Assembly: GCA_023898585.1 (NCBI GenBank)
Contig: CP060229.1
Coordinates: 247,707 to 311,706, forward strand
Length of the DNA: 64,000 bases
Source of the DNA: Candidatus Nomurabacteria bacterium
GTDB lineage: Bacteria; Patescibacteriota; Minisyncoccia; Phycocordibacterales; UBA918
Direction: 5' to 3'
Shown here: positions 1-64,000 of the stretch, piece by piece
Position numbering within the stretch: position 1 is the first letter of the stretch
How the letters are laid out: every line of letters starts with the position of its first letter
The notes under the pieces: generated by a model
Databases searched by the model: none
Told to the model about the DNA's origin: nothing
Seen by the model: only the letters and a program-made list of their open reading frames with translations
Translations under genes and position numbers: made by a program

Positions 1-682
1 TAGCTATTTCTTCATGTAATCCCCGTAAAGTGCACCAATATCCTGGAGCGCAGTCCTGACCGATTCCGTAAGAGAAAATAAACTTATTATTTTCTCCTAA
101 ATACGCACGACTTTTGAGAGAAGATGGATATTCTTTGTCTCCTATCCACATGATTTCTTTAGCATCAATCTGATTAAGAAAAGAAGTTTTTGAAAAACTT
201 TCCTTTGACTCCACAAAAATGGAAAGTGCCACCTGAAGTGGTCCATATTTTTCTTTTATCTGAATATCAAATTCAACTTCGAAATAGTCAGATTCAAGCT
301 TCTCAATGTTTTCTTTTTGGACAAAATCTGGGAGCGATAATGAAAATCCGTACTCATTATTCACATATATCCATGGATTATAACCTGCAAGTAATATTTC
401 CTCATATGAGGAAGGATCCTCTTCCACTTCTTTTGAAACAAACTGAGTGGTTGTTGGTGACGTGTTAGTAATATGCTTACTGATTACCACTGGCTGAATA
501 AAATTTACATTCTGTTTTGAACTATAACTGAGACCCAACCAAAAGCCTAAAAAGGGTAAGGTAACAAAAAGTATTACACTAAGCAATTTTGAAAATGCCG
601 TAACTTTAAATAATGGAGCATACCGAGATTCTCTGGTAGTATCAACATCAGTGGCTTCCTGTAATAATTGTTCATTTTCCAT
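1..682 (-). CDS. Hypothetical membrane-anchored protein, partial (N-terminus at 682, continues past the window start)
   Basis: Manual translation of the minus strand from ATG at 680-682 is open through position 1 (MENEQLLQEATDVDTT...) with one N-terminal transmembrane segment (LLSVILFVTLPFLGFWLGL). It is absent from the ORF track because it is not closed inside the window. Confidence 0.5.
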   Translation of the reverse strand, partial: MENEQLLQEATDVDTTRESRYAPLFKVTAFSKLLSVILFVTLPFLGFWLGLSYSSKQNVNFIQPVVISKHITNTSPTTTQFVSKEVEEDPSSYEEILLAGYNPWIYVNNEYGFSLSLPDFVQKENIEKLESDYFEVEFDIQIKEKYGPLQVALSIFVESKESFSKTSFLNQIDAKEIMWIGDKEYPSSLKSRAYLGENNKFIFSYGIGQDCAPGYWCTLRGLHEEIA

Positions 683-713
683 ACTATTTTTAAAGTATAT
701 CAGACAAACCATC

Positions 714-742
714 AGAAAAAGTGGCTTGATGCCACTTTTTCT
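714..742 (-). terminator. Rho-independent terminator after rpsG (palindromic, could act in both directions)
   Basis: AGAAAAAGTGGC-ttgat-GCCACTTTTTCT. On the minus strand the stem is followed by UUUUUCUGAUGG. Confidence 0.6.
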
Positions 743-887
743 GATTTAGGAGTTTTCAAAATTGAATGGCTGGCTAGGAGCTCAGGCAAAATTGTAACGA
801 ATGGGACAACTGTCCAGTGAGTTGAAATCTTGCCGTAGGTGAAAAGTGACGGGGTCACTTTTCACAAGCCAGACGCCGATTCTGGAA

Positions 888-1358
888 TTACCAAGCAAAA
901 TGGGCAAAAGCTCGGTTAGCCTCCGCCATCTTATGTGTATCCTCCTTCTTCTTCACTGCATCTCCTTCTTCTTTTGCTGCTAGCATAAGTTCTTTAGCCA
1001 GAGACTTGTGCATCGGAGTTCCTTTTTGTTTTCGCGCCGCAGTAATGATCCAGCGAAGCGCTAGTGAAAGCCGTCGCTCTGGTCGAACTTCACGAGGAAC
1101 CTGATAGTTGGCTCCACCGACTCGACGTGAACGTACTTCCATCAAAGGTCCGGCATTTCGGAGTGCCGAGTTGAAAACCTCAACCGGATCGCCACCTTCT
1201 TTGTCATTTTTAATAATCTCGAACGCTCCGTAAACAATCTTACGCGCAGTCTCTTTCTGACCACGAAGCATGATGTAATTGATGAGTCGTTCGACATCAA
1301 CCTGACCGTACACCACATCTGGTGACACGACTGGTCGTTTCTTAATTGGTCGTCTCAT
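888..1358 (-). CDS. rpsG: 30S ribosomal protein S7
   Basis: MRRPIKKR...[25 protein letters not shown] is the S7 signature. Start taken at the internal Met (cat at 1356-1358) rather than the longer ORF. Confidence 0.95.
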
Positions 1359-1525
1359 GTAATTTCTTGTTAAACAAGAATGAGGAGTGTTATGAAAACA
1401 ATCTTCATTCTTCGCATAATTTGATTCCTTACCTTTTTCGGTTGAATCGCTTCCTATAATCTGTAGCGAATATAAACTATTTGTAATGTTCGGAGTCGCC
1501 ACCCCGATTCCTCTGACTAAAGAAA

Positions 1526-1936
1526 TTATCCTTTAGGCATCTTTGCTCCGTAACGAGATCGTCCGCGTCGGCGGGCGTCAACTCCAGTGGCGTCGTATTT
1601 TCCACGAACTATCGTGTAGTTGACTCCAATGTCCTTCACACGCCCTCCTCGTACCAACACCACTGAGTGTTCTTGGAGAGAATGCTTTATACCTGGAATG
1701 TACGCTGTAATTTCCTGACCATTTGAAAGTCGAACGCGAGCGATCTTTCTGATCGCCGAGTTCGGCTTACGAGGAGTCTTGGTTGTTACTCTGGTGCACA
1801 CACCACGCTTAAAAGGTGAAAAGTATGAGTTTGGTTGGTTCTTGATTTTGTTGAATCCGCTCTCCAAAGCCGCACGCTTACTTTTTCGCGCTTTGTCTAC
1901 TCGCTTTTTACGGGTTAATTGTTGAATTGTTGCCAT
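1526..1936 (-). CDS. rpsL: 30S ribosomal protein S12
   Basis: [12 protein letters not shown]...[26 protein letters not shown]...VRGGRVKD is the canonical S12 sequence. Confidence 0.97.
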
Positions 1937-2002
1937 AATTTAGCCCACGTAATGTACTACATGGGGATTATTTTGCAAGTTATTTGACAGCTTCTAGAAA
2001 AG

Positions 2003-2097
2003 AAAATCCGTCTTTGCGGGACGGATTTAAAAGAAACCATGTACGTGGGGTGCCGGGCACCGATATAATAATGAGGAGATTTACACCCCACGTACGC
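2003..2097 (-). terminator. Two tandem hairpins between the M50 protease gene and the rpsL promoter region
   Basis: AAATCCGTC-tttgcgg-GACGGATTT at 2004-2028 and a 13-bp inverted repeat GTACGTGGGGTG...CACCCCACGTAC at 2038-2097. On the minus strand both are followed by U-rich tracts. Confidence 0.5.
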
Positions 2098-2148
2098 TCC
2101 TCTCGGTCGGCGACGAGCAAAAAACTATTTGCTTAAATATAACACGAT

Positions 2149-2784
2149 TTATATTCCTATCAAACTGGTTGTTAGCCAAAAGGTTAATTCGTAGAGCGGG
2201 CGAGACAGCACAAAGACAAATATTAAAATGATTATCATGAACGACAGTCCGGCGTTTTGTTCCATCTTTCTTCGAAAATCATCGTACTTCATAGCCAAAG
2301 AAAAAGGCAGAAGTTTGGGTAGTATCTTCGAACCGTCAAGCGGAGGAAACGGCACCAAGTTGAAGCAAGCTAGGAATATATTAAGGAGAATAATCATGAA
2401 AGACAACTGTACAAAACTGTCACTAAGACCTAGCACATCGGCACTGCGAACCAAGACCGAGAAAATAACTGCGATAGCGATGTTTGAAGCCGGTCCGGCT
2501 ACAGCCACAATCGCTTCCCCCCATCTTTGGTTTGTGAAATTGTATGGGTTGTACGGCACGGGTTTGGCCGCGCCGAAAAGAATGGGTGAGCCTGAAAAAA
2601 GCAGAAGGCCAGGTAAAATCACTGACATCATTGGGTCAAGATGGACAAGCGGATTGGGACTAAGTCGTCCGGCCAGACGGGCGGTTGGATCCCCGAGCCA
2701 ATTGGCGGCGTAGCCGTGAGCCATTTCATGAATAATAACTGAAATAATTAGTGCGACGATCATCGCAATTTGTGTTGGTTCCAT
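2149..2784 (-). CDS. Site-2 protease family zinc metalloprotease (peptidase M50)
   Basis: HEMAHG zinc motif and a multi-TM profile. Start taken at MEPTQIAM (cat 2782-2784) so the gene does not overlap rpmB. Confidence 0.8.
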   Translation of the reverse strand: MEPTQIAMIVALIISVIIHEMAHGYAANWLGDPTARLAGRLSPNPLVHLDPMMSVILPGLLLFSGSPILFGAAKPVPYNPYNFTNQRWGEAIVAVAGPASNIAIAVIFSVLVRSADVLGLSDSFVQLSFMIILLNIFLACFNLVPFPPLDGSKILPKLLPFSLAMKYDDFRRKMEQNAGLSFMIIILIFVFVLSRPLYELTFWLTTSLIGI

Positions 2785-2865
2785 AAGATATGGTTTATAG
2801 TACTGGGGAAGGCTTGCAATATCAAGCGCACGTGGTAGGATGTCGCAACTAAAACAAGTATCTTT

Positions 2866-3108
2866 ATGGCCAAACAATGTGACATCACCGGTAAAAAGAC
2901 CCAAATGGGGGGTCGTTATTCAAACCGCACTCGTGCGACACAATTTAATCCGTGCGGAAAAACCACTCGTCAACCTAATCTGCAGAAGAAGAAGATCTTT
3001 GTTCCCGAGCTTAACAAGTCGGTGACGGTGAAGGTCTCAGCTTCCGCTCTCCGCACTATTGCAAAAAACGGTGCTTTTGAGACTCTGAAAAAGGCAAAAC
3101 TTATCTAA
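2866..3108 (+). CDS. rpmB: 50S ribosomal protein L28
   Basis: MAKQCDITGKKTQMGGRYSNRTRATQFNP...VTVKVSASALRTIAKNG matches the L28 pattern (VCQVTGK...N.SHA...R.F.PNL...L.VSA...R.I.K.G). Confidence 0.85.
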   Translation: MAKQCDITGKKTQMGGRYSNRTRATQFNPCGKTTRQPNLQKKKIFVPELNKSVTVKVSASALRTIAKNGAFETLKKAKLI

Positions 3109-3172
3109 GTGAAAGGTACCCCTTTCTTAAGACAACTTTTGCAAGTATTATCACTTAAACAATACAAGCAAT

Positions 3173-3448
3173 ATGTCCAAGAAAGGATACAAGATATCAG
3201 CTGAGATCAAAGAAGAAGTTATCAATAAAATCAAACACGAAGGCTTGAGTGTTAGTGATACTGCCAACCAATACGGCATCAGTAGTCGAACCATTTATGA
3301 TTGGCTAGGTACAAAGGCCACGGGTACGGTCAGTCTCCTTGAACACAACAAACTCAAGAAGGAAAACGAACAACTCAAACAAATCATCGGTGACCTCACC
3401 ATAAAAATGTCCATTGAGGCTAAAAAGGGGCTCTCCAAGGGATGGTGA
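3173..3448 (+). CDS. IS3-family transposase OrfA (HTH plus leucine zipper)
   Basis: 91 aa with an HTH (NQYGISSRTIYDWL) and a leucine-zipper-like LKKENEQLKQIIGDL, as in IS3/IS911 OrfA. Confidence 0.85.
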   Translation: MSKKGYKISAEIKEEVINKIKHEGLSVSDTANQYGISSRTIYDWLGTKATGTVSLLEHNKLKKENEQLKQIIGDLTIKMSIEAKKGLSKGW

Positions 3449-4218
3449 TCGGTTATTCACGTACGCATCACTATTATCACCATAAACAACCTCAAAAGGA
3501 TTGGCACACCAAGCAACTGATTGAGGCTGTGTTACGTGAGCACCCAGGCTATGGCCACAAGCGCTTGGCCACACACCTCAAGATCAACAAGAAACGAGTG
3601 CTGAGAGTTATGAAGTTGTTTGGTATTAAACCATACCGGAGAACTACTCCTAAAGTGTTTAAAAAGCCTAAAGGTAGTGTGTTTCCCAACTATTTAATGA
3701 GTGAGGAACCACGAGGGCCAGGTGATATATATGCCTCAGACTTCACCTATCTTAAATATCGAGGAAAGTGGTTGTATGTGGCTACAGTACTCGATACGTA
3801 CACTAGAGAGATAGTTGGTGTATCGATATTGACAACACATCAGACACAGCTCGTCATTAACGCTTTGGCTTCAGCAGTGCTCCATCGAGCTCCTCCACGG
3901 ATTATTCATTCCGATCAAGGGAGTGAGTACTGCTCAAAAGACTACACTGCCTTAACCCAAAAGCTTGGTATCAAACAGTCCATGAGTGCCCCCGGTTGTC
4001 CCTGGGAGAATGGTTACCAAGAGAGTTTCTATAAAGGGTTCAAATTGGACTTAGGTGACCCAAACCGGTTTGATACTCTCGGTGAGTTAGTGGCTACTAT
4101 TTATCAGACGATTAATTATTACAATCAAAAACGCATCCACTCCGTCTTAAAAGTACCACCTCGGTTGTTTAGAGACCAACATGAGGTATTATTAAAAGAC
4201 TTGCAAAAGGTGTCTTAA
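3442..4218 (+). CDS. IS3-family transposase OrfB (rve/DDE integrase core)
   Basis: YASDFTYL...HSDQGSEY...PWENGYQESF is the DDE(35)E integrase catalytic core. It overlaps orfA in the -1 frame. A probable slippery site TAAAAAGG lies near 3417-3424 for an OrfAB fusion. Confidence 0.85.
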   Translation: MVIGYSRTHHYYHHKQPQKDWHTKQLIEAVLREHPGYGHKRLATHLKINKKRVLRVMKLFGIKPYRRTTPKVFKKPKGSVFPNYLMSEEPRGPGDIYASDFTYLKYRGKWLYVATVLDTYTREIVGVSILTTHQTQLVINALASAVLHRAPPRIIHSDQGSEYCSKDYTALTQKLGIKQSMSAPGCPWENGYQESFYKGFKLDLGDPNRFDTLGELVATIYQTINYYNQKRIHSVLKVPPRLFRDQHEVLLKDLQKVS

Positions 4219-4259
4219 TTTTGGGGTATCTTCCAAAGTTTAATACTGAGGTTTGAAGG

Positions 4260-4288
4260 CCGGCCCCTACGGGGCCGGCCTTTTGTCA
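4260..4288 (+). terminator. Rho-independent terminator at the IS3 right flank
   Basis: GGCCGGCCCC-tac-GGGGCCGGCC followed by TTTTGT. Confidence 0.6.
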
Positions 4289-5152
4289 CTCAACCCACAC
4301 CTCTTTTCCATCGCTTTTAAAAATGATCGCTCCGCGCTCTGCCGTACTTAGCACCTCCGCTCCGGTCGCTTTAGCTCGTGCCAGAACCGACTCTTTTGGG
4401 TGTCCGTAACGATTGTTATTTCCGGCCGAAACGACGGCGTACAAAGGCTCTACAACTTTTAAGAATTTAGAATCGGATGATGTTTCTGAGCCGTGGTGAC
4501 CCAACTTAAGAACTTCGCTTTCCAATTGTTCCCCGTAGATATCAACCAAATAATTTTCAATACCGATGGGAGCATCGCCGGTAAGCATGAAACCCACTTC
4601 ACCATATTGGAGCTGTAGCACAATCGAGGCGGTGTTGTTCTCCCAATTAGTCGTGTCACCTTTGGGTGACAATATTTTGACTGTCGTTGATGCTCCGAGC
4701 TCGATAATTTGTCCGGCTTTTGCCGAAACCACGTGCGCGCCTTCGGCGCGCACGACCTTATCAAAAGCAATGACCGCTTGCGAATCACCTTCCACTTCCG
4801 TTTCCATAATCGCTCCTATCTGATACTTCTCTATTACATCCACTAAGCCTCCTATATGGTCGGTATCAGGATGCGTTGCAACCACAATATCTATTGAACG
4901 ATCAAAGAATGATCTCCCGTTAGCCAGCTCTCGCAAAACGGAACCACCCGGTCCACCGTCGATTAACATCTCATATCCATCAGGAGTTATGATGTGAATT
5001 GAGTCACCTTGACCGACATCTAAAAAACGAACTGTGAGTAACTGCGATTCATCTGCTTGCGAGAGAGAGACAAACGGAAACCAAACCACAACAGAAACGA
5101 CAAGCAAAAGCGTTAAGATGATACTTCTCACCAACAGAAAGCGGTCTGACAT
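4286..5152 (-). CDS. ComEC/Rec2-related metallo-beta-lactamase domain protein (stand-alone C-terminal part of ComEC)
   Basis: VRFLDVGQGDS...DGGP...ATHPDTDHIGG...LKLGHHGS is the ComEC-type MBL fold, behind a signal-anchor N-terminus. Start chosen at MSDRFLL (cat 5150-5152). Confidence 0.75.
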   Translation of the reverse strand: MSDRFLLVRSIILTLLLVVSVVVWFPFVSLSQADESQLLTVRFLDVGQGDSIHIITPDGYEMLIDGGPGGSVLRELANGRSFFDRSIDIVVATHPDTDHIGGLVDVIEKYQIGAIMETEVEGDSQAVIAFDKVVRAEGAHVVSAKAGQIIELGASTTVKILSPKGDTTNWENNTASIVLQLQYGEVGFMLTGDAPIGIENYLVDIYGEQLESEVLKLGHHGSETSSDSKFLKVVEPLYAVVSAGNNNRYGHPKESVLARAKATGAEVLSTAERGAIIFKSDGKEVWVE

Positions 5153-5211
5153 ACCACATGATACAATGCGTATAAACAATAAAGAACAATTAACGCACAC
5201 TAATTATTTAT

Positions 5212-5790
5212 ATGAGATACGAACCGCTAACATTTGACATCCCGGAACTGGAAGGAATGTCAAGAGATACAATCGATAATCATCTTGGTCTGTACAGAGG
5301 TTATGTAAAACACGTGAATCTGATTCAAGAAAAAATCGAATCATACAGTAACGACTTCAAAAATAATTCATTTGCCATTTCAGAGATGCAACGTCGTCTT
5401 GGGTTTGAGTTTGGCGGAATGCGTAATCACGAATATTACTTTTCCCAGTTTGAAGGTGGCGCAAAAAACCTACCTGAAGGTTCTCTAAAAACAAAATTGG
5501 AACAACAGTGGGGAACGTTTGATAACTGGTTTGAACACTTCAGACAAATCGCCAACACTCGGGGAGTAGGATGGGCTATGCTCTACCATGACCCACATAC
5601 CGATCAGCTGATACAAACTTGGGTGGACGAACAACAAATCGGGCAATTGGCTGATTTGGACATCATCTTAGCATTAGATATGTGGGAGCATTCATACATG
5701 CGTGACTATACATCCAGCGATAAGGGTAAATATGTCGACGCATTTTTTAGAAATCTTAATTGGGAGGTGGTGTCGGAGAGACTGGTTTAA
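5212..5790 (+). CDS. Fe/Mn-family superoxide dismutase
   Basis: HLGLYRGYVKHVN near the N-terminus and DMWEHSYMRDY near the C-terminus, matching the metal-ligand motifs HHxKHH and DVWEHAYY. 192 aa. Confidence 0.85.
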   Translation: MRYEPLTFDIPELEGMSRDTIDNHLGLYRGYVKHVNLIQEKIESYSNDFKNNSFAISEMQRRLGFEFGGMRNHEYYFSQFEGGAKNLPEGSLKTKLEQQWGTFDNWFEHFRQIANTRGVGWAMLYHDPHTDQLIQTWVDEQQIGQLADLDIILALDMWEHSYMRDYTSSDKGKYVDAFFRNLNWEVVSERLV

Positions 5791-5820
5791 CCACCAAACC
5801 AATAGACTGGCTAGTTTATT

Positions 5821-7401
5821 TTAGCGAAAAAAGATTGGTAAGTCGGAATCGACTGGCGAGCCTGGTGGTGTTTTACTGATCTGTCCGCCTACCGATTCTG
5901 TTTCTTCCACTATGGTCCAATCGGATAATGAGCTTTTTGAATTTTTCTTGGTTTTAAAATAATACCAAGCAGACATCATGAGACCATACAACACAACCAC
6001 CACCCCAAACGAAAACTCAGGAATCGTTACTGTAGCAAATGGTAGCATCGCAAACCACTTGGCCACCAATAAGATGTAGCTGAGCGAAATGTGAGAGACA
6101 TACCCGATGATGCCGGCCAACGAAGTTGAGACTAAACCAAGCAGACCGGTAGAAAATGTGAGTAGCATGGCCGGCGCCACCATTGGAAGCACGAGAACAT
6201 TTACCAAGACCGCAATCAAAGAAACTTCACCAATGTGATACATAAGCAAAGGACAGACGGCAATCTGGGTCGAGACTGTTGCTAGGAAAAACTCACGCCA
6301 GCCCGGTCTGCTTTTTTTGCGAATAACCGTTGATTCAAATTCGGGAACAATCAGTAACAATCCCAAAGTGGCCATAAACGATAGTTGAAATCCGATGTCG
6401 TAAACAAGTATATAAGGATTGACACAAACCATTACCACACCGGTAAGCAGGAGTGCTCGCATTACATCGTATCTTCTTCCCAATACCTGTGCCAATAGAA
6501 CCAAACCGGCCATTATACTGGCTCGAACAACAGTAGCCGAAAGGCCAACTATCAACGCGAAACAAACAATCGCGAGAACCCCGAACACCACCCGGTAACG
6601 AACAGGTAGTAAGAACGAAAAACAAAACATTATGAACGCCACCACCAACATGACGTTATAGCCAGAGAGTACAACGATGTGAATTATTCCGGTACGTCGA
6701 AAGTCTTGTTCGATGTCTTCGCCAAGAGCCGATTTAACGCCGAGCAATAAGCCCTCACCAAGTCCGACAGCGGGTTGTGGGATGATTTGTTCAAGCGAAT
6801 CAATGAACCTGTGTTTCGTGTATAACAGCCCGGCAATAATAGGGTTGGCCTCACCTGAGTCCACCACTTCCACCTCGGCAAAAGAAATATTGTATTCCAC
6901 CCCCTTTGCTTTCAGATAGCCCGGATAATCAAAGGTTCTACCAAGATCGGTTTCAAATTCTTTCGGCTTCTCTAATTTACCTGAAACGATTACTCTATCG
7001 CCATACGAATAAGCACTGAGGTGGTCTGCGGTGGCGAGAATCAGATCATCATCTGTCTTTATATAAAGGTGAACTGTCTTTTCTCGATAATCCGGCTCTT
7101 GAACGACAACACCTTCGAGCATGACCGGTTGACCAAGTGAGAATTCGAGAGGAGATTTGTTAAATTGCCAAGAAGCGATTTCGGTTCGGAGAATGCCAAG
7201 TGAAGAGGCAAATAAGACCAGACTGGTAATGAGGAGGTATGGCGCCGAAACAGCTTCGCTGTTTCGGCGCCATACCAACCCCACCCCGAGTGCTAGTAGC
7301 AACATCCAAACGACAACCTCCAGTGGTATCTCATACACAGTCCGTAGCCCAACCCCGATCAAAAAAGACAAAACGCCACTAATCACGATTTGCGATTGCA
7401 T
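5821..7401 (-). CDS. comEC: ComEC/Rec2 competence protein, N-terminal DUF4131 plus membrane competence domain, with no MBL domain
   Basis: Polytopic membrane protein. An OB-like DUF4131 region (VVQEPDYREKTVHLYIKTDD) is followed by the competence-domain block RRTGIIHIVVLSGYNV. Confidence 0.8.
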   Translation of the reverse strand: MQSQIVISGVLSFLIGVGLRTVYEIPLEVVVWMLLLALGVGLVWRRNSEAVSAPYLLITSLVLFASSLGILRTEIASWQFNKSPLEFSLGQPVMLEGVVVQEPDYREKTVHLYIKTDDDLILATADHLSAYSYGDRVIVSGKLEKPKEFETDLGRTFDYPGYLKAKGVEYNISFAEVEVVDSGEANPIIAGLLYTKHRFIDSLEQIIPQPAVGLGEGLLLGVKSALGEDIEQDFRRTGIIHIVVLSGYNVMLVVAFIMFCFSFLLPVRYRVVFGVLAIVCFALIVGLSATVVRASIMAGLVLLAQVLGRRYDVMRALLLTGVVMVCVNPYILVYDIGFQLSFMATLGLLLIVPEFESTVIRKKSRPGWREFFLATVSTQIAVCPLLMYHIGEVSLIAVLVNVLVLPMVAPAMLLTFSTGLLGLVSTSLAGIIGYVSHISLSYILLVAKWFAMLPFATVTIPEFSFGVVVVLYGLMMSAWYYFKTKKNSKSSLSDWTIVEETESVGGQISKTPPGSPVDSDLPIFFR

Positions 7402-7487
7402 TTCATAAGTGTAGCAACCAATTAAAAAACCACCCGTAGGTGGTTGGGTACATAAGCGGACTCGAGTCCGCTTATGTACAGATTCGA

Positions 7488-7673
7488 TCAGCTGACAGCT
7501 ATTTTGAGCCTTACTTTATTCACTTGGCTCTGGGCCATCTTTTGCCGTTCCTCGAGCATTGTAACTCGGTAGACGGTCTGACGACCGGCCCTATTTCGTT
7601 GCTCAACCATAACCTCTTCAATCTCATTATCGGCGATGGTTTCTCGTATTTTTTGTCTTCTGTCAAACGACAT
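7488..7673 (-). CDS. Small hypothetical protein (61 aa)
   Basis: The internal Met MSFDRRQKIRETIADNEIEEV... is preceded on the minus strand by a strong RBS (AAGGAGGGaatcATG). The longer TTG-initiated track ORF is probably an over-extension. Confidence 0.45.
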   Translation of the reverse strand: MSFDRRQKIRETIADNEIEEVMVEQRNRAGRQTVYRVTMLEERQKMAQSQVNKVRLKIAVS

Positions 7674-7779
7674 GATTCCCTCCTTCAAAACTGGCGCGCA
7701 AAAACAAACTTTTGCGCTCGACCAGGTATGAACGTTAACCCACATCGGCAGTCTCGTCAAGTTTTTCTGGGTAGAAAAA

Positions 7780-8490
7780 TTATGAGCCTTGTTTAAAATC
7801 TTTAATGATCTCCTTCTCTTCTTTCTCGGACAGAGCCTTTTTGAAACGCACCCCGCTTTGGCCTTTTACCCTCCCTTCACACTCTTTCCAAGTTTGATGG
7901 GTTTTGACCACACCATCTACCAGACTGACGTAAGAATACGCCTTGAGGGATTGTCTCTTTCGAGCATCGCTACGCTCCATCGCTTTCTCTTCATCGTAAG
8001 AAACATTTTCTATCTCGTGTTTATAACCCTTCCTCGACCCCTTATACAAGTCGACCTTCTTACCTTCTCCCAAATCAGAAGCAATTACATCTGCTCGTTC
8101 GTTTCCAATGATCCCGACATGTCCGGGAACTTTGTGCCAATTTATTTTTACTTTTTTAAGTAACGTCGCAAGTTCCTGCCAAACTTCCTTGTGTAGAACA
8201 TCGCTTCCGGTTTTTATTTTCCAACCATTTTTCATCCAACCAAATATCCAGCCCTTAGCTCCTTCAACCACGTATTTTGAATCTGTATAAATTTCCACCT
8301 CCCTTACATTCGCCGGCACCTGTTTCAACGCTTCCAAAACAGCTCGCAATTCCATCTCATTGTTCGTAGTCAGCGATTTACCTTCACCAATCTCAAGCAC
8401 ACTGTCTCCAAAAGACAAAACAGCTCCGTAGCCTCCCGGACCGGGGTTTCCCTTCGCCGCTCCATCGGTAAAGATAATAGCTTTATTCAT
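7780..8490 (-). CDS. rnhA: Ribonuclease HI with a C-terminal hybrid-binding (caulimovirus viroplasmin-like) domain
   Basis: MNKAIIFTDGAAKGNPGPGGYG...EIYTDSKYVV...HVGIIGNERAD is the RNase H fold. The C-terminus YSYVSLVDGVVKTHQTWKECEGRVKGQSGVRFKKALSEKE resembles the RNase H1 hybrid-binding domain. Start at MNKAII (cat 8488-8490). Confidence 0.85.
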   Translation of the reverse strand: MNKAIIFTDGAAKGNPGPGGYGAVLSFGDSVLEIGEGKSLTTNNEMELRAVLEALKQVPANVREVEIYTDSKYVVEGAKGWIFGWMKNGWKIKTGSDVLHKEVWQELATLLKKVKINWHKVPGHVGIIGNERADVIASDLGEGKKVDLYKGSRKGYKHEIENVSYDEEKAMERSDARKRQSLKAYSYVSLVDGVVKTHQTWKECEGRVKGQSGVRFKKALSEKEEKEIIKDFKQGS

Positions 8491-8804
8491 ATTCGAGTAG
8501 CCTATCATAAAAACAACATTTGTGATTGAATAATTCAGGAGTGTCCTTAAACCAAAAGTCGGAGACAGGTATGAAAAATGATAATTTCTTATACATGAGA
8601 CACGGATTGAATGAGCCGAAGAAAGAAGATTTCGGGCAGGGAACAACCTCTCACCGTCCCCAGCCCGATACAGTCAAAAGACCTAACCCCGCTCCTTCTG
8701 CGGAAGATGTCAGAGACGGGCTCGCTGAACCTAAACCAGGCAGATAAAGCCTTGGTACAGAGCTTTTAAAAAACACCCCACCTTACGGACAAGGTCGGGT
8801 GTTT

Positions 8805-10496
8805 TTATAGAACATCAACCAGCCTGATTCTCAACTGTCTTCGGCCCATGAAAAAAGACTCTTCTACATGCCCGATTGGTGTGCACAAAGCGCCAACTTC
8901 GGGAGTTTTGGTAAACTCGGTCGGAGTTTGAAAAAAGGCAATCGCTTCAATTTTTCCTTTTTCAGTCTGAAAAATCAGTTTGGTGTGTTCTTTGGCTTTA
9001 CCAAACAATTCAACCGACTGAGGTGAAACATTTTTAAAAGCAAAAATCGGTTTGTGATTGTCAGTGCCAAACGGCGCTAAAATATCCAACTGTCTGACCA
9101 AAAACTGATCAACTTCGTCAAGAGAAATTTCCGCGTCAACCAAAACTTCACTGTCTACCGTCGCCTCGTCGCTGAGCGTCTCCATGGCAGACACTAGCCT
9201 CTCACCAAAGGTAAAAATATGCTCGTCTTTAACGGAAAAACCGCCGGCGACATGATGCCCGCCCATTTCAATAAACACTTCCGAAACAGCCTGCATCAAC
9301 AGCACAACACTAACACCTCCTCCGGAACGACACGACCCTTTATAAACTCCGTTTCCATCAGCTCCCCAAATAAAAGTCGGGCGACCGTGCTCTTCGGCCA
9401 GTTTCCCCGCCACCAAACCAACGAGTGACGGTCGCCATTTTGGATTACCCATAACCAAAACCGAAGGGATTTCTTCCAAATCCTTGATTCGTTTATGAAT
9501 ATCTTTGGTGATAAGCGCCACTTTGGTTTTACGCTCGATATTTAATTTTTCCAGATGTTCGACTCTTTCTCCGGCCTTAGCCAGATCTGTCTCTGCCAAC
9601 ATGAAGAAGGCGTCTTCGGGATTATCCATTCTTGAAGCAGCATTGATGCGCGGACCGATGGTAAAACCAATGTCATCTTCTGTAAGGTAACTTTGATTGA
9701 CTTTAGTTTTTCTGAGCAGTTGTTGTAGGCCGGGGCGACGAGATTTACGCAACACTTTGAGACCAAAGTGAGCCAAAACGCGATTTTCACCAACTAACGG
9801 CACCATGTCGGCTATGGTAGCGAGACCTACCATATCAAGCCACCACTTTTCGTAGCCGGGTGTAATTCCGTAATCATTTCGATTCAGCATGGCCTTGATA
9901 AGCTTAAAAACAACCGCGGCACCGCACAAATCTTTGAAAGGATAATCGCCAAGCTTCGGATTCACCACTGCCACTGCTTCCGGTAAGACTGCTCCCGGTT
10001 CGTGATGATCGGTAATGATAATGTCAATGCCCTGTTTTTTGGCGTAAGCTACTTCAGTCACACTCGAAGTACCACAGTCGATTGTAATTACTACTCCGAC
10101 ATTATCATTTTTAAGTTTATCAATCGCGTCATTACTCAAGCCAAAACCTTCATAGTGACGGTGGGGGATATAATTTTGAAAATTACTGTAGCCGATGGCT
10201 TTAAAAAAATCGTGGAGAATCACTGCCCCGGGAATACCATCGCAATCGTAATCACTGAAAATAGCAATCCGCTCCCCTCTTTCCATGGCCGACTCAAGAC
10301 GAAGACAAGCCGATTCCATGTCATTGAGAAGCTCCGGTCTATGAAGATGATTGTCATAATCGGGCGTTAGAAACTCTTTCGCTACCGATTCTTCGGTGAT
10401 GCCACGTAATTTCAAAAGCCGATTCACCAAGGGTGATGCTAGTTCGGTTATCTCCGGAAAAGACTCGTCTTTAGGCGAAAATTTGTACAATGCCAT
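8805..10496 (-). CDS. recJ: Single-stranded-DNA-specific exonuclease RecJ
   Basis: DHH motifs (SDYDCDGI, ITDHH) and a DHHA1 region. 563 aa. Confidence 0.9.
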   Translation of the reverse strand: MALYKFSPKDESFPEITELASPLVNRLLKLRGITEESVAKEFLTPDYDNHLHRPELLNDMESACLRLESAMERGERIAIFSDYDCDGIPGAVILHDFFKAIGYSNFQNYIPHRHYEGFGLSNDAIDKLKNDNVGVVITIDCGTSSVTEVAYAKKQGIDIIITDHHEPGAVLPEAVAVVNPKLGDYPFKDLCGAAVVFKLIKAMLNRNDYGITPGYEKWWLDMVGLATIADMVPLVGENRVLAHFGLKVLRKSRRPGLQQLLRKTKVNQSYLTEDDIGFTIGPRINAASRMDNPEDAFFMLAETDLAKAGERVEHLEKLNIERKTKVALITKDIHKRIKDLEEIPSVLVMGNPKWRPSLVGLVAGKLAEEHGRPTFIWGADGNGVYKGSCRSGGGVSVVLLMQAVSEVFIEMGGHHVAGGFSVKDEHIFTFGERLVSAMETLSDEATVDSEVLVDAEISLDEVDQFLVRQLDILAPFGTDNHKPIFAFKNVSPQSVELFGKAKEHTKLIFQTEKGKIEAIAFFQTPTEFTKTPEVGALCTPIGHVEESFFMGRRQLRIRLVDVL

Positions 10497-10528
10497 AATC
10501 AGTTTTCGTATGGTAACATTCTTAACGT

Positions 10529-10930
10529 ATGGCTACTATTTTTTCTAAAATCATTGCCCGAGAAATTCCGGCGCAATTCGTCTTTGAAGATGAAGTTTGT
10601 GTGGTGATAATGGATAAGTTTCCGGCTATCAGAGGACAATTATTGGTCATTCCAAAAATTGAAGTTGATTATATTTTTGATTTACCGGAAGATGTTTATT
10701 TACACCTGTTCAAAATCGCCAAAAAGGTGGCCGTCGCAGCTGATAAGGCTTTCGAAACTTTTCGTACTTGCATCATAGTAGAAGGATTCGAAGTCCCGCA
10801 CGTTCATGTGAAAGTCTATCCCATGATGGCTAAAGAACACCTGGGTGTGGCAATTTCCCAAAAACCAAACGAGGCCTCCGACGTAGAACTTTTGCAACAA
10901 GCGGGGCAGATCAGGGCGAAATTACAATAA
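10529..10930 (+). CDS. HIT-family (histidine triad) nucleotide hydrolase
   Basis: EVPHVHVKVYP contains the histidine triad. 133 aa. Confidence 0.85.
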   Translation: MATIFSKIIAREIPAQFVFEDEVCVVIMDKFPAIRGQLLVIPKIEVDYIFDLPEDVYLHLFKIAKKVAVAADKAFETFRTCIIVEGFEVPHVHVKVYPMMAKEHLGVAISQKPNEASDVELLQQAGQIRAKLQ

Positions 10931-12034
10931 GTCTATAACCGAGGTTGAACCCCGCTCCAGAAAAGTCAGCGTGGAGCCTCCACCAATTGAGACAAAACCA
11001 AACGAATCATTGAGATTCAATTTTTCAATAGCCGCCACCGTATCACCACCACCGACCACGGAAAAAGCCTTGGCGGTGGCTATATGTCTCGCGGTTTGTT
11101 CTGTGCTCTTTACATAACCCTCTTCATAGGCTCCGAACGGTCCGTTCCATAGTACAGCTGAGGCTTCTTCAATGTATGAAGCCAACATGTCTATAGTCTT
11201 CGGACCACAGTCCATAATTCTTTCTTCGCTTGAAACCTGATTGGTTTCTTTTATCAACTTACCGTGAGGCCCATCAACAATCACATCAATCGGCAACAAT
11301 AACTTTTCGTTATTCAAAATTGGTGAATCTTTGAGTGAAATATCAGAGACTAACGACTTACCCACTTCCAGACCTCTAGCTTTAAAAATGTCATTAGCTA
11401 AGGCGCCTCCGATAAAGACATGTTCGTAGAGATTAAGATATTTCTCCGCCAGCGGTATTTTGGTTTCAAATTTCGCCCCGCCCAAAAGGAAGAGGGCAGG
11501 ATGTTTGGGGTGCAGTGCTTTGGAAAGCTCGGTAACTTCTTCTAACAAGGTCAATCCGGCGTAGGCCGGGAGTATTTTTGCCACCCCAAAAGTGGAGGCG
11601 TGTTCTCGATGCGCTTCTGCGAAGGCGTCATTGACATAGATTTCTCCCAAACCTGCCAACAACCCAACAAAACCGAAATCGTTGTTTTCTTCCCTCTCAT
11701 CTTGCCTCAGGTTCTCGGCCAGCAAAATGTCGCCTTCGGCCAGCAGTTTTCTTCTTTCTGCAAAGTTAATACTGTCCACTCTTCCACCCCAGTCGACTGG
11801 TAAGTGTTTTGTTAGTTCTTCATAAACCGGTTGCAGGGTTTCTGTCCGCTCTCGACCAATGTGAGAAATAATAATAACCTTTGCTCCCCGCTCACTAAGA
11901 TAGCGCATGGTTGGCAGAGCCCGCTGGAGTCGAAATTTGTTTCTAACCATTCCATTGTCGAGCGGGATGTTTAGGGATGACCTTAATAAAACAAACTTAC
12001 CACGCAGATCGGTTAATTCGGTGACTTTCTTCAT
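10922..12034 (-). CDS. pgk: Phosphoglycerate kinase
   Basis: 370 aa with N- and C-domain PGK motifs (KFVLLRSSLNIPL, GGGDTVAA). Overlaps tpiA by 4 nt. Confidence 0.92.
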   Translation of the reverse strand: MKKVTELTDLRGKFVLLRSSLNIPLDNGMVRNKFRLQRALPTMRYLSERGAKVIIISHIGRERTETLQPVYEELTKHLPVDWGGRVDSINFAERRKLLAEGDILLAENLRQDEREENNDFGFVGLLAGLGEIYVNDAFAEAHREHASTFGVAKILPAYAGLTLLEEVTELSKALHPKHPALFLLGGAKFETKIPLAEKYLNLYEHVFIGGALANDIFKARGLEVGKSLVSDISLKDSPILNNEKLLLPIDVIVDGPHGKLIKETNQVSSEERIMDCGPKTIDMLASYIEEASAVLWNGPFGAYEEGYVKSTEQTARHIATAKAFSVVGGGDTVAAIEKLNLNDSFGFVSIGGGSTLTFLERGSTSVIDLL

Positions 12035-12795
12035 GATTGGACGACCGCTTTAACGATGTCAGAAAAGTCTTCCGCCTTCAGACTGGATCCGCCGACCAAA
12101 AATCCGTTCATGTCACCCTCTTTGTGTAATTCAGTAGCGTTTTGTGGGGTAACCGAACCACCGTACAACAGACGCACGCTTTTGGCGGTTGGTCGATCAT
12201 AGATTCTGGTTAAGACACTGACAATAAAAATCTGCATTTCCTTGACATCCTCCGCTGTTGCGGTGTTGCCGGTTCCGATCGCCCAAATTGGCTCATAGGC
12301 GAGCACGACTTTTTTCATTTCTGCAACAGAAAGAACTTCGGCCAGATTCCGAATCTGATCTTCGATAAAAGTAAAGAAATTTCCCTGATCGTCTCGCTCG
12401 CGCTCCCCCACACAGACGATCGGCACCAACCGATGTTTGAGAACGGTTAACACTTTTTGACGCACATCTTCATTACTCTCTCCCATCGCTCGCCTTTCCG
12501 AGTGACCGATTATCACGTATTCAACTTCGAGATCTTTCAGTTGCAGAACGGAAACCTCGCCCGTGTAGGCGCCGATATTCTTAAAATACACGTCTTGAGA
12601 GGCTAATTGGACAGAGCTCTTGGCTATTTTCTTTCCCACCTCCGCTAAGTACGGAAAGGGTGGAGCGACGGCAACGTAAGGTTCTGAAATGGATTTTTGT
12701 TTTCTGGCAATGGCTTTGGCAAGATCTGAAGCATCAGACAAGGTAACCGGATTTAATTTCCAATTACCGACTATCAACGGTACGGTTTTTTTCAT
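12031..12795 (-). CDS. tpiA: Triosephosphate isomerase
   Basis: VGNWKLN, IIGHSERR and AYEPIWAIGTG motifs. Confidence 0.95.
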   Translation of the reverse strand: MKKTVPLIVGNWKLNPVTLSDASDLAKAIARKQKSISEPYVAVAPPFPYLAEVGKKIAKSSVQLASQDVYFKNIGAYTGEVSVLQLKDLEVEYVIIGHSERRAMGESNEDVRQKVLTVLKHRLVPIVCVGERERDDQGNFFTFIEDQIRNLAEVLSVAEMKKVVLAYEPIWAIGTGNTATAEDVKEMQIFIVSVLTRIYDRPTAKSVRLLYGGSVTPQNATELHKEGDMNGFLVGGSSLKAEDFSDIVKAVVQS

Positions 12796-12828
12796 ATGAC
12801 ACGAATTGTATCATGGGAGCAATAAAAA

Positions 12829-12868
12829 CGGTGTGGCCCGAGGGCCACACCGTTTTTATTGCTCCTCC
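12829..12868 (-). terminator. Terminator between the pilus block and tpiA
   Basis: AAAAACGGTGTGGCCC-gag-GGCCACACCGTTTTTATTG. Confidence 0.6.
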
Positions 12869-12888
12869 CGCAAGTCGGTGAGGCCGAA

Positions 12889-14337
12889 TTACCCATCCTT
12901 TCGCCAATCGTCAAAAATATACACTGAGGATGTTTTGGGAGTAAGAGGAGGAGGGTCATCGACTTGATCCTGATCAAAGGATGTTATTCTGTTTTCAAAA
13001 CCGGAATAAAAAGATGGTGGCCCTGGACAAACACTACTACCGCCCCATTTTGTACCAACCCTCCCGTTAGACACAACACTACCATATCTGGTTAAAGTAC
13101 CTCGACAGACATATGGATCGAGCGATGATGGCAGTCCGTAAAAACCAGATCTAACATAGTGATTCCTTCCATAATGACCAGTCTGAGCTATAAAAATGCC
13201 GTTGGCTTGTAAATTATAAGGGACTTTCAGGCCAATTAGAACATCGTGGTTGGCAATTGCCAGTAATCCGGCATCCGTCCCGGAAACATAATCTATATTG
13301 TCACTAATGATAATATCTTCTTCCGAAGCCAAGGAAACCTTCTGTGAAACATCCCCTTCCAGCCAAATTTTGTCAGCAAAGTAAAGTAATGGGCAATTAC
13401 TATCGATAGTTTTAGTCGCAACTGATGAAGTGGAACTAATAACATTTCTTACTTGGTTCCAGCCATCAGCCGAACTATATTCCCAATGCTGAATGGTGCC
13501 GGTTACTCTATTTATCTTAACGGTATCATCGCCGTTAAAAACTACCTGGTATCCGTAATTGGAACCCCCTGATGGTCCGTAATATATACCACCGTGGTTT
13601 TCAGCTCGGTCTTTCATCGCAACCAAATCAATTGTAAAGTTTGCAAAATTAACGGGAGTGATAGGGAAAGAGAATAAACCGGGCGTGGCATGACCGCTCG
13701 TTGTATAGACACCATCAACATCGTACTTCGTCGGACTACAGCCAAATGTACCTGTGCAATCCCAGGTTGGTACCCCACTCCCCACAAATGAGTTATGGTA
13801 GCCATCCATCCTTATACCTTGATTCGAATGCACCGGGCCGGTAATTACACGATCATCCCCGTACCACGATCCACCCTCAGTGATGAACGAATACTCAGCC
13901 ACCGTTGGTCGAGTATAGCGCGCACTTATAGTACTAACGGCACTTGGATCATCGTAAGTATAGCCAGTTGAAGTCACTTCAATTGAAGCAATACTACCAC
14001 AGTACGAACTGTGGGAAATATCCAGAGAGAATTCTCCGATCGCGCCCGCTTCCGGATCGTTGTAAACATGGACGTATGGCCCCGGTAGGCCGGTACCTTC
14101 AGTAACGTCATCGGGATAATGAGCCAAGTACCATTTGTAATAATTAAGTCCGGCTTCGGCAATCTCAGTTGCTCTTGCTTGTTCGTGACGAAAATTAATC
14201 ACCTGACTTTGAGTGATAACATATCCAACAAAAGAACTGATAATTACAAGAAAGACACTACCGAAAACCAAAACGAAAACTAGCAGATATCCGGCGGAGG
14301 TTTTCGTATGTGTGTGTAGGTTATACATTTGACTCAT
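12889..14337 (-). CDS. Pilus-associated hypothetical protein with an N-terminal membrane anchor (possible minor pilin or tip protein)
   Basis: N-terminal hydrophobic helix (YLLVFVLVFGSVFLVIISSF). It sits directly behind two prepilin-type genes in the pilB-pilC block. Confidence 0.5.
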   Translation of the reverse strand: MSQMYNLHTHTKTSAGYLLVFVLVFGSVFLVIISSFVGYVITQSQVINFRHEQARATEIAEAGLNYYKWYLAHYPDDVTEGTGLPGPYVHVYNDPEAGAIGEFSLDISHSSYCGSIASIEVTSTGYTYDDPSAVSTISARYTRPTVAEYSFITEGGSWYGDDRVITGPVHSNQGIRMDGYHNSFVGSGVPTWDCTGTFGCSPTKYDVDGVYTTSGHATPGLFSFPITPVNFANFTIDLVAMKDRAENHGGIYYGPSGGSNYGYQVVFNGDDTVKINRVTGTIQHWEYSSADGWNQVRNVISSTSSVATKTIDSNCPLLYFADKIWLEGDVSQKVSLASEEDIIISDNIDYVSGTDAGLLAIANHDVLIGLKVPYNLQANGIFIAQTGHYGRNHYVRSGFYGLPSSLDPYVCRGTLTRYGSVVSNGRVGTKWGGSSVCPGPPSFYSGFENRITSFDQDQVDDPPPLTPKTSSVYIFDDWRKDG

Positions 14338-14339
14338 AC

Positions 14340-14954
14340 TTATAGATTATCCTTCAAATTTCGTGGTGCAACACTCGACCTGAGCATAAACTCCCCCGGA
14401 GACTTAACAGGATCGATATTCACTATAATTTGCGCCTTTATATAGCGGAGGTCGATGATTGGCGACGTTGCTGTTAGTTGATTGCCTGCATTGTCGTAGT
14501 AAAGAAAAGTCGGAATACTCTGATTGATATTCTGCACGTACAAAGAGAGGGTTTTTTCTGAATCCGGGGTCGTAAGATTATACGTAGCGGGCGAACCACT
14601 TGGATCATAGGTGTACCTAGTAAGTGTGGTTCCAGACAGAATATATTCTATATACTCAACGGAAGAATCTTGATCTATGTCGCTGTAATATCCAAATCGA
14701 TGTTCTTCCATGACCACAACCGGGTATGTTCCATCTTCGGCTGTGGTCATTTCTTTGGTGTTACTACCCCACTCTGTCATACCTATGCGAGCATTGTTTA
14801 TTTCGCCCGCCTGTGCAACCGCGTATGAATTTGATTGATATAGGTTGAACACACTACTACTAATAGCCAACATCAAGATTGTGTAAAGACTGATCGTGAC
14901 AATCAACTCGACCAGAGTCATTCCTTTTTGTTCTATTATCACGAGACAAGTCAT
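14340..14954 (-). CDS. Type IV pilin-like / pseudopilin
   Basis: Prepilin-type N-terminal cleavage/methylation motif: leader ...EQKG | MTLVELIVTISL. Confidence 0.75.
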   Translation of the reverse strand: MTCLVIIEQKGMTLVELIVTISLYTILMLAISSSVFNLYQSNSYAVAQAGEINNARIGMTEWGSNTKEMTTAEDGTYPVVVMEEHRFGYYSDIDQDSSVEYIEYILSGTTLTRYTYDPSGSPATYNLTTPDSEKTLSLYVQNINQSIPTFLYYDNAGNQLTATSPIIDLRYIKAQIIVNIDPVKSPGEFMLRSSVAPRNLKDNL

Positions 14955-14958
14955 AATG

Positions 14959-16716
14959 TTAATTGGACAAAGAAATGTTGATTACAGAGTCCCCATCAAT
15001 CGCGACCGGATCTACCGTCTCGTTAATGTAACCGGGTGTATTCACATTAATTATATAATCGGTTTCCGCACTTAGACCACCAGTGAAAAACGCCTGTCCA
15101 CAAATGTTGGTCAAGACTGTTTCATCATATCCGGTACGGGTAAGATTAACGGGAGCTCCCGGAACTGCTCGTCCCAGATCATCCATAACCGACACGCGCA
15201 AGGTGTTAGTGTCATCAGCAACCAGCACTAATTCCAGCTCATCATCGACTCCAGCCTGATGGCTGAAAGGATGAGCGGGACAAGCCATAGCTATGTCGTA
15301 AGCCGGACTACTGAAAGTAAGTGTATATTCATCGAACTCAAGATCAGCCAGCTTAAGTTCTCCTGAAGCATTTGTCTGTAGATTGGCTTTATACTTGTAT
15401 ACTGACTTGGAATCAGCATCAGTTCCAATGATTTTATTTCCTCGAATATCAAACTGGACATTGGGAAGAGCAGTCTCTCCTTGTCGATAAAATACACTGA
15501 TCTCTTCCACTCTTGGTGTGACACTAGTGTCTGATGTTTCGATAGTGATTCCGGTATAGATTGAAGGATACGTAGACACGTCAAGCTGTGAGATGTCAAT
15601 AATCGAATCAGTGAAACCGACCGCGTTACCTGGTAACTCGCTATCAGGAATAAGTACATAAGGTCCACCAACCGGACCGGTGAAGAGTTGGACCTTGTGC
15701 GAGGTGTTGAGCGGAATCATAGTTGCCACGTGCACCGTTTGCCATTTTGAAAACGGTGTCGGTGTTATTGGACCAAGATATATATAGCCACTTGGTTCGT
15801 ACACTGATCCTATGTTTTTCAATATTAAAGCCCCGGCAGGGTTTTCTACTGAACTACTGGCAGTGAAAACCATTCCGTCAAAGTCTTCTTTAAACACTCC
15901 TTCGTTGATTGCAGAACGAGTTAATATATCGAGGTCACTTAGCTCACCGATTGTAAATGTAAGGGTCGACACATCTGCTTCCAAGACGGCAAAAGGTCCC
16001 GTGACAGGCGTCGGAATAACAACGGTTGGTTCGTAAGTCTGGTCAGTGGAATACTGATGGCCTGAGATATTGGCCGTAACAATCGCTTGGTATCCGCTAT
16101 CTTCAGGAACCGGAAATAAAGCAACTCCATTAGCGTCTGAGTAGGACGTCACGTCATACGGAAAAGTAGAACTGGAACCAATAATGCGAACAGTTGCACC
16201 TTGTAAAAATGTATTGTCGGCGTCCAGCACGTTTATCTTGGCCGTACCTCCTCCCACATTGGTTTCTATGGATCTCGGAACGATATTACTTACTATTGCT
16301 ATACTGTTAGTTTTTCCATTAAGAGTCCAGGTGTATTCCAGCTTTACTTGTTTGTAATCGGTAGTAATTCCGTTGGAGTCGGAACCTTCAAGACCATCAG
16401 CGGGATCATCAGACCATCTCATAAATACCCGCTCATTAAAATCAATCCCATTGAGTGTAACCACGCTATTTTGCGGAATAGATCCGTCGGGGAATCCGGA
16501 TACAACACCAACGTCATCATAAGGTAACGATCGTATGTATTCCATACGCTCGTTGGCAACCGATAAAGCGCTCAGTTTGGAACGAGAAACATTGATTAAA
16601 TCTAACGAATATTTAAAGGCGCCTAACAGAGCGGTAAAAATAAGAACAGACACCGCAGAAACAATAATAACTTCAACCAATGAAAATCCTGCAATTCGCT
16701 TTGATGAGTATCCCAT
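14959..16716 (-). CDS. Large pseudopilin (prepilin N-terminus, about 585 aa)
   Basis: ...RIAG | FSLVEVIIVSAV is a prepilin N-terminal motif. Start at MGYSSKR (cat 16714-16716), 4 nt after the pilC stop. Confidence 0.7.
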   Translation of the reverse strand: MGYSSKRIAGFSLVEVIIVSAVSVLIFTALLGAFKYSLDLINVSRSKLSALSVANERMEYIRSLPYDDVGVVSGFPDGSIPQNSVVTLNGIDFNERVFMRWSDDPADGLEGSDSNGITTDYKQVKLEYTWTLNGKTNSIAIVSNIVPRSIETNVGGGTAKINVLDADNTFLQGATVRIIGSSSTFPYDVTSYSDANGVALFPVPEDSGYQAIVTANISGHQYSTDQTYEPTVVIPTPVTGPFAVLEADVSTLTFTIGELSDLDILTRSAINEGVFKEDFDGMVFTASSSVENPAGALILKNIGSVYEPSGYIYLGPITPTPFSKWQTVHVATMIPLNTSHKVQLFTGPVGGPYVLIPDSELPGNAVGFTDSIIDISQLDVSTYPSIYTGITIETSDTSVTPRVEEISVFYRQGETALPNVQFDIRGNKIIGTDADSKSVYKYKANLQTNASGELKLADLEFDEYTLTFSSPAYDIAMACPAHPFSHQAGVDDELELVLVADDTNTLRVSVMDDLGRAVPGAPVNLTRTGYDETVLTNICGQAFFTGGLSAETDYIINVNTPGYINETVDPVAIDGDSVINISLSN

Positions 16717-16720
16717 AACA

Positions 16721-17950
16721 TTACTTAAGCCCATCCGAAATCGAATAAATCGGAGCGATGAGGGCCATAGCAAAGAAACCGACGCCACCTCCGATCACTA
16801 CCATCAATAAAGGTTCGATGATGGTCGAGAGGTCTTTTGTTTTTCTTTCGACTTCCGTCTCGTAAAAAATCGCCAACTCTCCCAACATACCGGAAATCTG
16901 ACCGGTCTCCTCTCCAACCAGAATCATTTCTCCAACCAAAATCGGATAGAGGTCTTTTCGTTCGATAAAAGTTTCGGAAAGAGCGGTTCCTTTCTCCACC
17001 CTTCTCGCCGCTTCGCCCAAAATATCTTTGTAAAAAACATTCTGGATCACTTCCTCGGTGATTTTGATTGACTGAATAACGTCGACACCGGAATCCAGAA
17101 GTGAAGAAAGGGTGCGGGCGGTGCGGGCGGAATTAGTTTCTTTGGCTAAAGTTCCGATAACCGGCAAGCGAACGATGAGCCATGAAGTCGCGATCTTGCC
17201 CCACTTGGTCTTAAGGCTGTACATGAATCCTGCCACCACTCCGATCATTCCCAGTATCACGACCAACGTGTGTGCTACCATGAAGTTACTGGCGTTGATA
17301 AGAAATGTGGTGGTGGCCGGCAATTCCTGATCCATGTTTTCAAAAATTCCGGTTATCGAGGGCATGACGTAGATCATCATCAAAATAGCGATGATGACCA
17401 TAATCACTATCACAATAGACGGGTAGATCATCGCTCCTTTTACTTTTTTAGCTAGGTTGTTGGAACGCTCCATCTGAATAGCCAAAGTTTGCAGAGACTC
17501 AGACAACTTACCACTCTCTTCCCCGGCACGCACCATGGCTATATACAAATCACTAAAAACCTCCGGAAACTCTTTCAAGGAATCGAAAAAAGATTCACCT
17601 TGGTTTATTTTCTCGACCAATCTTTTCATCACTCCCTTCAAGCGCGGATTGGTACTCTGACGCTCTATCACTGAAAGAGCGCGGGTGACTGTGAGACCGG
17701 CCTTAAGCATCGAACCGAGATTGCGCGTCACCATGATAAGTTCGTCCGCCTTCACCCGGCTCAATATGTAGTTTAGTTTTTCGATATTGAGAAATTTCTC
17801 AATACCGAATTTTGACGCCTCTTTAATGGAAGACACGGTGTGACCTTGGGTTCTCGCGATAGCATAAACCCCGAAACGATCATCAGCCTCGACGGTATTT
17901 TCTACCTTCTTACCTTCCTTATCTTCGCCGGAATACGTATAAGTGGTCAT
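16721..17950 (-). CDS. pilC: Type IV pilus assembly platform protein PilC (GspF family)
   Basis: 409 aa with a tandem GspF domain architecture and three TM segments. Adjacent to pilB. Confidence 0.88.
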   Translation of the reverse strand: MTTYTYSGEDKEGKKVENTVEADDRFGVYAIARTQGHTVSSIKEASKFGIEKFLNIEKLNYILSRVKADELIMVTRNLGSMLKAGLTVTRALSVIERQSTNPRLKGVMKRLVEKINQGESFFDSLKEFPEVFSDLYIAMVRAGEESGKLSESLQTLAIQMERSNNLAKKVKGAMIYPSIVIVIMVIIAILMMIYVMPSITGIFENMDQELPATTTFLINASNFMVAHTLVVILGMIGVVAGFMYSLKTKWGKIATSWLIVRLPVIGTLAKETNSARTARTLSSLLDSGVDVIQSIKITEEVIQNVFYKDILGEAARRVEKGTALSETFIERKDLYPILVGEMILVGEETGQISGMLGELAIFYETEVERKTKDLSTIIEPLLMVVIGGGVGFFAMALIAPIYSISDGLK

Positions 17951-17953
17951 GTT

Positions 17954-19702
17954 TTATTCGTTAATAACTCGTAAAACTTCCTCCACACTCGTCAAACCCT
18001 GAGCCGCTTTGAAAATACCATCTTCCATCATTGTTAACATACCCTCCTTTCTGGCCTGAGCTTCGATTTCATCCCCTGTCTTGTCGTCCATCACCATGTC
18101 TTTAAGAGTCGGTGACATCTCCAGTACTTCATGAATTCCCATTCTGCCCTTGTAGCCGTCCTCTGATTCACCCTTTTCTTTTGGATGATAGAAGGATATA
18201 TCGTTCCAAGTAGCATCTTCCTTCACAATCGACTCTTCTTTCAAGCACTTAAGCACATGATCCAAATCAACTTTTTCTCCCAGTTCTTCTCTTTCCGCTT
18301 TAGTCATTATGTAAGGTAGTTTGTCATCAGACAGTTTGCGAACGAGACGTTGTCCAACAGCAACCCGTAGAGTAGAGACCAACAAAAATGACTCGGCTCC
18401 CATGTCAACCAAACGTGCGATTGTACCGGCCGCTGAGTTGGTGTGGATGGTGGCAAGAACCAAGTGACCGGTAAGAGCGGCGTTTATCGCCAAACTGGCG
18501 GTTTCTTCGTCTCGAATCTCACCAACCATAATGATGTCCGGGTCTTGACGCATAAGCGAACGCAGGCCGGACGCAAAAGTAAAGCCGATGTCAGGCTTCA
18601 CCTGTGATTGATTGACTCTCGGCATTTGGTACTCAATCGGGTCTTCAATGGTGGAAATATTAACTTCCGGAGTGTTCAGAATATCAAGAATGGTATAGAG
18701 AGTGGTCGATTTACCAGACCCGGTTGGACCGGTGACCAAGATGATACCGGTTGTGGCGCGCGTAGCGCGGTGAACCCGATCAAGCGTACTACCATGAAAA
18801 CCTATACCCTCAAGCGAAAAACCGCTTCGATTTTCCCGCAAAAGACGCATAACAACCTTCTCACCGAAAAATATCGGCAATATCGAAACTCGAAAAGCGA
18901 CTTTTTGACCATCCATCTCCATCTTGAAACGGCCGTCTTGGGGCAATCTTTTTTGGTCGAGTTTCAAACTTGAAAGGACCTTGAGTCTAGCGACAATACT
19001 ATCGGACGCTATTTTAGGCAGTTTCATAGCATCGTTTAGAATACCGTCGATTCGGTAACGCACCAGAACTTCGCTTTCCATCGGTTCAATATGAATGTCA
19101 GACGCACCTTGGATAATGGCGTGCCGAAGTAACGTGTCGACTATTCTGACAACCGGCAAGTCTTCGGCCATCTGCTTGAGTTGTTTTTCGCTTACTTCAT
19201 CACCTTCTTCGGACAGTACTTTCAATTCTGAGGCATCCTTCATAATAAGATCGCCGAACTCGTCTTTCAGAGTCTTTTGGTATTGACGAAGAGCAAAACG
19301 CATTGATTCGGTATCGGTCAACCTCGGCTGTATCTTCAATCCCACCTTTTTTCTAATGAAGTCAATGGCTGGTAAATCGGCCGTGTCCAACATCGCCACT
19401 TCGAGGGTATCTTCGCTCTTTTTGTAAGCAATAATATTGTGAGTTCTGGCCACCGGTTCGGGAATGAGGGTTAAAATTTCAAAATCAATCTTCAAATCCT
19501 TCAGCGCCACAAACGGTATACCAAGCACGTAAGACTCAACTCGTCTCATGTCATCTTCCGTCATGTGACCATGCGCGATTAAAGCCTCGCTCAAGGTTCT
19601 GTTTTCTTCTTTGGCAATTTTTTCAACCGTAGAAATATCCGACTTGGTAATCAAACCCGCATCCAAAATGAATCGTTTCAGTTGTTCGTCTTGAATTCGC
19701 AT
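17954..19702 (-). CDS. pilB: Type IV pilus assembly ATPase PilB (GspE family)
   Basis: N-terminal GSPII-E domain, Walker A (GPTGSGKST) and Asp/His boxes. Confidence 0.9.
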   Translation of the reverse strand: MRIQDEQLKRFILDAGLITKSDISTVEKIAKEENRTLSEALIAHGHMTEDDMRRVESYVLGIPFVALKDLKIDFEILTLIPEPVARTHNIIAYKKSEDTLEVAMLDTADLPAIDFIRKKVGLKIQPRLTDTESMRFALRQYQKTLKDEFGDLIMKDASELKVLSEEGDEVSEKQLKQMAEDLPVVRIVDTLLRHAIIQGASDIHIEPMESEVLVRYRIDGILNDAMKLPKIASDSIVARLKVLSSLKLDQKRLPQDGRFKMEMDGQKVAFRVSILPIFFGEKVVMRLLRENRSGFSLEGIGFHGSTLDRVHRATRATTGIILVTGPTGSGKSTTLYTILDILNTPEVNISTIEDPIEYQMPRVNQSQVKPDIGFTFASGLRSLMRQDPDIIMVGEIRDEETASLAINAALTGHLVLATIHTNSAAGTIARLVDMGAESFLLVSTLRVAVGQRLVRKLSDDKLPYIMTKAEREELGEKVDLDHVLKCLKEESIVKEDATWNDISFYHPKEKGESEDGYKGRMGIHEVLEMSPTLKDMVMDDKTGDEIEAQARKEGMLTMMEDGIFKAAQGLTSVEEVLRVINE

Positions 19703-20011
19703 GAGTTAAATGATGTAAGGAAATAGGTTTTTAGCGACTATGACTAAAAAATTGGGTGAGAAATGACCAGAAAAATACACTCACCTGACCAAACCTGATT
19801 GGCTTGATCCGATTCTTTTTGACAAACCATCGGCATGTCAGCACAAACGCATACGGAATAAAACGAACCATTACCTCCGGTACTTGTCGTCATTATTATA
19901 TCATTCGATCGAGAAGTTAAACCAAAGATGTACACGATTATTTATCGTTATATAAAAAAGACCTGTCGTTTTCACACAAACCAGGTCTTTAATCGTTTTT
20001 ATGTTATTTTT

Positions 20012-20446
20012 TTATTGAGGAGCGTAATCTTGATAGGTAATGAGCACCTCTGTCCGCCTCCAGTCCCCTGCCAAATCAAGAACCAGAGCGTAAAAAATTC
20101 CTTTTCTTTCATTTTGGCTATAGACGATTTCCCCGGCCTTGAGAAATTCACACTCCACCCGGTAACTCTTTTCTTCGAGCGGGTCATCTGCCAACACCGG
20201 GCACGAACACCACTCCTTGGCGATTCTTATATCTTCTGCACCGACGTACGTCAGCACCTGACCTTCCTTGATAAAGTTTCCTTGCAGTCCGTTAATCTGC
20301 CTGAGGTTGGCTGTGGTAGTGGATTCAAGCTTGCTGGCGATGCCGGAAAGTGTATCGTCCGGCTCTACGACATAGGTTTCAGCCACCGCCTGCGATACAA
20401 AAAATACAGAATGAGCCATAACTATCGCCAAAAACAACGCTTTTAT
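20012..20446 (-). CDS. Secreted LysM-domain protein
   Basis: Signal peptide MIKALFLAIVMAHSVFFVSQAVA followed by LysM (YVVEPDDTLSGIASKL). Confidence 0.7.
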   Translation of the reverse strand: MKALFLAIVMAHSVFFVSQAVAETYVVEPDDTLSGIASKLESTTTANLRQINGLQGNFIKEGQVLTYVGAEDIRIAKEWCSCPVLADDPLEEKSYRVECEFLKAGEIVYSQNERKGIFYALVLDLAGDWRRTEVLITYQDYAPQ

Positions 20447-20576
20447 CATCATAAAGAACACCTCGCTTTTTAAATTTACCCAAGTAAAACCAATTATTTT
20501 ATACTACGAATAGCCAATTCTGTCAAAATTTCCTGTTATGCGTTAATGTTGAGGACGACTTTTACACAAAAAAGCC

Positions 20577-20618
20577 GTTAATTTGAAACAGAAGTTTCAA
20601 ATTAACGGCTTCCGTTTT
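20577..20618 (-). terminator. Terminator after the 20622..21086 gene
   Basis: AAGCCGTTAATTTGAAAC-agaag-TTTCAAATTAACGGCTT with a U-tract on the minus strand. Confidence 0.65.
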
Positions 20619-20621
20619 CAG

Positions 20622-21086
20622 CTAACCCAACTTGGCGACCCTTTTCTTATGTGCTTTCTCCCAATGTTCACGATCACTCTGGTCAAGTTCTGACAAATCA
20701 AATTTTTGAAAGTTATCAAGGAAAACATCAACGTCACCCGCTTCAAGTAACACTTCTATCACTCTTTTTCCAAAAACACCCTCATGCTCGTCATTTTTTA
20801 CAACCTGCACTAATGCAGGAGGCCAGCTAACATCACAGATAGCGTTGGCTATTGCTACAGTATCTTCTTCTGACCAATTGGTCTTGAAGTGGTGTTGGAG
20901 AAATTCCTTTACAACCTGACAGGCCATGACCCCGTCTTCTTGAATAGTATTAAGCACTATGCGAGCGTCGTATATACTACCACCATCCAACTTTACTTCT
21001 ATTTCTTTATACCTCCTATCGTGATCTTCTTGTAACGTTTCTTCGGTAATTTCTTCTGGTTTAAATTTTTCTAACATATGCTTCAT
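20622..21086 (-). CDS. Hypothetical protein
   Basis: Closed 154-aa ORF with protein-like composition. No motif recognised. Confidence 0.45.
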   Translation of the reverse strand: MKHMLEKFKPEEITEETLQEDHDRRYKEIEVKLDGGSIYDARIVLNTIQEDGVMACQVVKEFLQHHFKTNWSEEDTVAIANAICDVSWPPALVQVVKNDEHEGVFGKRVIEVLLEAGDVDVFLDNFQKFDLSELDQSDREHWEKAHKKRVAKLG

Positions 21087-21136
21087 TGTGTTTTATACTG
21101 ACAATTACTGTTCATCAGCTACAATCATACAATAGT

Positions 21137-21165
21137 TTTGACTTTTTCTTTCTAACGGCATATAG
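21137..21165 (+). promoter_or_regulatory. Sigma-70-like promoter upstream of nusA
   Basis: TTGACT, a 17-nt spacer, then TATAGT. A hairpin GACTGCTCGGCC-ctt-GGCCGGGCAGTC lies in the 5' UTR. Confidence 0.5.
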
Positions 21166-21295
21166 TTTACATATCTGACGAATGACTGCTCGGCCCTTGG
21201 CCGGGCAGTCTTCGTTAAGTAAGTTACAAAAACAATTTAATAAGAGGTGATGTATTCCATGACACACATCATGATGCTTCACGTAATAAAAGTAT

Positions 21296-22771
21296 ATGTT
21301 TGATTTGAAAGTAATTAATTCAGTTTTAGCGGAAATGGAAGAAGAACGAGGGATTCCTCGTGAGAAAATGATGGACGCCATAGAACAATCTTTAGCCACC
21401 GCCTACAAAAAAGAGTTCGGGAAGCGAGGGCAGATTATCACCTGTAAATTCGATTTGGAAACAGGGACCACCAACTTCAATCAGGTTAAGATTGTGGTCG
21501 ATGAATCAATGTTGAAACCGGAACCGGAACTGGATGAAGACGGAAACCCAATTGAAGAAGCGGAGCCAGAGGAAGAAGATGAAGAGAATAAAAAAGTGCG
21601 TTTTGATGAAGAAAAGCACATCATGCTTTCCGTCGCCAAAATGATTAAAAAAGGTGTGGTTGTTGGAGAAGAACTTGTTTTCCCGCTGGAACCAAAAGAT
21701 GACTTTGGGCGAATCGCAGCGCAGACAGCAAAGCAGGTTATTATGCAAAAAATTCGTGAGGCTGAGAAAGAGTCAGCTCTGGCGGAATTTGGACAAAAGG
21801 CCGGTGACATAGTAATCGGTCAAGTACAACGTTTCGAACGCGGAAATCTGTACGTGGATCTCGGCCGAGTAACTGCGATAATGCCCTATGAAGAACAAAT
21901 CCCCGGTGAAAGATTCAAGCCAGGCGAAAGAATCAGAGCCTTATTATTGGCTGTAGAAGAAACCCCACGTGGTATATTTCTTAAATTATCGCGCTCGCAT
22001 CCGGATTTCTTGGTGGCATTGTTTGCTGTCGAAGCTCCTGAGTTGCAATCCGGGGCGGTTGAAGTGAAAGCGGTGGCGCGTGAAGCCGGAGCCCGTACTA
22101 AGATAGCAGTACATGCCGTTGACGAACACCTTGATCCGGTTGGATCACTGGTTGGACAACGCGGGGTGCGTGTTTCAACCGTTATGAGTGAGCTAGGAGG
22201 AGAAAAAATCGACATTATAGAGTGGTCACCGGAAATGATTGAATTCATTGAAGATGCGTTGTCACCGGCTCAAGTTTTGGAAATAAAAATTGTATCTGAA
22301 CCAAACAGAGAGAAGAATGAACGTGGTCATGCTGTGGCTGAGGTTTCCGGCGATCAACAATCACTCGCCATCGGTCGTGGCGGACAGAACGTTAGACTGG
22401 CCGCTAAATTGACCGGTTGGAAAATTGATATCGTATCCGCCAATACTGGTGAAGGATTGGCTGAAGCGGACGCTGAAGGCAATGTCGAACTGGAAGCACC
22501 ACTCGATACTGAAGCCGGGTCAGACGATGATGCACTCGACAATGAAGACGCGACGACAATCAAACCGGATATCGAGGAAGTGCTAGAAGAAATAGACGAG
22601 ACCAAGGACCGCGACATGACTCCCGGAGCGGAGGATGAGGGTGAGGACGACATAGACACCCCCGAAGAAGCCGAGGAGGAAATGGCATCAGCTGTGGATG
22701 AAGAGATTGAAAAAGAAATCGAGGGTGAAATTGAAACAGAAGAAACCGAAGACGAGAAAGAAGCGAAGTAG
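21296..22771 (+). CDS. nusA: Transcription termination/antitermination factor NusA with a long acidic C-terminal tail
   Basis: NusA N-terminal, S1 and KH1/KH2 regions, then an acidic repeat (EDEGEDDIDTPEEAEEEM...). A terminator follows at 22788-22826. Confidence 0.9.
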   Translation: MFDLKVINSVLAEMEEERGIPREKMMDAIEQSLATAYKKEFGKRGQIITCKFDLETGTTNFNQVKIVVDESMLKPEPELDEDGNPIEEAEPEEEDEENKKVRFDEEKHIMLSVAKMIKKGVVVGEELVFPLEPKDDFGRIAAQTAKQVIMQKIREAEKESALAEFGQKAGDIVIGQVQRFERGNLYVDLGRVTAIMPYEEQIPGERFKPGERIRALLLAVEETPRGIFLKLSRSHPDFLVALFAVEAPELQSGAVEVKAVAREAGARTKIAVHAVDEHLDPVGSLVGQRGVRVSTVMSELGGEKIDIIEWSPEMIEFIEDALSPAQVLEIKIVSEPNREKNERGHAVAEVSGDQQSLAIGRGGQNVRLAAKLTGWKIDIVSANTGEGLAEADAEGNVELEAPLDTEAGSDDDALDNEDATTIKPDIEEVLEEIDETKDRDMTPGAEDEGEDDIDTPEEAEEEMASAVDEEIEKEIEGEIETEETEDEKEAK

Positions 22772-22787
22772 AGACTGGTCTTAGTTT

Positions 22788-22826
22788 TAAAAACCGGCCG
22801 GCGCCTAAAGGCGCCGGCCGGTTTTG
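22788..22826 (+). terminator. Terminator after nusA
   Basis: AAAACCGGCCGGCGCC-taaa-GGCGCCGGCCGGTTTTGTT. Confidence 0.7.
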
Positions 22827-22899
22827 TTCTTCTCAAAATCATTACTGGACTGTTGCCGACATTATAAACCAGGTGGTTGTGTTTTGGATCAGATATACC

Positions 22900-24084
22900 T
22901 CATTTAAGTAGCGACTTTTTGATGTATAAGTACATAGACAGTGAAGCAAGAAGGAAGAAAATTCCCAGACCAAAGAAAGCCATTTGATAGGTGGTATGTT
23001 CAATGGTCAAGCCTATAGCGAAGGATAGTACACCTTGTAGAATATTGTTTATCTGTGATTGAGTGGAAAGCAGTGTGGCTTTAAAATTACTATTCTTGAT
23101 GATGTCCATGATAAAACCACGAGAAACCTGAGTCAGACCCCACTGAAAACCATTGATTAAAATAAATACACCGGCTACGAACCAAGGGTTAACTGTAACG
23201 GATAAGAGTAAGATCAGTGCAGTGTATAAAATAATTTCAAACCTATAAAACAAAACGATGTTTCCAAAGTAATCTTTAAGTTGACCACTGTAGGCCAGAA
23301 TTAGGGAGGCTAATGCTCTACCCAAGCCAAATAAAACTCCGTACCAAATTACGGGAATTTCCAACAACACTTGGTAGGGAGCGCGGAAAATACCAATTCC
23401 AAACAAGACTGAGGCACCCAAGGAAGAGAAAAGTGCATATTTAAAAAATCCCAATTGATAACCAACTTGGACAACCTGTTTAAAATTGGTGGCGTTAACT
23501 TCTTCGATTTGTTCCGGTTTTACCGGGGGAGTGGTGAGAGCCAAAGCCACCATTAGACCAACCAGGTCAATTACTAATGCTAACGCAAATGGCGCTTGGT
23601 AGTTTATGCTTACCAAAAAAGGAACAATGACGGTGAAGATTATTGGGACAGCAAAACCAATAGAACTGGCTTTGCCCATTACTTTGGTGTAATCATTCTC
23701 GCGGTTTAGGGCACTTAGCGTTTCATGCATAAAAGCGGAGCCGGTTCCACTTAAGAAAGCCAGGCCAAGACTTAGAAAAACTGAACCCAAAATAAGGTAA
23801 TTGGTACTGTCTGCAAACAAGAAAAATAAAGTGGAAGCAACAAATAGTAGTCTAGATATGACTATAGCTTGTTTGTGTCCCAGTTTATCAGAGACGTAAC
23901 CACTAGGGATCTCGAAAACGAAGCCGGCTAGATTACCGATTAACAAAATTACTCCGATAGTTTGAGCGGTTACATCGGGAATGGTTAGGTAGTAGGCTGT
24001 CAAAATGGCTGCGTAGATACGCTTGTTTGCGACCAAGAGGACGGTGTATTTCCAAATATTGCTCTCTAGTTTACTTCGGTTCAT
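22900..24084 (-). CDS. MFS transporter
   Basis: 394 aa, 12 predicted TM helices, MFS-like G-rich motifs. Confidence 0.7.
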   Translation of the reverse strand: MNRSKLESNIWKYTVLLVANKRIYAAILTAYYLTIPDVTAQTIGVILLIGNLAGFVFEIPSGYVSDKLGHKQAIVISRLLFVASTLFFLFADSTNYLILGSVFLSLGLAFLSGTGSAFMHETLSALNRENDYTKVMGKASSIGFAVPIIFTVIVPFLVSINYQAPFALALVIDLVGLMVALALTTPPVKPEQIEEVNATNFKQVVQVGYQLGFFKYALFSSLGASVLFGIGIFRAPYQVLLEIPVIWYGVLFGLGRALASLILAYSGQLKDYFGNIVLFYRFEIILYTALILLLSVTVNPWFVAGVFILINGFQWGLTQVSRGFIMDIIKNSNFKATLLSTQSQINNILQGVLSFAIGLTIEHTTYQMAFFGLGIFFLLASLSMYLYIKKSLLK

Positions 24085-24134
24085 GCGAGTTAAATAAATT
24101 ATAGACGCCGTTTTCGTTTAGAAAAACGGTTTTG

Positions 24135-24629
24135 TTACAGTTGATGTCGAGCCGGATCGAATTGCTCTGCCAGCATAGCTACGTTAGGAAAGACCGGTAG
24201 GGTCGAAATGTCATTCTTGTTCACAAAGCGCACGGCAATACACTCATCGGACGCGGTAAAGTTTAGGTTTTCCAGTTCGGTTTCGTAGAGTAAGTTGGCT
24301 AACCAGACAGACTTATTCCGTGTTTGACCGGTTAAAAAATAGGACGGGTAGTAGGCTACTTTCGATACTTTAATACCCATTTCTTCTTGGATTTCACGTG
24401 ACAGGTCTTCTTGTGGCGTACAACCCCAATCTAGCCCACCGCCTGGCAATTCCCAGTCACCGTTTTCTTCCTGCACTATCAGAAATTTATCGCGAGATTC
24501 ATTTAAAACCAATGCTTTGATGCTAATGCGGTAGAAACAATTGGGGATTTCGAACTTAGCCATGGGTTGCATGATAGCATGATTCTTCTGAAGTACCCGC
24601 ACTTCAGCAATCAAGACTAGCCATGACAT
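24135..24629 (-). CDS. NUDIX hydrolase
   Basis: NUDIX box GGGLDWGCTPQEDLSREIQEEMGI. Confidence 0.75.
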   Translation of the reverse strand: MSWLVLIAEVRVLQKNHAIMQPMAKFEIPNCFYRISIKALVLNESRDKFLIVQEENGDWELPGGGLDWGCTPQEDLSREIQEEMGIKVSKVAYYPSYFLTGQTRNKSVWLANLLYETELENLNFTASDECIAVRFVNKNDISTLPVFPNVAMLAEQFDPARHQL

Positions 24630-25127
24630 TGTGGTGGCGGTCGAAGACTACGTAGATAGGTAAACCGAATTGGGTTCTTTGACGGGCTATCCAAACCGGC
24701 ACCACTTCTTCATTGTCCAAAACAAACTGAATATTTTGACAACGCCGGCCAGCTTTGGGTGATCGGCAAGTCGCTTTATCTCATGGCGATCGAAGAAGAA
24801 ATCGTCATCGAAGTGCGCAATTCCGACATCCAGAGACTCCTGCTTTCCATGTTCAAATTCATGCAGGACCATTCTCGCAAGATTGATGTCAACGCGCTAC
24901 TTCGCGACCTGATAGCAAAACAAAAAAGTTATACCATCCCCAATTTACGCTACAACATTAAAACAGGCCAGAATTTAGAGCGAAAAATGTAGCTGGAGCT
25001 GAGTTTTATCGAGATAAGACGAGGACGAAGCTACTTTTGTAGCCGAAATTATGACCTGTTTGTTGGATGGTTGATTGGGGATGGTATTAGGTTGGGAATG
25101 TTGTCGGGAGTAGTTTGGTGGAAAAAA

Positions 25128-25160
25128 CCGGTCGGCCCCTTTAGGGGCCGACCGGTTTTG
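25128..25160 (-). terminator. Terminator after ppa (palindromic)
   Basis: CCGGTCGGCCCC-ttta-GGGGCCGACCGG flanked by A- and T-tracts. Confidence 0.65.
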
Positions 25161-25196
25161 ATACCAACTCTACATTCAATGAGTAAGAAAGCGAGA

Positions 25197-25727
25197 CTAA
25201 TTCTTACCAAATCTCTCCACACACTCATTTATCACCTTGATCGCTTCCTTGGCGTCACCGTAGCCTAAAACTTTTGTGGTGCCGGGTTTTTTCAAATCTT
25301 TGTAAGTATTGAAGTGATATTCAACCTTACGCTTCCACTGTTCGGGCAAATCCTGCAATGTCTTTATAGCGTTACCACTATCTCGTTCGTCTGCCGGTAC
25401 ACAAATCACTTTATGATCCATCTCTCCATCGTCTTCAAAATTAAGAACACCAATAATCTTAGCTTTTATCACCACACCAAGAGGAAGCACTTCTGGACAC
25501 ACGATCAAAGTGTCCAGTTCATCACCATCCTCATCAAGCGTACCGGGAATAAAGCCGTAATTGGTCGGTTTGGCGAAAATTTCCGGCTCAACACGATCTA
25601 GCTCAAAAGTGCATTTTTCTCGGTTGTACTCAACTTTCAACATTGAACCCTTGGGGATCTCAACTACTGTATTAATTAAACTTTCTTCGAGCTCTCCTGG
25701 GGAGTATAGTTTGTTGTAATCTGTCAT
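25197..25727 (-). CDS. ppa: Inorganic pyrophosphatase (family I)
   Basis: DEDGDELDTLIV and GVLNFEDDGEMDHKVICVP motifs. 176 aa. Confidence 0.92.
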   Translation of the reverse strand: MTDYNKLYSPGELEESLINTVVEIPKGSMLKVEYNREKCTFELDRVEPEIFAKPTNYGFIPGTLDEDGDELDTLIVCPEVLPLGVVIKAKIIGVLNFEDDGEMDHKVICVPADERDSGNAIKTLQDLPEQWKRKVEYHFNTYKDLKKPGTTKVLGYGDAKEAIKVINECVERFGKN

Positions 25728-25872
25728 GGAAATATTTGGTTTAATGAAGGGGATTATATCACGCGAATTACCTTTTTTGAAACTCAGCTTTGCCTTACCT
25801 ATAAATGTTAGATATTGATAGATTCTTTCGGTAAAAACCGAAATGCGTTACTCTATGATTGTCATAATCAAT

Positions 25873-26427
25873 ATGAAAAAAATTACATTCATAACCGGAA
25901 ACGAAAATAAACTCAAAGAAGCAAGAGCCATCTTGAAAGATTTTGTCATTGAAAACAAAAAGCTCGATTTGCCGGAAATTCAAGAAATTGATGCCGGAAA
26001 AATTATCGAAGCCAAATTGAGACAGGCCTACGAATCAGAAAAAGCGACTTATATTGTAGAGGACACCTCCTTATACATAGAAGCCTTGAACGGATTACCC
26101 GGACCTTTAATAAAGTGGTTCTTGGAAACAATCGGGACAGTCGGCATTTATGAACTAGCGAGCAAATATGATAATCAGGTGGCCTACACCAGTTGCATGA
26201 TCGGCTACATTGATGAGAAAGGAAGAACTGACTTTTTTGAAGGGAGAGTAAAAGGAAAAATCGTAGAGCCAAGAGGTAAGACGAATTTTGGGTGGGACCC
26301 GATTTTCCTACCGGACGGTCATGAAAAAACTTTCGCCGAAATGACAGAGGAAGAGAAGAATGCTACTAGCCACCGAAAACTGGCCTTTGTTGCTTTGGGC
26401 GATTTTCTAAAAAATCTTAGACCTTAA
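25873..26427 (+). CDS. rdgB: Non-canonical purine NTP pyrophosphatase (RdgB/HAM1 family)
   Basis: [17 protein letters not shown]...FGWDPIFLP is the Ham1 signature. Start at the internal Met. Confidence 0.88.
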
Positions 26428-26657
26428 AACATGTCCAGAAACCCTCCAAGCTCCAGAGGTTTGCAAAATTTGTGGCAAAAAATTGATAGGATTTCGAGCC
26501 ACACTGGTGTACGGTAAGAAATTATAGCGGTTTTTTGACCAAATTTTTTTGTGTAGGGTTTTTGGACATGCTCTAGTGGTTAATTTGCTCAAAACTCACA
26601 TGTGCATATCACCTTTCCGCAAGCTGGCAAGCAACGTTATAATTTACAGGAACAGGG

Positions 26658-27473
26658 ATGTTACAAGATCATTTTATTTATTATATGAAAACCATTACTC
26701 ATATTGTTATTACCCATGCCGTGTTTCTGGCTTTCTTCGGTGTAGCTACTCTGGTGTTGGCTCAAACTTCAGAGACCGAAGCGACAACACCGGTAGTTAG
26801 TACCGATGAATCATCTGCCGAAACCACAACAGCAAGAGAAGCCAAAAAAGCGGAGTTCGATACTAATCTTGAAGAAAGGAGAACCGAGTTTGAAGCTAAA
26901 AGAGAAGAGGCGAAAGCTAATGTGGAAGAAAGAAAAGAGATGATCGCCGACAGAAAAACTGAGGTGGAAGCAAACATTGAGGAGCGCAAAGCCGAACGCC
27001 AGGAGAGAATCGATGAGAGAAGGTCACAACTGCAAGCGAGGGCTCAGGAGCGCATCACAAACCTGGCTGCCAACGTAAGCAACCGAATGGAGGCTGTGAT
27101 TGCGCGAGTCCAAAACATCATTGACAGAATGGATACTAGAATAACAAAATTATCTGATCTTGGTGTTGATACCATTGAAGCAGAGGGTGCTCTGGCTTCA
27201 GCGCAACTTTCCATTGATTCAGCCTTGGCTGAGATATCTGAGATAGATGCGGATGTGGCGTCTGCCGTTGGTTCCGAGGACATACGTTCCGCTTGGATAT
27301 CAGTCAAAGAAAAGTATTCGGGTATCCGAAACCATCTCAAAACCGCACATACCGAATTACGAGCAAGCGTGACGGCTTTAAAGCAGGCGGTGGCTGAAGC
27401 AAAATCCGATAGAGAGATGTCTGAAGGAGCACCAGCCGATTCTAATAACGAACCTGTATCATCCGACGAATAG
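26658..27473 (+). CDS. Secreted or membrane-anchored coiled-coil protein (hypothetical)
   Basis: An N-terminal hydrophobic segment, then repetitive EERK and charged heptads. No catalytic motif found. Confidence 0.5.
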   Translation: MLQDHFIYYMKTITHIVITHAVFLAFFGVATLVLAQTSETEATTPVVSTDESSAETTTAREAKKAEFDTNLEERRTEFEAKREEAKANVEERKEMIADRKTEVEANIEERKAERQERIDERRSQLQARAQERITNLAANVSNRMEAVIARVQNIIDRMDTRITKLSDLGVDTIEAEGALASAQLSIDSALAEISEIDADVASAVGSEDIRSAWISVKEKYSGIRNHLKTAHTELRASVTALKQAVAEAKSDREMSEGAPADSNNEPVSSDE

Positions 27474-27508
27474 GTAGTAGTAGAAGATAATAACTAATCG
27501 TTTATCAT

Positions 27509-27937
27509 ATGAATGAAGAAAATAAAAACGTACACACACCAGACTTTGAGGGAGAGAAAATGAAAATGCCCGAAAATTCCGACACAAGACCCGCACCGGA
27601 AGAGGAAGAGTCAACCGGTGTCATCAACGGCCCACTTTTGTTTGGTCTAGCTGTACTTTTGATTGCGATTCTCGGTGGTATGTATTACTGGTTTGCCAGT
27701 TTGACTGTTTCTAACGAGGAGGAAATGCCGGTGATCGACCGACCAACCGCAGAAGAAAACAACGAACCAGAAAGCACCACAGCCGAGGCTCAGGTGGAAA
27801 CCTTGCAAGCTGTCAGTACTTCCGACGAAATAGAGGCTATCGAGGCTGATCTTGAAGCAACCAACCTTGACTCACTCGACGCAGAACTTAACGCGATTGA
27901 TGCTGAAATTGAAGCGGCATTGAGTACGGAGTTGTAG
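27509..27937 (+). CDS. Hypothetical membrane protein with an acidic C-terminus
   Basis: One TM segment (GPLLFGLAVLLIAILGGMYYWF) and an acidic repeat tail. Confidence 0.45.
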   Translation: MNEENKNVHTPDFEGEKMKMPENSDTRPAPEEEESTGVINGPLLFGLAVLLIAILGGMYYWFASLTVSNEEEMPVIDRPTAEENNEPESTTAEAQVETLQAVSTSDEIEAIEADLEATNLDSLDAELNAIDAEIEAALSTEL

Positions 27938-28163
27938 TGGATCATCTTTAAGAAATGTAAAAGGTGGGGTTAGTACCCCAAGAGCACTTACTTTTCTTAT
28001 GGTCGCTCTCGGCTCCCTAAAATTAGGGCGCGACAAATCCCACCTTTTACAATCCCACCCTGCACCACACTTGCAAAAACACAGAAATGTGCTCTAATGT
28101 GAGTGGTGTCTTGAGTTCTGAGTCAGTAATTTTCCTCGCAAAAATAAACCTTGGGGAGAACAA

Positions 28164-28547
28164 ATGCCTAATCAGATCAGTTGTAAAAAATTGTCAGAAA
28201 CAAGGAGAAAGGGGGACAATGTCCCCTGTGAGACATGGATGATTTACCCTAAAGAAAAAGGTAACCTCCTGCAACCAATCGGACTAAAGTCCTGTCAAAC
28301 TGAAAATTGGTTAAAACACACCGCCTCTTGGTGCAAGGCGTCCTTAAAGAGATGGCACCTGCCTTCCTCGATGGACATCGGGAGAAGTATGAAAAACAAT
28401 AAAGTTACAGTGTTGGTTGTTGATTTTTATGCCGATAGAGGATGTTGGGGTGACCGACAACAACGGGAAGAAATAGTCATTAACATTGCGTCATCCCTGG
28501 AAGTTGTTCCGAATAGTAATCAATCCTCGCCCCCGAACGTCAATTAG
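28164..28547 (+). CDS. Hypothetical Cys/Trp-rich small protein (low confidence)
   Basis: Has a good SD (GGGGAGaacaaATG) and an upstream promoter-like TTGCAA-18-TAATGT, but the composition is odd. A terminator GTGCCGATATAT-gga-TATACGGCAC-TTTTT follows near 28538-28570. Confidence 0.3.
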   Translation: MPNQISCKKLSETRRKGDNVPCETWMIYPKEKGNLLQPIGLKSCQTENWLKHTASWCKASLKRWHLPSSMDIGRSMKNNKVTVLVVDFYADRGCWGDRQQREEIVINIASSLEVVPNSNQSSPPNVN

Positions 28548-28692
28548 TGCCGATATATGGATATACGGCACTTTTTATTTACACACCGACCAATCTATAA
28601 GCATGGGTGCGACGTGCTCTCCCCAAATGATCGTTGGGTGAATCATTATTTGATTTGCAATTTCCGCTCATTTCCGTACACTGGCGAACACT

Positions 28693-29886
28693 ATGTCACA
28701 TTCACACACCCATTCACACGAAGTAGATTTTAAAACCGCCTTCAAGGTGGAAGAATTGCCAGATTCACAAGTAAAAATAACCGGGGAATTACCTTACGCA
28801 GAGCTTCAAAGTGAGCGCAAATCCGCAATAGTAGCTCTCGGGAAAAATATTGAATTGGACGGCTTTAGGAGAGGTCACATCCCCACTCCGGTTCTCGAAA
28901 AACACTTGGGAGAAATGACCATTATGGGCGAAATGGCTGAAAGAGCCATTGCCCACTCCTATCCCCACATAATTGAAGAGCATGAAATTGAGGCTATCGG
29001 ACAACCGCAAATCGAAGTGACCAAGATAGCTCCGGGTAATCCGTTAGCTTTTAACATTACCGTCGCCGTTATGCCAAAGTTTTCTCTACCCGACTACAAT
29101 CAGATTGCCAAAGAGATAAATATCGGTCGGCCCAAGGACGAAGTTACCGATGAAGAATTGACAGAAAAAATCAAAGAAATTCAAACCCGAAAAAGAGCCT
29201 ACGAAAAAATGCAGAATTTGGCTTCCGAAAATACCAAAAAAGTTGAGTCTGCCGATGACACTGCCGATCCATCTGATCCAAGCAAAATAGATACTAAGGG
29301 CAAGGCCGAAAACCCATCTCAATCAGAAAACACTAAGGAGGTTGACGGGAAGGAAGCTCCCCTGCCGGAGCTGACTGACGAATATGTAAAAACACTAGGA
29401 CAGGAGGGGCAATTTGAAAATGTCGAAGATTTCAAAAACAAACTTCGAGAGCACTTGGAGATTGAAAAAAAACAAAATAATATCGCCCAACACCGAGCCA
29501 ATATCACCGACAGTATCATTGCTAAAACTGAAATGACCCTACCGAAAATTCTTATTGACTCTGAAATCAACCAGATGTTCGCGCAAATGGAAGATGATAT
29601 TAAGCGAGCGGATTTGAAGATGGACGACTATTTAAAGCATATTAAAAAGTCCAAAGAGGAATTGGCTGAAGAATGGAAGCCGGCGGCGGTAAAGCGGGCG
29701 CAATTACAACTGATACTGAACGAAATTGCCAAAAAAGAAGAGATTCATCCTGACGTGGAAAAAGTGAACGAGCAAACTAAGGAACTTATGAAAAGGTTTA
29801 AAGACGCCGACGAACATCGCGTCCGACTGTACGTCACTTCAGTGCTACTAAATGAAGAGGTGATGAAGTTTTTGGAAGAAAAGTAG
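28693..29886 (+). CDS. tig: Trigger factor
   Basis: LDGFRRGHIPTPVLEKHLG corresponds to the trigger-factor ribosome-binding region (E. coli IDGFRKGKVPMNIV). Followed by clpP, the usual arrangement. Confidence 0.85.
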   Translation: MSHSHTHSHEVDFKTAFKVEELPDSQVKITGELPYAELQSERKSAIVALGKNIELDGFRRGHIPTPVLEKHLGEMTIMGEMAERAIAHSYPHIIEEHEIEAIGQPQIEVTKIAPGNPLAFNITVAVMPKFSLPDYNQIAKEINIGRPKDEVTDEELTEKIKEIQTRKRAYEKMQNLASENTKKVESADDTADPSDPSKIDTKGKAENPSQSENTKEVDGKEAPLPELTDEYVKTLGQEGQFENVEDFKNKLREHLEIEKKQNNIAQHRANITDSIIAKTEMTLPKILIDSEINQMFAQMEDDIKRADLKMDDYLKHIKKSKEELAEEWKPAAVKRAQLQLILNEIAKKEEIHPDVEKVNEQTKELMKRFKDADEHRVRLYVTSVLLNEEVMKFLEEK

Positions 29887-29904
29887 TAAAACTTAAATCA
29901 AAAA

Positions 29905-29946
29905 ACAAAGAGGCGCGCCCAAAGGGCGCGCCTCTTTGTTTTTTCT
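29905..29946 (+). terminator. Terminator between tig and clpP
   Basis: AAGAGGCGCGCCC-aaa-GGGCGCGCCTCTT-TGTTTTTTCTG. Confidence 0.7.
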
Positions 29947-30002
29947 GCAATTTTGCTAGGATTGCATCGTACTAACATTTGAATTTAAATCTGAAAAAAC
30001 TT

Positions 30003-30611
30003 ATGAAAACCGAAAAACACACTGACTTACTGGATGCTACTCTAGTTCCAATGGTGATAGAGAAAACCGTTGGTGGCGAGCGTGCTTTTGACATCTTCTC
30101 CCGCCTCCTAAAAGAGCGGATAATCTTTGTCACCGGTACTATTGAGGACCACATGGCAAACCTAGTCGTCGCCCAATTGCTTTTCCTGGAAGCAGACGAT
30201 CCCAAAAAAGATATCTTTTTGTACATTAATTCTCCGGGCGGGAGCGTAACGGCCGGTCTTTCTATCATCGACACCATGCACCATATTAAGCCAAATGTCG
30301 CTACCGTCTGCGTTGGCATGGCCGCTTCGATGGGCTCGCTTATCCTTTCTCAAGGTGAAAAAGGCAAAAGATTTATTTTACCAAACGCCGAGGTAATGAT
30401 TCACCAGCCAAGTGGCGGGGCTTACGGCCAGGCAACTGACATCGACATTACTGCTAAGCATATTCTGAAAACTCGCGACCGCCTTAATAAAATGTTGGCC
30501 AAAGCGACTGGACAAAAACTAGCGAAAGTGGAACAAGACGTTGATCGAGACTTCTTCATGGATGCTGAAGAAGCCAAAAAATACGGTATTGTTGATAAGG
30601 TTTACGCTTAA
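30003..30611 (+). CDS. clpP: ATP-dependent Clp protease proteolytic subunit
   Basis: Canonical ClpP core ([13 protein letters not shown]...[10 protein letters not shown]...MIHQPSGG). No clpX follows it. Confidence 0.95.
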
Positions 30612-30974
30612 TTGCGTTAACCTATCGGCCGGCATCCTTCGGAATCAGGCTGTTTTGTAATAAAAAGAAAAAGCCCCAATAATCAGGGCTAAAATCAAGT
30701 ATGAATCAGAGTGATTCTTCCGATAGGGATAACTTGTGATCCCAGAGCCTAAGCTCTCACCGTTTCCGTTTAGAACTACAAATCTAAGTTCGTATATCCT
30801 AAGACAGTTCTTGGTCTAATCCTTGGGGAGGAACAGTGTAATTCTCTCAAAAGGTCAAACGGGCGTCGAGCTGGTCCCGTTTTTACCCCCATTGCCAACA
30901 TAAATTGCCCAAAGAATCCGCTAGCAGCGACATTAGGTCAGATGATGTTAAGCATAGGCTTACCTCCTTTGTTT

Positions 30975-31397
30975 TTAGGGAAAAGGCAGACTGTCATTAA
31001 GATCTGGAACTACAAAATTAAACAGTTGTTCAGTAGAGGTGATACGTCCAAGCATAACACCTCCCTTTATGTTGATATTAACAGTAATGTTATAGAAGCT
31101 CTCTTCTGTTCCCTGCTTGGCAAAGAACCTTAGTGTGACTACTGTTGTCGATAATAACTCCCAAGAAATTACAGCCGATAGGCGATAGGCGTATCGGTAT
31201 GCTCTTATCAACTTATCTTTATCTAATTTTTCTCTGAGATACTTGGGGCATTCTTTGTCCCAGTGTTGACCACCGCCTTCGCACATTTTCTGCAATCTAA
31301 ACGGTAAACTCTGCGCCATTTGGACCGGCTTTGTAACTCCTTCCAGTTCTATGCCCCGATGAAAAAATCTGTTATAGACAATTTCCACTTTTTTCAA
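30975..31397 (-). CDS. Hypothetical protein
   Basis: Closed 140-aa ORF with a Cys/His cluster (MCEGGGQHWDKECPKY). Function unknown. Confidence 0.35.
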   Translation of the reverse strand: MKKVEIVYNRFFHRGIELEGVTKPVQMAQSLPFRLQKMCEGGGQHWDKECPKYLREKLDKDKLIRAYRYAYRLSAVISWELLSTTVVTLRFFAKQGTEESFYNITVNINIKGGVMLGRITSTEQLFNFVVPDLNDSLPFP

Positions 31398-31661
31398 TTT
31401 TCTATCCTCTAAAGTCCTGAACTAAGGAAAGTTATAGATGATAAGAACACATTTTTGCAACCAAAAACAGGTCAATTGTTTTTAGCTGACAATCATTCTA
31501 GGGAGAGAATTATTACTGGCATAAACTCACAACAATCACCCAAAGGGTACTTCCAACGGTTACTCCGAAGGGGTGCGCTGACCCATTTGTTCGTTTACAA
31601 ATCGCCTTCACTCCTGTACAGTTCATGTGAACTGTTACGGATTAATTAGTAAATAAACAAC

Positions 31662-33191
31662 ATGCCACCAGGATTATTCATGATTGCTCTGGCGTTGACT
31701 TTATTTCTCGGTATTGGAGCTGGATACTTGGTGCGTTACCTGCACTCACAGTCAAAGAAAAATTCGATTGAACTGAAAATCAAAGAACTAGAAATCACAG
31801 CTGAAAAAAAGGCCTTAGCCACGATTGAAGAGGCGGAAGCTAAAGCTGAACGTATTGAGAACGAAGCAAAAACAGAGCGAAAACACCAAGAGGAGAAATT
31901 GGAACAAAAAGAAGAACGTCTTTCTAAACGAGAAGAAATTCTCGACGATCGACAGATTGATATTGATTCACAAAAAGAATCTCTGCAAGAAAAAATTGAT
32001 CAAATTAAATCAATAAAGGCTCAGCTTGATACAAGGGTTGATGAGGCGGATAAAAAACTAGAAGAAGTGGCCAATTTAACCAAGGAGGAAGCGTTCGAAC
32101 AAATAGTAAAGAAGGTTGAGACGGAAAGGGCGGAAGATCTGCGCGTCCGGATCGAAAAACTCGAACGCCAAGGAGAAGAACAATATGGAGCGAAAGCTCA
32201 AAACATTCTTTTGGCCGCTATTCATCGTGCCGGCAATACCGTCTCTCCCAATCTGATGACTTGTCACATTGAAATTCCGAGCGATGATCTAAAAGGAAAA
32301 GTCATCGGCAAAGAAGGACGAAACGTACGAGCTTTCGAGCGAGCAACTGGAGTTGATGTCATGATTGACGAATCTCCCGGCTACATTGTACTCTCTTCAT
32401 TTGATCCGATTCGAAGAGAAATCGCCAGAGTCGCTCTTGAATCTCTACTCAAAGACGGTCGTATACAACCGGCTAAAATTGAAGATGAGGTGGAAAAAGC
32501 CAGAGCCGAAGTGGCTAAAATTGTACGTGAACAAGGAAACAAAGCGACCTATGAAGCCAATGTGCCAAACCTACACCCCGATCTCATCACCATTCTTGGC
32601 AGACTTCATTTTAGAACCAGTTATGGACAAAATGTGCTTTGGCATTCGGTGGAAATGGCTCACATTGCAGAAGTGATAGCTGAAGAAACAGGAGCCAACG
32701 TCGCAGTGGCTCGAGCTGGCGCACTACTGCATGACATCGGCAAGACTGTTAGTCATGAAGTAGCCGGTACTCACGTAGAAATCGGTATTCGTATTTTAGA
32801 GAAATATGGTGTTGATCAACAAGTGATATTGGCCATGCGCGCTCACCACGAAGAGTATCCTTATGAAACTCCGGAATCAATCATCGTCCAAGTGGCTGAT
32901 GCCATTTCCGGGGGAAGGCCCGGGGCTCGCCGTGACTCCATGGAAAACTATGTGAAAAGATTGTCAGACCTTGAGCATATAGCCACCAGTCTTGCCGGAG
33001 TAGAAAAAGCCTTTGCCATTGCCGCCGGTAGAGAAATCCGAGTCCTGGTAAACCCAACCGCTCTCAGCGACTTTGAGACCAACAACCTAGCTCGCAAAAT
33101 AGCAACCGACATAGAAACTCAACTTAGATATCCGGGAGAAATAAAAGTTCACGTCATTCGTGAAACTAGAGTGATAAGTTACGCTCGGTAA
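31662..33191 (+). CDS. rny: Ribonuclease Y
   Basis: N-terminal TM segment, coiled coil, a KH domain and an HD domain (LLHDIGKT, RAHH). Confidence 0.92.
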   Translation: MPPGLFMIALALTLFLGIGAGYLVRYLHSQSKKNSIELKIKELEITAEKKALATIEEAEAKAERIENEAKTERKHQEEKLEQKEERLSKREEILDDRQIDIDSQKESLQEKIDQIKSIKAQLDTRVDEADKKLEEVANLTKEEAFEQIVKKVETERAEDLRVRIEKLERQGEEQYGAKAQNILLAAIHRAGNTVSPNLMTCHIEIPSDDLKGKVIGKEGRNVRAFERATGVDVMIDESPGYIVLSSFDPIRREIARVALESLLKDGRIQPAKIEDEVEKARAEVAKIVREQGNKATYEANVPNLHPDLITILGRLHFRTSYGQNVLWHSVEMAHIAEVIAEETGANVAVARAGALLHDIGKTVSHEVAGTHVEIGIRILEKYGVDQQVILAMRAHHEEYPYETPESIIVQVADAISGGRPGARRDSMENYVKRLSDLEHIATSLAGVEKAFAIAAGREIRVLVNPTALSDFETNNLARKIATDIETQLRYPGEIKVHVIRETRVISYAR

Positions 33192-33252
33192 TTACAAAAA
33201 AAATCATCCCTCACCTAAGCAGTGAGGGATTGATTGTTTTTGTCTGCAATCT

Positions 33253-33639
33253 CTACTTCATAACCTTTTCAAAAAGTAATTGATGGTCAGAAATCATGTT
33301 CGACATCTTGGCAAAATCATCACACGAAACAAATCGGCGAGATTGAGCCTTTTCGGAAACCACTCGATCCAAAGAAACAGCCGGTTTGAGACTAATCAGG
33401 CGTGGATGGTAAAAGCTTTTTCCGATCTTGATAGGCTTGCGCTCCTCAACAACATACCCTTCCTTTTTCAGACCTAGCATATCCAATGTTTTCTGAAGCA
33501 GTGCCCTGTTACAATCCGGACAACTCCAACCTTGAAAACTAGGAAACGACCACGACTGATCAGAATTATTGACTCTTTTTCTAATCAACAAAAAATGTTC
33601 CTTTTGATCGAAAATGACGGCGACTATTTCTCCCGACAT
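33253..33639 (-). CDS. Hypothetical protein (possibly a degenerate NUDIX-like fold)
   Basis: 128 aa with weak NUDIX-like strand-helix pattern and no clean NUDIX box. Confidence 0.35.
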   Translation of the reverse strand: MSGEIVAVIFDQKEHFLLIRKRVNNSDQSWSFPSFQGWSCPDCNRALLQKTLDMLGLKKEGYVVEERKPIKIGKSFYHPRLISLKPAVSLDRVVSEKAQSRRFVSCDDFAKMSNMISDHQLLFEKVMK

Positions 33640-33918
33640 GACGTTGACTCCTCAATGAAATATCCAAAATATCTTAACCGATACTATCCCCTCTCACGCC
33701 ATTGTCAATGAGTGTAAAACTAACATCGCTTTTCCTTAGTAGCTGACGGGATACCTTTGAACTGACTTACAAAAATATTACACCACACAAAATTCACATG
33801 TGTAGTCGTTGCAGGTAAAACGTGTTGATATATAATGTTTTCAAGCCATAAACAGGCACCGTGCTTGAGTTATCACTCACCACATATTTATACGCACTTA
33901 GAAAATAATTTCTGATTT

Positions 33919-34191
33919 ATGAATAAAGCAGACATCATAAGCAAAGTACATGAGGTGCTCGACACCACAAAAGCCGATGCGGAGCGAGCAGTAGACGCTG
34001 TGTTTAATAGTATCGAAGCTGCTATGAAAGACGGTACACAGGTATCAGTTGCAGGGTTTGGTATTTTTGAAGCAAAAATGCGCGCAGCTCGTGAAGCACG
34101 AAACCCTCGCACCGGTGAGACAGTACGAGTTCCAGCTATGCGAGTACCAAAGTTTCGAGCAGCTAAGGCTCTTAAAGACGCAGTTAAATAA
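33919..34191 (+). CDS. hup: HU-family DNA-binding protein
   Basis: MNKADIISKV...VSVAGFGIFEAKMRAAREARNPRTGETVRVPAMRVPKFRAAKALKD is the HU sequence. A terminator follows at 34207-34236. Confidence 0.93.
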   Translation: MNKADIISKVHEVLDTTKADAERAVDAVFNSIEAAMKDGTQVSVAGFGIFEAKMRAAREARNPRTGETVRVPAMRVPKFRAAKALKDAVK

Positions 34192-34206
34192 TTTTATCTT
34201 TATTCA

Positions 34207-34236
34207 AAAACAGGCGCGCCAAAGGCGCGCCTGTTT
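34207..34236 (+). terminator. Terminator after hup
   Basis: AAACAGGCGCGCC-aaa-GGCGCGCCTGTTTT. Confidence 0.7.
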
Positions 34237-34418
34237 TAGTTATCCACTCCCCATAAAAATAACTTATGTTATACTAATTATGTAGCGGAGGTAATAATCG
34301 CTATGCGGATATACAAAAAGGGATTTTGTATCTCCCACCACAAGTAAAAGCCCTGTCGCGGGGCTTTTACAAAGCAGTAAAATCGAACCTACGTATCGGG
34401 TATGATATACTATATAAT

Positions 34419-35102
34419 ATGACAAAAGTATCAGATAAAGAAGAGGCTATCCGGTTACGCAAAAATGGATATTCATATAACTTGATTGCTGAAAAGGTGT
34501 CAGTCTCTAAAAGCACTTTATCACTCTGGTTAGCAAAAATACCTTACTCACCAAACAAAGACGTCGTAAAGAGAATTGGAAAGGCCCATGCAGCCGTTAC
34601 AAAGTCTAAACATGAACAGAAACTTGCCAGTTTCAGGGAGGCAGAAAAGTTGGCCAAAATAGACATTGGTGACTTCATAGGCAGGGATCTTTTTATGTTG
34701 GGGTTGGCTTTATATATTGGTGAAGGTGAAAAAAATGACAATGTAGGAGTAATAAATGCCGATCCGAGAATAATCAGGACGTGCATTAGATGGTTGAGGA
34801 AATTTTATGACGTCCCAAATGAAAGTTTTACACTTGCAATACACCTCTATCCAGACAACAACGTCAAAGATTCACTTGAATACTGGTCAAGACAGACAGG
34901 GCTACCGTTGGTGCAGTTTGGAAAAACTCAGATTGATAAACGGAGAAACAAGCGACATAGCAAAAGAAGTAAGCTTCCTTACGGCACCGCACACCTGAGA
35001 GTCCGCGCCGCTGGAAACAAACAACACGGTGTGTTATTATCTCGCCGTATCCAAGCTACAGCGAAGCTGGCTTTGGAGCAAGAACAATATTTGCGGGTGT
35101 AG
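34419..35102 (+). CDS. HTH plus LAGLIDADG-like motif protein, paralog family member A, abutting tRNA-Gly
   Basis: N-terminal HTH (LRKNGYSYNLIAEKVSVSKSTLSLWLAK) and the motif DLFMLGLALYIGEGEK. Start aligned with the three paralogs. The stop TAG at 35100-35102 lies inside tRNA-Gly, which begins at 35093. Confidence 0.7.
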   Translation: MTKVSDKEEAIRLRKNGYSYNLIAEKVSVSKSTLSLWLAKIPYSPNKDVVKRIGKAHAAVTKSKHEQKLASFREAEKLAKIDIGDFIGRDLFMLGLALYIGEGEKNDNVGVINADPRIIRTCIRWLRKFYDVPNESFTLAIHLYPDNNVKDSLEYWSRQTGLPLVQFGKTQIDKRRNKRHSKRSKLPYGTAHLRVRAAGNKQHGVLLSRRIQATAKLALEQEQYLRV

Positions 35103-35163
35103 TTTAGTGGTAAAACACGACGCTTCCAACGTTGAGTCGGGGGTTCGATTCCTCTCACCCGCA
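35093..35163 (+). tRNA. tRNA-Gly (anticodon UCC)
   Basis: Manual fold: acceptor GCGGGTG/CACCCGC, D arm GTTT-AGTGGTA-AAAC, anticodon arm CGACG-cTTCCaa-CGTTG, T arm GGGGG-TTCGATT-CCTCT. No encoded CCA. Confidence 0.8.
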
Positions 35164-35207
35164 CTAGCACAAGAAAACCGGCCTCTTGCCGGTTTTCTTG
35201 TGCTAGC
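35164..35207 (+). terminator. Perfect 19-bp hairpin right after tRNA-Gly, shared with the tRNA-Pro locus
   Basis: CTAGCACAAGAAAACCGGC-ctctt-GCCGGTTTTCTTGTGCTAG. Confidence 0.6.
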
Positions 35208-35214
35208 AGGTTGA

Positions 35215-35290
35215 AGTGAGCAAACTGCTTTGCTCATGTGAGGAATCGAAGGACGGAACGATGTGAGGAAGAATGACGAACGAGCGAGTC
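35215..35290 (+). repeat. Conserved tRNA-downstream element, copy A
   Basis: AGTGAGCAAACTGCTTTGCTCATGTGAGGAATCGAAGGACGGAACGATG... is close to 53792-53842. It contains the hairpin TGAGCAAA-ctgc-TTTGCTCA and an inverted T-loop-like GGAATCGAAGG. Confidence 0.7.
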
Positions 35291-35330
35291 GGGGTCGAGA
35301 AAAATTTTCGCAGAACATTTATTCGTGACA

Positions 35331-35349
35331 GATTCCTCTCATCCACACC
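35331..35349 (+). repeat. Degenerate direct copy of the tRNA-Gly(UCC) 3' end
   Basis: GATTCCTCTCATCCACACC versus the tRNA 3' end GATTCCTCTCACCCGCACT. Confidence 0.5.
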
Positions 35350-35367
35350 ATCAAGCCACCCTTTCGC

Positions 35368-35778
35368 TTAAAAACCGAACCAATTAAACAAAATAATCCC
35401 ACTCATAAACCAACTGGTTGGTATCCACAATAAAAAAGCAAAAGCGTATTTTAGGTTGTACGAGGCTCGGCCGGATTGATCCAATTCCTCAAGTCTTTCT
35501 TCGGTAGCGATCAATAATCTAACCAAAACACCGGCCAACAAACCACCTTCGATACGACGGTATTCAAACTTGCTACCCATACGACCGCGTTCTTTTTCAA
35601 ATTCTTTATCCAGAAAATCACTGTTGCTTTTAAAAGACAATTTTGTTGTGTAAAAAACAACACACAGTGAAGCCAGTAGCGCCACCAAACTTAGCCACGG
35701 AAACTCCCACCGCTCGTTCATAACTGAAAGAACCATCAGTACAAGGATTATCAAAACAACATGTATTGGTTTCATCAA
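35368..35778 (-). CDS. Hypothetical membrane protein
   Basis: 136 aa with three predicted TM helices. Confidence 0.45.
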   Translation of the reverse strand: MMKPIHVVLIILVLMVLSVMNERWEFPWLSLVALLASLCVVFYTTKLSFKSNSDFLDKEFEKERGRMGSKFEYRRIEGGLLAGVLVRLLIATEERLEELDQSGRASYNLKYAFAFLLWIPTSWFMSGIILFNWFGF

Positions 35779-35987
35779 TGAAATTCTAACATTTCATTGC
35801 TTTTCCCCCACTCTTACTGTACCCTCTCCCCGAAATTTAATGCCAACTTCCTGACTTTCATCAAAAAGAGGACGGTTCATTTATATGGAATGTTGATCAG
35901 ACCAACAAGAAGAAATGGTCGCTTTCACTATAGAGATATATTCCGAAATCACAGAGACTACTTAGTGAACACAAAACACTTGATTAT

Positions 35988-36707
35988 TTACTTTTCAAGA
36001 GAAAATTCTCCAAGTATTTTCTGTTGGTAGACATGACCAGCATCAGTGACTGCAGAGAAGTAGATTTTTTCTACTTTCATCTCCACCACTCCTATCTCTC
36101 GATTAAATTTTGGATGTTTGATTAAACCCTTATGTTCTCCAGCTAAATATCCAATAGACATGTGGGGGTTGTAATTTTTGTATCGGTATTCTGGATGAAG
36201 ATCAAAGGGAATGGAATCTGCCAGCTGGTTGTGTAGAACGAAAATATTTCCATTCCTATCGTAGACTTCGCGAAAAATAGTTCCAGGGAAGTAATTTATA
36301 TTACCCAACTCGACAGAAAATTTAGGGAAGTTCTGCACAACCTTCTCGACAGAGCTACGTATTGAGTCAACATCTCTCTCTTGAAATTGTTTACCCATTC
36401 TACCTGGAATCATCAGTGTTATGTGCATATCCTCACTAGAGAGCCAGAGATTTGCCAGACTAGCAGGAACCATAGCTTGTAAATTATCGGATACAACTCT
36501 CATATGTTCATAACAACTTGGGTGTAACGGTACATTAATGCAACACAAGGTCGTTGAATCTTCCCGCCACAATGTATCACCAAAAGTTTTCTTGGTGTTT
36601 TCCCAGATCTCATCGAAATGTTTTATTTGTACTTGGTGGGTACGCATGCTATCCATTACGTTATTAACATCTCTCCTTATAATACTGCTTTTACAACGAT
36701 TGTTCAC
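35988..36707 (-). CDS. 2H-phosphoesterase superfamily protein (LigT / 2',3'-cyclic phosphodiesterase-like)
   Basis: Two H-x-T/S-x motifs (MHITLMIPG and PHMSIGY) in the expected spacing. The start may be an internal Met. Confidence 0.65.
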   Translation of the reverse strand: MNNRCKSSIIRRDVNNVMDSMRTHQVQIKHFDEIWENTKKTFGDTLWREDSTTLCCINVPLHPSCYEHMRVVSDNLQAMVPASLANLWLSSEDMHITLMIPGRMGKQFQERDVDSIRSSVEKVVQNFPKFSVELGNINYFPGTIFREVYDRNGNIFVLHNQLADSIPFDLHPEYRYKNYNPHMSIGYLAGEHKGLIKHPKFNREIGVVEMKVEKIYFSAVTDAGHVYQQKILGEFSLEK

Positions 36708-36763
36708 GTAAAAACAGGAAGTCAGTTACCTCCTGTAAAATAAATCATCTGATTTTTTAGTAC

Positions 36764-37249
36764 CTAGTCAAAGTCCAAAACATCAGACAGGTATTGTCCT
36801 GATTGTAAGAATACAACGTTGCAACCTTCGAAGTCAGAAAGGATCTCTTTGTTTGTTTTATGAGCATTTGTCATGATCTTCTCGACCACTTCTAACTTGT
36901 TACCTCTATCAATGTACCGTTGTCGATACTCATCTTTGAGTGACTCGTCAGGACAGATGACAGTGACAGACAATCCTCTTTCCCTGAGCGCTTGAACAAC
37001 TACAGGATTGGTTGTGATGAGCACCAAATCTGTGTCCCTGGAACGCTCTATAACTTCTTCTATGTAGTTGTTTGGCCAATCCTCTGCTTTTGTATACGGA
37101 GTTGGCTCTATATCAGCTACAGTTATATCGTCGGACAGACCTCCGGTCATAGTCGATTTGCCAACACCGGGCGCTCCAGCAATGATTCCTACAGGTTTAA
37201 TTTTTTCCACACTAGGAACTCCTTCATTTATTTGTTCAAATTTCTCCAT
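36764..37249 (-). CDS. Small P-loop kinase/NTPase (polynucleotide or nucleoside kinase-like)
   Basis: Walker A GAPGVGKST and a Walker B-like DLVLITT. 161 aa. It lies 56 nt upstream of the 2H phosphoesterase on the same strand. Confidence 0.6.
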   Translation of the reverse strand: MEKFEQINEGVPSVEKIKPVGIIAGAPGVGKSTMTGGLSDDITVADIEPTPYTKAEDWPNNYIEEVIERSRDTDLVLITTNPVVVQALRERGLSVTVICPDESLKDEYRQRYIDRGNKLEVVEKIMTNAHKTNKEILSDFEGCNVVFLQSGQYLSDVLDFD

Positions 37250-37315
37250 AGCTTATTATACAACTTGAATTATCTCTCTGAAGACTTCACACCCTTGTGC
37301 AATCCTCAAAAGATA

Positions 37316-37416
37316 GGGCGAGGAGCAATCTCAACTCGCCCATTACCACGATCACAGAAGGTACACACCAGAGTCTGAGCCTATCTCTACGCTAGAGCTC
37401 TGATGAGGGTTTTTGC
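37316..37416 (-). promoter_or_regulatory. Conserved leader/riboswitch-like element, copy 1, 3' part (terminator hairpin plus conserved core), truncated by IS1595
   Basis: Aligns with 39978-40095, with the core TTACCACGATCAC...GAGTCTGAGC...AGCTCT-ATGAGGGTTTTTGC. Hairpin GGGCGAG...CTCGCCC is followed on the minus strand by UAUCUUUUGAGG, about 65 nt before the kinase start. Confidence 0.55.
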
Positions 37417-38442
37417 GGAGTAAAGAAACTTTTTAGGACCTATTTAGTAGCTCAGAAATAACCCTAAGCCTTCTGTCTCTCCTCAGTCCATGGTGTTGGG
37501 CGATTTTCTTTTTGAGTGACGCAAAGTATTCATCAATAGTATTGGTGGTGTTAGGAATATTAAGCTCTGGATATTTTTGGTAGGTAAATAAATTAGGCAA
37601 GTTTCGTTTCAGTGACATATAGGCACTACGTACATTCTTGTGTGTGTAGTACCAATGGTTAGTACAGGTAACGTACGTTTTCTCAGTATAGAAATTATGA
37701 TACTTCTCCTCCCAAATAGTTAGAGCTTTAGCAAAGTCTTCTTCGTTTGTTTTCGTGAGTGTTAAAGCCAGTTTTCGCAGTTCTTTACCAGCTTCAGTCT
37801 TTGGCTTTCTAGTTAAGTACTTGGTCACGGTCTTCAGTTGATGAAACTGACAGATTTGTACTGGTATATCCTTAAAAACCGTTGCTAATCCACGCCTTCC
37901 GTCCACTACGGCAGCGATGAATGTCCAACCACGTTCTTCTAATAATTTACGAGCGTAGTGATAGTGAGACACTTTCTCAGTCTCAACCTCACCCCACCAA
38001 ATGTTTCTTCGTAAGTTCCATGATCTAAAGACACAGACACCGTAGTGTCGTCCCCAGAAGGTGGTGTCAGCTACGATAACCGTCTTTTGTGGTTGTATGT
38101 TTGGTATTGAGGTTTTAACTTGATCTAATCGTGTACGTACCCAGACGTGACTCTTCTTGTATTTGTTAGACAGTTCGGTCAGCGTTTGTTTTTGATGTGT
38201 ATACTCTTCCCATAATTTATTAACCAACCCTGTTTCTCTCTGCTTAGTTTGAAATCGTTTACCACAATCGTTGCAACCATAGCGCTGTCTACCACTTTGT
38301 TTACCTTTCTTTTTAGTTTGTAATGATAAACAATAGGGACATCTAACTCGTTTATTAACCATGCGAGCTAGATAAACATAAAACCACGGCTATACAGAGC
38401 CGTGGTTTTGGTGTTTTAGGTCCTAGATTGTTTCTTTAGCCC
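37417..38442 (-). mobile_element. IS1595-family insertion sequence, 1026 bp, 8-bp target-site duplication GTTTTTGC
   Basis: Imperfect 24-nt terminal inverted repeats (GGAGTAAAGAAACTTTTTAGGACC on the left; GGGCTAAAGAAACAATCTAGGACC as reverse complement on the right). GTTTTTGC flanks the element at 37409-37416 and 38443-38450. The uninterrupted target sequence is seen at 40089-40096. Confidence 0.8.
37433..38362 (-). CDS. IS1595-family transposase (N-terminal zinc ribbon plus DDE)
   Basis: RCPYCLS...YGCNDCGKRF zinc ribbon, followed by a DDE-type core (IVADTTFW, AAVVDGRRG). Confidence 0.75.
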   Translation of the reverse strand: MVNKRVRCPYCLSLQTKKKGKQSGRQRYGCNDCGKRFQTKQRETGLVNKLWEEYTHQKQTLTELSNKYKKSHVWVRTRLDQVKTSIPNIQPQKTVIVADTTFWGRHYGVCVFRSWNLRRNIWWGEVETEKVSHYHYARKLLEERGWTFIAAVVDGRRGLATVFKDIPVQICQFHQLKTVTKYLTRKPKTEAGKELRKLALTLTKTNEEDFAKALTIWEEKYHNFYTEKTYVTCTNHWYYTHKNVRSAYMSLKRNLPNLFTYQKYPELNIPNTTNTIDEYFASLKKKIAQHHGLRRDRRLRVISELLNRS

Positions 38443-38511
38443 GTTTTTGCCTATGTATGCCACTCATCCCGCCTGTGTGTCGTTTGTTGTCTCAAAATTC
38501 TGGGACTCACC
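38443..38511 (-). promoter_or_regulatory. Conserved leader/riboswitch-like element, copy 1, 5' part
   Basis: TTTTTGCCTATGTATGCCACTCATCCCGCCTGTGTGTCGTTTGTTG...GACTCACC, about 90% identical to 40096-40152. Confidence 0.55.
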
Positions 38512-38534
38512 TTCAACACGAACCTGTATTTTAT

Positions 38535-39902
38535 TTAAGCTGGATTACCTTTTGCAAAAGCGATGTAAAACCAAACTATCAGTCCCAACACACACGCCAC
38601 GATTCCGGGCACAGCGTTCATTAGAAAATCGGTGAACATGCCTTGCCACATCATGTAGAGGTAAACTCCGGTACCAGCCACAGTGACCAGGAACATTCCT
38701 CGGTCCAACGCTCGGCTGACTCCTTTGCTGTAAACTGAAGCAAACAAGGCCGGCGTCAAGACTGCCAAGAGAGTCAGTGCTCCGACAATGAAAGTAACGA
38801 CGTTAGTGATAGTAAGAGCTACAACGGTCAACACGACGAAGGCTATCGCAATCAATGTCCTGAGAGTTCTTCGATAGCGAGCCGGATTTTCATCCTTGTC
38901 AATTCCCAGCCAATTTGATGCGATAGTTGACAGAAACAGATACGCCTGCGTATCAACCGAACTCATGGTAAGGGCCAAGAGAGCCACGCTGATAATCGTA
39001 CCAAGCACCGGACTAATTGCTCCATCGGCCAAAGTATACAGAATCGTGTTCGGATCCGCTTCCGGATAGAGTGCCACCAGCGTCATACCAAAGGCAATAA
39101 TCACAAAGTAGATCGGCAGGTACGTGACACTGTATAGAGTCAGTGACTTGCGGGCAATCTTGGCACTGCCGGCAGTGTACATTCTCTGCCAAATCGCCGG
39201 CAAGGGATAAAACATCAGACCAAAGAAGAGTACTGTGCCCAATACACTGCGCCAATCCCCACCCATCATAAAGCTTTCCGTAGCAAACGAAAACGACGGC
39301 AAATCTGACACAAAAAGAGCCACAATAAGAACCAGAATTATCGCCAAAAATTGAACGATGTCTGTTTTAATAACTGTTTTGTAGCCCCCAACAAACATAT
39401 AGAGCCCGACAATTACCGAAGCAATTATCACCCAAAATGTTAACCCTCCGGCAAACAAGGTGCTGAAAATCTGACCGGTAATATGCAAGAGCGAGGCAGC
39501 TTGGGCTGCTACCAGCACAGTAACTATTACCAGTATCAGCGAGCTGGTCCAAGTCCCGATCTGCGACTTGAGCATATCGTTTTGGGTTAGATAGCGCTTT
39601 TCCTCCACCAATCGGCGGATGCGCGGAGCTTGGACATACAGAATGATGGCAGCTAGAATAATTCCCGCCACGAACCAGTACAGACCAAAGCCCATCACTC
39701 CGGCCAAAGCGACCAGAAAAACCAGTCCTGCCCCGTCTATCGTACTTACAAACAGCGAAGAAAAAGTTCCCAGTACTGATACATTATGGTTTTCACTGGC
39801 GAATTCCAGATCACTTTCACTTCTTAAAGCACGATAGGTAATAAATGCGAGCAAGCCTAAATAAATCAATACGGCTCCCACGACATAGATACTTATTGTC
39901 AT
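38535..39902 (-). CDS. Sodium:solute symporter family transporter
   Basis: 455 aa, about 13 TM helices, with an SSS-family topology and G-rich motifs. Substrate unknown. Confidence 0.7.
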   Translation of the reverse strand: MTISIYVVGAVLIYLGLLAFITYRALRSESDLEFASENHNVSVLGTFSSLFVSTIDGAGLVFLVALAGVMGFGLYWFVAGIILAAIILYVQAPRIRRLVEEKRYLTQNDMLKSQIGTWTSSLILVIVTVLVAAQAASLLHITGQIFSTLFAGGLTFWVIIASVIVGLYMFVGGYKTVIKTDIVQFLAIILVLIVALFVSDLPSFSFATESFMMGGDWRSVLGTVLFFGLMFYPLPAIWQRMYTAGSAKIARKSLTLYSVTYLPIYFVIIAFGMTLVALYPEADPNTILYTLADGAISPVLGTIISVALLALTMSSVDTQAYLFLSTIASNWLGIDKDENPARYRRTLRTLIAIAFVVLTVVALTITNVVTFIVGALTLLAVLTPALFASVYSKGVSRALDRGMFLVTVAGTGVYLYMMWQGMFTDFLMNAVPGIVACVLGLIVWFYIAFAKGNPA

Positions 39903-39977
39903 ATTTAGTTTTTTAATTTTTATTATCTCTCTCTGCGCACTACGTTGTTTTTGCTATGTAATAAGCAGAGAAGATAG

Positions 39978-40152
39978 CGGGAACAAACAACTATTTTGTT
40001 CCCGCAATAAACCTTTACCACGATCACGGCCGGTACACGTCGAGGAGTCTGAGCTGATCTCCCAATGAAGCTCTAATGAGGGTTTTTGCCTATGTATGCC
40101 TCTCATCCCGCCTGTGTGTCGTTTGTTGCCTAAGAAATTACTTAGACTCACC
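39978..40152 (-). promoter_or_regulatory. Conserved leader/riboswitch-like element, copy 2 (intact), upstream of the symporter gene
   Basis: About 175 nt aligning with copy 1. On the minus strand a long-range GAGUCU/AGACUC pairing and a GAUGAG/CUCAUY helix are possible. Terminator hairpin GCGGGAACAAA...UUUGUUCCCGC plus UAUCUUCUCU lies about 75 nt before the symporter ATG. Confidence 0.55.
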
Positions 40153-40215
40153 GCCACCATGCATCCTTGTTGATTTATTACGCGCAGGCAGGAACCAAGG
40201 TCTGCGCGTGCGAAC

Positions 40216-41154
40216 TCACTTGGTCCACAGTTCCAGTTCACGCCGATTCAGGGCATTTACCTGCTCCTCATACACTTCTGAGAAGTCGCTCAACTTGAGA
40301 TATTCCTTACCCCAAGGAGCGTAGAACTGTCCGTCCCAGCGGAGCACCACATTAGATGTGGCGATGACACTGTCCGGGTAGTAGACGATCCTACTACCGT
40401 TCGGGGTTTCAGCTTCGAGGCTGTCACCCGTGTCACTCGGCGCCCACGAGAACTCACTAAGAGAACCTCGCAGTATGCGCACGAACTCCGAGTCGTAGAG
40501 ATTGATGAGCTTCGGGATACCCGACAGTAGCACATCAAATCCTTCCCTCACCGTACGTTCGTCGGTAAAGTTGACCTGACCGCGTTTAACGGTCTCTGGG
40601 AAATTGACCACGAGCGCGACCGACATCGGAACATCATAGTCCCGGAGGCGCGCTTCGAAGTCGGACCAACCGTCAAACGACCACGGACTGAACGCGGTTG
40701 ACACGATGGGATCAAATCCAAGCGCTTTGAGGCGCAGGATCGTATCCCAAGCTTTGTCAAACGAGCCAACCTTGCGGCGCTGACGGTCGTGAGCTTCTGG
40801 CGACCCATCGAGGGAGATGCTGATATGGCCATACCGCGACAAGAAATCCTCTCTGCGCATTATGGTATAACCGTTATCAATGATTCCCAACGGAATGTCC
40901 CTTGCGAAACACTCCTCGATGAACCGCTCGCCTCGCGGTGTGAGCGTGCGACCGGCATAAACCACCGGCACACCCCACTTCGCGACTTGATCCGCCTGTG
41001 CAGTCCAGTCATTCCCATCTTTGGGCGACCCGACACCATGCGGCCAGAAGCAATGTTCGCACTTGAGGTTGCACTCAGCGACCGGGACCGCATCCACGCG
41101 TACCGGGTGCAAACTGTACAACTCGCCATTCATCCACTTTTCAATTGCTTTCAT
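40216..41154 (-). CDS. Radical SAM enzyme (CX3CX2C, no SPASM domain), function unknown
   Basis: AECNLKCEHCFW cluster, a glycine-rich region, IIDNGYT and ISLDGS motifs. Start at MKAIEKW has a good RBS (GAGGAAAGAGAAATG). The gene is GC-rich relative to its flanks. Confidence 0.75.
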   Translation of the reverse strand: MKAIEKWMNGELYSLHPVRVDAVPVAECNLKCEHCFWPHGVGSPKDGNDWTAQADQVAKWGVPVVYAGRTLTPRGERFIEECFARDIPLGIIDNGYTIMRREDFLSRYGHISISLDGSPEAHDRQRRKVGSFDKAWDTILRLKALGFDPIVSTAFSPWSFDGWSDFEARLRDYDVPMSVALVVNFPETVKRGQVNFTDERTVREGFDVLLSGIPKLINLYDSEFVRILRGSLSEFSWAPSDTGDSLEAETPNGSRIVYYPDSVIATSNVVLRWDGQFYAPWGKEYLKLSDFSEVYEEQVNALNRRELELWTK

Positions 41155-41739
41155 TTCTCTTTCCTCTTGGTTAGTAGAAATTGCAGCGCTAGTACTCACG
41201 CTGCTGTTCCTACCAACCAAGCTAGAGAATAGTGACAAAGAACAAATCTCAATGGATGCTCGATCTTTGATCAAGCACCTAATAGAGAGGAGGAAGTGTC
41301 TACTTCCTCCGAAATTTAAATGGCAGCCTGAGAAACGTGGCGCTGCCAGACCCCGCTGCCTTCCCGACAGAGGGCGTCCCTTTCAGGACTTTGGCCTTGG
41401 CGGCTCTTTACCCTTAGGCCCGGCGATAACACCCATGGTGTTCCCCCTACCGTTTGGACCGACGGTTTCGGTTTGGGCAGTATGCCCGCTTGACCGTGGA
41501 ACCTCCTTCCCTTTGGGACCGGCGACTGCTGGCATGGTTCTCTCCTCGCCCCCATGGGCTGTTGCGGGGCAGACGCCCCAGGTGTGATGAACTTTGAACT
41601 GCGATAATCATAGCCCAAAGTAGCTTGACAGTTAAATTATTATGTTGCTTTGTGTGCTAATTGGTATAATTACTTTGTTTATTGGGCTTTTTTGGAGTTT
41701 ATGTATTGACGGATTTCCCGTTATTTTTATAATAGAAGG

Positions 41740-42561
41740 ATGTCTAAAGTGACTGATTTAGCACAAACCATTGGCTTGGAAGCCACTGAGTCAACAGTGT
41801 TTAGCTCGCTCTTAGCCGGTGGGCGACAGAATGTCGCCCGCCTCACCCGCGCCTGTGGTGAGCCCCGTTCCACCGTAATCGATACACTCGCCCGCCTCCA
41901 AAAGCGCGGTCTAGTCCGACCAGTCCCAATCGGCAAACACACGGAATGGAAAGTTACCAACGCCATCACGCTGGCGGAGAAATTTCTGCGCGTGGCAGAA
42001 CTATTGCAGGCGCCAGCCGACACTGGCACGCAAGAAAAACATCTGCATCTCCAACTATCACGCGAGTCGGAATTCACCATCTTTGTCGGCTGGCGCAATA
42101 TGATCGCTATCTACAAGCGCGAAATGATCGCCCACGCAAACCAACGTCTTTTGGCAATGCAAAGTGCATCTTCAATCAAGACGGCTTTAGAAAAAGCTGG
42201 TTCTGACGATTTCATACCGGTCAACGATGCCATTCGTGAACACAAGGTAATCATCGAAGCAGTGATTGGCGAAGGGATGTTGAAGTGGTACACCGAACAA
42301 GATCCAAATTGGGTAAAAAGCCTTGAGGGCCGAACGATCGCCTACCGAGTGGTCGAAGACGAACTTCTCGACTTCACCGCCGAACTACTAATATTCAACA
42401 ACCTATTCTTGCTCGTGAACTGGCAAGAGGAAGTGCTGATCCTCATCAAAAACCAACAAATGCTCAACATGATGAAAAAGCTTCATACTCTCATGTATGA
42501 AACCGGCCATCAGTTTGATCAAAATGAGTATTTGCGTAAAGTATTGGAAAATAGGAAGTGA
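41740..42561 (+). CDS. TrmB-like / MarR-type winged-helix transcriptional regulator
   Basis: N-terminal wHTH (ESTVFSSLLAGGRQNVARLTRACGEPRSTVIDTLARLQKRGLV). 273 aa. Confidence 0.6.
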   Translation: MSKVTDLAQTIGLEATESTVFSSLLAGGRQNVARLTRACGEPRSTVIDTLARLQKRGLVRPVPIGKHTEWKVTNAITLAEKFLRVAELLQAPADTGTQEKHLHLQLSRESEFTIFVGWRNMIAIYKREMIAHANQRLLAMQSASSIKTALEKAGSDDFIPVNDAIREHKVIIEAVIGEGMLKWYTEQDPNWVKSLEGRTIAYRVVEDELLDFTAELLIFNNLFLLVNWQEEVLILIKNQQMLNMMKKLHTLMYETGHQFDQNEYLRKVLENRK

Positions 42562-42605
42562 TTGGAAAATCAAACTTGAGTCTATCACTGCTATGAATAA
42601 CAACA

Positions 42606-43118
42606 ATGAAAATCTCAATTATTGGACCCAGTGCCGGAGGTAAAAGTGTGCTAGCGAGAAAATTGTGTGAAAAATTTTCTCTACCAATGTTAGGGTTAGA
42701 TCGACTCTGGTTTCGTCACGGCGGAACTAACGCAAATACTACCGAACAAAAACAAGAGATAAACAAAAAGATTAGAGCGGACATAGAACAATTTGTAATT
42801 AGTAATGATAACTGGGTTACTGAAGGCACATACTCCAAAATCCAATTGTTCATTGCAAACAAAGCAGATACTGTAATTCTGATCAAACGACCTTTTCTTA
42901 GTCGATTGTTTAGCCACGTATTAAGAGTGATAAAGGGTAAGGATCGACATCCAGAAGTCACAAAGTGGCAAGACTTATGTTTCGCAAGAACGATATTTAG
43001 GCGCTGGCGAAATGGCGAAAATAAAAGTATTGAAGAGCTGGTTGGTCAGTTTAAAGGGAAGACTGTCGTCCTGAAAAGTTTTCAAGATATCGACCGCTAC
43101 TTTGACTCACTTCTATAA
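42606..43118 (+). CDS. P-loop NTPase, adenylate-kinase-like / topology-modulation-protein-like small kinase
   Basis: Walker A IIGPSAGGKS. 170 aa. Confidence 0.6.
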   Translation: MKISIIGPSAGGKSVLARKLCEKFSLPMLGLDRLWFRHGGTNANTTEQKQEINKKIRADIEQFVISNDNWVTEGTYSKIQLFIANKADTVILIKRPFLSRLFSHVLRVIKGKDRHPEVTKWQDLCFARTIFRRWRNGENKSIEELVGQFKGKTVVLKSFQDIDRYFDSLL

Positions 43119-43206
43119 ATAACAAAACGTTTTGAAATACTGAAACCAAACACCGCTTGCGCCAATGTGACACAAGTAATATTTCTAGCAATGCTATAAT
43201 TCCCCC

Positions 43207-44298
43207 ATGCATTTTTTTACTGATTTTGCTGTGAGTTTTTTACTCGCTTATTTAGCCTTCACAACCAACTTGGCTATGGAAATAAGTAGTTGGCTATTCA
43301 CTGAGAAAAGCACTCCTACTCAAGTTGAAGAAAAACCGGGGAGTGGTGACTCCGGCCTGTCTTCCCTGCCCAGCCTCATCAGCAAAGCGATTCCCGATAT
43401 TCTTCTTAGAAGTTCCGAATACCAACAAGCTTCATTGAGCGGGGCTACCGACATATCCGGGGCAACGACCAAAGACCCGCTCGAAGCTTTGGTAAATATT
43501 TTTTGCACCTTTACAACGAAAGAATATGTCAGGACCACTACCGGGACAGGCTTTTTTGTCGATCCGGACGGAGTCATTATTACCAACGCCCACGTAGCTC
43601 AGTTCTTGCTGATGGAAGAAACTGACGATCTCGGTGAAACAGAATGTGTCGTACGAAGTGGCAATCCGGCAGTCTCTCATTACTTAGCCGAATTACTCTA
43701 CCTACCCCCGGCCTGGGTGCAACAAAACGCTCATGTCATGAAAGATTCTGTGCCGATGGGCACAGGTGAGCGAGACTACGCACTAATGTACGTGAGCAAA
43801 AGCATAGACAAGACGCCCCTTCCGGCCGTATTCCCGGCTTTGAGTTTTGACACCAGCTTGCTTCCAGTTTCTACCAAAAACAACGTCGTCGTGGCCGCCG
43901 GCTACCCGGCCACCAACCTGCTTGAGAATGGACCAAGTGCTGACTTAATCCCGAGAAGAGCCACGACCACCGTCTCCGAACTATACACCTTTGGTTCCAA
44001 CTACGCTGATGTTTTTTCCATTCGTGGCAGTGATGTCGGCGCTGAAGGGGCTTCAGGGGGACCGGTAATAAATGAGAATGGTGATGTGATCGGCATCATC
44101 GTCACTCGTGGTAATGACGCTATTGACGGGAACGGTAGCCTGCGAGCCATTACTCTTTCTCACATCGACCGAACAATCACTGAGGAAACCGGCTTTTCGT
44201 TGGAGCAAAATTTGGGCGGGAATCTACCCTACCGTGCCAAGATATTTTCCGAGACTTTGACTCCCTTTTTGATAAGAATATTACAGTTGGCAGGTTAG
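43207..44298 (+). CDS. Trypsin-like serine protease domain protein
   Basis: Catalytic triad context GTGFFV...ITNAHV (His), D, and GASGGPV (Ser). Confidence 0.7.
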   Translation: MHFFTDFAVSFLLAYLAFTTNLAMEISSWLFTEKSTPTQVEEKPGSGDSGLSSLPSLISKAIPDILLRSSEYQQASLSGATDISGATTKDPLEALVNIFCTFTTKEYVRTTTGTGFFVDPDGVIITNAHVAQFLLMEETDDLGETECVVRSGNPAVSHYLAELLYLPPAWVQQNAHVMKDSVPMGTGERDYALMYVSKSIDKTPLPAVFPALSFDTSLLPVSTKNNVVVAAGYPATNLLENGPSADLIPRRATTTVSELYTFGSNYADVFSIRGSDVGAEGASGGPVINENGDVIGIIVTRGNDAIDGNGSLRAITLSHIDRTITEETGFSLEQNLGGNLPYRAKIFSETLTPFLIRILQLAG

Positions 44299-44308
44299 AG
44301 TGGGAAAC

Positions 44309-44345
44309 AAAGGGTGGCGAGCTTCGCTCGCCACCCTTTGTTTCC
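44309..44345 (+). terminator. Terminator after the protease gene
   Basis: AAAGGGTGGCGAGC-ttcg-CTCGCCACCCTTTGTTT. Confidence 0.7.
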
Positions 44346-44356
44346 TTGGACTCACT

Positions 44357-45466
44357 TTACGCAGATTTGGTATAAATCGTCTGGGTTGGATACGCGAACT
44401 CAATACCCAACTCCGCAAAACGCTCCATCAGATCAAAATTAAACTGCTGTTGTATATCTAAAAACTCTTTGTAATCGGAGGTATCGACAAAATAAACCAC
44501 TTCAAAAATCAAGGCGAAATCGCCAAACGAAGTAAAGTGCACCCTGTCCAAACGGACTCCATTCAGCGATTCAAAAATTCTGGTTACTATACCGGGTATT
44601 TCTCTCAACTTATCTTGAGGTGTTTCATACGTCACTCCAAACTGAGTCGATACTCGGCGTTCACGCATTTTTTTAAAGTTCTGGACACGCGCGGAAGTGA
44701 TCTCTGTATTTGAAACCACCAGTTCCTCACCTTGCAGGGTACGGATTCGCGTGGTTTTGACTCCTATTTTTTCCACTGTTCCCTTGTCGGTACCGACAAC
44801 GATAAAATCACCTATCCGAAATGGCTTATCAAAATATAGGGAAAAAGAAGCAAAGAGGTCTCCCAAAACTCCTTGTAAGGCGAAAGCGATGGCGATACCA
44901 CCTATTCCCAATCCGGCGATCAGTGATGTTACTTCGATACCAAGATTAGATAAGACAAACAGAACACCGAGCGACCAAAGAGTGATACGAGAAATGAGAG
45001 TCACCATATTAGAAGCCATGGCTGAGTTTGGATCCACCATCCCATCACCGTCCTCATCTTTTTCCAAAAACCTAGTGACGAAGTAATCGACAAATTGAGT
45101 GATTATTTCGATAATCTGCCAAACTACTGAGAATAAAAAGACACCCATGACTATTTTGTCGAGCAAATCCGGCAGGGTGAAAAATTGCAATGAGGCGTAA
45201 AGAGCAACGATGGTGTAGACCCAAGCCCGGACGTTTTGCACCGCATCCACAACCACATCATCAAATGTGCCGGCAGTTTTGTTTGCCAGCATTTTAGCTC
45301 GTTGCAGTATCACAATTCGCAAAAGCCAAAAGAAAAAGGTTAGGACGATAAATACAACTATCGAGGCAACCGCCATCCTAAAATCAACAGTGCCGAAGTA
45401 AGGTAGTGAATAGGTTAATTCCGGTAGCATCGCGGTGACTGTGTTGGCAGAAAGAAGTTCAAACAT
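44357..45466 (-). CDS. Mechanosensitive ion channel (MscS family)
   Basis: N-terminal TM helices, then the conserved MscS beta-domain (GDFIVVGTDKGTVEKIGVKTTRIRTLQGEELVVSN). Confidence 0.85.
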   Translation of the reverse strand: MFELLSANTVTAMLPELTYSLPYFGTVDFRMAVASIVVFIVLTFFFWLLRIVILQRAKMLANKTAGTFDDVVVDAVQNVRAWVYTIVALYASLQFFTLPDLLDKIVMGVFLFSVVWQIIEIITQFVDYFVTRFLEKDEDGDGMVDPNSAMASNMVTLISRITLWSLGVLFVLSNLGIEVTSLIAGLGIGGIAIAFALQGVLGDLFASFSLYFDKPFRIGDFIVVGTDKGTVEKIGVKTTRIRTLQGEELVVSNTEITSARVQNFKKMRERRVSTQFGVTYETPQDKLREIPGIVTRIFESLNGVRLDRVHFTSFGDFALIFEVVYFVDTSDYKEFLDIQQQFNFDLMERFAELGIEFAYPTQTIYTKSA

Positions 45467-45674
45467 ATGATTTATTACTGATTATGACGTAACCCTAGCA
45501 GATAGTTGTAAATGTCTCAATACTCATATCCCAAAATTCTCGTCTAGTCAGTCGAATAAGATTAAAACGACCCTAAATCTCCACAGTCATACCTTGGAAC
45601 ATCTAACGGTGTGTTTTGATCGAAAAAGAAAAGGGCTTAGAACATTCCAAGCCCCTTAAGAAATACGCCTCTCT

Positions 45675-45863
45675 TCAACTACTCCAACCAGTCGCGCTAC
45701 CGATTGTTTCTTTGAATCTAATCTTGCGAAACAAATGACCTAAGACTGAACCGATACTGTCACCGGTAAGCAACATCCAGTTTCGACCCAGATCATCGAG
45801 AGAAGTCTCTTTTTGAATTTGTAAACCATTTTCATCGGTAATGATGAGTTTGATTTGATACAT
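45675..45863 (-). CDS. Small hypothetical protein (low confidence)
   Basis: MYQIKLIITDENG... short closed ORF with no motif. Confidence 0.25.
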   Translation of the reverse strand: MYQIKLIITDENGLQIQKETSLDDLGRNWMLLTGDSIGSVLGHLFRKIRFKETIGSATGWSS

Positions 45864-46012
45864 TTTGTTTACCTCACTAAATTTTAAGAAAGGACAAGCC
45901 CCGCTTACGAAGCGGGGCTTGTTTAGATACACTTTCTTTAATCAGCATCCAGACAAAACCCGCCGTATAAACGACTGACTTTGCCACCACCAAGATTGAC
46001 TGATTTTGTGGA

Positions 46013-46807
46013 TCATACTTTAACAGGTTCATTAAGGTTATCACCATTCTCAACTGTCTCTGTTTGCATAGCCACAAACTTACTGAAATTGCGCAGAATT
46101 GAGTTGGAGTGAGGTTCGTCTTTGAATATTTCTTCAGCCAAGGCACCCTCCGGTAAATAACCGGTTGTACAGCTCATCCTTTCTATCATGTCATCGTAAG
46201 TCAATTCCGGGTGAAATTGAGTTGTATAGATATTATTTTTGTACTTAAGAGCTGAGACTTTACATTCTTCACCTCCGTTTATCAGGAGGACAGCTCCTTC
46301 TGGGACACGGTCTAAAGAATCTTTGTGCCCATAATGAGCGAAAAATTCATCTGGCAAATCTGAAAATAAGAAATAATCGTTCTTGTCCACCATCAATTTC
46401 ACCGGATGAGAGCGGGTTTTTCTCTGCACCGAATCACACGTCACTTGTGCTCCAGCGAAAGCACCCAGTAATTGGTGTCCGTAACAAATGCCCAAAGTGG
46501 GAATGTCGTTGTCGAAGACATACTGAAACAAAGATCTTAACCGATTAAGAAAAATATATGTGGTTTTCTTCGCTACATCTTCATCCGATCTTCCGCCATC
46601 AAAATAGTAGTCGCTTGATCCGCCAATTATCAAACCATGATAACCGGACATCAAATCCTGCGGGGTCCCCCAGTCGATACTCTCATCAGATACATTAACG
46701 AAGTCGATGTCGGTATAAATACCGGCTTCGCGTTGAATACAGGCACGCTCTTGCCTCATCGACTCTGCGTTTTCTCTAAATTGCAAACTTAATATTTTTG
46801 GTCTCAT
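46013..46807 (-). CDS. Class I glutamine amidotransferase-like protein (GATase1 / peptidase C26-like)
   Basis: GICYGHQLL nucleophile-elbow motif and a His near the C-terminus (TTQFHPE). Confidence 0.75.
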   Translation of the reverse strand: MRPKILSLQFRENAESMRQERACIQREAGIYTDIDFVNVSDESIDWGTPQDLMSGYHGLIIGGSSDYYFDGGRSDEDVAKKTTYIFLNRLRSLFQYVFDNDIPTLGICYGHQLLGAFAGAQVTCDSVQRKTRSHPVKLMVDKNDYFLFSDLPDEFFAHYGHKDSLDRVPEGAVLLINGGEECKVSALKYKNNIYTTQFHPELTYDDMIERMSCTTGYLPEGALAEEIFKDEPHSNSILRNFSKFVAMQTETVENGDNLNEPVKV

Positions 46808-46985
46808 TTTTTATGATTATAACTTCATTCAGATCCCAAATCAGAAAATATATAGTCGATTTCCAAGCTGGGAACTGAAGGCAGATTGATCTGCCCTTCG
46901 TGACTTATAAAGAACTAAACTGGGGAATTTTAGGAATTTTGAAGGTTACTCCTTGGGACGGCGGGCAAGCCCGCCGTCCTCGCGA

Positions 46986-47978
46986 TTAATGGTTGTTGAA
47001 AAGATCGTGCCATTGGTCCTCGGTCAGTGGTTTTGATAACAGATCGATTCGAGACCGTCGGGCTAAAAATTCAAAAGCACCCTCTGCTTCTTCGATACAA
47101 GTTACCGGTTGCCCGTCATTACAGTACCAAAACCATTCAAGCAGAATTTCAATCAGATCAACGGCTTGATTGACATACTTTTCTGCCAAATCAAGTTTCA
47201 TGGATGGCAGATACCTTAATTCCAAATAGGGACCAATCGGTCCGATTTTGGGACGTAAAAAACGCCACATGAACGTTAGATCGACCGGATTGTTGATACT
47301 CTGTTTACTCCCGGGATAAACATGAAGCTCATCGTTATCTGTTACTGCAAACAACGAAGGTAGAGACTCAATAAAGTGAATCATGTCCTCTGAGTCCTTG
47401 AACCAACACCCATACTGAGGAAACCGCTCCGGTTTGGCAAATTTTTGCCAAATAGACAAATGTTCCTTGCCCCTACCGACTTCTTTATGAACCAAGGCAG
47501 CCAACAGAGGTGCCAAGTTATTGATCATATTGTTGAGAAAAACACCGTCCTTGCCAAAGGGATCGATCAACTCTCCACTAAAATTCACATGAATCGCCGC
47601 GTGAGTGGTCATTTTGTCGACTAGATGACTTTGTCCGGGAACCTCAATTTCTAAAGCTTCTCTGAGAGCATTGTAACGAGGCTTTTTCTCCCAAATAATC
47701 TCCTGGCCGAATTTGGTCGGTCTTGACGGCACAAAACTGACGTTACCCTCGTCCCCGTTAATCAGTCGCCTGAGTGCACCGAAAGAACTGGCTACGTCAT
47801 AATACGGTGCGGTGATAAGTTCAAACATGTGTTTTCCTGCTTCGCCGATACGCTTTCCGCATCCTGGTATCTCAACTTCAAGCTTCTTTTTGCTGAATCC
47901 TTCGACCTCCATCCCAATTGTTTGGATACGGTTTAAGTATTCAGGCGAAAAATCTGCTTTGGTTAATATTGCACTCAT
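46986..47978 (-). CDS. Glutamate-cysteine ligase family 2 / carboxylate-amine ligase-like protein
   Basis: MEVEGF...ELITAPY... pattern typical of the GCS2/YbdK family. 330 aa. This is a call from the pattern alone. Confidence 0.5.
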   Translation of the reverse strand: MSAILTKADFSPEYLNRIQTIGMEVEGFSKKKLEVEIPGCGKRIGEAGKHMFELITAPYYDVASSFGALRRLINGDEGNVSFVPSRPTKFGQEIIWEKKPRYNALREALEIEVPGQSHLVDKMTTHAAIHVNFSGELIDPFGKDGVFLNNMINNLAPLLAALVHKEVGRGKEHLSIWQKFAKPERFPQYGCWFKDSEDMIHFIESLPSLFAVTDNDELHVYPGSKQSINNPVDLTFMWRFLRPKIGPIGPYLELRYLPSMKLDLAEKYVNQAVDLIEILLEWFWYCNDGQPVTCIEEAEGAFEFLARRSRIDLLSKPLTEDQWHDLFNNH

Positions 47979-48149
47979 CCTCTATTCCCCAATTTTATCT
48001 GACTCCTCGTCAGATTTGTTAAAGATCAGTACAGGTCATCCTAAAAGGCCCTGTCCCACCGCGAACCATCCATCATGGATGACCTATGGTCCGCTCTTGA
48101 ATTCAAATGAAACGATTTGATACCAAGAGCGAACAATAAGTGGTGATTG

Positions 48150-48258
48150 GTTTGGGTTGTCGGCCGGTCTAAAAATTGAAAGTCTTCAATTTTTAGACCG
48201 GCCGACAACTCTCTCTAAACAAAACCGACCCGCTTCTTATGAAGCGGGTCGGTTTTGT
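48150..48258 (-). terminator. Two tandem perfect palindromic hairpins (25 bp and 20 bp stems) downstream of the sigma/anti-sigma operon
   Basis: GTTGTCGGCCGGTCTAAAAATTGAA-agtc-TTCAATTTTTAGACCGGCCGACAAC and AAACAAAACCGACCCGCTTC-ttat-GAAGCGGGTCGGTTTTGTTT. Confidence 0.65.
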
Positions 48259-48441
48259 TTAGAGTTTCATCCCGTCACAACCAATCCGCCCGCCGAGGCA
48301 AAAATTATAAACAGAAAGATAATAAACCATGTTTGGCTCGATTCTATCTCTTGAGCGACGGTTGCTGTACAGGCAGATTGCATAATGTTCAATTTAATAA
48401 TACTCAAATACTCTAGGGTGTCAATTTTTGTTCTTCGGTTT

Positions 48442-49884
48442 CTATTCTGGAGCAACGATATCTCCATACTCAGGCCGTATCTCCATAAGAGATGAGTTGT
48501 GATTTGCAGGAAGAGAAGCTTGTGTTTCTGACGATGTCGCGACTTCCCCATCATTTACACCTGCATTGATAACACCATCAGTGGAAGAAGATGTTTCCTT
48601 ATCAACAAACTCCGCTCCGGAAACAATGTTTTGTTCTAAAAGAATCTTAGTATCACCAGCTAAACTCAACGCTTCTTTCGCCAGAGCCTCAAAGGTATCA
48701 AAATCAGTTGCTGAATTCATCTGATTATAGAGTTTCGTGATTGATGTTTTTGCGAACTCCACTTTAGCCAACACATCTTTATTCTCTAATCGGAGCGACA
48801 ATTTATCAATCTCTACTAACTGCTTAGCCACTTGTTCAGTTAAGTCTTTTGTAATAGTAGCTTCTTCATCATCAGTTAATACAACCGGGACCAATGTTTC
48901 AATATCGACAGTCTTTTTAACTTCCAGTTCGGTCATGTATACGATCAGCTTTTGAGTACGTTGTAAGATACCAACCAACTGCCGGCGTGATTCTTCCTCG
49001 TCTGACTCAACTAAGGCAACTGCTTCTTGTATCGCTCTTCCGATATCTTCGGTACGACGTCTCACCTCGGCCAGTTCTTCCTCCGGGATAATCTCGATCA
49101 GAGAAATGGATAACTCATGAATACGCGTGGTGTTTTGTTCTATACGAGCCATTAGTTTCTCAAAAGATGGCAAGCTTGTGGAAGCATTCCTTGCTTCACC
49201 CTGACTGCGAGACTCATCGATGGCATCGGCTATCAAATTGGTGGACTTGACTTCAACCGAACCTTCGGGCGAGACGATCGTTTCTTCAAGAAAAGAACTG
49301 GCTTGCACTTCCAAGGTGGTGTCGAGTGCAATAGAAGCCATCATCGCTTCATCCGCATCGTGCGTGCGAAGTTCGTCGATCTCACGCTGAGCATTTTCAG
49401 TATGAACTTTTACAGCCTCCGCAACCTCGGCTTCAACTTCTTCGGTCAACCGCCCTTCACTAGCTAACAATCGCGCTTCAGAAATACGCCGACTGAGACG
49501 GGTGGCTTCCCATTCTACTTTCTCGTAACCGTCAAACGTGAGAGTACTACGAAGTTCTTCATTAAATTGAACCTTAACGGCATACAAAGTGTCTCCCGGG
49601 ACAGCCTTTTCGGCCACGAAGGGTATAACAACCAAAACCACAGCCACCACCACGGCTGATGTTTTGAATAAAATATTAAACGGAATATGAAAAGTTTTGA
49701 AAGATTCAGTTAACAAAGGAGAGACTGTCGTCCTGCTCTTTTTAGCCATCTTGGTTCTAAGATGGAATGGTAGAGGGTGGTATTCCATATACGAAACAAC
49801 CCGCTCTCTGAGTTCGCGCTTTTCGGCCGACCGCAGTCTTACAGACTGGGCTTTTTTGTTAAGTTGTTCGCTAAATCTTTTCAT
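48442..49884 (-). CDS. Membrane-anchored anti-sigma-factor-like protein with a DUF5667-type extracytoplasmic domain
   Basis: Cytoplasmic N-terminus, one TM segment (AVVVAVVLVVIPFV), then PGDTLYAVKV and long coiled-coil regions. Overlaps the sigma gene by 4 nt. Confidence 0.65.
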   Translation of the reverse strand: MKRFSEQLNKKAQSVRLRSAEKRELRERVVSYMEYHPLPFHLRTKMAKKSRTTVSPLLTESFKTFHIPFNILFKTSAVVVAVVLVVIPFVAEKAVPGDTLYAVKVQFNEELRSTLTFDGYEKVEWEATRLSRRISEARLLASEGRLTEEVEAEVAEAVKVHTENAQREIDELRTHDADEAMMASIALDTTLEVQASSFLEETIVSPEGSVEVKSTNLIADAIDESRSQGEARNASTSLPSFEKLMARIEQNTTRIHELSISLIEIIPEEELAEVRRRTEDIGRAIQEAVALVESDEEESRRQLVGILQRTQKLIVYMTELEVKKTVDIETLVPVVLTDDEEATITKDLTEQVAKQLVEIDKLSLRLENKDVLAKVEFAKTSITKLYNQMNSATDFDTFEALAKEALSLAGDTKILLEQNIVSGAEFVDKETSSSTDGVINAGVNDGEVATSSETQASLPANHNSSLMEIRPEYGDIVAPE

Positions 49885-50486
49885 TGTTTATTCTGTGTAT
49901 TGTCTTTCGACTTGGCTTTACGTCTTTCTTCTGCATATTGGTCGTTGTCCTCGATCGTCTTTCTAAGCAACCTCAATCCGCGATGGATCCTAACTGAGAC
50001 TATATTCTCACTTTCCTCGACCAATTCGCTGATTTCTTTGGGTCCTAGTTGATCAACGAAACGATACAAGAGTACTTCACGGTACTGATCCGGCAATTTT
50101 TCGAGCAACTCAAACGCTTTTTTGCCATCTATCGTTGCCGCCAGCACTTCCGCCGAATTTTCGTTCAACTCGTCGAAACTACCCTCGTCCACCCCTTCAG
50201 TTTCCAAAATGGCATCAAGTGAAGCTTCTTTTCGTCTCCGATATTCGTCAATTATCTTATTATTGAGAACCTTGTACAAAAATGGGCGAAAATTATCAAT
50301 CTCGTAACCGTCCCGAATATATGACCAGACCTTGGTGAAAGTATCATGCACCAGGTCGACAGCTTTTTCTCGGTCACTTATGCGTAAAAAAGCGTGCCGG
50401 AACAAAGCGTCATTATACTCCTCGAAAGCTTTCAAAAAACGGGCTTCGTGGTCACTTACGTTGTCAGTCAAATTTCCTCCTGCCAT
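49881..50486 (-). CDS. ECF-type RNA polymerase sigma factor (sigma-70 family)
   Basis: Region 2 (FLRISDREKAVDLVHDTFTKVW) and region 4 (LPDQYREVLLYRFVDQLGPKEISELV). Start at MAGGNLTD. Confidence 0.85.
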   Translation of the reverse strand: MAGGNLTDNVSDHEARFLKAFEEYNDALFRHAFLRISDREKAVDLVHDTFTKVWSYIRDGYEIDNFRPFLYKVLNNKIIDEYRRRKEASLDAILETEGVDEGSFDELNENSAEVLAATIDGKKAFELLEKLPDQYREVLLYRFVDQLGPKEISELVEESENIVSVRIHRGLRLLRKTIEDNDQYAEERRKAKSKDNTQNKQ

Positions 50487-50871
50487 GTAATGACCATTAT
50501 ATACGTAGACGGTCGAAAGAGCACTTTCTTTCAACAATTAGGTGTAAATGGTTGGCGGAGTGACACTAGGTATTGGTACGTGGCAGGGCTTTTCCTTCGG
50601 AAAAGCCCTGCCACTACCCCGCCCAATTAATACAATATCGAAGTAGCGCTCAACACATCTGAACATCTGACCACGGTTTTGTTGCCCCTTGACACAACAT
50701 TCATTTCCCCTCATAGTATCGAAAATTGTTCAAAATCAGTTCATCTCAAAAAAACTAGTGTGTTATCTCATTTATGGACGAACCTTAAATTGTTCTTCGT
50801 TGTTCGGTTTAGTCTAGGGGAAAGTGGGTGTTTATTGTATTTTAGGCAAATTTACTTTACATGGAGACATC

Positions 50872-51312
50872 ATGAAAGGACATAATGGTAGAGATAGTGG
50901 AGGTTGTTTTATTTTGCTTGATAGCAATAATAGTGTGATTGGAATCAGTTACCAATCATACAAAAGCCATGAAAAAGAAGATATGTTTTGCCTCTCTTTC
51001 CCCGTCGCTTTCACCGCTCGGCAAGCATGTATTATCTTTAGACAAGACAGTCTGATTTTTTGTGACAGACACGGAAACAAGGCTACTTTTGCAGGATCGA
51101 GAGATTTGATTTTAGACTTAGCCAAACTCTATATGGATCAGCGATCTTCTCTTAGAGCCTTTCTGATAAGGGAGCCTAGAAGATTTGAAATCAGACTCCC
51201 AGAGAGTGAGATTCAAAAATTGGCACCGCTTAAACCTGTTGCAACAAAAAAGAAAACGGCCACCTTTCTTGTTGCGTTCACCTCCGCCAAGAGCGAACGG
51301 ATCATTCTGTGA
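50872..51312 (+). CDS. Hypothetical protein
   Basis: SD GGAGAcatcATG. A promoter-like TTGACA-19-TAGTAT lies upstream near 50690-50730. A terminator follows at 51331-51377. Confidence 0.45.
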   Translation: MKGHNGRDSGGCFILLDSNNSVIGISYQSYKSHEKEDMFCLSFPVAFTARQACIIFRQDSLIFCDRHGNKATFAGSRDLILDLAKLYMDQRSSLRAFLIREPRRFEIRLPESEIQKLAPLKPVATKKKTATFLVAFTSAKSERIIL

Positions 51313-51330
51313 TGAGTTAGTAAAGGTTAG

Positions 51331-51377
51331 ACCGGTGCGGAAAATCTCTTTGAGACTTTCCGCACCGGTTTTTTTGG
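51331..51377 (+). terminator. Terminator
   Basis: ACCGGTGCGGAAA...TTTCCGCACCGG-TTTTTTT. Confidence 0.7.
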
Positions 51378-51460
51378 CCGAAACGTCAAACAGAGATCGG
51401 GTGCTGGGCATAAGTCAAAAAACAACCTTGTAAATAGGTTACTACAGCCGAGACTTAAAG

Positions 51461-51555
51461 TTTTTAACGATTATGTCAATAATAATCGTTAAAAACGTGA
51501 ATTTTTCGCACTTTTTAACGATTATCAATATCTATATCGTTAAAAATTCACATCC
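51461..51555. repeat. Cluster of nested palindromes built from TTTTTAACGATTAT / ATAATCGTTAAAAA
   Basis: TTTTTAACGATTAT-gtcaata-ATAATCGTTAAAAA (14-7-14), then GTGAATTTTT-cgcac-TTTTTAACGATTAT-caatatct-ATATCGTTAAAAATTCAC. Lies in a convergent intergenic region. Confidence 0.6.
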
Positions 51556-52165
51556 GTCTAACCATCTCCAACAACTCCGGAAACTCCTCGATGAGGAAGT
51601 GATTTTTGTCTTCAAAAGTCACCAGCTCGGCCTCTGGCAATGCTTCTTTATACTTTAGAGCATGTTCGTACGGCACAACAAAATCATCTTTAGAGTGCAT
51701 GATTACAATCCTGTCCGTTTTTTTAGTCAACTCCCCCACACGACTGGTGTCAAACTGGAAATCAGCGCCGTCCTCTCCGGTATCATCATGATGCGCCTCA
51801 AGCGGTGCAGCCAACAGAAATAATGCTTTTATTTTGAAAGGGAAATCATTCTCGGTCAGATACTTGGCAAAAAAGTAACTTCCCTGCGACCAACCCACCA
51901 AAATTACGCCATCCCGCAAATACTCAAAATGCCTCTCAAACCAGATCTTCCACTCCTCATACTTGGCGTTTTGCTTGTTCGGCATGGAAGGTGTAAACAC
52001 TTCAAAATCTTCCCCAAAATCTTCCGCAATTCTTCGACTCCAGATATCCAGCGCTTCTTCCCCCGGCAAACCGCGTACCGTCGCCGTCCTTAAGTAATTC
52101 AAAAAATCCTCGTATTTCGAAAACGCATTTCCCCCGTGAATATAAAATACTTGTTGTTTTGCCAT
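51548..52165 (-). CDS. Alpha/beta-hydrolase fold serine hydrolase (YdeN/RBBP9-like)
   Basis: GWSQG nucleophile elbow. 205 aa. Confidence 0.65.
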   Translation of the reverse strand: MAKQQVFYIHGGNAFSKYEDFLNYLRTATVRGLPGEEALDIWSRRIAEDFGEDFEVFTPSMPNKQNAKYEEWKIWFERHFEYLRDGVILVGWSQGSYFFAKYLTENDFPFKIKALFLLAAPLEAHHDDTGEDGADFQFDTSRVGELTKKTDRIVIMHSKDDFVVPYEHALKYKEALPEAELVTFEDKNHFLIEEFPELLEMVRRM

Positions 52166-52179
52166 AGTGTCTTATCCTT

Positions 52180-52599
52180 TTAAACCCCTTTTTCTATCCA
52201 CTTATCAAAAACCTCTGCCACGTCGTAAAACAAATTAAAGTTTTTGTGGTTATGCGGTTCTATCCACTCAAACGAATCGTGGTCTTTACTTAAAACAACT
52301 TCGGAACTGTCCGACGTGCACTGATAATAAATCCTCACAATGTGTACCTTCTCGCCTTTGATTTCTTGAAATTTCTCATCCACATGCACCAGTTCACCAA
52401 TCTCCACCTCCAGACCAGCTTCTTCCTTGACTTCCCTCTTGAGACCATCAATTAAAGATTCCTCCGAACTGATACGCCCGCCAACCACATCATAAATCCC
52501 TTTTAAAGACCCTTCCACATAATCCGAACTTTCACGCACGATCAATATCTTTTCTTCAGAATTTTGCACCATTGCTTTTACCGCCACAAATAACTTCAT
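52180..52599 (-). CDS. NUDIX hydrolase
   Basis: GGRISSEESLIDGLKREVKEEAGL NUDIX box. Confidence 0.8.
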   Translation of the reverse strand: MKLFVAVKAMVQNSEEKILIVRESSDYVEGSLKGIYDVVGGRISSEESLIDGLKREVKEEAGLEVEIGELVHVDEKFQEIKGEKVHIVRIYYQCTSDSSEVVLSKDHDSFEWIEPHNHKNFNLFYDVAEVFDKWIEKGV

Positions 52600-52648
52600 G
52601 TGTTCATCTTATCATTATTTTAAACTTAGAAAAGATTATTTCTAAAAA

Positions 52649-53245
52649 TCACAAAAACGGATTCTCCATCTCAAACACAATTTTTGGCGTGTGGTTATTG
52701 ATCCGATCAACTGGAATGTTGTATTTTTCGCTATAGAGAACATCAACCGCACAAAATTTGGCTTCCTTCCACTTGAAACCGAGTTTTTCCGCCACCTGCT
52801 GTACGACCGACTCTGACTCGCCTTCAATTTCGACAAAAGGTTCTAAAAACGGCCAGGTGTCTATGGTTATTTCGACACCGTCAAGCGACCACAGTTCCCT
52901 TTTGGTTTCTTGATAAGCTTTCTTTTCACACCCGAGCGCCTGCAACAAGGCTTCCGCTTGTGCGAAATCATCAACCGTCACGCAAGTTTCCTTTTGACTT
53001 TCTATTCCCTCGCCTGCCACCGACTTCACGCTCATGGTTATCCGATCGCCCTCGTCGCGCACCCGCGCCCAACCGCGTACCGAATCAGAACCGGCTGGCA
53101 AATTAAATGCTGTTCTTTTCTGTAAATATTCCGGCCGCTTCAACTCCGCGCCGGCTTTTTCTAACCGCAAGCGCATTTCTTCTTTATCAACATTAGTAAA
53201 CACCGCTTCGTATTCTACATTCATGTCAATGAGTATATCAGACAA
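52649..53245 (-). CDS. CYTH-domain protein (triphosphate tunnel metalloenzyme family)
   Basis: N-terminal EYEAVF motif and a later ExExE acidic pattern (FVEIEGES). Confidence 0.65.
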   Translation of the reverse strand: MSDILIDMNVEYEAVFTNVDKEEMRLRLEKAGAELKRPEYLQKRTAFNLPAGSDSVRGWARVRDEGDRITMSVKSVAGEGIESQKETCVTVDDFAQAEALLQALGCEKKAYQETKRELWSLDGVEITIDTWPFLEPFVEIEGESESVVQQVAEKLGFKWKEAKFCAVDVLYSEKYNIPVDRINNHTPKIVFEMENPFL

Positions 53246-53491
53246 GACTCACCCTCGCTTTTTTTTAACAGGAGTGTTATATTTTGCTGACTTAAATCAC
53301 GTTTGTGGTTTTTGTTTGGGTGATCGGGGTGTATCTTCGACTGCGGGCTCGATACATTCCCTCTTTGTTCGGTCATGGTGTGCTATGCAAGCGTAGCTTG
53401 CATCAAGAAATTTTTACCGAGAAGCCGTAAGCAAGCTTCCGCTGCTCGGGAAAAATTTCTTGACTTCTGCACACCACGACGCTCACGACAT

Positions 53492-53533
53492 CGGGGTGTA
53501 GCATAATGGTAGTGTACGCGGTTTGGGGTCTGT
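53492..53533 (+). repeat. 5' fragment of tRNA-Pro (about 42 nt, diverges after the anticodon loop)
   Basis: CGGGGTGTAGCATAATGGTAGTGTACGCGGTTTGGGG, then unrelated sequence. Confidence 0.6.
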
Positions 53534-53562
53534 CCTTTCAATTTTCATATTTTTGGCTACGT

Positions 53563-53633
53563 CGGGGTGTAGCATAATGGTAGTGTACGCGGTTTGGGAC
53601 CGCGCGGCCCGGGTTCGATTCCCGGCTCCCCGA
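53563..53633 (+). tRNA. tRNA-Pro (anticodon UGG); U6-U67 mismatch and two G-U pairs in the D stem
   Basis: CGGGGTG-TA-GCAT-AATGGTA-GTGT-A-CGCGG-tTTGGGa-CCGCG-CGGC-CCGGG-TTCGATT-CCCGG-CTCCCCG-A. The architecture parallels E. coli tRNA-Pro(UGG). Confidence 0.7.
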
Positions 53634-53704
53634 CGTAGCCCGAAATGGAAATTGAAAGAATTGACCAACAAGCTGGGAGCTTGTTGTGGCTTCGAAGAAG
53701 GCGT

Positions 53705-53733
53705 GGCCCGGGTTCGATTCCCGGCTCCCCGAC
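53705..53733 (+). repeat. 3' half copy of tRNA-Pro (T arm plus acceptor 3' strand)
   Basis: GGCCCGGGTTCGATTCCCGGCTCCCCGACA. Confidence 0.7.
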
Positions 53734-53736
53734 AAA

Positions 53737-53778
53737 CACAAGAAAAGTCAGGTTTATTTATTCCTGGCTTTTCTTGTG
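53737..53778 (+). terminator. Hairpin related to the one after tRNA-Gly(UCC)
   Basis: CACAAGAAAAG-tcaggtttatttattcctgg-CTTTTCTTGTG. Confidence 0.5.
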
Positions 53779-53791
53779 GTAAGGAGGGACT

Positions 53792-53842
53792 AGTGAGCAA
53801 ACTGCTTTGCTCACGTCGGGAATCGAACGGCGGAGCGATGAG
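53792..53842 (+). repeat. Conserved tRNA-downstream element, copy B
   Basis: AGTGAGCAAACTGCTTTGCTCACGTCGGGAATCGAACGGCGGAGCGATGAG versus copy A at 35215. Confidence 0.7.
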
Positions 53843-53911
53843 TTTACGAACAAGTGAGCCGTGTCCCATGGCACCGAGTATTTTGTGGCGCTAAGGATAC
53901 AGAATACGCTA

Positions 53912-53944
53912 GTGACCGTCAGGACGATTCTCCGCTCCCCGACA
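53912..53944 (+). repeat. Degenerate copy of the tRNA-Pro 3' end
   Basis: GACGATTCTCCGCTCCCCGACAAATG. Confidence 0.5.
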
Positions 53945-54008
53945 AATGAAAACCTGCTTGAATAACAAATTCATGCAGTTTTTCGTTATAATTCAAAAAT
54001 TGTGAGCC

Positions 54009-54322
54009 TTAGATTCCCAAATCAGACAACACCTCCTCAAAAGTATCCAGACGAGTTACATGCGGGTGAAAATGAAAAACTGTTAGATTGTTATACTCAC
54101 CAATTGCGTAGACCTTGGCATTATTTGATAACGCGGCCCCCATTTCAACAAACATTCCTGTCCCTGACTTATCACCAAGTATAATAAACACATCAGCGTC
54201 TCTTGCTCCAGCGATATCATTTTCAGCGAATTCCTGAACCTTCTCTAAATGATCCTCATACGGCCTTTTTACATCCGCACCTTCTACCGCAGTCCAATCG
54301 TGAGTACATTCATGACCTTTTT
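54009..54322 (-). pseudogene. N-terminally truncated nucleoside 2-deoxyribosyltransferase-like gene fragment
   Basis: The frame ...VEGADVKRPYEDHLEKVQEFAENDIAGARDADVFIILGDKSGTGMFVEMGAALSNNAKVYAIGEY... has no ATG start and is opened by an in-frame TAG. The track ORF begins at an internal GTG. Confidence 0.45.
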
Positions 54323-54497
54323 TCTAACATACTGATCATTCACTTTGTTTCACTCATCACTGCTGTTCTTGATGCTATATAAAATTTCATAATCATTATG
54401 TAAGTTAATGAGTATAACACACAAACTAAACTCAGACGTTTGTTTCACGTGGAACACTTCCCTGCTGTTTCATGTAAAAACATCATTTGAACTTTAA

Positions 54498-54728
54498 TTA
54501 AGTTCCAATATATTCAAATCTAGGCTTTTCCACTCCGCCAACCGTAACTTTCTCACAAAACATGTCCTTAGGTCGTACCCACAAGGAATTTAGACCGAAA
54601 TCCTCAGAATCATATAAAGCTCTATAAACAACAAGATCTTCCAGCGTCTCACTATGCTTAGCAACTCCAATAACTTCGTATTCATTACCTTTGTAATGTC
54701 TGTATTTTCCTAGTTTCACGTCAAACAT
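54498..54728 (-). CDS. DUF1653-like small protein
   Basis: KYRHYKGNEYEVIGVAKHSETLEDLVVYRALY...WVRP. Start at MFDVKLG. Confidence 0.6.
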   Translation of the reverse strand: MFDVKLGKYRHYKGNEYEVIGVAKHSETLEDLVVYRALYDSEDFGLNSLWVRPKDMFCEKVTVGGVEKPRFEYIGT

Positions 54729-54732
54729 TATT

Positions 54733-55143
54733 CTAGTATACATTTGATAAGTACTTAACAGAAGCATATTTTTCACGTGGAACCACTCTGATTGCTAAAA
54801 CATCTATTTGCCAATTACCTGCATACTTTTTCTCAGAAATCCAACTTTCAATTGCTTTGGTAAGCCTTTTTATCTTAGAATAGTGTACGTTTTCCTCCGG
54901 ACGCCAAGTTCCACTTGAAATAGCCTTGTTTAGATCATCTTTAGTTTCATATGAAACAGTCTTTACCTCAACAAAATGCACCTTTCCGTCAGTTCCACGT
55001 GCAACAATGTCAATTTCACCCCATTTTTTAAGATAATTACGTTCAATTACAATAAAACTCAGCTTTCCAAGATATTTGGTAGCAATTTCCTCACCCAGAG
55101 CACCAGTTTTGTTTCTTTCTCCCTTTTTATTTTGCTGTTCCAT
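54733..55143 (-). CDS. yraN: UPF0102 / YraN-family endonuclease-like protein
   Basis: GEEIATKYL...GEIDIVARGTDGKVHFVEVKT. Confidence 0.75.
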   Translation of the reverse strand: MEQQNKKGERNKTGALGEEIATKYLGKLSFIVIERNYLKKWGEIDIVARGTDGKVHFVEVKTVSYETKDDLNKAISSGTWRPEENVHYSKIKRLTKAIESWISEKKYAGNWQIDVLAIRVVPREKYASVKYLSNVY

Positions 55144-55370
55144 GTTTAACGACTTTGATATGTTCCACGTGAAACGTCAAATATTTATTTCTAGTATTTG
55201 TTTCATGTGAAATACGGCCTTAATTATAGCAGTATCGTATAAAGGACACTAGGGTTTGAAAAGTGTGGATTGTCCTTTATCCCCATATCAACTGGTTATC
55301 CACAGTTATTAACATACGAAAAACACCTAGTAGGGGTGTCTTTCGTATTTTGTTGAGGCGTCATTATTTG

Positions 55371-55568
55371 TGCGGGTAGGGGTAATCGAAACCTGACGGT
55401 CTCTAAATTCACCCCAAGGGCACTTCCAACGACTTTGTCGAAGGGGCGCGCCACTCATTAAGAGCCGCGGGTCACGCCTCGACTGTCGTACTCTCTTCGC
55501 TCCGTGCGACATGTCTCCGGCGGTTTTGATTACCACGAAAGGTGCGCAGGCACCTTTCTCCTACCCGC
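55371..55568 (-). ncRNA. tRNA-Gly(GCC)-derived structured element of about 198 nt (tRNA 5' and 3' ends flanking a hairpin-rich insert); interrupted pseudo-tRNA or tRNA-like RNA
   Basis: On the minus strand it starts GCGGGTAGG (the tRNA starts GCGGGTATAG) and ends CAGGTTTCGATTACCCCTACCCGCACA (the tRNA ends GGGGTTTCGATTACCCCTACCCGCACCA). The insert contains AAAGGTGC-ctgc-GCACCTTT and CGAC-aaa-GTCG hairpins. Confidence 0.45.
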
Positions 55569-55573
55569 AGTCG

Positions 55574-55600
55574 AAAAAAGCCCTTTGTGGGGGCTTTTTT
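55574..55600 (-). terminator. Terminator after tRNA-Gly(GCC)
   Basis: Minus strand: AAAAAAGCCCCCACAAAGGGCTTTTTT. Confidence 0.65.
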
Positions 55601-55602
55601 CT

Positions 55603-55676
55603 TGGTGCGGGTAGGGGTAATCGAAACCCCGTCTTCTGATTGGCAACCAGACGTTCTACCACTAAACTATACCCGC
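55603..55676 (-). tRNA. tRNA-Gly (anticodon GCC), CCA encoded
   Basis: Minus strand: GCGGGTA-TA-GTTT-AGTGGTA-GAAC-G-TCTGG-tTGCCaa-TCAGA-AGAC-GGGGT-TTCGATT-ACCCC-TACCCGC-A-CCA. Confidence 0.85.
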
Positions 55677-55692
55677 ATTTTATCTCTTCCTG

Positions 55693-56358
55693 TTAAACAG
55701 TTGTTCTATTTAATACCATTTCAGGTAATTGGTCAATCCACAGATTTATCTTCTTTTTTAGATAAGTGTTTGAGACAACAACCGTACACACTCCGTGTGG
55801 CAGTTTTTTTGTTTTGTGCCTACTGGGCAACACTTGGGTTTTGTGAAACTTTTGAATACCGGTGATGTCACTCCAAAAATTTTTACACACTGTTTCATTT
55901 AAGTCTGTATAGATAAATAAGGCCAATTTAATCTTCTCGATCGGTACTTTACAGATAATCAAAAGGAATTCTAGAAAAATCTGGATCATTTTAGGGTCAG
56001 TATTTGTTAGTCTAACTTGATTACGGCTCAATTTGTCACCTTCGCCCCAATAAGCGAAAACTGCCGAGATAAAGAGGGGATCATTTTTGTATTTTTCCAT
56101 TTCCATTTGTGCCTCTTGCTTGGCAACCTCATACGACGCTCTTAGTGTCTCGCCACGAGTTCGGTTTAAATCTTTTATTCTTGCAGAACTAGTACGCCTT
56201 GATTCTTCTACCAAGCTTTTTCTAATTTTCTCTGAAAAATCAACACCTTTAAACCAATTTGAAAGGGTGCTTTTTGATATACCCAATTTGTCACAAATAT
56301 CCCTATAGCTCTTTCCTTGTTGACGTAATGCAAAGGCTTTGTCTTTATCTGTTCTCAT
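55693..56358 (-). CDS. HTH plus LAGLIDADG-like motif protein, paralog D, immediately 5' of tRNA-Gly(GCC)
   Basis: LRQQGKSYRDICDKLGISKSTLSNWFK HTH and the motif DPLFISAVFAYWGEGDK. The stop lies 17 nt from the tRNA 5' end. Confidence 0.7.
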   Translation of the reverse strand: MRTDKDKAFALRQQGKSYRDICDKLGISKSTLSNWFKGVDFSEKIRKSLVEESRRTSSARIKDLNRTRGETLRASYEVAKQEAQMEMEKYKNDPLFISAVFAYWGEGDKLSRNQVRLTNTDPKMIQIFLEFLLIICKVPIEKIKLALFIYTDLNETVCKNFWSDITGIQKFHKTQVLPSRHKTKKLPHGVCTVVVSNTYLKKKINLWIDQLPEMVLNRTTV

Positions 56359-56390
56359 GTATACTGACTAGTATACATCACTAGTTCAGT

Positions 56391-57047
56391 TTATAGTTCC
56401 TTTTTCAACATTTCAACCCAAACAAGCAGTTTCTGCTTTGCCAAAACGCTATTTAACAAAGTGTTTCCTGTGCCTTTATGGGCTGACTTGGTTCGACTTG
56501 ATACGAATTGTGGCTTACCAAAGGCAGAAACTGAAAGTTTGATTTGCTTTGACCACCATCTTGTGTTTTTTTCAATTGAACTGCCTTGAGGGAGTAAAAG
56601 CCAAAATTTGATGCTTGTTTTTTCCGCACCAATGTATTCATGTAAAAACTTGATAAAAATTTGATGAGATTCAGCTCGGTTAACAGACAAGCGAATCCGA
56701 TTGCTTGTGTTAAGATCTCCAGCCACCAGATAAATCATCAACCCAGCAACGAAAAGGGGATTGTTTTTGTAATGTTTGAACTCAGTTTCGGCGGAGCGGA
56801 CAGCCTCGCGGTAGCGTGCGACTCGCTCTGTACCGCGCGCTTTATTTATCAGCTTCAGTCGTTTGGCGTTTTCAGCGCCGGCGCGCTTAACGTTTTGCTT
56901 GGTAACTTGTGCTGAAAAAGCCTTATTTTTCAACCATTTTGAGGCGGTGGACTTCGAAATGTCACAGTACTTGGCAATCTCTTCTAAAGTAAAACCGCGC
57001 TTACGCAAACGCACTGCCTGATCGTATTTTTCCTTATTTCGAACCAT
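56391..57047 (-). CDS. HTH plus LAGLIDADG-like motif protein, paralog C
   Basis: LRKRGFTLEEIAKYCDISKSTASKWLK HTH and the motif NPLFVAGLMIYLVAGDL. In tandem with paralog D. Confidence 0.65.
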   Translation of the reverse strand: MVRNKEKYDQAVRLRKRGFTLEEIAKYCDISKSTASKWLKNKAFSAQVTKQNVKRAGAENAKRLKLINKARGTERVARYREAVRSAETEFKHYKNNPLFVAGLMIYLVAGDLNTSNRIRLSVNRAESHQIFIKFLHEYIGAEKTSIKFWLLLPQGSSIEKNTRWWSKQIKLSVSAFGKPQFVSSRTKSAHKGTGNTLLNSVLAKQKLLVWVEMLKKEL

Positions 57048-57122
57048 ATCGTGTGTATATTATATACTAATTCTATTTGTTCGATTTGGGTTATTCAGAC
57101 CAAAGCATGTTAAAATCTTTTT

Positions 57123-57398
57123 ATGCTTGAGTTAATCACTTGGCTTTACGCCGGAAATGGTGTCATCGCCCTGCTGGCCTACCTACCACAAATTAAAAAA
57201 CTTGTCACAGAGAATAGTCGGGCAGTGAACTTTTCCATATTAAGCTGGTCAATGTGGACGTACTCGAACTTGGTTGCTGTGCTTTACGCGATTTTTGTAG
57301 TCCATGACCATCTTTTAACTACCGTTGTCAGTATCAACTTGGCTGGCTGTACTCTGGTCTTATCGCTGGTTTTGTTTAAAAACTCTAAGTACAAATAG
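57123..57398 (+). CDS. PQ-loop / SemiSWEET-like small membrane protein
   Basis: 91 aa with three TM helices and an LAYLPQIKKL PQ motif. Confidence 0.5.
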   Translation: MLELITWLYAGNGVIALLAYLPQIKKLVTENSRAVNFSILSWSMWTYSNLVAVLYAIFVVHDHLLTTVVSINLAGCTLVLSLVLFKNSKYK

Positions 57399-57496
57399 AG
57401 ATATTTTTCTCCCCAGAGGTGCTATATTCAGAAAAAGCCCAGTGTAAAACTGGACTTTATTCAGTATGTGCGGGCTTATTCAACGATTTAGAACTC

Positions 57497-58027
57497 TCAA
57501 AGATAGAATCGTCTAACAATATCTGACAAGTCGCTTTTCATTATTTCTCCTTCATCACCTCTTTTAACTATCTCTTCTGGTGTTAGCCATTCGAAACCTG
57601 AAAATTCTTCAGGATTATAAGAGGGTGTTTTGTTGGTTTTGATTTCAAATAGTTTCTGGAAACAAGCAGTATGGTCTAGGTGTGGTTTAAGGTGTGCGAT
57701 TTCTACAAAGTTTTCTGGAGTGAGTTGTAAATTAACTTCTTCTTCGGCTTCCTTAATTAGCGCTTCTTCGTATGTTCCACCAGAGGATACGTGTCCGGCA
57801 ATACTATAATCCAGTCCGTTAGGAAATAATTTTTTGGTAGAAACTCGGCGAGGTGTCCAGATCTTTCCTTCAGAATTAATGATAAAAGCATGCACTACTC
57901 TAAAGTTTTTTAAACCTCTCCTGTACACTTCTTTCCTGGAAATAGAATCAATAACTGAGTCATTTTCATCAACTAAGTCCAGTACTTCTTCCGGTGAATC
58001 TGCCTCTCTGGGTGCATGGTTTTGCAT
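57497..58027 (-). CDS. NUDIX hydrolase
   Basis: GHVSSGGTYEEALIKEAEEEVNL NUDIX box. Confidence 0.8.
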   Translation of the reverse strand: MQNHAPREADSPEEVLDLVDENDSVIDSISRKEVYRRGLKNFRVVHAFIINSEGKIWTPRRVSTKKLFPNGLDYSIAGHVSSGGTYEEALIKEAEEEVNLQLTPENFVEIAHLKPHLDHTACFQKLFEIKTNKTPSYNPEEFSGFEWLTPEEIVKRGDEGEIMKSDLSDIVRRFYL

Positions 58028-58210
58028 GCTGTCATTGTATCAGAAATCTGAACGATAAAAGCACCTAATTAGGCGCTTAAATCATGTGTGCACCTGCCAG
58101 GACTCGGTCACAAGTCGCTCCCTTCAGTCGCGCTCGCGACCCCGCCTCCTTACGCTTCACTCCAGTCCGGCTTTCGAGTTTGCCCCCAACAATGCGAGAC
58201 CAAACTAAAA

Positions 58211-58255
58211 ACAACCCAGTTTTATTGGGTTGTTTTTAGTTTGGTGCACCCGCCA
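58211..58255 (-). terminator. Perfect 19-bp palindromic hairpin immediately 3' of tRNA-Arg
   Basis: CCAAACTAAAAACAACCCA-gttttat-TGGGTTGTTTTTAGTTTGG. Confidence 0.6.
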
Positions 58256-58328
58256 GGATTCGAACCTGGGACGACGGTTCCGAAGACCGTAATGATAATC
58301 CGCTTCACCACGGGTGCAAAATGTACTG
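58253..58328 (-). tRNA. tRNA-Arg (anticodon UCG), CCA encoded
   Basis: Minus strand: GCACCCG-TG-GTGA-AGCGGATTA-TCAT-T-ACGGT-cTTCGga-ACCGT-CGTC-CCAGG-TTCGAAT-CCTGG-CGGGTGC-A-CCA. Confidence 0.8.
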
Positions 58329-58338
58329 TAGGAGTCTA

Positions 58339-59016
58339 CTACCTTTTGCAGTGATATTCAACAAGCGCCTTTGTCCATCCCGTGATCTGTAGAAAAAGCG
58401 CTGTACTTCTCGGGACTTCTATACGCAAGCACCCTTCGTAATTTGGGCGCTTCTTGTGGCCACGACTAGTAGGCTTGATGACGGTCTTCTTAAATTGAGA
58501 TAAGGAGACCTGCAACTTTTTTGCCCAAACTCTTTCATATCCCAAGTGCGCATATGGTTTATGTACATACAGACGATATCCCAACTCTTCTCGCTTATAT
58601 GCAGTAAATCGCTGTATCCACTCAAGCATAATGAAAATCATGTCAGGATCTGAATTCACAAACTGAAACGCATTGCTTCGCTTGGCACCCTCAGCCCAGT
58701 AAAGTGCAATACCAACGTGAAAAAGAGGATCGGTGGCGAGGGAGGAGAATTCTGTCTGAGCTGCTTTAATAATTTCTCCGTCACGTTTTAGCTTATTATC
58801 ATGATGAGCTGTCGCAGCTTTGATCCTACCTTGAGAAATGTTTGTGTCACATCTTTTCCGCAGATATCTTTTTTCAGCTACAGTAAGAGGCAGATCCTTG
58901 AGCCACAGCGATAGTGAACTCTTTGCCACCGGCACTTGCTTGAGGATCTCGTTGTAGCTTAAGCCTTTCTTTCGCAGGGCAATGGCTTTTTCTTTTTCTT
59001 GAACTAGTTTTTTCAT
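58339..59016 (-). CDS. HTH plus LAGLIDADG-like motif protein, paralog B, immediately 5' of tRNA-Arg
   Basis: LRKKGLSYNEILKQVPVAKSSLSLWLK HTH and the motif DPLFHVGIALYWAEGAK. The stop lies 11 nt from the tRNA 5' end. Confidence 0.7.
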   Translation of the reverse strand: MKKLVQEKEKAIALRKKGLSYNEILKQVPVAKSSLSLWLKDLPLTVAEKRYLRKRCDTNISQGRIKAATAHHDNKLKRDGEIIKAAQTEFSSLATDPLFHVGIALYWAEGAKRSNAFQFVNSDPDMIFIMLEWIQRFTAYKREELGYRLYVHKPYAHLGYERVWAKKLQVSLSQFKKTVIKPTSRGHKKRPNYEGCLRIEVPRSTALFLQITGWTKALVEYHCKR

Positions 59017-59113
59017 GTATGTATCATTATATCACAGTTCGAATGTTTGTTAAAAAAAACCGGGAAAGGTTGGAACCTTTCCCGGTGTGAAATAGAGAAC
59101 AATTGAACAATGA

Positions 59114-59782
59114 TCAAGTCTTGACTACTACTTCCGTGGGCTCATAAACCACAGCTTCGTCTTCTGTGTCGGTAGACGGCCAATCAAGGCGTGACAGAAA
59201 AACATTGACATCCATGATCGCGCAATCACGGATGTGAGCCGGTATAGCCACTTTAGGTTTACCTTCAGTCACCAGATCACAATACCGTTGCACCTCATGG
59301 TACAGTTGCCACCAGTTTTGTTTTCCTTCCGCTACTATTCTGTCGAAGACTACTTTCTTTGCTCGCAAGCCATCCGGATCGCTGGAATCGTCCGGGCTAA
59401 GTTCGCGCGACAGTTGATTTACAATATCTTGTTGCTTAAACAGCTCTTGCAACCCTTCGGCCTCTTTTTTCAGTAGTTGAAGCCAAGAGGCGATCAGTTT
59501 TTCCGGTGTTTGAGATTGTTTGGTTAGTGTCCAGATTTCCTGATCAATAACCAACCTCATTCCTATTCTGTAAATCAAAGTGAGTGACACCACAATAAAA
59601 ATGGCGCCCGGAAACAACGCAACGAACCAGATCTCATCTAGAAAACCAGGCGCGTCGGGCATAAATAACCGACTGATAGCAACGACAGCGGTTAAAAAAT
59701 ACCAGCTTGCAACCCATGACCATGAGTTTATGAAATACCGTTTATCAGAAGCTCTTTCTAACTTCATCTCAAGGATCTCCAC
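59114..59782 (-). CDS. Hypothetical membrane protein
   Basis: Two N-terminal TM helices. 222 aa. Confidence 0.45.
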   Translation of the reverse strand: MEILEMKLERASDKRYFINSWSWVASWYFLTAVVAISRLFMPDAPGFLDEIWFVALFPGAIFIVVSLTLIYRIGMRLVIDQEIWTLTKQSQTPEKLIASWLQLLKKEAEGLQELFKQQDIVNQLSRELSPDDSSDPDGLRAKKVVFDRIVAEGKQNWWQLYHEVQRYCDLVTEGKPKVAIPAHIRDCAIMDVNVFLSRLDWPSTDTEDEAVVYEPTEVVVKT

Positions 59783-59934
59783 ACACTTCCTGCCACAATG
59801 AACTTCAGAGTTCTTCTGAAGCTGGGGCGATCTGCGCCCCTACAGGAACATCTGCACTATGCACTGGTTTTAAACGGAAAGCAATGGCTTAACTTTTACG
59901 TGTGTATTGTTGATTTTCTGCTAGAATAGCCAAC

Positions 59935-61407
59935 ATGACCATCAAGCCGACTGACATTCCAATGGAAGTAAAGCAAGTGGCGGAAACCTTGGAAAAGGCC
60001 GGTTTTGAGGCGTATGTGGTCGGTGGCTGTACGCGCGACCTGATGCTGGGGAAGACGCCGAAAGACTGGGACCTGACCACCAACGCACATCCGGAGCAAA
60101 TCCAAGAGCTTTTTCCAGACCACTACGCCAATAACGATTACGGTACCATCGGGATAAAGACTGAGTCAGAAAATGATGCTTTGAAGGTAATTGAGGTCAC
60201 TCCCTACCGCAGAGAAAGTGGATATAGTGACGCCAGAAGGCCGGACGAAGTAACTTTCGGTGTCTCGTTGGAAGAGGATCTCAAACGCCGAGATTTTACC
60301 GTCAATGCCTTAGCATATCGCATTTCAACCGAAGAATTGGTGGATAATTTTGGTGGGGTAGAAGATCTCGTTGCTAAACGTCTTAAGGCAGTCGGTAACC
60401 CCGATGAACGCTTTGCCGAAGACGCGCTTCGCATGTTGCGGGCGGTACGCCTCGCGGCCGAACTCGACTTTGTAATTGAGTCTGAAACCATGCTAGCAAT
60501 TACCCGTCATAACCAGCAATTAAGCCGTATTTCCATCGAAAGGGTGGCTAGTGAGTTTCTTCGCACTGTTAATTCTCCAACTTCTATGCAGGGTATCGTC
60601 TTCATGGAAAAACTGGGTCTGTTGGAGCAGTTTTTGCCAGAACTGCAGGAAGGAATCGGGGTAGAGCAGGGAGGAGCTCACGTTTACGACGTATTTGAAC
60701 ACCTTTTGCGCACCATGCAGGCGGCCACTGATAAAGAATTTTCGCTTTCGATGCGCCTGGCGGCACTCTTTCATGACATTGCCAAGCCGACAACGCGACG
60801 GACTGGTGGCAAACACAAACACTATACTTTTTTTGGCCATGAAGTGGTCGGAGCCAGAATGACTAGGGAAATCATGGGTAGATTAAAGATGCCTCGCGAG
60901 CTGACTGGCGAGGTGGTCAATCTGGTGCGCTGGCACATGTTTTTTGCCGATCCGGACGAAATCACTTTGTCGGCCGTAAGGCGAACCATAGTAAGAATCG
61001 GCGAAGACCATATCGAAGACCTCCTAAACCTGCGCGTATGCGACCGGATAGGCATGGGCCGACCTAAGGAACAGCCGTTTCGCTTCCGCAAATACAAGGC
61101 GATGGTGGATGAGGCGCTTCGTGAACCGATTTCAGTGAAACTCTTGAAAATAAACGGTGACCGGATTATGGAACTGTCTGGCGAGAAGCCGGGGAGGCGA
61201 CTTGGCTATATTTTGCACGCTCTTTTGGAGGAAGCACTTGATGACGCTAGCAAGAATACGATGGAATATATGGAAAAACGGGCGCTGGAATTGCTTGAAT
61301 TACCGGAAAAAGAGCTGATCGAACTGGCGGAGGCTGGTAAACGCCGGCAAGCAGAGGGGGAGGAATCGGCTTTAAAGGACATCGCTCGCGAGCATAAGGT
61401 GGGGTGA
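59935..61407 (+). CDS. cca: CCA-adding tRNA nucleotidyltransferase (class II, with HD domain)
   Basis: GGCTRDLMLGKTPKDWDLTT...RRDFTVNALAY head domain and an HD motif (ALFHDIAKP). Confidence 0.88.
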   Translation: MTIKPTDIPMEVKQVAETLEKAGFEAYVVGGCTRDLMLGKTPKDWDLTTNAHPEQIQELFPDHYANNDYGTIGIKTESENDALKVIEVTPYRRESGYSDARRPDEVTFGVSLEEDLKRRDFTVNALAYRISTEELVDNFGGVEDLVAKRLKAVGNPDERFAEDALRMLRAVRLAAELDFVIESETMLAITRHNQQLSRISIERVASEFLRTVNSPTSMQGIVFMEKLGLLEQFLPELQEGIGVEQGGAHVYDVFEHLLRTMQAATDKEFSLSMRLAALFHDIAKPTTRRTGGKHKHYTFFGHEVVGARMTREIMGRLKMPRELTGEVVNLVRWHMFFADPDEITLSAVRRTIVRIGEDHIEDLLNLRVCDRIGMGRPKEQPFRFRKYKAMVDEALREPISVKLLKINGDRIMELSGEKPGRRLGYILHALLEEALDDASKNTMEYMEKRALELLELPEKELIELAEAGKRRQAEGEESALKDIAREHKVG

Positions 61408-61441
61408 GAGTTTAAAGATTTAAAGATTGAAATATTTAAAG

Positions 61442-61465
61442 AAAACGGCTCAACAGAGCCGTTTT
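61442..61465 (+). terminator. Terminator after cca
   Basis: AAAACGGCTC-aaca-GAGCCGTTTT. Confidence 0.7.
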
Positions 61466-61491
61466 CATAATTGGCGTGCTAACTAACAAAG

Positions 61492-61773
61492 TTAGAAGGA
61501 ATTAATGGCTTCCAAAATTTCTTTCATCATTTCCTTTGAAACAGGCTCGGCCAAAACATACGAACGATCATGGAGACGAACAATACCCCATGTTTGAGGG
61601 AAAATTATGGAACTCCAGAACCCTTGATACTCACGTTCTTCTTTGAACAGATCGAGAACTTTGTTGAATGAACCAGTGATTGCTTGGCTCTCGCCGCAAG
61701 CGTTGGGTGTGTAGCTTACGAGAAAAAAATATTCATTGGTTCCATCACTAAGATTTGCACTATGCACCTTCAT
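61492..61773 (-). CDS. Hypothetical protein
   Basis: Closed 93-aa ORF with no recognised motif. Confidence 0.4.
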   Translation of the reverse strand: MKVHSANLSDGTNEYFFLVSYTPNACGESQAITGSFNKVLDLFKEEREYQGFWSSIIFPQTWGIVRLHDRSYVLAEPVSKEMMKEILEAINSF

Positions 61774-61974
61774 TTCACACTCCTTAATTTGCAGAACTTT
61801 ATTTCACTTTAAAGTACAGTGATTTCTATTTTTTGTCAAATTGAAGTATTTCTTTTTAAGTTGAGCAAATTGTTTAGGTGGTAAGCAAAAATTTGAAGAA
61901 AGCGTACCCAGGTGGCTAGATAGACCGCGACTAAAATTTGCTCACAGTGAAAATATTTGCCAGAGTAATAGAAA

Positions 61975-62036
61975 AGACCTGAAGGTATCGGGAGCCAATC
62001 TGTGGTGATGATCAGCTACCGGTGCCTTCAGGTCTT
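61975..62036 (-). terminator. Long hairpin that reads as a minus-strand intrinsic terminator about 550 nt downstream of xthA
   Basis: AAGACCTGAAGG...CCTTCAGGTCTT stem. On the minus strand it is followed by UUUUCUAUUACU. Confidence 0.5.
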
Positions 62037-62584
62037 GTAAAAAATGAGCTTTCCTTTTTGAGGATTATGGTAATCCTAGTGGGCGTCTTCTATGAGACTA
62101 ACCCGATCCGAAGCTCTACGTTATTTTTGAGATTTCTTTATTGACTTTGCTCCGAGTCGGTGCAACGTCTGAATCTCATTGGGGTGGGATGTTGTTATGA
62201 ACGTTTTTGTTTGAGTGTAAGGTCTTGCGACCTTGGAGGTAATACTCAATTGTTTTTTGGAAGATCTCTTTAAGGGTAGCTCCCAGGGTTTTGTTTGGAA
62301 ATCCTTCTGAACAAAACTCTGGAAGTTACTGCTCGCCCTTTCTGGGCCTGCCAATAATATACTCCTCATAAAGGACAGAGTAAAGGACAAGTGCTTTTGT
62401 ATCTGTGGATAACTTGTCCTTTATAGATTTGCTTGACAAAATTGTGTTTCGTGTGATTTTACTTTCTTAAAGTCGCTGTTTTCTACCCTTATTTATAGCT
62501 CTACAATTGAGGTGGTTTTGGTTTTGCGTGATGCATAGCTTATGAATGATTACTTACTTGCGTATTTTTGCTTTCGTGTTTTTA

Positions 62585-63391
62585 TTATGACCACAAAGTT
62601 ACGTTGATTTCTATCGAAACAGGGCAGTGGTCAGAACCCACAACACCGGGATGAATGCGTGCATTTTTTATCAATGGCATGAGTTGCTTCGAGACCATGA
62701 CATAATCAATCCGCCATCCAACATTACGTTCGCGAGCCCCGCCCCAGTGACTCCACCAGGTGTATAATTCCGGTACACCGGGATTAAAGTGGCGCAAGGT
62801 GTCGACGAACTCTTTTTTGAGAATAGACTCAAAGCCGGCTCTTTCCTCCAACGTGAATCCCTTTTTACCTTCATTGGGTTTTGGTCGGGCTAAATCGATT
62901 TCTTCATGAGCTACGTTAAGGTCTCCGCAGAAGATGACCGGTTTTTTATGTTGAAGCCTGTCCATAAATTCGAGATACGCCGGATCCCATTGTTGTCGCA
63001 TAGCAATTCGCGACAGATCGTCTTTGGCGTTCGGGGTATAAACCGTACTGACGTAAAATGGCTCATATTCGGCAGTGATTACCCGGCCCTCTTTGGTGGT
63101 ATCACCATAAACATCTGCCAATTCGTATTTGGACATGATATCCTCCGGCAAACCATTTGTAACATCAATAGGTGAGCTTTTGGTGAAAATGGCCGTACCG
63201 GAATAGCCTTTTTTGTCAGCTGAGTGCCAATATTCTTCGTACTCTGGCCAATCTAAATCTATTTGGTCATGGTTAGCCTTCGTCTCTTGGAGACAGAGTA
63301 TGTCCGGTTGATGTTCGTCTAAAAATGGCTGTAATAGGCCCTTTTTGTGCACAGCGCGAATGCCGTTTACATTCCATGAGTATATTTTCAT
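62585..63391 (-). CDS. xthA: Exodeoxyribonuclease III
   Basis: MKIYSWNVNGIRA...LQETK...GDLNVAHEEIDL...SDHCPV are canonical ExoIII/AP-endonuclease motifs. Confidence 0.93.
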   Translation of the reverse strand: MKIYSWNVNGIRAVHKKGLLQPFLDEHQPDILCLQETKANHDQIDLDWPEYEEYWHSADKKGYSGTAIFTKSSPIDVTNGLPEDIMSKYELADVYGDTTKEGRVITAEYEPFYVSTVYTPNAKDDLSRIAMRQQWDPAYLEFMDRLQHKKPVIFCGDLNVAHEEIDLARPKPNEGKKGFTLEERAGFESILKKEFVDTLRHFNPGVPELYTWWSHWGGARERNVGWRIDYVMVSKQLMPLIKNARIHPGVVGSDHCPVSIEINVTLWS

Positions 63392-63576
63392 ACTTACATA
63401 GTCTACATCATCGACCGAATAGTTCGAGCTTGACGGATTGTAGGTCTGACTCCCGAGATATTATTCGCGTCATAGTACTTGTGAACTTGCGACTCTTGAC
63501 AGTAAAAAGCGGTAGGTATTGAATTATGTTAGGTGGATAATTGTGCGTGATGAATGCGTGGTGCAGGAGGTTTAAG

Positions 63577-63906
63577 ATGTTCAATTTACAAGAACCGATG
63601 ACACTCGAAGAGGCAAGAGAGGGGATCAGGGCCGGATGGTCTCAACCGGGGCTGACGGGGGACGAGAGATTCTTTTTGGAACAAGCCGGGTGTATTCTCG
63701 GGGAAGAGAACGCGTATTTCACCTACGAGTCAGAAGTGCCAATTAGACAAAGGGGTGAAATCCGAACTTTGGACGATCATCCAAACGGAGCCGGTCTTGC
63801 TTTCTTACACTGGGCTAAAAGTGGTGCTCCAGATACATGGGGAAGCACACATGGATCAGCCGAAAGACAGGAGACCCGTAAGAGGGTCTGTCCCGCTCGA
63901 ATTTAA
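63577..63906 (+). CDS. Hypothetical protein
   Basis: Closed ORF. A terminator GACGCAGG-gaaa-CCTGCGTC-TTTTTTT follows at 63937-63965. Confidence 0.35.
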   Translation: MFNLQEPMTLEEAREGIRAGWSQPGLTGDERFFLEQAGCILGEENAYFTYESEVPIRQRGEIRTLDDHPNGAGLAFLHWAKSGAPDTWGSTHGSAERQETRKRVCPARI

Positions 63907-64000
63907 AACGTTAAAAGATTAAAAGATTGTCAGCCACTTGTGACGCAGGGAAACCTGCGTCTTTTTTTAACAATCATGATTGTACTACCCTAACTGTAAA

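What the first reader, a model, noticed from the sequence alone, without database searches (positions are those of the whole stretch)
34419..59016. A four-member family of HTH plus LAGLIDADG-like proteins; three of the four genes sit directly 5' of tRNA genes on the same strand
Seen in sequence: ORFs at 34419-35102 (+), 55693-56358 (-), 56391-57047 (-) and 58339-59016 (-) are clear paralogs. Each is about 220 aa. Each has an N-terminal HTH (consensus A..LR..G.SY.EI....SKSTLS.WLK) and a central motif PLF..G.ALYWAEG.K. Three end within 0-17 nt of a co-oriented tRNA gene: tRNA-Gly(UCC) with a 10-nt overlap of stop codon and tRNA, tRNA-Gly(GCC), and tRNA-Arg(UCG). The fourth is in tandem with one of the three. 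Inference: the motif resembles the single LAGLIDADG helix of homing endonucleases (LYWAEG against LIDADG). A selfish endonuclease or DNA-binding gene that homes to the 5' side of tRNA genes, or is transcribed with them, would explain both the multiplicity and the positions. I do not recognise this arrangement as a described system.
Basis: partly seen in the sequence, partly recalled or inferred. Interest (0 to 1): 0.85.

Follow-up and report, generated by a model that had tools for sequence, protein, structure and literature searches.

The report
tRNA-gene-locked HTH–LAGLIDADG endonuclease family
The four paralogs belong to a large, unannotated family of nuclease-like proteins in ultra-small (Patescibacteria) bacteria; each branch of the family sits directly against one particular tRNA gene, which looks like a long-lived "homing" endonuclease lineage specialised on tRNA genes and has not, as far as I could find, been described.

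Summary
The window (Candidatus Kaiserbacteria) holds four paralogs (27-32% identity). Three end 10 nt inside, 16 nt before and 21 nt before a co-oriented tRNA gene.

The tRNA link holds phylum-wide. In 80 species genomes, 69 of 87 family genes end within -98..+30 nt of a co-oriented tRNA, against 14 of 522 background ORFs. Protein clades match tRNA identity one to one.

Relatives lie beside tRNA-Gln in Actinomadura and inside phage tRNA arrays. One phage relative has the same HTH fused to a PD-(D/E)XK homing-nuclease domain.

Past mobility is indicated by empty syntenic sites and by displaced, motif-dead copies, of which window paralog 3 is one. However, dN/dS of 0.06-0.13 and largely vertical inheritance show long-term maintenance.

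Best reading: free-standing, dimeric, tRNA-gene-specific homing-type endonucleases, possibly partly domesticated. Cleavage, target site and homing are untested. I found no published description.

The parts
34383..34418 (+). Promoter of paralog 1: TCGAAC (34383-34388), 17-nt spacer, TATACT (34406-34411), then ATG 7 nt later, so the mRNA is probably leaderless. AATCGAACC is the reverse complement of a TpsiC-box-like GGTTCGATT.
   Evidence: Read directly from the sequence. GAAC/GTTCRA elements are enriched upstream of family genes. Promoter function is inferred.
34419..35102 (+). Paralog 1 (227 aa), Gly(UCC) clade: N-terminal HTH, long linker helix, LAGLIDADG domain (motif LALYIGEGEK).
   Evidence: It has 39-53% orthologs next to tRNA-Gly(UCC) in L001-L019.
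35093..35164 (+). tRNA-Gly(UCC). Its nucleotides 8-10 (TAG) serve as the stop codon of paralog 1.
35165..35207 (+). Hairpin plus T-run directly after the tRNA; probable terminator of the ORF-tRNA unit.
   Evidence: Read directly from the sequence; function inferred.
55574..55600 (-). Hairpin plus T-run directly after tRNA-Gly(GCC); probable terminator.
   Evidence: Read directly from the sequence; function inferred.
55603..55676 (-). tRNA-Gly(GCC), 16 nt downstream of the paralog 2 stop codon.
55693..56358 (-). Paralog 2 (221 aa), Gly(GCC) clade, sub-lineage B, intact motif FAYWGEGDK.
   Evidence: It is 55-57% identical to L061_dn and L071, which abut tRNA-Gly(GCC).
56391..57047 (-). Paralog 3 (218 aa), Gly(GCC) clade, sub-lineage A. 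It is displaced from the tRNA by paralog 2. Its motif is MIYLVAGDL, which has lost both the conserved Glu and the conserved Lys, so it is probably catalytically dead.
   Evidence: The same order (degenerate A, intact B, tRNA) occurs in L061.
58202..58241 (-). AT-rich hairpin plus T-run directly after tRNA-Arg; probable terminator.
   Evidence: Read directly from the sequence; function inferred.
58242..58317 (-). tRNA-Arg(UCG), 21 nt downstream of the paralog 4 stop codon.
58318..58358 (-). Promoter-like TTGAAT-N17-TAGACT that spans the stop codon of paralog 4. It is conserved in the Arg(UCG) clade (L061, L069, L074) and may be the tRNA's own promoter.
   Evidence: alignment by eye of four loci; clade scores. 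It falls below the threshold of the promoter scan. Function is inferred.
58339..59016 (-). Paralog 4 (225 aa), Arg(UCG) clade, motif ALYWAEGAK. AlphaFold2 model pLDDT 89.9.
59026..59053 (-). Best sigma-70-like promoter of the region: TTAACA, 16-nt spacer, TG-extended TATAAT. It ends 9 nt before the paralog 4 ATG and is preceded by the terminator at 59059-59086.

Best explanation
What it is: these genes encode a previously unannotated family of free-standing, single-motif LAGLIDADG endonuclease-type proteins. Each has an N-terminal helix-turn-helix domain, a ~35-residue linker helix and one LAGLIDADG domain.

How it probably works:
- The protein acts as a homodimer. Natural fusions with two domains exist.
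- It acts on DNA at its cognate tRNA gene. Each clade is specific for one tRNA gene: Gly-UCC, Gly-GCC, Arg-UCG, Arg-UCU, Arg-CCU, Lys-CUU, Ile-UAU, Gln-UUG, Met-CAU, and Leu and Val in phages.
- Each clade stays physically glued to that gene, usually with its stop codon 0-30 nt before the tRNA 5' end or inside it.

Proposed mechanism (inferred, not shown):
- The HTH is the part most conserved across clades. It would anchor on a feature shared by all tRNA genes, most plausibly the TpsiC box GGTTCRA, as phage T4 SegB does.
- The dimeric LAGLIDADG core would read and cut clade-specific tRNA-gene sequence in alleles that lack the endonuclease gene. Repair would then copy in the endonuclease gene together with the adjacent tRNA.
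- The gene brings its own promoter with a near-leaderless start. TpsiC-box-like GAAC/GTTC elements there would allow autorepression.
- In many lineages the tRNA is probably read through from this promoter.

Evolutionary state: in present-day Patescibacteria the elements are old, mostly inherited vertically and under strong purifying selection. They behave as long-lived homing endonucleases, possibly addictive or partly domesticated, rather than as recent invaders.

Shown: fold, motif conservation, tRNA linkage, clade-tRNA correspondence, empty sites, displaced dead copies, selection.
Inferred: cleavage, target, homing, autoregulation.
For: Fold and active site:
- The A2 profile aligns to I-DmoI 103-144, the second LAGLIDADG motif: FIKGLYVAEGDK against family LYWAEGxK.
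- The Glu/Asp is kept in 84 of 85 members, Gly in 84 of 85 and Lys in 82 of 85.
- Both domains of the fused members keep the Glu and Lys.

tRNA linkage:
- 69 of 87 family ORFs have a co-oriented tRNA within -98..+30 nt of the stop codon, and 5 more have a convergent tRNA within 30 nt. Background is 14 of 522.
- Two apparent exceptions are intron-split tRNAs.
- NJ clades match tRNA identity exactly.
- Saccharimonadia orthologs abut the same tRNA-Gly(UCC) in the opposite orientation. The link is therefore to the gene's DNA, not to a shared transcript.
- Five of five Actinomadura/Allonocardiopsis double-unit homologs abut tRNA-Gln(UUG), and they branch next to the Patescibacteria Gln clade.

Mobility signatures:
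- The syntenic site between the CCA-adding-enzyme gene and tRNA-Arg(UCG) is occupied in the window, L061, L069 and L074. It is empty in L071 (equally related), L062, L023, L025, L041, L033 and L028.
- At tRNA-Gly(GCC), related genomes carry sub-lineage A only, B only, or a dead A followed by an intact B and then the tRNA.
- Frameshifted or truncated copies occur in L039, L047, L019 and L061.
- Homologs lie in the tRNA arrays of 73-231 kb viral contigs. One has the same HTH fused to PF11645, an I-Ssp6803I-type homing-nuclease domain.

Own promoter:
- GAAC/GTTC elements and GTTCRA are enriched upstream of family genes: 36% against 7%, p = 9e-10. They are not enriched upstream of gene-less tRNAs.

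Precedent:
- SegB is a free-standing homing endonuclease in the T4 tRNA cluster. Its recognition core is the TpsiC box (PMC2330249).
Against: - No cleavage activity, target site or homing event is demonstrated.
- tRNA sequences at occupied and empty sites show no consistent diagnostic difference that would mark a cleavable versus an immune allele.
- dN/dS of 0.06-0.13 between species, few pseudogenes, and clades that roughly follow taxonomy all point to long vertical maintenance. That is unusual for purely selfish homing endonuclease genes, which normally decay after fixation.
- Clade-specific residues are spread over the linker and the nuclease domain. They are not clearly concentrated on a DNA-contact surface.
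- The TpsiC-like promoter element occurs in only about a third of the genes.
- Pfam LAGLIDADG models and Foldseek against the PDB did not detect the family.
Confidence: 0.55

Rival explanations
1. Domesticated DNA-binding regulator, WhiA-like. The LAGLIDADG scaffold plus HTH would no longer drive mobility. Each paralog would be a dedicated transcription factor or guardian of one tRNA gene. It would bind the tRNA gene and its own promoter to tune tRNA output, or cut foreign (phage-borne) copies of that tRNA gene.
For: - WhiA, a LAGLIDADG-derived transcription factor with an HTH, is among the best structural matches.
- Purifying selection is strong, with dN/dS of 0.06-0.13.
- Synteny is conserved within Saccharimonadia and within Actinomadura.
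- Inverted-repeat GAAC...GTTC elements bracket the -10 box of the gene's own promoter in the Gln and Ile clades: 12 of 85 against 0 of 307.
- The HTH is nearly invariant across clades.
Against: - Unlike WhiA, the catalytic-position Glu and the Lys are almost invariant. They are kept in both halves of the fused proteins.
- Occupancy is patchy. Most genomes have the gene at only some tRNAs, and related genomes differ. That does not fit a core requirement for tRNA expression.
- Dead displaced copies, phage copies and the nuclease-module swap are hallmarks of mobile nucleases.
- In Saccharimonadia the gene sits at the tRNA 3' end, not at its promoter.
Confidence: 0.25
2. RNA-level role. The protein would bind the co-transcribed pre-tRNA (maturase-like or nuclease-like) and assist or control its 5' processing. 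The ORF-tRNA overlap would couple translation to RNase P cleavage.
For: - ORF and tRNA are contiguous on one strand in about 80% of cases.
- Stop codons are often supplied by the tRNA itself: TAG at nucleotides 8-10, TAA at 13-15 in Gln, TAA at 36-38 in Lys. RNase P cleavage of a co-transcript would therefore leave a non-stop mRNA.
- Some LAGLIDADG proteins are RNA maturases (established knowledge).
- Weak fold similarity to Rid/L-PSP and RNase P Pop5-type proteins.
Against: - The HTH types matched (HTH_23, HTH_7, HTH_3) are DNA-binding.
- Saccharimonadia, L032 and P0160 have the gene convergent with the tRNA, so there is no co-transcript.
- The Arg(CCU) clade has the tRNA upstream of the gene.
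- The Rid and Pop5 similarities drop away once the two-domain model is used.
Confidence: 0.1
3. Passive hitch-hiking. An ordinary HTH gene family would merely tend to sit upstream of tRNA genes, for example because strong tRNA promoters or terminators are convenient, with no specific relation to the tRNA.
For: tRNA genes are common landmarks for rearrangement. Some tRNAs appear to keep a promoter-like element within the gene's 3' end.
Against: - The protein clade to tRNA identity correspondence is one to one across classes and phyla.
- Adjacency is kept when orientation flips.
- Adjacency is 79% against 2.7% for background ORFs.
- The nuclease motif is conserved.
Confidence: 0.03

Closest known systems
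I-DmoI and related archaeal/intein LAGLIDADG homing endonucleases (I-Tsp061I, PI-PfuI, PI-PkoII)
   Same: - The motif LYWAEGxK aligns with I-DmoI LYVAEGDK, including the acidic residue and the lysine.
- Both single-domain (dimeric) and fused two-domain forms exist, as in canonical LAGLIDADG enzymes.
   Different: - Not encoded in an intron or intein.
- Carries an N-terminal HTH and a long linker helix.
- Sequence is too divergent for the Pfam LAGLIDADG models.
- The target appears to be tRNA genes rather than rRNA or protein-coding genes.
- Activity is untested.
Phage T4 SegB (free-standing GIY-YIG homing endonuclease in the tRNA gene cluster)
   Same: - Free-standing nuclease gene lying between tRNA genes.
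- SegB cuts inside tRNA genes and recognises the TpsiC box GGTTCRANTCC.
- It drives co-inheritance of itself and the neighbouring tRNA genes (PMC2330249).
- Family members also lie in phage tRNA arrays, and TpsiC-like elements are enriched at their promoters.
   Different: - Different nuclease superfamily (GIY-YIG against LAGLIDADG).
- SegB has relaxed specificity for many tRNA genes. Here each clade is tied to one tRNA species.
- This family is chromosomal, ancient and phylum-wide in bacteria, not a single phage gene.
WhiA (LAGLIDADG-derived transcription factor with an HTH)
   Same: LAGLIDADG scaffold combined with an HTH DNA-binding domain. It is among the top structural hits.
   Different: - WhiA has two degenerate LAGLIDADG domains followed by a C-terminal HTH and has lost the catalytic residues (established knowledge).
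- This family has the HTH at the N-terminus, one domain, and a nearly invariant Glu and Lys.
- No sequence-level match to the Pfam WhiA models.
I-Ssp6803I / PF11645 PD-(D/E)XK homing endonucleases of tRNA-gene group I introns
   Same: - They target tRNA genes.
- A phage relative (L083/L084) fuses the family's HTH to a PF11645 domain inside a tRNA array.
- PF11645 endonucleases are reported in tRNA-fMet introns of cyanobacteria (PMC13011429).
   Different: Different nuclease fold. Those enzymes are intron-encoded in the anticodon loop, whereas the family genes lie outside the tRNA at its 5' edge.
I-TevI autorepression (a homing endonuclease that also represses its own promoter)
   Same: The architecture is a DNA-binding HTH module tethered by a linker to a nuclease domain. 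Operator-like repeats overlap the family's own promoter. The I-TevI precedent is from my own knowledge and was not checked here.
   Different: I-TevI is a GIY-YIG enzyme with a C-terminal HTH and is intron-encoded. Autoregulation in this family is only inferred.

Membership tests
LAGLIDADG endonuclease superfamily | alpha-beta-beta-alpha-beta-beta-alpha core domain. Two such domains pack through their LAGLIDADG helices. | tested here: met
   [not shown]
LAGLIDADG endonuclease superfamily | LAGLIDADG motif helix ending in a conserved acidic residue (metal ligand). | tested here: met
   The profile aligns to the second motif of I-DmoI (E = 0.12, not significant alone): LYVAEGDK against LYWAEGxK. 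Glu/Asp is kept in 84 of 85 members, the following Gly in 84 of 85 and Lys in 82 of 85. That this position is I-DmoI's catalytic Glu rests on my own knowledge.
LAGLIDADG endonuclease superfamily | Significant match to curated sequence models (Pfam LAGLIDADG_1/_2/_3, LAGLIDADG_WhiA). | tested here: not met
   Only HTH models match at E <= 1. Nothing matches the C-terminal 130 residues in Pfam, NCBIfam, PHROGs or PADLOC. The family is therefore a divergent, unmodelled branch.
LAGLIDADG endonuclease superfamily | Site-specific DNA cleavage, leaving 4-nt 3' overhangs at a 14-40 bp site. | not testable with these tools
   Needs in vitro cleavage assays.
Homing endonuclease gene (mobile element) | Sporadic presence/absence at the same genomic site in related genomes. 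| tested here: met
   The site between the CCA-adding-enzyme gene and tRNA-Arg(UCG) is occupied in 4 genomes and empty in 7, including L071, which is as closely related as the occupied ones. tRNA-Gly(GCC) is occupied in 6 loci and empty in 4 (L041, L046, L062, L080). labels L062 'OCC' only because the Lys-clade gene lies two positions upstream.
Homing endonuclease gene (mobile element) | Cycle of invasion, degeneration and loss, leaving degenerate copies. | tested here: inconclusive
   Degenerate copies exist: window paralog 3, L061_up, L039, L047 and L019. However, about 95% of copies are intact and dN/dS is 0.06-0.13.
Homing endonuclease gene (mobile element) | Endonuclease cuts the gene-less allele, and the gene is copied in by repair (biased inheritance). 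| not testable with these tools
   Needs crosses or transformation experiments, or population data. tRNA sequences at occupied and empty sites gave no diagnostic difference.
Homing endonuclease gene (mobile element) | Horizontal spread across lineages and into phages, with modular exchange of DNA-binding and nuclease domains. | tested here: met
   Members occur in Streptosporangiales next to tRNA-Gln and in tRNA arrays on viral contigs. One viral relative has the same HTH fused to a PF11645 nuclease domain.
WhiA-type LAGLIDADG-derived transcription factor | Two degenerate LAGLIDADG domains lacking catalytic residues, plus a C-terminal HTH. | tested here: not met
   The domain order is reversed, there is one domain, and the acidic residue is conserved. 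There is no Pfam LAGLIDADG_WhiA/HTH_WhiA match. Only the fold is shared.

The most novel reading that the evidence does not exclude
The family is not (or is no longer) a selfish element. It would instead be a host system in which each tRNA gene can have its own dedicated LAGLIDADG/HTH protein, a 'one protein per tRNA gene' layer. Such a protein might control transcription or processing of that tRNA. Alternatively it might defend the chromosomal tRNA locus by cutting foreign (phage-borne or incoming) copies of the same tRNA gene. It would have been maintained by purifying selection from Patescibacteria to Actinomadura.
Probability: 0.25. Interest if true: 0.9.

Novelty: new variant of a known kind. 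Interest (0 to 1): 0.74.

Why it matters
If right, this is a very large family of LAGLIDADG-type nucleases with a new architecture (HTH, long helix, single LAGLIDADG domain). It has at least 4,293 clusters at 50% identity and is currently annotated only as 'hypothetical' or 'HTH domain protein'.

- Its clades come ready sorted by natural target, because each is tied to one tRNA gene. That would be a rich natural panel for studying how LAGLIDADG specificity evolves, and for meganuclease engineering.
- It would show that tRNA genes in the most reduced bacterial genomes are occupied by long-lived nuclease genes. These genes supply promoters, overlap the tRNA and even borrow its nucleotides as stop codons. 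This matters for tRNA expression, genome stability and annotation in Patescibacteria.
- It links chromosomal tRNA loci, phage tRNA arrays and cross-phylum transfer between Patescibacteria and Actinomycetota.
- Cultured carriers exist (Minisyncoccus archaeiphilus, Actinomadura species), so the question is directly testable.

Tried and rejected
- Pfam, NCBIfam, PHROGs and PADLOC gave no hit for the C-terminal domain.
- Foldseek against the PDB gave nothing significant, with I-DmoI only at rank 28. AFDB50 was not available.
- The search for related loci with the 48-sequence alignment failed for lack of a conserved stretch. The 4-sequence alignment worked.
- I considered that the GAAC element is simply the -35 box of tRNA promoters captured by insertion. 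Rejected: tRNAs without the gene have ordinary TTGAnn-N17-TAAAAT promoters, and GAAC occurs at background frequency there, 6 of 69.
- I considered that the tRNA always depends on read-through from the family gene. Not upheld: the Arg clade has a conserved promoter-like element across the stop codon. Promoter-like scores upstream of occupied tRNAs (29% at or above 8) are about the same as at gene-less tRNAs (32%).
- I looked for tRNA sequence differences between occupied and empty sites, as a sign of target immunity. None was consistent.
- I looked for specificity-determining residues concentrated on the beta-sheet. There was only a weak trend.
- I looked for remnants of a family gene near tRNA-Pro and elsewhere in the window. 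None was found.
- I looked up the contig of the two-domain protein P0121. It is too short to show context.
- Four literature searches found no description of this family.

Full report
OBSERVATION

The window comes from a Candidatus Kaiserbacteria (Patescibacteria/CPR) genome. Paralog 1 is identical to KC865_03760 on a 994,774-bp contig. Paralogs 2 and 3 are USN92522.1 and USN92523.1.

The four ORFs exist as described and are full-length paralogs at 27-32% identity. A maximum-sensitivity HMM scan of all six frames finds exactly these four and no remnants.

ARAGORN and Rfam agree on four tRNA genes. Their relation to the family genes is as follows:
- Paralog 1 overlaps tRNA-Gly(UCC) by 10 nt. 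Its TAG stop is tRNA nucleotides 8-10.
- Paralog 2 ends 16 nt before tRNA-Gly(GCC).
- Paralog 4 ends 21 nt before tRNA-Arg(UCG).
- Paralog 3 lies 32 nt upstream of paralog 2.

Each unit has the same layout:
- an upstream terminator;
- a TATAAT-like box only 7-12 nt before the ATG, with no Shine-Dalgarno sequence, so the mRNA is probably leaderless;
- the ORF;
- the tRNA;
- a hairpin with a T-run.

WHAT THE PROTEIN IS

Curated libraries recognise only the N-terminal HTH (HTH_23, HTH_3, HTH_7). The C-terminal ~130 residues match nothing in Pfam, NCBIfam, PHROGs or PADLOC.

A 48-sequence profile aligns, weakly (E = 0.12) but precisely, to residues 103-144 of I-DmoI, its second LAGLIDADG motif. 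I-DmoI reads IAFIKG--LYVAEGDKTLKRLRIWNKNKALLEIVSRWLNN. The family consensus reads PLFvaGlalYlgeGdkksnrlirlansdpemikifikflee.

In 85 family members from 80 genomes, the motif G-x-x-L-Y-W-[AG]-E-G-x-K is nearly invariant. Glu occurs in 82 members and Asp in 2 more, Gly in 84 and Lys in 82.

The decisive test came from nature. A search of 1.84 billion representative proteins with the C-terminal domain found 4,293 clusters (E <= 1e-3). These included double-length proteins. P0121 has one HTH followed by two copies of the domain, both with the intact motif.

The family is therefore a divergent LAGLIDADG branch. Its single-domain members should act as dimers. The retention of the acidic residue and lysine argues for a live active site. 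WhiA, by contrast, has lost these residues (my knowledge).

THE tRNA LINK IS GENERAL AND CLADE-SPECIFIC

A scan of one genome per GTDB species returned 80 loci across Patescibacteria. These span Paceibacteria, Saccharimonadia, Doudnabacteria and the cultured Minisyncoccus archaeiphilus.

With my own HMM and ARAGORN, the counts for the 87 family ORFs were:
- 69 end between -98 and +30 nt of the 5' end of a co-oriented tRNA;
- 5 more are followed within 30 nt by a convergent tRNA.

Among other ORFs of at least 100 aa in the same tRNA-rich loci, 14 of 522 have a co-oriented tRNA that close.

Most apparent exceptions dissolved on inspection:
- L054 and L067 have a group I intron 23-57 nt downstream, which marks an intron-split tRNA that ARAGORN missed.
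- L032 has a convergent tRNA 10 nt away.
- L035, L053 and L059 have tRNA-Arg(CCU) 15-22 nt upstream instead.

A neighbour-joining tree sorts the proteins exactly by the identity of the adjacent tRNA. The clades are Gly-UCC, Gly-GCC, Arg-UCG, Arg-UCU, Lys-CUU, Ile-UAU, Gln-UUG and Met-CAU.

Recurrent overlaps show that the ORFs often have no stop codon of their own:
- -10 nt: TAG at tRNA nucleotides 8-10;
- -15 nt: TAA at nucleotides 13-15 of tRNA-Gln;
- -38 nt: TAA at nucleotides 36-38 of tRNA-Lys.

In Saccharimonadia, the Gly-UCC orthologs (~40% identical to paralog 1) abut the same tRNA in convergent orientation. The stop codon lies 1-7 nt from the encoded CCA end. The linkage is therefore to the tRNA gene as DNA, not merely to a shared transcript.

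BEYOND PATESCIBACTERIA

Five double-unit homologs from 73%-GC genomes all abut tRNA-Gln(UUG). They come from Actinomadura atramentaria, A. flavalba, A. parmotrematis, Allonocardiopsis opalescens and one metagenome. All are annotated as hypothetical or HTH proteins.

Four of them share the synteny TetR, desaturase, [gene], tRNA-Gln, glmU, prs. The fifth is convergent with the tRNA. In the tree they sit next to the Patescibacteria Gln clade.

Seven large viral contigs carry relatives inside tRNA arrays:
- One ends 15 nt inside tRNA-Leu(CAG).
- Three identical ones end at tRNA-Val(UAC).
- Two have the family's HTH fused to a PF11645 PD-(D/E)XK domain instead, and are flanked by two different tRNA-Asp genes.

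PF11645 endonucleases are reported in tRNA-gene introns (PMC13011429). Exchange of nuclease modules on a shared DNA-binding module is typical of homing endonucleases.

MOBILITY VERSUS MAINTENANCE

Evidence for past insertion and loss is as follows.

(i) The CCA-adding-enzyme gene (window 59935-61407) is divergently adjacent to tRNA-Arg(UCG) in many genomes.
- In the window, L061, L074 and L069 a family gene fills the interval. The distance is 773-792 nt in the three loci and 1,618 nt in the window, which also holds an extra unannotated ORF.
- In L071 the interval is only 83 nt. Its CCA enzyme is 63% identical to the window's, within the 62-69% range of the occupied genomes.
- In six more distant genomes the interval is 40-235 nt.

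(ii) At tRNA-Gly(GCC) there are two sub-lineages.
- L069 and L074 have sub-lineage A next to the tRNA.
- L071 has sub-lineage B.
- The window and L061 have A, then B, then the tRNA. In both, the displaced A copy has lost the Glu. The window's copy is paralog 3, with motif VAGDL. L061's copy reads AAGDI and also has an internal deletion.
- This is what successive insertion at the tRNA 5' edge would produce.

(iii) Frameshifted or truncated copies occur in L039, L047 and L019.

Evidence against a purely selfish, recently mobile element:
- About 95% of copies are intact.
- dN/dS is 0.06-0.13 for pairs with dS of 0.5-1.1.
- Identities within the Gly-UCC clade fall roughly with taxonomic distance.
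- tRNA sequences at occupied and empty sites show no consistent difference.

PROMOTERS

The family genes carry a distinctive upstream element:
- GAAC at -50..-21 occurs in 46% of family upstream regions, against about 9% of control gene starts.
- GTTC at -10..-1 occurs in 20%, against 1%.
- In the Gln and Ile clades the two form an inverted repeat bracketing the -10 box (12 of 85 against 0 of 307).
- The longer pattern GTTCRA/TYGAAC, which is the core of the tRNA TpsiC box, occurs within 70 nt upstream in 27 of 75 family genes against 19 of 289 controls (p = 9e-10).

tRNAs without a family gene have ordinary TTGAnn-N17-TAAAAT promoters, and GAAC occurs at background frequency there (6 of 69). 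The element therefore travels with the gene.

The HTH is the most conserved part of the protein and carries the least clade-specific information. That fits recognition of a feature common to all tRNA genes.

T4 SegB is a free-standing GIY-YIG homing endonuclease located between tRNA genes. It recognises a 27-bp site whose core is GGTTCRANTCC, the TpsiC box, and it drives co-inheritance of itself and the neighbouring tRNA genes (PMC2330249). It is the closest functional precedent.

Co-transcription of ORF and tRNA is likely where no promoter-like sequence is seen. This applies to the Gly-UCC and Gln clades and to window paralogs 1 and 2. It is not general. The Arg-UCG clade, including paralog 4, has a conserved TTGAAY-N17-TAGACT that spans the stop codon and ends 8-15 nt before the tRNA.

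INTERPRETATION

The best-supported reading (about 0.55) has three parts:
- The family is a free-standing, dimeric LAGLIDADG endonuclease with an HTH anchor.
- Its clades are specific for individual tRNA genes.
- The genes entered at the edge of the tRNA gene and have since persisted for very long periods. Persistence could come from continued homing, from exclusion of gene-less alleles, or from partial domestication.

The rivals are:
- a WhiA-like, fully domesticated regulator or guardian of individual tRNA genes (about 0.25);
- an RNA-level role on pre-tRNA (about 0.10);
- passive hitch-hiking (about 0.03), which is essentially excluded by the clade-tRNA correspondence.

Cleavage, target site, homing and autoregulation are all inferred. 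None is shown.

NOVELTY

Four full-text searches found no description of this family. The nearest work covers three topics:
- LAGLIDADG endonucleases in CPR rRNA insertions (PMC11270868);
- group I introns in Patescibacteria tRNA genes (PMC13011429);
- SegB (PMC2330249, PMC13096335).

I rate it a new variant of a known kind. The nuclease superfamily and the free-standing homing-endonuclease lifestyle are known. The architecture, the strict one-clade-one-tRNA-gene linkage, the ORF/tRNA overlap and the phylum-wide, selection-maintained distribution are new.

Noticed in passing
window 53488-53780 (also 53925-53946): tRNA-Pro(UGG), the only tRNA in the window without a family gene, is nested in partial copies of itself. 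A 98% copy of its first 37 nt, ending exactly at position 37/38 of the anticodon loop, lies 71 nt upstream. A 97% copy of its 3' part lies 99 nt downstream. The 34-nt and 66-nt spacers are complementary to each other and extend the acceptor stem. It looks like an interrupted outer tRNA-Pro with a 173-nt insert that holds a complete tRNA-Pro. This may be a scar of break repair in the anticodon loop. No Rfam intron is found there.
   Followed up: partly
L054 3663-3952; L067 3693-3997: Two family genes abut tRNA genes split by group I introns (Rfam RF00028, 107 and 61 bits), which ARAGORN does not call. In L067 the ORF again stops at the tRNA's TAG at nucleotides 8-10. The tRNA identity could not be fixed. 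The 5' exon of the L054 tRNA resembles tRNA-Asn(GUU) with the 35/36 intron described in PMC13011429.
   Followed up: partly
P0121, P0133, P0134, P0160, P0197, P0243 (loci L088-L094): Natural fusions exist in two forms: HTH with two LAGLIDADG domains (P0121), and two complete HTH-LAGLIDADG units in one chain (Actinomadura, Allonocardiopsis). This parallels the evolution of canonical LAGLIDADG enzymes from homodimer to monomer. The actinobacterial ones sit in a conserved locus: TetR, desaturase, [gene], tRNA-Gln, glmU, prs.
   Followed up: partly
L083/L084 3001-3621: A protein in a tRNA array on 184-231 kb viral contigs has the family's N-terminal HTH fused to a PF11645 PD-(D/E)XK homing-nuclease domain. 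It lies between two different tRNA-Asp(GUC) genes that are 62% identical.
   Followed up: partly
window 59935-61407 (+) and L022-L079: The CCA-adding enzyme gene (PolyA_pol head plus HD domain) is divergently adjacent to tRNA-Arg(UCG) in many Paceibacteria. This is a conserved synteny between a tRNA-maturation enzyme gene and a tRNA gene.
   Followed up: no
window 59114-59782 (-): A 222-aa ORF with no match in Pfam, PADLOC or the family HMM lies between the CCA-enzyme gene and paralog 4. It is absent from the corresponding interval of L061, L069 and L074.
   Followed up: no
window 57123-58027: A NUDIX hydrolase gene (57497-58027, -) and a small PQ-loop-like ORF (57123-57398, +) lie between tRNA-Arg(UCG) and paralog 3. 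In L069 and L074 this interval is only about 400 nt.
   Followed up: no
window 40001-42000: GC content rises to 0.53, against about 0.42-0.46 elsewhere in the window. Not examined.
   Followed up: no
L002 and L005, upstream of the Gly(UCC)-clade genes: A long, nearly perfect inverted repeat (TAGAACTTCTGTAT ... ATACAGATGTTCTA) brackets the -10 box and ends at the ATG. Similar clade-specific repeats occur elsewhere: ACCAT-N6-ATGGT around TATAAT in the Arg(UCG) clade, and repeated ATGGTAC in the Saccharimonadia genes.
   Followed up: partly

Follow-up and report, generated by a model that had tools for sequence, protein, structure and literature searches.

Within the window, which here means the complete 64,000-nucleotide stretch of Candidatus Nomurabacteria DNA that was analyzed, the gene for tRNA-Gly(UCC) is followed by a short module without genes or open reading frames, and the same type of module lies 3' of all four tRNAs in the window (Table 1). 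The parts are arranged in the order terminator-like hairpin, a reverse-complement copy (A') of the tRNA 3' end that is split by a conserved hairpin (H3), a core of ~100 nt, and then a copy of that 3' end in direct orientation (A2), which spans from the middle of the T-loop to just past the discriminator base; the repeated tRNA 3' end itself is called A, and the elements are ~100-200 nt in size. The tRNA upstream of each element in the window is complete. An initial annotation of this DNA had described such features after tRNA-Gly(UCC) and tRNA-Pro, and all of them are present where it had placed them, although two loci was an underestimate, since the modules at tRNA-Gly(GCC) and tRNA-Arg(UCG) had been missed.

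Table 1. Features of the four tRNA loci of the window (positions are those of the window).
Feature	Position	Strand	Basis or remark
tRNA-Gly(UCC), target gene	35093-35164	+	ARAGORN; Rfam tRNA 69.7 bits
Terminator-like palindrome	35164-35206	+	arms 35164-35182 / 35188-35206, 19 bp, 100% complementary, 5-nt loop
Conserved hairpin H3 (AGTGAGCAAACTGCTTTGCTCA), 5' landmark of the family	35215-35236	+	2 exact copies in window
A'T, reverse complement of own T-loop and T-stem 3' strand (TGTGAGGAATCGAA)	35237-35250	+	93% complementary to 35144-35157
Core of Gly-UCC element, degenerate type-1 structured RNA	35251-35330	+	pairwise alignment
A2 (displaced/duplicated 3' end)	35331-35353	+	83% identical to 35147-35169; 0/2000 shuffles
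Orphan 5' half of tRNA-Pro	53488-53527	+	98% identical to 53559-53598
tRNA-Pro(UGG)	53563-53634	+	flanking complementary arms 53527-53567, 53628-53666
tRNA-Pro 3'-part copy, 33 nt	53701-53736	+	97% identical
Terminator-like hairpin of Pro element	53737-53778	+	inverted-repeat match
Pro element, type-1 core	53785-53942	+	H3 53792-53813; A'T 53814-53830 (CGTCGGGAATCGAACGG)
A2 of Pro element	53925-53946	+	91% copy of tRNA-Pro 3' end
Gly-GCC element	55368-55570	-	best-preserved copy in window
Terminator-like hairpin between tRNA-Gly(GCC) and its element	55572-55602	-	read from sequence
tRNA-Gly(GCC)	55603-55676	-	ARAGORN, Rfam
Arg element, type-1 variant with ..TCGAAAGCCGGA..GAGGCGGGGTCGCGAG..ACTTGTGACC	58087-58198	-	alignment
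Terminator-like palindrome after tRNA-Arg	58199-58245	-	20-bp arms, 100% complementary
tRNA-Arg(UCG)	58242-58317	-	ARAGORN, Rfam

At tRNA-Gly(UCC), the hairpin previously noted 3' of the gene is a perfect 19-bp palindrome that contains an A-run and a T-run within its stem, and the outer stem (CACAAGAAAA/TTTTCTTGTG) is common to the Pro element. The H3 sequence has exactly two exact copies in the window (35215-35236 and 53792-53813) where none is expected (100 shuffles), and H3 adjoins AATCGAA in at least 120 metagenome loci. The 49-nt stretches taken from both of these sites differ at 6 positions, which bears out the proposal of a shared element of ~50 nt, and the inverted T-arm copy and the degenerate direct copy ascribed to this locus are likewise found, with 93% complementarity and 83% identity to the tRNA, respectively. 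The best 23-mer match to the tRNA 3' end within 400 nt downstream has 17 (Gly-UCC), 18 (Pro), 23 (Gly-GCC) and 17 (Arg) identical positions, and the 3'-end copies are significant, as their scores were equalled by 0, 0, 0 and 1 of 2000 shuffles. The fold of the Gly-UCC element is weak (z = -1.2), and its first 75 nt share ~87% identity with an element of L152 that is linked to tRNA-His (score 98, shuffle maximum 21).

At the second locus, the present tRNA-Pro is nested within an older, split tRNA-Pro, the 5' half of which is the orphan fragment that is missing from the near-identical strain L204, and the 3' half of which (53701-53736) serves as the A segment before the Pro element. The tRNA-Pro 3'-end copies expected from the initial annotation occur as three instances of CGATTCCCGGCTCCCCGAC, at 53616, 53715 and 53925. 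The Pro element matches the covariance model R1 with 23.5 bits (E = 0.0004-0.0015), folds with z = -3.0 and is ~80% identical to a Pro-linked element in L042.

The Gly-GCC element contains A'acc (GCGGGTAGG, 55568-55560), H3 (55559-55536), A'T (55535-55522), a three-way-junction core and a perfect 24-nt A2 (55393-55370). Its 5' end equals the 5' acceptor strand of the tRNA, its fold has z = -5.4, and it is unchanged in strains L203 and L204; its score of 143.6 bits against R1 is high by construction, since it is a member of the seed alignment (A4). The Arg element carries the A2 copy GAGTCCTGGCAGGTGCACA (58105-58087; 1/2000 shuffles), has a fold z of -0.4 and aligns to a tRNA-Phe-linked element in L148 with a score of 48 (shuffle maximum 24). 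Because R1 did not recover the Gly-UCC and Arg elements from the window at E < 1, the assignment of these two to the family rests on the pairwise alignments.

Searches of the window with Rfam 15, at gathering thresholds and at E <= 10, left the elements unmatched, as did a search at gathering thresholds of 16 other loci, and the matches at gathering thresholds were to tRNA, tmRNA, rRNA and LOOT only. This widespread structured RNA has no counterpart in Rfam 15, and a search of the literature found no description of elements of this kind. Well over 100 further copies were identified with a covariance model together with a pattern scan of metagenomes. These are not scattered over random non-tRNA sites, which the initial annotation had named as an outcome that would speak against its proposal: for 89 of the 111 placeable scan matches, a tRNA on the same strand ends no more than 400 nt upstream, where 4.7% is expected, and the tRNA-adjacent matches represent 28 anticodon classes. 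At least 6 more copies lie 3' of tmRNA genes. Among the window and 80 genome loci, all 14 of the non-seed R1 matches with E < 0.005 and available upstream sequence are downstream of a tRNA on the same strand; one more R1 match (L025, 99-264) was left out because it lies at a contig start and is unplaceable. The best explanation is that the element at tRNA-Gly(UCC) belongs to a large family, not catalogued before, of insertion elements that occupy tRNA and tmRNA 3' ends in Patescibacteria.

The copied segments match the tRNA next to which they are found. A'acc agrees at >=6 of 7 positions with its own tRNA in 48 of 89 elements (24 of 445 comparisons with other tRNAs), and A2 agrees at >=13 of 16 positions in 49 of 87 (8 of 435 with other tRNAs). 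The stretch over which A2 is identical to the tRNA opens at T-loop positions 55-60 and, in 37 of 48 cases, stops 0-2 nt past the discriminator; A2 itself is found at +96 to +265 nt relative to the tRNA terminus. The complementarity of A' covers 17-23 nt of the tRNA, among them the 5' half of the T-loop that is absent from A2, and where A2 has drifted, A' pairs with the tRNA only in 17 cases, with both in 12 and with the copy only in 1. Decay of A' is uncorrelated with decay of A2 (rho = 0.10), which is a poor fit to a history in which both were written at insertion and then decayed together.

In the core, 90% of cells are paired, compared to 68% for the shuffled and 36-41% for the slid controls, counts that lean towards the model structure because the alignments were fitted to it. 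Compensatory changes are found in 40 of 50 pairs, and G·U exceeds A·C by 30:5 and 27:8 in the tRNA-independent helices. Since the core helices covary and contain G·U far above A·C, the core is a structured RNA of the sense strand, and these data show that this RNA structure is under selection, so some function must exist and a function for the host is possible. The features of a structured RNA are seen in helices H3, H5/6 and H7 but not in the closing A':A2 helix, where G·U:A·C is 22:13 and 33:31, only 78-80% of the pairs are Watson-Crick, and an examination for compensatory evolution found none. Certain elements sit between tRNAs of the same operon, so these copies are transcribed; consensus scans predicted no promoter for the element, the promoter and terminator scans being uninformative. 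A broader second covariance model built from a MAFFT alignment was dropped because the alignment was insufficiently structural, and a hammerhead or k-turn reading of CTTATGAG...CGAA was dropped by eye, as the motif varies and is without the G5 and the bulge.

Several observations suggest that the elements move. For example, among orthologous tRNA-Gly(GCC) sites, those of L004, L009, L016, L026 and L029 carry an element and those of L002, L003, L032 and L206 are empty, and tandem arrays in which each unit is closed by its own A copy are found in L004, L016, L026, L109 and L083. The nearest relative of a core is located at a different tRNA for 63 of 84 cores, H3 types have been exchanged between otherwise near-identical elements, and an element 3' of tRNA-Ala in L145 combines a Leu-CAG-type A' (12/12) with a Pro-like A2. 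Recombination between the A direct repeats can also yield presence or absence and arrays, and the 71-nt indel that separates L204 from the window indicates that such events do happen. At the elements themselves, neither L203 nor L204 differs from the window, so that these strains offer no filled and empty pair. A reading of selection from these close strains was set aside, since the sites at which they differ from the window cluster in recombination patches and allow no inference on selection.

A hybrid fragment in L108 is informative about how a unit may be inserted. This sequence is of the Pro type through TTCGATTCTC and thereafter has a Gly-UCC-type 3' end, which is followed by a Gly-type trailer, a Gly-type A' and a core ~90% identical to the element that follows the tRNA-Gly(UCC) gene of this contig, while the terminus of the unit (...CGATTCTC / GGCACCCCGAC) is the Pro 3' end. 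Both junctions thus fall within the same shared T-loop block, and the sequence suggests that, at this one locus, a T-loop crossover brought a Gly-type unit into a tRNA-Pro fragment. At this single hybrid locus the Gly 3' end appears to have moved along with the unit, as an attP would carry the 3' end of the tDNA, although a free attP form was not observed. L108 is a single example (L200 has the identical sequence), and it could in principle have originated by short-homology recombination instead of a dedicated enzyme.

A search for the enzyme and for partners of the family found no recombinase inside the elements, the cargo of which never exceeds 300 nt, and no larger autonomous relative among ~150 copies. 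A search for the box II motif in 1.24 Mb of loci returned 2 tyrosine-recombinase-like matches, neither of them within an element. Viral contigs had 0 matches to the hairpin pattern and 2 to the type-2 core pattern, neither linked to an element: of these two, the one that was inspected falls within a coding region, and ~2.1 kb separate the other from the sole tRNA on its locus. An upstream LAGLIDADG-like protein, which is tightly linked to tRNAs (65 of 80 loci), was rejected as a partner enzyme because it is found in just 4 of 120 element-selected loci, so protein and element are independent; old 5' tRNA parts, which would be a sign of split genes, were not found upstream of the LAGLIDADG-like open reading frames. 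A retro-derived copy of mature tRNA was also rejected, because A2 copies of genes without an encoded CCA show no enrichment of a following CCA (5 of 45, close to the 4 of 49 genes that encode CCA), giving no sign of cDNA from a mature tRNA. In addition, a group I intron was excluded, as the window has no Intron_gpI match even at E <= 10 and the upstream tRNAs are uninterrupted.

Because the same module type occurs at tRNA and tmRNA genes of many relatives, it appears to be a miniature element, not described before, that targets tRNA gene ends for insertion. The reading we prefer, at a probability of roughly 0.5, is an integrase-less miniature tDNA-integrating element of which a structured RNA is the sole cargo. 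This corresponds to the miniature tRNA-targeting element that was one of three options in the initial annotation and the one that fits best; its broader attL/attR interpretation stands in outline (a tRNA or tmRNA 3'-end target, an identity block from T-loop to discriminator, patchiness, arrays and L108) but not in the version that invoked a deleted element, while its third option, a tRNA 3'-processing or terminator module, may still describe the RNA that the element carries.

According to this insertion model, the mobile unit would run from T-loop to T-loop and would consist of a tRNA 3' end (from the middle of the T-loop to the discriminator) that substitutes for that of the target, a trailer, in most cases a terminator-like hairpin, A', which the conserved hairpin interrupts between its acceptor and T-stem parts, and the core of ~100 nt with its three-way-junction RNA fold. 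Insertion would take the form of one reciprocal crossover within the target's T-loop region, comparable to the attP x attB reaction of tDNA-integrating islands, so that the gene would stay intact and its original 3' end would be displaced downstream as A2. Such conservative site-specific recombination would presumably require a recombinase that acts in trans and a circular or otherwise free intermediate, and the core would be transcribed in the sense of the tRNA, either as a trailer within tRNA operons or by read-through. The model assigns no role to A', which counts against it.

The nearest known systems share part of these properties. In the Islander definition, a tDNA island has an intact tRNA or tmRNA gene, a displaced direct tDNA fragment at its far end and a tyrosine integrase gene (PMC4383910), and known tDNA-integrating islands measure 9-121 kb (PMC9897764). 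The elements resemble them in residing at an intact tRNA or tmRNA gene with a displaced direct 3' fragment at the far end, in an identity block that reaches from the T-arm to the 3' end, in forming tandem arrays and, in L108, in a tRNA 3' end on the left side of the unit that may correspond to the one in attP. They differ in being 100-200 nt instead of kilobases long, in having no integrase or other open reading frame (and thus not the tyrosine integrase of the Islander definition), in carrying only a structured RNA, in possessing an extra inverted copy of the target 3' end that is split by a hairpin, and in occupying many, possibly most, tRNAs of a ~1-Mb genome. MITEs have terminal inverted repeats and a short target-site duplication of fixed length. 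Like MITEs and integrase-less cis-mobilizable elements, the modules are short, multicopy, without open reading frames, found in arrays and as decaying copies, and presumed to depend on an enzyme in trans; unlike MITEs, they have neither terminal inverted repeats of their own nor a fixed-length target duplication, their ends are target-derived, 17-24 nt long and specific for each tRNA, A' is internal behind a hairpin, and an autonomous partner was not found.

In integron attC sites and CTX-phi attP(+), a folded single strand with an R''/R' core or dif-like arms is recombined by IntI or XerCD. The elements similarly have an imperfect inverted repeat around a variable structured middle, structure that is conserved above sequence, strands that are treated unequally, and array units that each end in a putative recombination core; they differ in the lack of an integron integrase, R'/R'' motif or dif site, in arms that are copies of host tRNA ends, and in a middle with conserved motifs and an RNA-type G·U bias. 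Compared to tRNA-like terminal structures (the tmRNA domain, mascRNA/MALAT1 (PMC8457004) and viral examples, which recruit RNase P, RNase Z or the CCA-adding enzyme), the ends of the element can also pair as an acceptor-like plus a T-stem-like helix, and the stem finishes at a discriminator-like base, but its T-loop is base-paired shut instead of free, and the helix, on which no selection is detectable, is a copy of the neighboring tRNA and not a generic mimic. The tRNA-gene introns of the same phylum are likewise selfish RNAs tolerated in tRNA genes of reduced genomes, but they lie in the anticodon loop and are spliced out, whereas the elements follow the 3' end, duplicate it and match no group I model.

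The chief rival to the insertion model, which we consider distinctly less probable, is a host or domesticated non-coding RNA that acts as a functional 3' trailer or as a small RNA for each tRNA. In one version, A':A2 would form a closing helix that resembles an acceptor/T-stem, and H3 would emerge at the place of the D and anticodon arms, so that RNase P and RNase Z could excise the RNA; in another, A' would toggle between the tRNA 3' end and A2 to switch tRNA maturation. Spread would be by duplication, with the match to the tRNA kept by gene conversion or quasi-palindrome correction. Covariation and sense-strand G·U bias of the core, strict co-directionality with the tRNA, the copies within tRNA operons, the strong fold of the Gly-GCC element and its 5' end in the form of a tRNA 5' acceptor strand, and the complementarity of A' to the tRNA despite drift of A2 all favor such an RNA, as does the finding that the nearest core relative is at the same anticodon for 25% of cores (5.6% expected). 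Its closing helix, however, lacks RNA-type selection (G·U close to A·C, no compensatory changes), orthologous tRNAs of fairly close relatives do without the element, and degenerate copies such as those at Gly-UCC and Arg exist; moreover, differing core types are arrayed in tandem 3' of one tRNA, the A' of some copies fits another tRNA, a terminator-like hairpin usually stands between tRNA and element, and no promoter is predicted.

It is also conceivable, although unlikely, that A' is a programmable recognition segment, through which an RNA or folded strand base-pairs with the end of a tRNA or tmRNA gene and directs insertion by a host or trans enzyme. A folded strand of DNA or RNA could pair A' with A and rebuild the duplex tRNA-gene end as a recombination site, or the RNA could act as a guide that brings an enzyme (recombinase, nuclease or reverse transcriptase) to the 3' end of the tRNA. 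This reading agrees with the 17-23 nt of complementarity of A', including the T-loop 5' half missing from A2, and with conserved structure despite variable sequence, a core mismatch tolerance that differs between strands, a side hairpin that breaks one strand only, and near-identical scaffolds with different targets, as in the 87% identity of the Gly-UCC and His-linked L152 elements, in which the differences are mostly in A'. Yet no associated protein was found, the LAGLIDADG-like neighbor being independent, the CCA counts give no sign of cDNA, and the L108 unit retained a Gly-type A' at a Pro target, so a match of A' to the target was not required there. By far the least probable, and close to refuted, is the proposal that the modules are remnants of integrase-bearing islands or prophages, almost wholly deleted. 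A tDNA with a displaced direct 3' fragment is the standard mark of an island (PMC4383910; PMC9897764), and tmRNA genes are targeted too, but the interiors are homologous, structured, covarying and conserved across genomes and at least 28 anticodon classes, the range of sizes is narrow (as seen in the distances of A2), integrase fragments are lacking, and known islands are of the far larger size given above (PMC9897764).

If the insertion model is right, the integration of phages and islands at tRNA genes also exists in a stripped-down, geneless form that consists of a small structured RNA and copies of the target end, and such elements have colonized many tRNA and tmRNA genes in the ~1-Mb genomes of Patescibacteria. 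This would raise the questions of which enzyme carries out recombination at the T-loop where mobile-element genes are so few, and whether RNA or single-strand structure is involved; if A' were a guide, the family would represent a protein-light, retargetable system for tDNA insertion on ~150 nt. For annotation, the tRNA 3' fragments and the nested tRNA-Pro that derive from these modules will mislead programs that find tRNAs and islands.

Downstream of all four tRNA genes in the window, the sequence reads in one layout that comprises a terminator-like palindrome, a reverse complement of the tRNA 3′ end (A′), ~100 nt of other sequence and a direct copy of the tRNA 3′ end (A2), and a repeat finder bore out the inverted and direct repeats. 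The initial annotation had described such modules behind tRNA-Gly(UCC) and tRNA-Pro; both are present, and the other two tRNAs are followed by the same arrangement. The 22-nt hairpin that it reported occurs exactly twice in the window (0 expected), and the direct copies, one per tRNA, are significant, each exceeding 1999-2000 of 2000 shuffles. The Gly(UCC) and Pro elements have in common the outer terminator stem, the hairpin that splits A′ (H3) and the first part of the core, and are divergent beyond.

Features of the window discussed in the text
Feature	Position	Strand	Source or property
tRNA-Gly(UCC)	35093-35164	+	ARAGORN, Rfam
tRNA-Pro(UGG)	53563-53634	+	ARAGORN, Rfam
tRNA-Gly(GCC)	55603-55676	-	ARAGORN, Rfam
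tRNA-Arg(UCG)	58242-58317	-	ARAGORN, Rfam
Best-preserved element, behind tRNA-Gly(GCC)	55368-55570	-	fold z = -5.4
2′-5′ RNA ligase/LigT-like ORF	35988-36707	-	
RNase Y gene	31662-33191	+	
Older tRNA-Pro with nested tRNA-Pro	53488-53736		
Orphan 5′ half of older tRNA-Pro	53488-53527		
3′ part of older tRNA-Pro	53701-53736		
GTTTCACGTGGAAC, eight copies	54442-55213 and 55277-55304		palindromic; in and around UPF0102 gene
TTATCCACA	55296-55304		DnaA-box-like
Divergent patches in L203/L204	54300-54900; 56700-57100		7-15% divergence
ORF in divergent patch	54498-54776		

In the best-preserved copy, GCGGGTAGG, which complements the acceptor 3′ strand and so is identical to the tRNA-Gly(GCC) 5′ end, is followed by H3 (here a 24-nt hairpin), by TGGTAATCAAAACC, which is complementary to the T-loop and the T-stem 3′ strand, by a branched core and, last, by a 24-nt copy of GGTTTCGATTACCCCTACCCGCAC without mismatch. 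Six comparison loci (L004, L009, L016, L026, L029 and L042) have homologous elements downstream of tRNA-Gly(GCC), and the consensus from the alignment of Gly(GCC) elements has a closing helix (A′:A2), H3 as a side hairpin and a three-way junction that bears two more stem-loops, with conserved motifs CGGAG..ATG, GCGAG and GTGAC. Second and third core types were observed within the same A′...A2 frame (L004 3944-4193, L016 3908-4080, the L047 Pro locus, L156, L168, L184 and L188), in which ..CTTTTCC..GGAAAAG-CACCTG or GGTGTACTG precedes a stem with a (C)UGUAA(G) loop and then GAT...; these may be separate RNA families in one shared insertion frame.

A covariance model built from seven Gly(GCC) elements (R1), run against the window and 80 genome loci, gave 14 new matches at E < 0.005, of which 13 lie on the same strand downstream of a tRNA (Pro, Arg, or second units after Gly(GCC)) and one (L025, 99-264) is unplaceable at a contig start. 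A metagenome scan for H3 followed by AATCGAA (at least 120 loci) provided 127 listed matches; 16 are at contig starts, and among the remaining 111 listed, placeable matches 89 are at most 400 nt downstream of a same-strand tRNA (median 48; 4.7% by chance), representing 28 anticodon classes. At least six of the 22 orphans among these listed matches lie downstream of tmRNA genes (ARAGORN and Rfam), with an A′, GTGGAGATGG, complementary to the tmRNA acceptor strand, and others come after tRNA-like ends missed by ARAGORN. The elements are therefore not scattered at random non-tRNA locations, the outcome that the initial annotation had named as counting against its proposal, and their association with tRNA-like 3′ ends is real. 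No Rfam 15 family matches them in the window or the other loci searched, and no description of them was found in the literature. Two elements with a tRNA-His-type A2 (L087, about 10350-10545, and L122) follow a conserved sequence ending ..ACAGTTCGAACATCCTCCACGACGTCGCCCA that neither ARAGORN nor Rfam recognised and that possibly represents a tRNA-His-like gene that is unusual or contains an intron. A LOOT RNA (RF03000, 71.4 bits; L095 6386-6515) shares a contig with an element and appears unrelated to it.

The ends of the elements correspond to their own tRNAs. The acceptor part of A′ matched its own tRNA at 6/7 or better in 48 of 89 elements, versus 24 of 445 pairings with other tRNAs; for the T-loop/T-stem part (at least 10/12) the counts were 86/89 versus 214/445, and for A2 (at least 13/16) 49/87 versus 8/435. 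A2 starts inside the T-loop, at positions about 55-60, and in 37 of the 48 cases it stops at the discriminator or up to 2 nt beyond it. Over 75 nt, the window Gly(UCC) element shares 87% identity with a tRNA-His-linked element of another metagenome, with differences mostly in A′, so that the scaffold is common and the tRNA-matching part varies. At T-stem and acceptor positions where A2 has drifted from the tRNA, A′ fits the tRNA 17 times, both via G·U 12 times and the copy once, which argues that A′/A2 complementarity stems from common derivation from the tRNA and not from upkeep of a helix; decay of A′ and decay of A2 are uncorrelated.

Several observations bear on mobility. At the orthologous tRNA-Gly(GCC) site some genomes carry an element and others do not (L002, L003, L032 and L206, the last a relative at 73% amino-acid identity), and tandem arrays (L004, L016, L026, L109, L083/L199) combine different types of core, with a separate copy of the tRNA 3′ end closing every unit. 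Cargo above about 300 nt was present in none of the elements examined. Core sequence is not tied to tRNA identity: the nearest relative sits at another tRNA in 63 of 84 cases and at the same anticodon in 21 (above the 5.6% expected), and H3 types are swapped between otherwise near-identical elements (L004 vs L009). L108 is the most telling locus: a 3′ fragment behind tRNA-Pro is Pro-type up to TTCGATTCTC and Gly(UCC)-type beyond. Next come a trailer and an A′, both of Gly type, a core ~90% identical to that of the element at the tRNA-Gly(UCC) gene located 1.5 kb from it on that contig, and an end reading ...GTGACCGATTCTC and then the Pro 3′ end. Both junctions are inside one shared T-loop block, the product that would be expected from a single recombination between a circular unit bearing a Gly 3′ end and the T-loop of a Pro fragment. 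A second mismatched copy (L145), behind tRNA-Ala, combines a Leu-CAG-type A′ with an A2 that resembles Pro.

The tRNA-Pro locus of the window is itself composite. A 171-nt unit of left arm, complete tRNA-Pro and complementary right arm separates the two parts of an older tRNA-Pro, placing the nested gene in its anticodon-loop region, and the Pro element of the initial annotation adjoins the 3′ part of the older gene; the same nesting is found at the Pro locus of a distant genome (L016). In the near-identical strain L204 the leftmost 71 nt of this arrangement are missing, through a 37-nt repeat. Recombination between copies of the tRNA 3′ end, which could mimic gain and loss of elements, does happen, as this indel demonstrates.

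The core is a structured RNA. Among 21 sequences aligned to the model, and thereby biased towards its structure, 90% of pair cells are paired, versus 68% in shuffles and 36-41% in slid controls, with compensatory changes at 40 of 50 pairs; AU/GC swaps in H3 and H5 also appear in an independent MAFFT alignment. In the tRNA-independent helices (H3, H5/6, H7), the counts of G·U against A·C are 30:5 and 27:8, indicating that the tRNA-sense strand is under selection as a single strand. The closing helix, with ratios of 22:13 and 33:31 and only 78-80% Watson-Crick pairs, is not under RNA selection. Elements at L090, L148 and L161 directly adjoin their tRNA, no hairpin intervening, and are located between tRNAs of one operon; they are therefore transcribed in the sense direction. 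The tRNA-Gly(UCC) locus is flanked by LigT-like and RNase Y genes, possibly relevant if the element RNA is processed.

Islands that integrate in tDNA target tRNA or tmRNA genes, restore the gene that they enter, leave a displaced 3′ fragment, have many of their att sites centred on the T-stem and occur in tandem arrays (PMC4383910); they are 9-121 kb in size (PMC9897764). The layout of the elements matches this published signature, but they are 100-200 nt long, lack an integrase, and carry both a structured RNA and an inverted copy of the target end. No enzyme was found: an integrase motif scan of 1.24 Mb of loci gave two tyrosine-recombinase-like hits, neither inside an element, and scans of viral contigs with element motifs located no element. 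With no integrase in the elements, they cannot be classed in the island family. We give a probability of about 0.5 to a miniature, integrase-less element that would recombine in the T-loop and carry the small RNA as cargo. Several points weigh against this reading: no autonomous relative was seen among the copies examined, the comparison of the window with L203 and L204 contained no filled/empty pair at strain level, gain and loss could be mimicked as described above, and the reading does not account for A′ or for the uncorrelated decay of A′ and A2.

Among other explanations, a host trailer or small RNA, which would have a tRNA-like closing helix cut by RNase P and RNase Z or would act as a switch, is rather unlikely but has the best claim. 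A guided or fold-back mechanism is improbable, and the L108 unit, which retained a Gly-type A′ at a Pro target, speaks against strict guidance. That these are decayed ordinary islands is very doubtful.

Paralogous proteins of ~220 aa precede three of the four window tRNAs, with a fourth paralogue in tandem, and homologues across Patescibacteria have a same-strand tRNA within 250 nt downstream in 65 of 80 loci. As a part of the element system this protein was rejected, since it occurs in only 4 of 120 element-selected loci and is thus a separate phenomenon.

The palindromic motif GTTTCACGTGGAAC occurs 20 times in the window at up to 3 mismatches (6.6 expected), and DnaA-box-like sequences adjoin its copies. 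The cumulative GC-skew minimum is near 56-60 kb, and this is probably the replication origin region; its position next to the Arg/Gly/Pro tRNA cluster is conserved, also in L003, L016, L026 and L029. L203 and L204, strains close to the window, are identical to it save for two patches, which cover an ORF, UPF0102 and one LAGLIDADG-like paralogue, the pattern that recent homologous recombination would leave.

Follow-up and report, generated by a model that had tools for sequence, protein, structure and literature searches.

A conserved, strand-specific structured RNA absent from Rfam, followed by a generic intergenic hairpin module, in a trmB-linked operon of Candidatus Nomurabacteria

In terminator-type riboswitch leaders (in Rfam, the pseudoknotted SAM-II, preQ1 and fluoride classes are examples), a co-oriented pseudoknotted domain lies 5' of genes and is followed by a GC hairpin and a U-tract. 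Genes for bacterial small RNAs (sRNAs) have a -10-like box in front of a structured body of ~150-190 nt, which is terminated by a GC hairpin with a U-tract. Such genes may occur as paralogous copies and with a transcription-factor gene nearby. Processive antitermination RNAs are structured RNAs located between the cistrons of long operons, just before terminators; the Bacillus EAR element has a pseudoknot, and put from phage HK022 has two adjacent hairpins. Intrinsic (Rho-independent) and tandem-hairpin terminators consist of a GC-rich hairpin and a subsequent U-rich tract and are found behind genes, including positions between convergent genes. Among DNA-level elements, integron attC sites and REP elements are imperfect palindromes in which the ends are conserved, the centre varies and one base is extrahelical; they are repeated between successive genes of a cluster. 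The attC consensus boxes (R''/R') read RYYYAAC/GTTRRRY. The element described here has the listed features in common with each of these systems and differs from each of them in others. With respect to EAR and put, there is no sequence or model similarity; this possible likeness is a lead only.

In the window, which is the whole 64-kb stretch of DNA that was analyzed, a repeat is present in two copies on the minus strand: copy A at 40152..39978 and copy B at 38511..38443 plus 37416..37316. These are exactly the places given in an earlier note on this DNA. A 25-mer derived from the core of the repeat has two exact occurrences in the window, with none expected (100 shuffles). The identity of 85-90% attributed to the two copies was slightly too high. 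The core (~140 nt, delimited by GGTGAGTC..GTGGTAA) is ~83-85% identical, with 5 gap columns; one 55-nt stretch reaches 93%, and the region from the GC hairpin to the ATG is only ~50% identical. The distance from this hairpin to the start codon is 74 nt in copy A and 66 nt in copy B, in agreement with the 65-75 nt noted before, and the terminal hairpins of the two copies are indeed unrelated in sequence. Homology of copy A with distant relatives begins further 5' than the repeat itself. Copy A and its upstream region are composed as follows:

40181..40208, minus strand: hairpin P0 (CGCGCAG..CTGCGCG), at the 5' edge of copy A, where conservation with distant homologues starts
40163..40180, minus strand: TAATAAATCAACAAGGAT, a -10-like box plus linker, putative own promoter and 5' end of RNA A
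40108..40152, minus strand: variable 5' part of core A, including hairpin Pa (40147-40128)
40075..40107, minus strand: hairpin Pb (GAUGAGAGG..CCCUCAUU), conserved in copy B, L032 and L053
40044..40073, minus strand: H-type pseudoknot with stems S1 (GAGCU/AGCUC) and S2 (GGAG/CUCC) and loops UCAUUG, AUC and AGA
40016..40035, minus strand: hairpin Pd (UACC GGCCGUGAUCGU GGUA), with a conserved loop
39977..40005, minus strand: H1, an 11-bp GC-rich hairpin followed by UAUCUUCU, intrinsic-terminator-like
39924..39976, minus strand: H2 (UAUCUUCUCUGC...GCGCAGAGAGAGAUA), 52.6 bits with model R1

In copy B, an insertion sequence of the IS256 family (1026 bp, 38442..37417) separates the two halves. Its transposase scores 311 bits against NF048019 (cut-off 150), and it has the inverted repeats and the target duplication of 8-9 bp by which this family is recognized. 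The terminal inverted repeats are imperfect (GGGCTAAAGAAAC.. / GGAGTAAAGAAAC..), and the duplication is an 8-bp direct repeat (GCAAAAAC) at 38450-38443 and 37416-37409. Copy B is inactivated by this insertion. The junctions occur in L006-L009, L011 and L012; all informative assemblies of the organism contain the insertion, and the disrupted copy is apparently fixed. Copy B consists of:

38443..38511, minus strand: 5' half of core B, ending at the insertion junction in the Pb loop
37417..38442, minus strand: IS256-family insertion sequence with target duplications and inverted repeats, transposase ORF at 37433-38362
37334..37409, minus strand: 3' half of core B, with the Pb 3' arm, the pseudoknot (37400-37370) and Pd (37363-37334)
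37316..37331, minus strand: H1 of copy B (GGGCGAG..CUCCUCGCCC), its 5' arm identical to that of the L032 H1
37271..37315, minus strand: H2 of copy B (UAUCUUUUGAGGAUU..AAGUCUUCAGAGAGAUA), 66.1 bits

The suspicion that the repeat belongs to no known RNA family held. None of the Rfam 15 covariance models gave a relevant match, neither at gathering scores nor at E<=10. At gathering thresholds, four tRNAs and nothing else were found in the whole window. The region 37200-40300 yielded three chance matches at E<=10, to eukaryotic families and on the opposite strand, and nothing relevant was returned for the homologous loci. The T-box model (RF00230) is unmatched in 37200-40300 even at E<=10, and H1 has no antiterminator complementarity. 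The element is not a T-box, in line with the earlier remark that the T-box sequence is lacking. A conserved ORF or leader peptide is not shared between the copies: the short frames of A, B and L032 vary both in length and in sequence, and none has a properly spaced ribosome-binding site. The repeat is a conserved, strand-specific structured RNA that is absent from Rfam.

The core has a small family of homologues, located in one Parcubacteria MAG, on two metagenome contigs and, in part, in one Saccharibacteria MAG (L044, which retains the pseudoknot and Pd). Homologues with compensatory changes, to which the earlier note had tied its structural claim, thus exist, but only three independent lineages carry the core. 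The P0 loop (ACCUUGGU) is identical in L032 and L053, with the outer pair changed from G-C to A-U, and TAATAAATCAACAAGGAT is identical in both at 18 of 18 nt. This segment may be the promoter of RNA A. Most of the variable 5' part of core A (~28 nt) is missing from L032 and L053, and Pa differs between copies A and B by one A-U/C-G exchange. Of the two long-range pairings proposed earlier, GAUGAG/CUCAU corresponds to hairpin Pb and is conserved, with Pb missing from the Saccharibacteria copy. The other (GAGUCU/AGACUC) is not conserved because its 5' partner is missing in the Parcubacteria homologue; AGACUC represents loop 3 and stem 2 of the pseudoknot. The pseudoknot topology is common to A, B, L032, L053 and L044, with compensatory changes. 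In Pd, the stem shows a U-A to A-U exchange in L032. Unpaired nucleotides are also conserved, namely AUM in loop 2, AGA in loop 3 and GUGAKCGU in the Pd loop. Over S1, S2 and Pd together, pairing amounts to 93.8%, and in 5 pairs both partners have changed (five sequences from three lineages). Their covariation score was reached by none of 500 shuffles, and slid controls were 33-59% paired (three lineages). The fold of the whole unit has z = -4.0.

The core is followed by a module consisting of the variable GC hairpin H1, then CUAUCUUUUGAG, then the covarying hairpin H2, which is closed by CUCAAAGAGAUAG. CUAUCUUUUGAG is at the same time the U-tract of H1 and the 5' arm of the long H2, so that the U-tract described before has a second role in a second conserved hairpin. 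H1 would qualify as an intrinsic terminator, as it is a GC-rich hairpin with a U-rich tract at the ends of transcription units; in copy A, it is predicted to be one, as previously proposed, and hairpin plus U-tract fold in all 16 modules. H2 has 93.8% pairing and 10 pairs in which both partners have changed, a result that none of 500 shuffles reached. The copy B H2 is 91% identical to the module 3' of the L002 symporter gene. A further module in the window lacks the core:

41246..41310, minus strand: third, diverged H1-H2 module without core, 5' of a radical SAM gene (16.6 bits, E 0.26), with a terminator-like H1 (41310-41289)

As there are only three H1-H2 modules in the 64-kb window, the module is not the general terminator of this genome. 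Core-less modules were also encountered in MAGs of Kaiserbacteria, Nomurabacteria and Saccharibacteria, in further CPR MAGs and at the symporter loci L001-L003. Two loci, L025 and L035, have the module between convergent ORFs, where it therefore serves the upstream unit. The convergent gene in L025 is a confirmed prephenate dehydratase; the convergent ORFs in L035 have no family match. The earlier view that hairpin and U-tract are the element's own expression platform had to be abandoned, because core-less modules are found behind ordinary genes and between convergent ones. H1-H2 is a generic CPR intergenic module, separate from the core. It differs from intrinsic terminators in that its U-tract is near-invariant and pairs with an equally invariant downstream strand, and in that it has a second hairpin of ~20 bp, in which a U.G pair is conserved and an A is bulged. 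Unlike attC sites, it does not fit the R''/R' consensus, and no integrase is nearby; unlike species-specific REPs, it is conserved across CPR classes. The H2 model scores 39-77 bits on the forward strand and 15-23 bits on the reverse strand, and the conserved U.G pairs would become C.A on the opposite strand. This strand asymmetry points to an RNA rather than to a DNA element of the attC/REP type. Because H2 is conserved as RNA 3' of H1, polymerase must read through H1 at least sometimes.

The surroundings of the two copies contain the following genes and promoter-like signals:

38535..39902, minus strand: sodium:solute symporter family gene, 3' of copy A, for which only 5 homologues were found
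35988..37249, minus strand: P-loop kinase-like gene (36764-37249) and 2H phosphoesterase gene (35988-36707), 3' of copy B
38528..38557, minus strand: promoter-like TTGCAA-18-TAAAAT, 5' of copy B, overlapping the end of the symporter gene
37255..37282, minus strand: promoter-like TTCAGA-16-TATAAT, 5 nt before the kinase ATG, of leaderless type
41625..41641, minus strand: AATAATTTAACTGTCAA, a conserved promoter/operator-like box of the operon that carries the element
41740..42561, plus strand: trmB-like regulator gene, divergent from this operon

The kinase gene thus has a putative promoter of its own, and such boxes are frequent in this genome: of 69 ORFs, 10 have TAnAAT 4-9 nt upstream of the start codon, ~14-fold over other positions. 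Therefore, the "leader" need not belong to the kinase mRNA. The -10 box before copy A (TAATAAAT) is weaker than the usual TAnAAT of the genome; the same box is found 7 nt before the ATG of the L001 symporter. AATAATTTAACTGTCAA has exact matches beside trmB-like genes in L001, L032, L053 and L056. A trmB-like gene adjoins every locus with the pseudoknot domain. All known copies are placed after the first gene(s) of the operon divergent from trmB, and are co-oriented with the next operon gene, which begins 20-35 nt after H2.

The evidence favours a small non-coding RNA or an intergenic punctuation element over a classical riboswitch. We tentatively prefer, as the leading account but one short of probable, a structured small non-coding RNA unit, encoded in an operon beside a trmB-like gene, with a generic CPR terminator module at its end. 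The element would have two separable parts, a rare 5' domain (P0, the conserved A-rich segment with its -10-like box, Pb, the compact H-type pseudoknot and Pd) and the generic CPR module (H1 with its free sequence, CUAUCUUUUGAG and the long, covarying H2). The first part would be the body of the small RNA, roughly 190 nt in length. Transcription may start at its own -10-type promoter or result from read-through of the operon divergent from the trmB-like gene. Termination would occur, at least partly, at H1, as probably for ordinary genes in these organisms. We infer a discrete RNA with its own start and end. It might act via the surfaces of the pseudoknot and Pd on a protein or another RNA, and not allosterically on the terminator. 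The window would then contain two paralogous copies, with copy B inactivated and the kinase expressed from its own leaderless-type promoter.

Several points count against a small RNA. The co-orientation of the copies and their fixed place in the operon are also expected of a cis-acting leader, and read-through of H1 fits conditional termination. The A-rich segment of L044 is too near the pseudoknot for a promoter, so that P0 and the linker may belong to the RNA itself and not to a promoter. The weakness of the -10 box before copy A is a further such point. The core covariation rests on three independent lineages only. Unlike typical bacterial sRNA genes, the element is always inside a co-directional operon, and it has no obvious C/U-rich seed. 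CPR genomes are not generally known to carry Hfq.

Less likely, but to be taken seriously, is a cis-acting leader or attenuator, including a riboswitch. The pseudoknot/Pd domain would bind a small molecule or a protein, and binding would set how often polymerase stops at H1, thereby controlling the symporter and kinase/2H genes. This likelihood is divided about equally between a metabolite riboswitch and an EAR/put-type element that is protein-dependent or acts by processive antitermination. The conserved pseudoknot fold with its conserved unpaired nucleotides, the invariable co-orientation with the gene directly downstream, the identical position in the trmB-linked operon in three lineages, the terminator-like score of H1 and the read-through implied by H2 are all consistent with such a leader. 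In addition, the 5' strand of S2 (copies A and B) is able to pair with either loop 1 or the 3' strand of S2. From the attenuating riboswitch proposed in the earlier note, a structured RNA without Rfam family and a terminator-like H1 are retained, but the antiterminator, a fixed linker and coherent genes are missing. Shuffled cores pair with the H1 arms as well as or better than the real core in 16-83% of cases, and a terminator/antiterminator pairing that is exclusive with an aptamer is not seen. In contrast to terminator-type riboswitch leaders, domain and terminator share no sequence, the linker from Pd to the freely varying H1 ranges from 2 to ~39 nt, the generic terminator module is found without the domain as well, and no Rfam riboswitch is matched. 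The functional theme from which a ligand had been deduced was not borne out: the four or five known copies precede unrelated genes (for a symporter, a P-loop kinase and an 85-aa secreted protein), which lack functional coherence, and the element need not form part of the kinase 5' UTR. Orthologous symporter genes retain H1-H2 and the -10 box but lack the core. The kinase promoter and the apparent fixation of the disrupted copy B also argue against a cis-acting leader. The element may sense a ligand, but nothing in these sequences points to one.

More speculative, and rather unlikely in our view, is a pair of RNAs absent from Rfam that cooperate. H1-H2 would be a CPR-wide, terminator-coupled hairpin, and its invariant base, with the U.G pair and bulged A, would dock a conserved factor that decides whether polymerase stops or continues between cistrons. 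The pseudoknot/Pd domain would serve as a new sensor, either a riboswitch or a protein-binding element, with input into this decision in operons linked to trmB.

It is doubtful that the core has no RNA function and is selfish or duplicated DNA (MITE-like or on a mobile locus) that spread recently, its conservation reflecting recent transfer. The core of the window and that of L032 agree at ~85% of aligned positions, a level that is common to L032, L051 and L053 (71% if the 28-nt indel is counted), whereas the neighbouring TrmB proteins are only 20% identical. The distribution is patchy, with no match in one JGI metagenome scan, only L032-like matches in another, and no further copy among the CPR loci examined. 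Moreover, the orthologous intergenic sites in L001 and L002 lack the core, and one operon holds two copies. However, copy A ends without terminal inverted repeats or target duplications, the differences between copies lie in stems and preserve pairing, even in the very different L044, and the position relative to trmB is conserved. The operator-like box of 17 nt is conserved to an equal degree in these loci; therefore, the non-coding DNA of the locus as a whole is under constraint or was co-transferred. A search for inverted repeats in 39890-40260, with the core as a candidate MITE or small mobile repeat, gave internal hairpins only.

Least likely of all is that H1-H2 is a palindromic operator at the DNA level, through which the neighbouring TrmB-like protein or a different factor represses or activates the following gene, with the core irrelevant: the H2 base is near-palindromic (CTATCTTTTGAG...CTCAAAGAGATAG) just upstream of -10 boxes, its 3' arm provides the -35-like TTCAGA of the kinase promoter, and trmB-like genes adjoin several module loci, but the distance between the arms varies from ~18 to 40 nt with a covarying stem between them, the -10 box lies at inconsistent distances from H2 (13-18 nt), several module loci have no trmB within the DNA examined, and the conserved U.G pairs, the one-sided bulge and the strand-dependent scores are asymmetric.

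The ultrasmall CPR bacteria (Patescibacteria) represent a large share of bacterial diversity. A description of RNA-based regulation in this group was not found in the literature searched. The locus also holds a caution, as a hairpin with U-tract behind a conserved sequence is insufficient to call a riboswitch. H1-H2 covaries strongly, is strand-specific and has a near-invariant sequence in Saccharibacteria, the Parcubacteria group and related lineages. This implies that some component of the transcription or RNA-processing machinery of these reduced organisms is a conserved partner of the module. The other and rarer motif, the pseudoknot domain, is tied to the locus of a trmB-like regulator. 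Both motifs can now be converted into covariance models for surveys. To our knowledge, CPR organisms are still without genetic tools such as inducible expression, and either motif could offer a handle on the control of gene expression in this group.

A sequence of ~140 nt, here termed the core, occurs twice on the minus strand of the window, and one of the copies is interrupted.

40152..40014, minus strand: core copy A
38511..38443 and 37408..37334, minus strand: core copy B, in two parts
38442..37417, minus strand: insertion element of 1026 bp, interrupting copy B within a hairpin loop

A 25-mer of the core has exactly two occurrences in the window, where none is expected from shuffles. With both copies located, the duplication claimed in an earlier note on this DNA is borne out with corrections. 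The identity of ~85-90% claimed there is nearly reached in the core (~83-85%, including a 55-nt block with 93%) but not from the GC hairpin to the start codon (only ~50%). The core contains short reading frames, but these lack conservation from copy to copy and were rejected as coding sequence.

The split of copy B is not due to chance but was caused by an IS256-type insertion. The element is flanked on both sides by the 8-bp direct repeat GCAAAAAC, has imperfect terminal inverted repeats and codes for a 309-aa transposase, which scores 311 bits against the model of the IS256 zinc-binding variant. Eight further assemblies of the same organism, collected via identical proteins, were checked at copy B. 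One of the two junctions is visible in six of them, while the contigs of the other two begin inside the core and are uninformative. An intact copy B was not found in any of the eight, and the insertion is apparently fixed.

As an RNA domain, the core is real but rare. A clear homologue is found in L032 (Parcubacteria group bacterium M6-OD1-1; handles of this type denote loci or contigs from other genomes and metagenomes), which also carries the module described below. A second metagenome scan with GCTCAGACTC-N12-20-GTGATCGTGGT resulted in two more contigs of the L032 type (L051 and L053, the latter with a different upstream gene), and the Saccharibacteria contig L044 retains the 3' half of the core. 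The homology between copy A and L032 starts upstream of the previously proposed start, taking in a hairpin at the 5' edge (P0) and 18 identical bases (TAATAAATCAACAAGGAT). The loop of P0 is identical, and its outer pair is G-C in copy A and A-U in L032. About 28 nt, including the variable hairpin Pa, are missing from L032. Outside this indel, ~85% of the positions are identical, whereas the adjacent TrmB-like proteins share only 20% identity. The conserved helices are:

Pb: GAUGAGAGG/CCCUCAU
H-type pseudoknot (stems S1 and S2), copy A: GAGCU-UCAUUG-GGAG-AUC-AGCUC-AGA-CUCC
Pseudoknot, copy B: S2 is AGAG/CUCU
Pseudoknot, L044: S1 is CAGGCA/UGCCUG and S2 is GGGG/CCCC, with loop lengths unchanged
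Pd: UACC-GGCCGUGAUCGU-GGUA; UAACC/GGUUA in L032; GUACC/GGUAC in L044

In the tool alignment, 93.8% of the cells in these helices are paired (33-59% in slid controls), and five pairs are changed on both sides. The covariation score was reached by none of 500 shuffles, and folding of the whole unit is better than that of shuffles by 4 standard deviations. The homologue and covariation check proposed earlier yielded homologues with compensatory changes; with five sequences from three lineages, the support for the helices is suggestive, not conclusive. The proposed P1 helix (GAGUCU/AGACUC) did not survive, being present in copy A but not kept in copy B, L032 or L044. The long-range helix AAUAAAUC/GGUUUAUU was rejected with the same distribution.

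The Rfam search that had been suggested for the element revealed no known family at gathering or permissive thresholds. With Rfam 15, only four tRNAs were matched in the window at gathering thresholds, and E<=10 added just three chance matches to eukaryotic families on the opposite strand; nothing relevant was found in the homologous loci. A hammerhead reading of the GAUGAG box was rejected by eye, as the essential CU and GAAA are missing. The first core patterns had no match in viral contigs or JGI metagenomes.

The core is followed by a module consisting of a GC hairpin (H1) and a U-tract that doubles as the 5' arm of a second hairpin (H2). The core is absent from the symporter-homologue loci L001-L004 (nothing significant by nhmmer with a profile of copies A and B; model R2). 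What these four loci keep is a GC hairpin H1 of unrelated sequence and, behind it, CTATCTTTTGAG, a hairpin top that varies and, ~20 nt ahead of the ATG, ARAGAGATA. Scanning one genome per species for CTATCTTTTGAG-N15-45-ARAGAGATA identified 37 loci, nine of which are clear modules preceded by a GC hairpin. All nine are in MAGs from CPR (Patescibacteria), labelled Kaiserbacteria, Nomurabacteria, Saccharibacteria (four), Parcubacteria group, Patescibacteria and unclassified bacterium. The H2 pattern had no match in viral contigs. It also matched a ~150-nt block (…GATAGTCATATTGGTCAGGCTATCTTTTGAG…AAAAGAGATA…) that is nearly identical in five Bacteroidota MAGs (Saprospiraceae/Haliscomenobacter; L014, L015, L017, L045, L047); no GC hairpin comes before this block, which is not related to the module from CPR.

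Each of the 16 modules collected forms two hairpins that abut directly. In H2, 93.8% of the cells are paired (40-62% in slid controls), 10 of 18 pairs are changed on both sides, and none of 500 shuffles was as good. Its base is nearly invariant: UAUCUUUU/AAGAGAUA with a U.G pair (13 of 16 sequences), then one bulged purine and then GAG/CUC. This helix with U.G pair and bulged base looks like a protein-binding site. With the H2 model R1, scores are 39-77 bits for the gene strand versus 15-23 bits for the opposite strand, so that H2 is a feature of the RNA from the transcribed strand. In the window, R1 finds only three modules, all within one gene cluster:

37259-37322: H2-model match
39912-39983: H2-model match
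41235-41295: weak H2-model match (third module)

Second module copies are present in L032 and L020. Two loci, L025 and L035, have the module between convergent ORFs; the convergent gene of L025 codes for a confirmed prephenate dehydratase, and the ORFs of L035 match no family. In L002 and L003, the module comes immediately after a stop codon. Because of these convergent, post-stop and core-less placements, the module is considered 3'-end or intergenic punctuation rather than the expression platform of one leader. The terminator with U-tract of the earlier note therefore belongs to a generic element. The H1 hairpins of copy A and the third module were flagged as terminator-like.

Readings of H2 as attC, REP or uptake sequence were discarded because of its sequence, its strand asymmetry and a copy number of 3 per 64 kb. 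Its 3' arm is not a fixed -35 box, since the distance to -10 boxes varies (13-18 nt), and an ECF-type promoter (GGAAT-N17-GTT) within H2 fits only L023 and L044. A (U)GUUCUUUG/A element occurs 2-5 nt past H2 in L044, L023, L003 (~612-625), L036 and the third window module (41232-41245). It resembles boxA (NusB/NusE) of rRNA antitermination leaders, is missing from copies A and B, and may simply be a U-rich tail or part of a -10 box. In L036 (~1330-1385), the module is preceded by a tRNA- or tmRNA-like 3' end (…GGTTCGACTCCC…CCACCA, ending …GGGTTCGACTCCCATGTGCTCCACCA), which was unconfirmed by ARAGORN or Rfam.

At every core locus (window, L032, L053, L044), a divergent trmB-like gene is found within 1-2.5 kb, and the core comes after the operon's first gene or genes. 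At the start of the operon lies a box of 17 nt, AATAATTTWACTGTCAA, which is identical in five loci:

Window strain: 41625-41641
L001: 608-624
L032: 2724-2740
L053: 1797-1813
L056: 1180-1196

The TrmB-like proteins beside this exactly conserved box share just 20-78% identity. The box is probably the operon promoter and/or the operator of the regulator. A TrmB homologue search aimed at further loci gave only two matches. At 24729-24923 (plus strand), far from the main locus, 65 residues match the C-terminus of the L032-type TrmB-like protein with 63% identity; this stretch may be a fragment of a gene or else a small paralogue. The gene that follows the L002 module (1606-2391, 261 aa) is homologous to the last cluster gene of L032 (569-1276, 235 aa), with 26% protein identity (E 1e-11) and no Pfam family; distant CPR lineages therefore have cargo genes in common in their trmB-linked clusters. 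A GC-rich stretch of the window (41316-41620, minus strand) could encode a short peptide with repeated GPKGKE (MPAVAGPKGKEVPR...IAGPKGKEPPRPKS). It is directly ahead of a radical SAM gene (40216-41274) with weak matches to SPASM peptide maturases, and the two are possibly a RiPP precursor with its maturase. In L001, a ~480-nt region without clear gene is at the homologous position. Elsewhere in the window (53488-53733 and 35093-35263 / 53563-53840), near-identical tandem tRNA-like repeats (40-nt and 33-nt families, 71-99 nt apart) lie beside annotated tRNAs, and a 49-nt repeat is downstream of tRNA genes at two distant places.

The catalogue of downstream genes proposed earlier has no common member: in the window, a symporter gene and then the genes for a kinase and a 2H phosphoesterase; in L032 and L053, the gene for a secreted protein of 85 aa (contig L044 ends before the next gene). 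Among 5.8 billion proteins, the symporter has just five relatives, one annotated as Candidatus Pacebacteria; NCBI assembly GCA_020428745.1 has identical proteins and, like assembly ERZ27309344, represents wastewater samples in which this organism occurs. The kinase shows only generic similarity to P-loop nucleoside/nucleotide kinases. Its gene has TTCAGA-16-TATAAT, ending 5 nt before the ATG at 37249, and similar boxes are found 6-8 nt before the ATG of orthologous symporter genes (L001, L003 and L002b-type contexts). TAnAAT occurs 4-9 nt before the start codon in 10 of 69 ORFs (peak at 6 nt), compared to ~0.12 occurrences per position elsewhere, the signature of leaderless or near-leaderless mRNAs.

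In a terminator-type riboswitch, the sensing domain is expected to overlap the terminator or to compete with it. Between Pd and H1, the linker has 2 nt in copy B, 14 in copy A, 16 in L032 and ~39 in L044, where it contains a whole extra hairpin. H1 sequences are unrelated between the copies, and for neither H1 arm is the core a better pairing partner than shuffled cores are. Thus, we see neither overlap nor competition. Of the proposed riboswitch, the conserved structured RNA outside any Rfam family stands, while the lack of competition by H1, the generic terminator and the dissimilar downstream genes speak against it.

In our leading interpretation, held tentatively, the element is laid out as a small RNA gene, where a functional RNA body would be followed by H1 as an ordinary terminator. 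The generic nature of H1-H2, the promoters before the downstream genes and the apparently fixed insertion in copy B argue for it. A cis-acting attenuator (riboswitch, protein-dependent or EAR/put-like) is possible but less probable. It would fit the constant orientation and position of the copies inside the operon, the possible alternative pairings of S2 in copies A and B, and the conservation of H2 as RNA beyond H1, which requires read-through of H1; the variable linker and the H1 arms without special complementarity to the core count against it. A purely selfish explanation is unlikely, and a search for terminal inverted repeats at either end of copy A found none. Still more doubtful is an explanation at the DNA level. 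The two RNA motifs are new, without an Rfam family and without a description in the literature searched, with H1-H2 being widespread in CPR and the core being rare.
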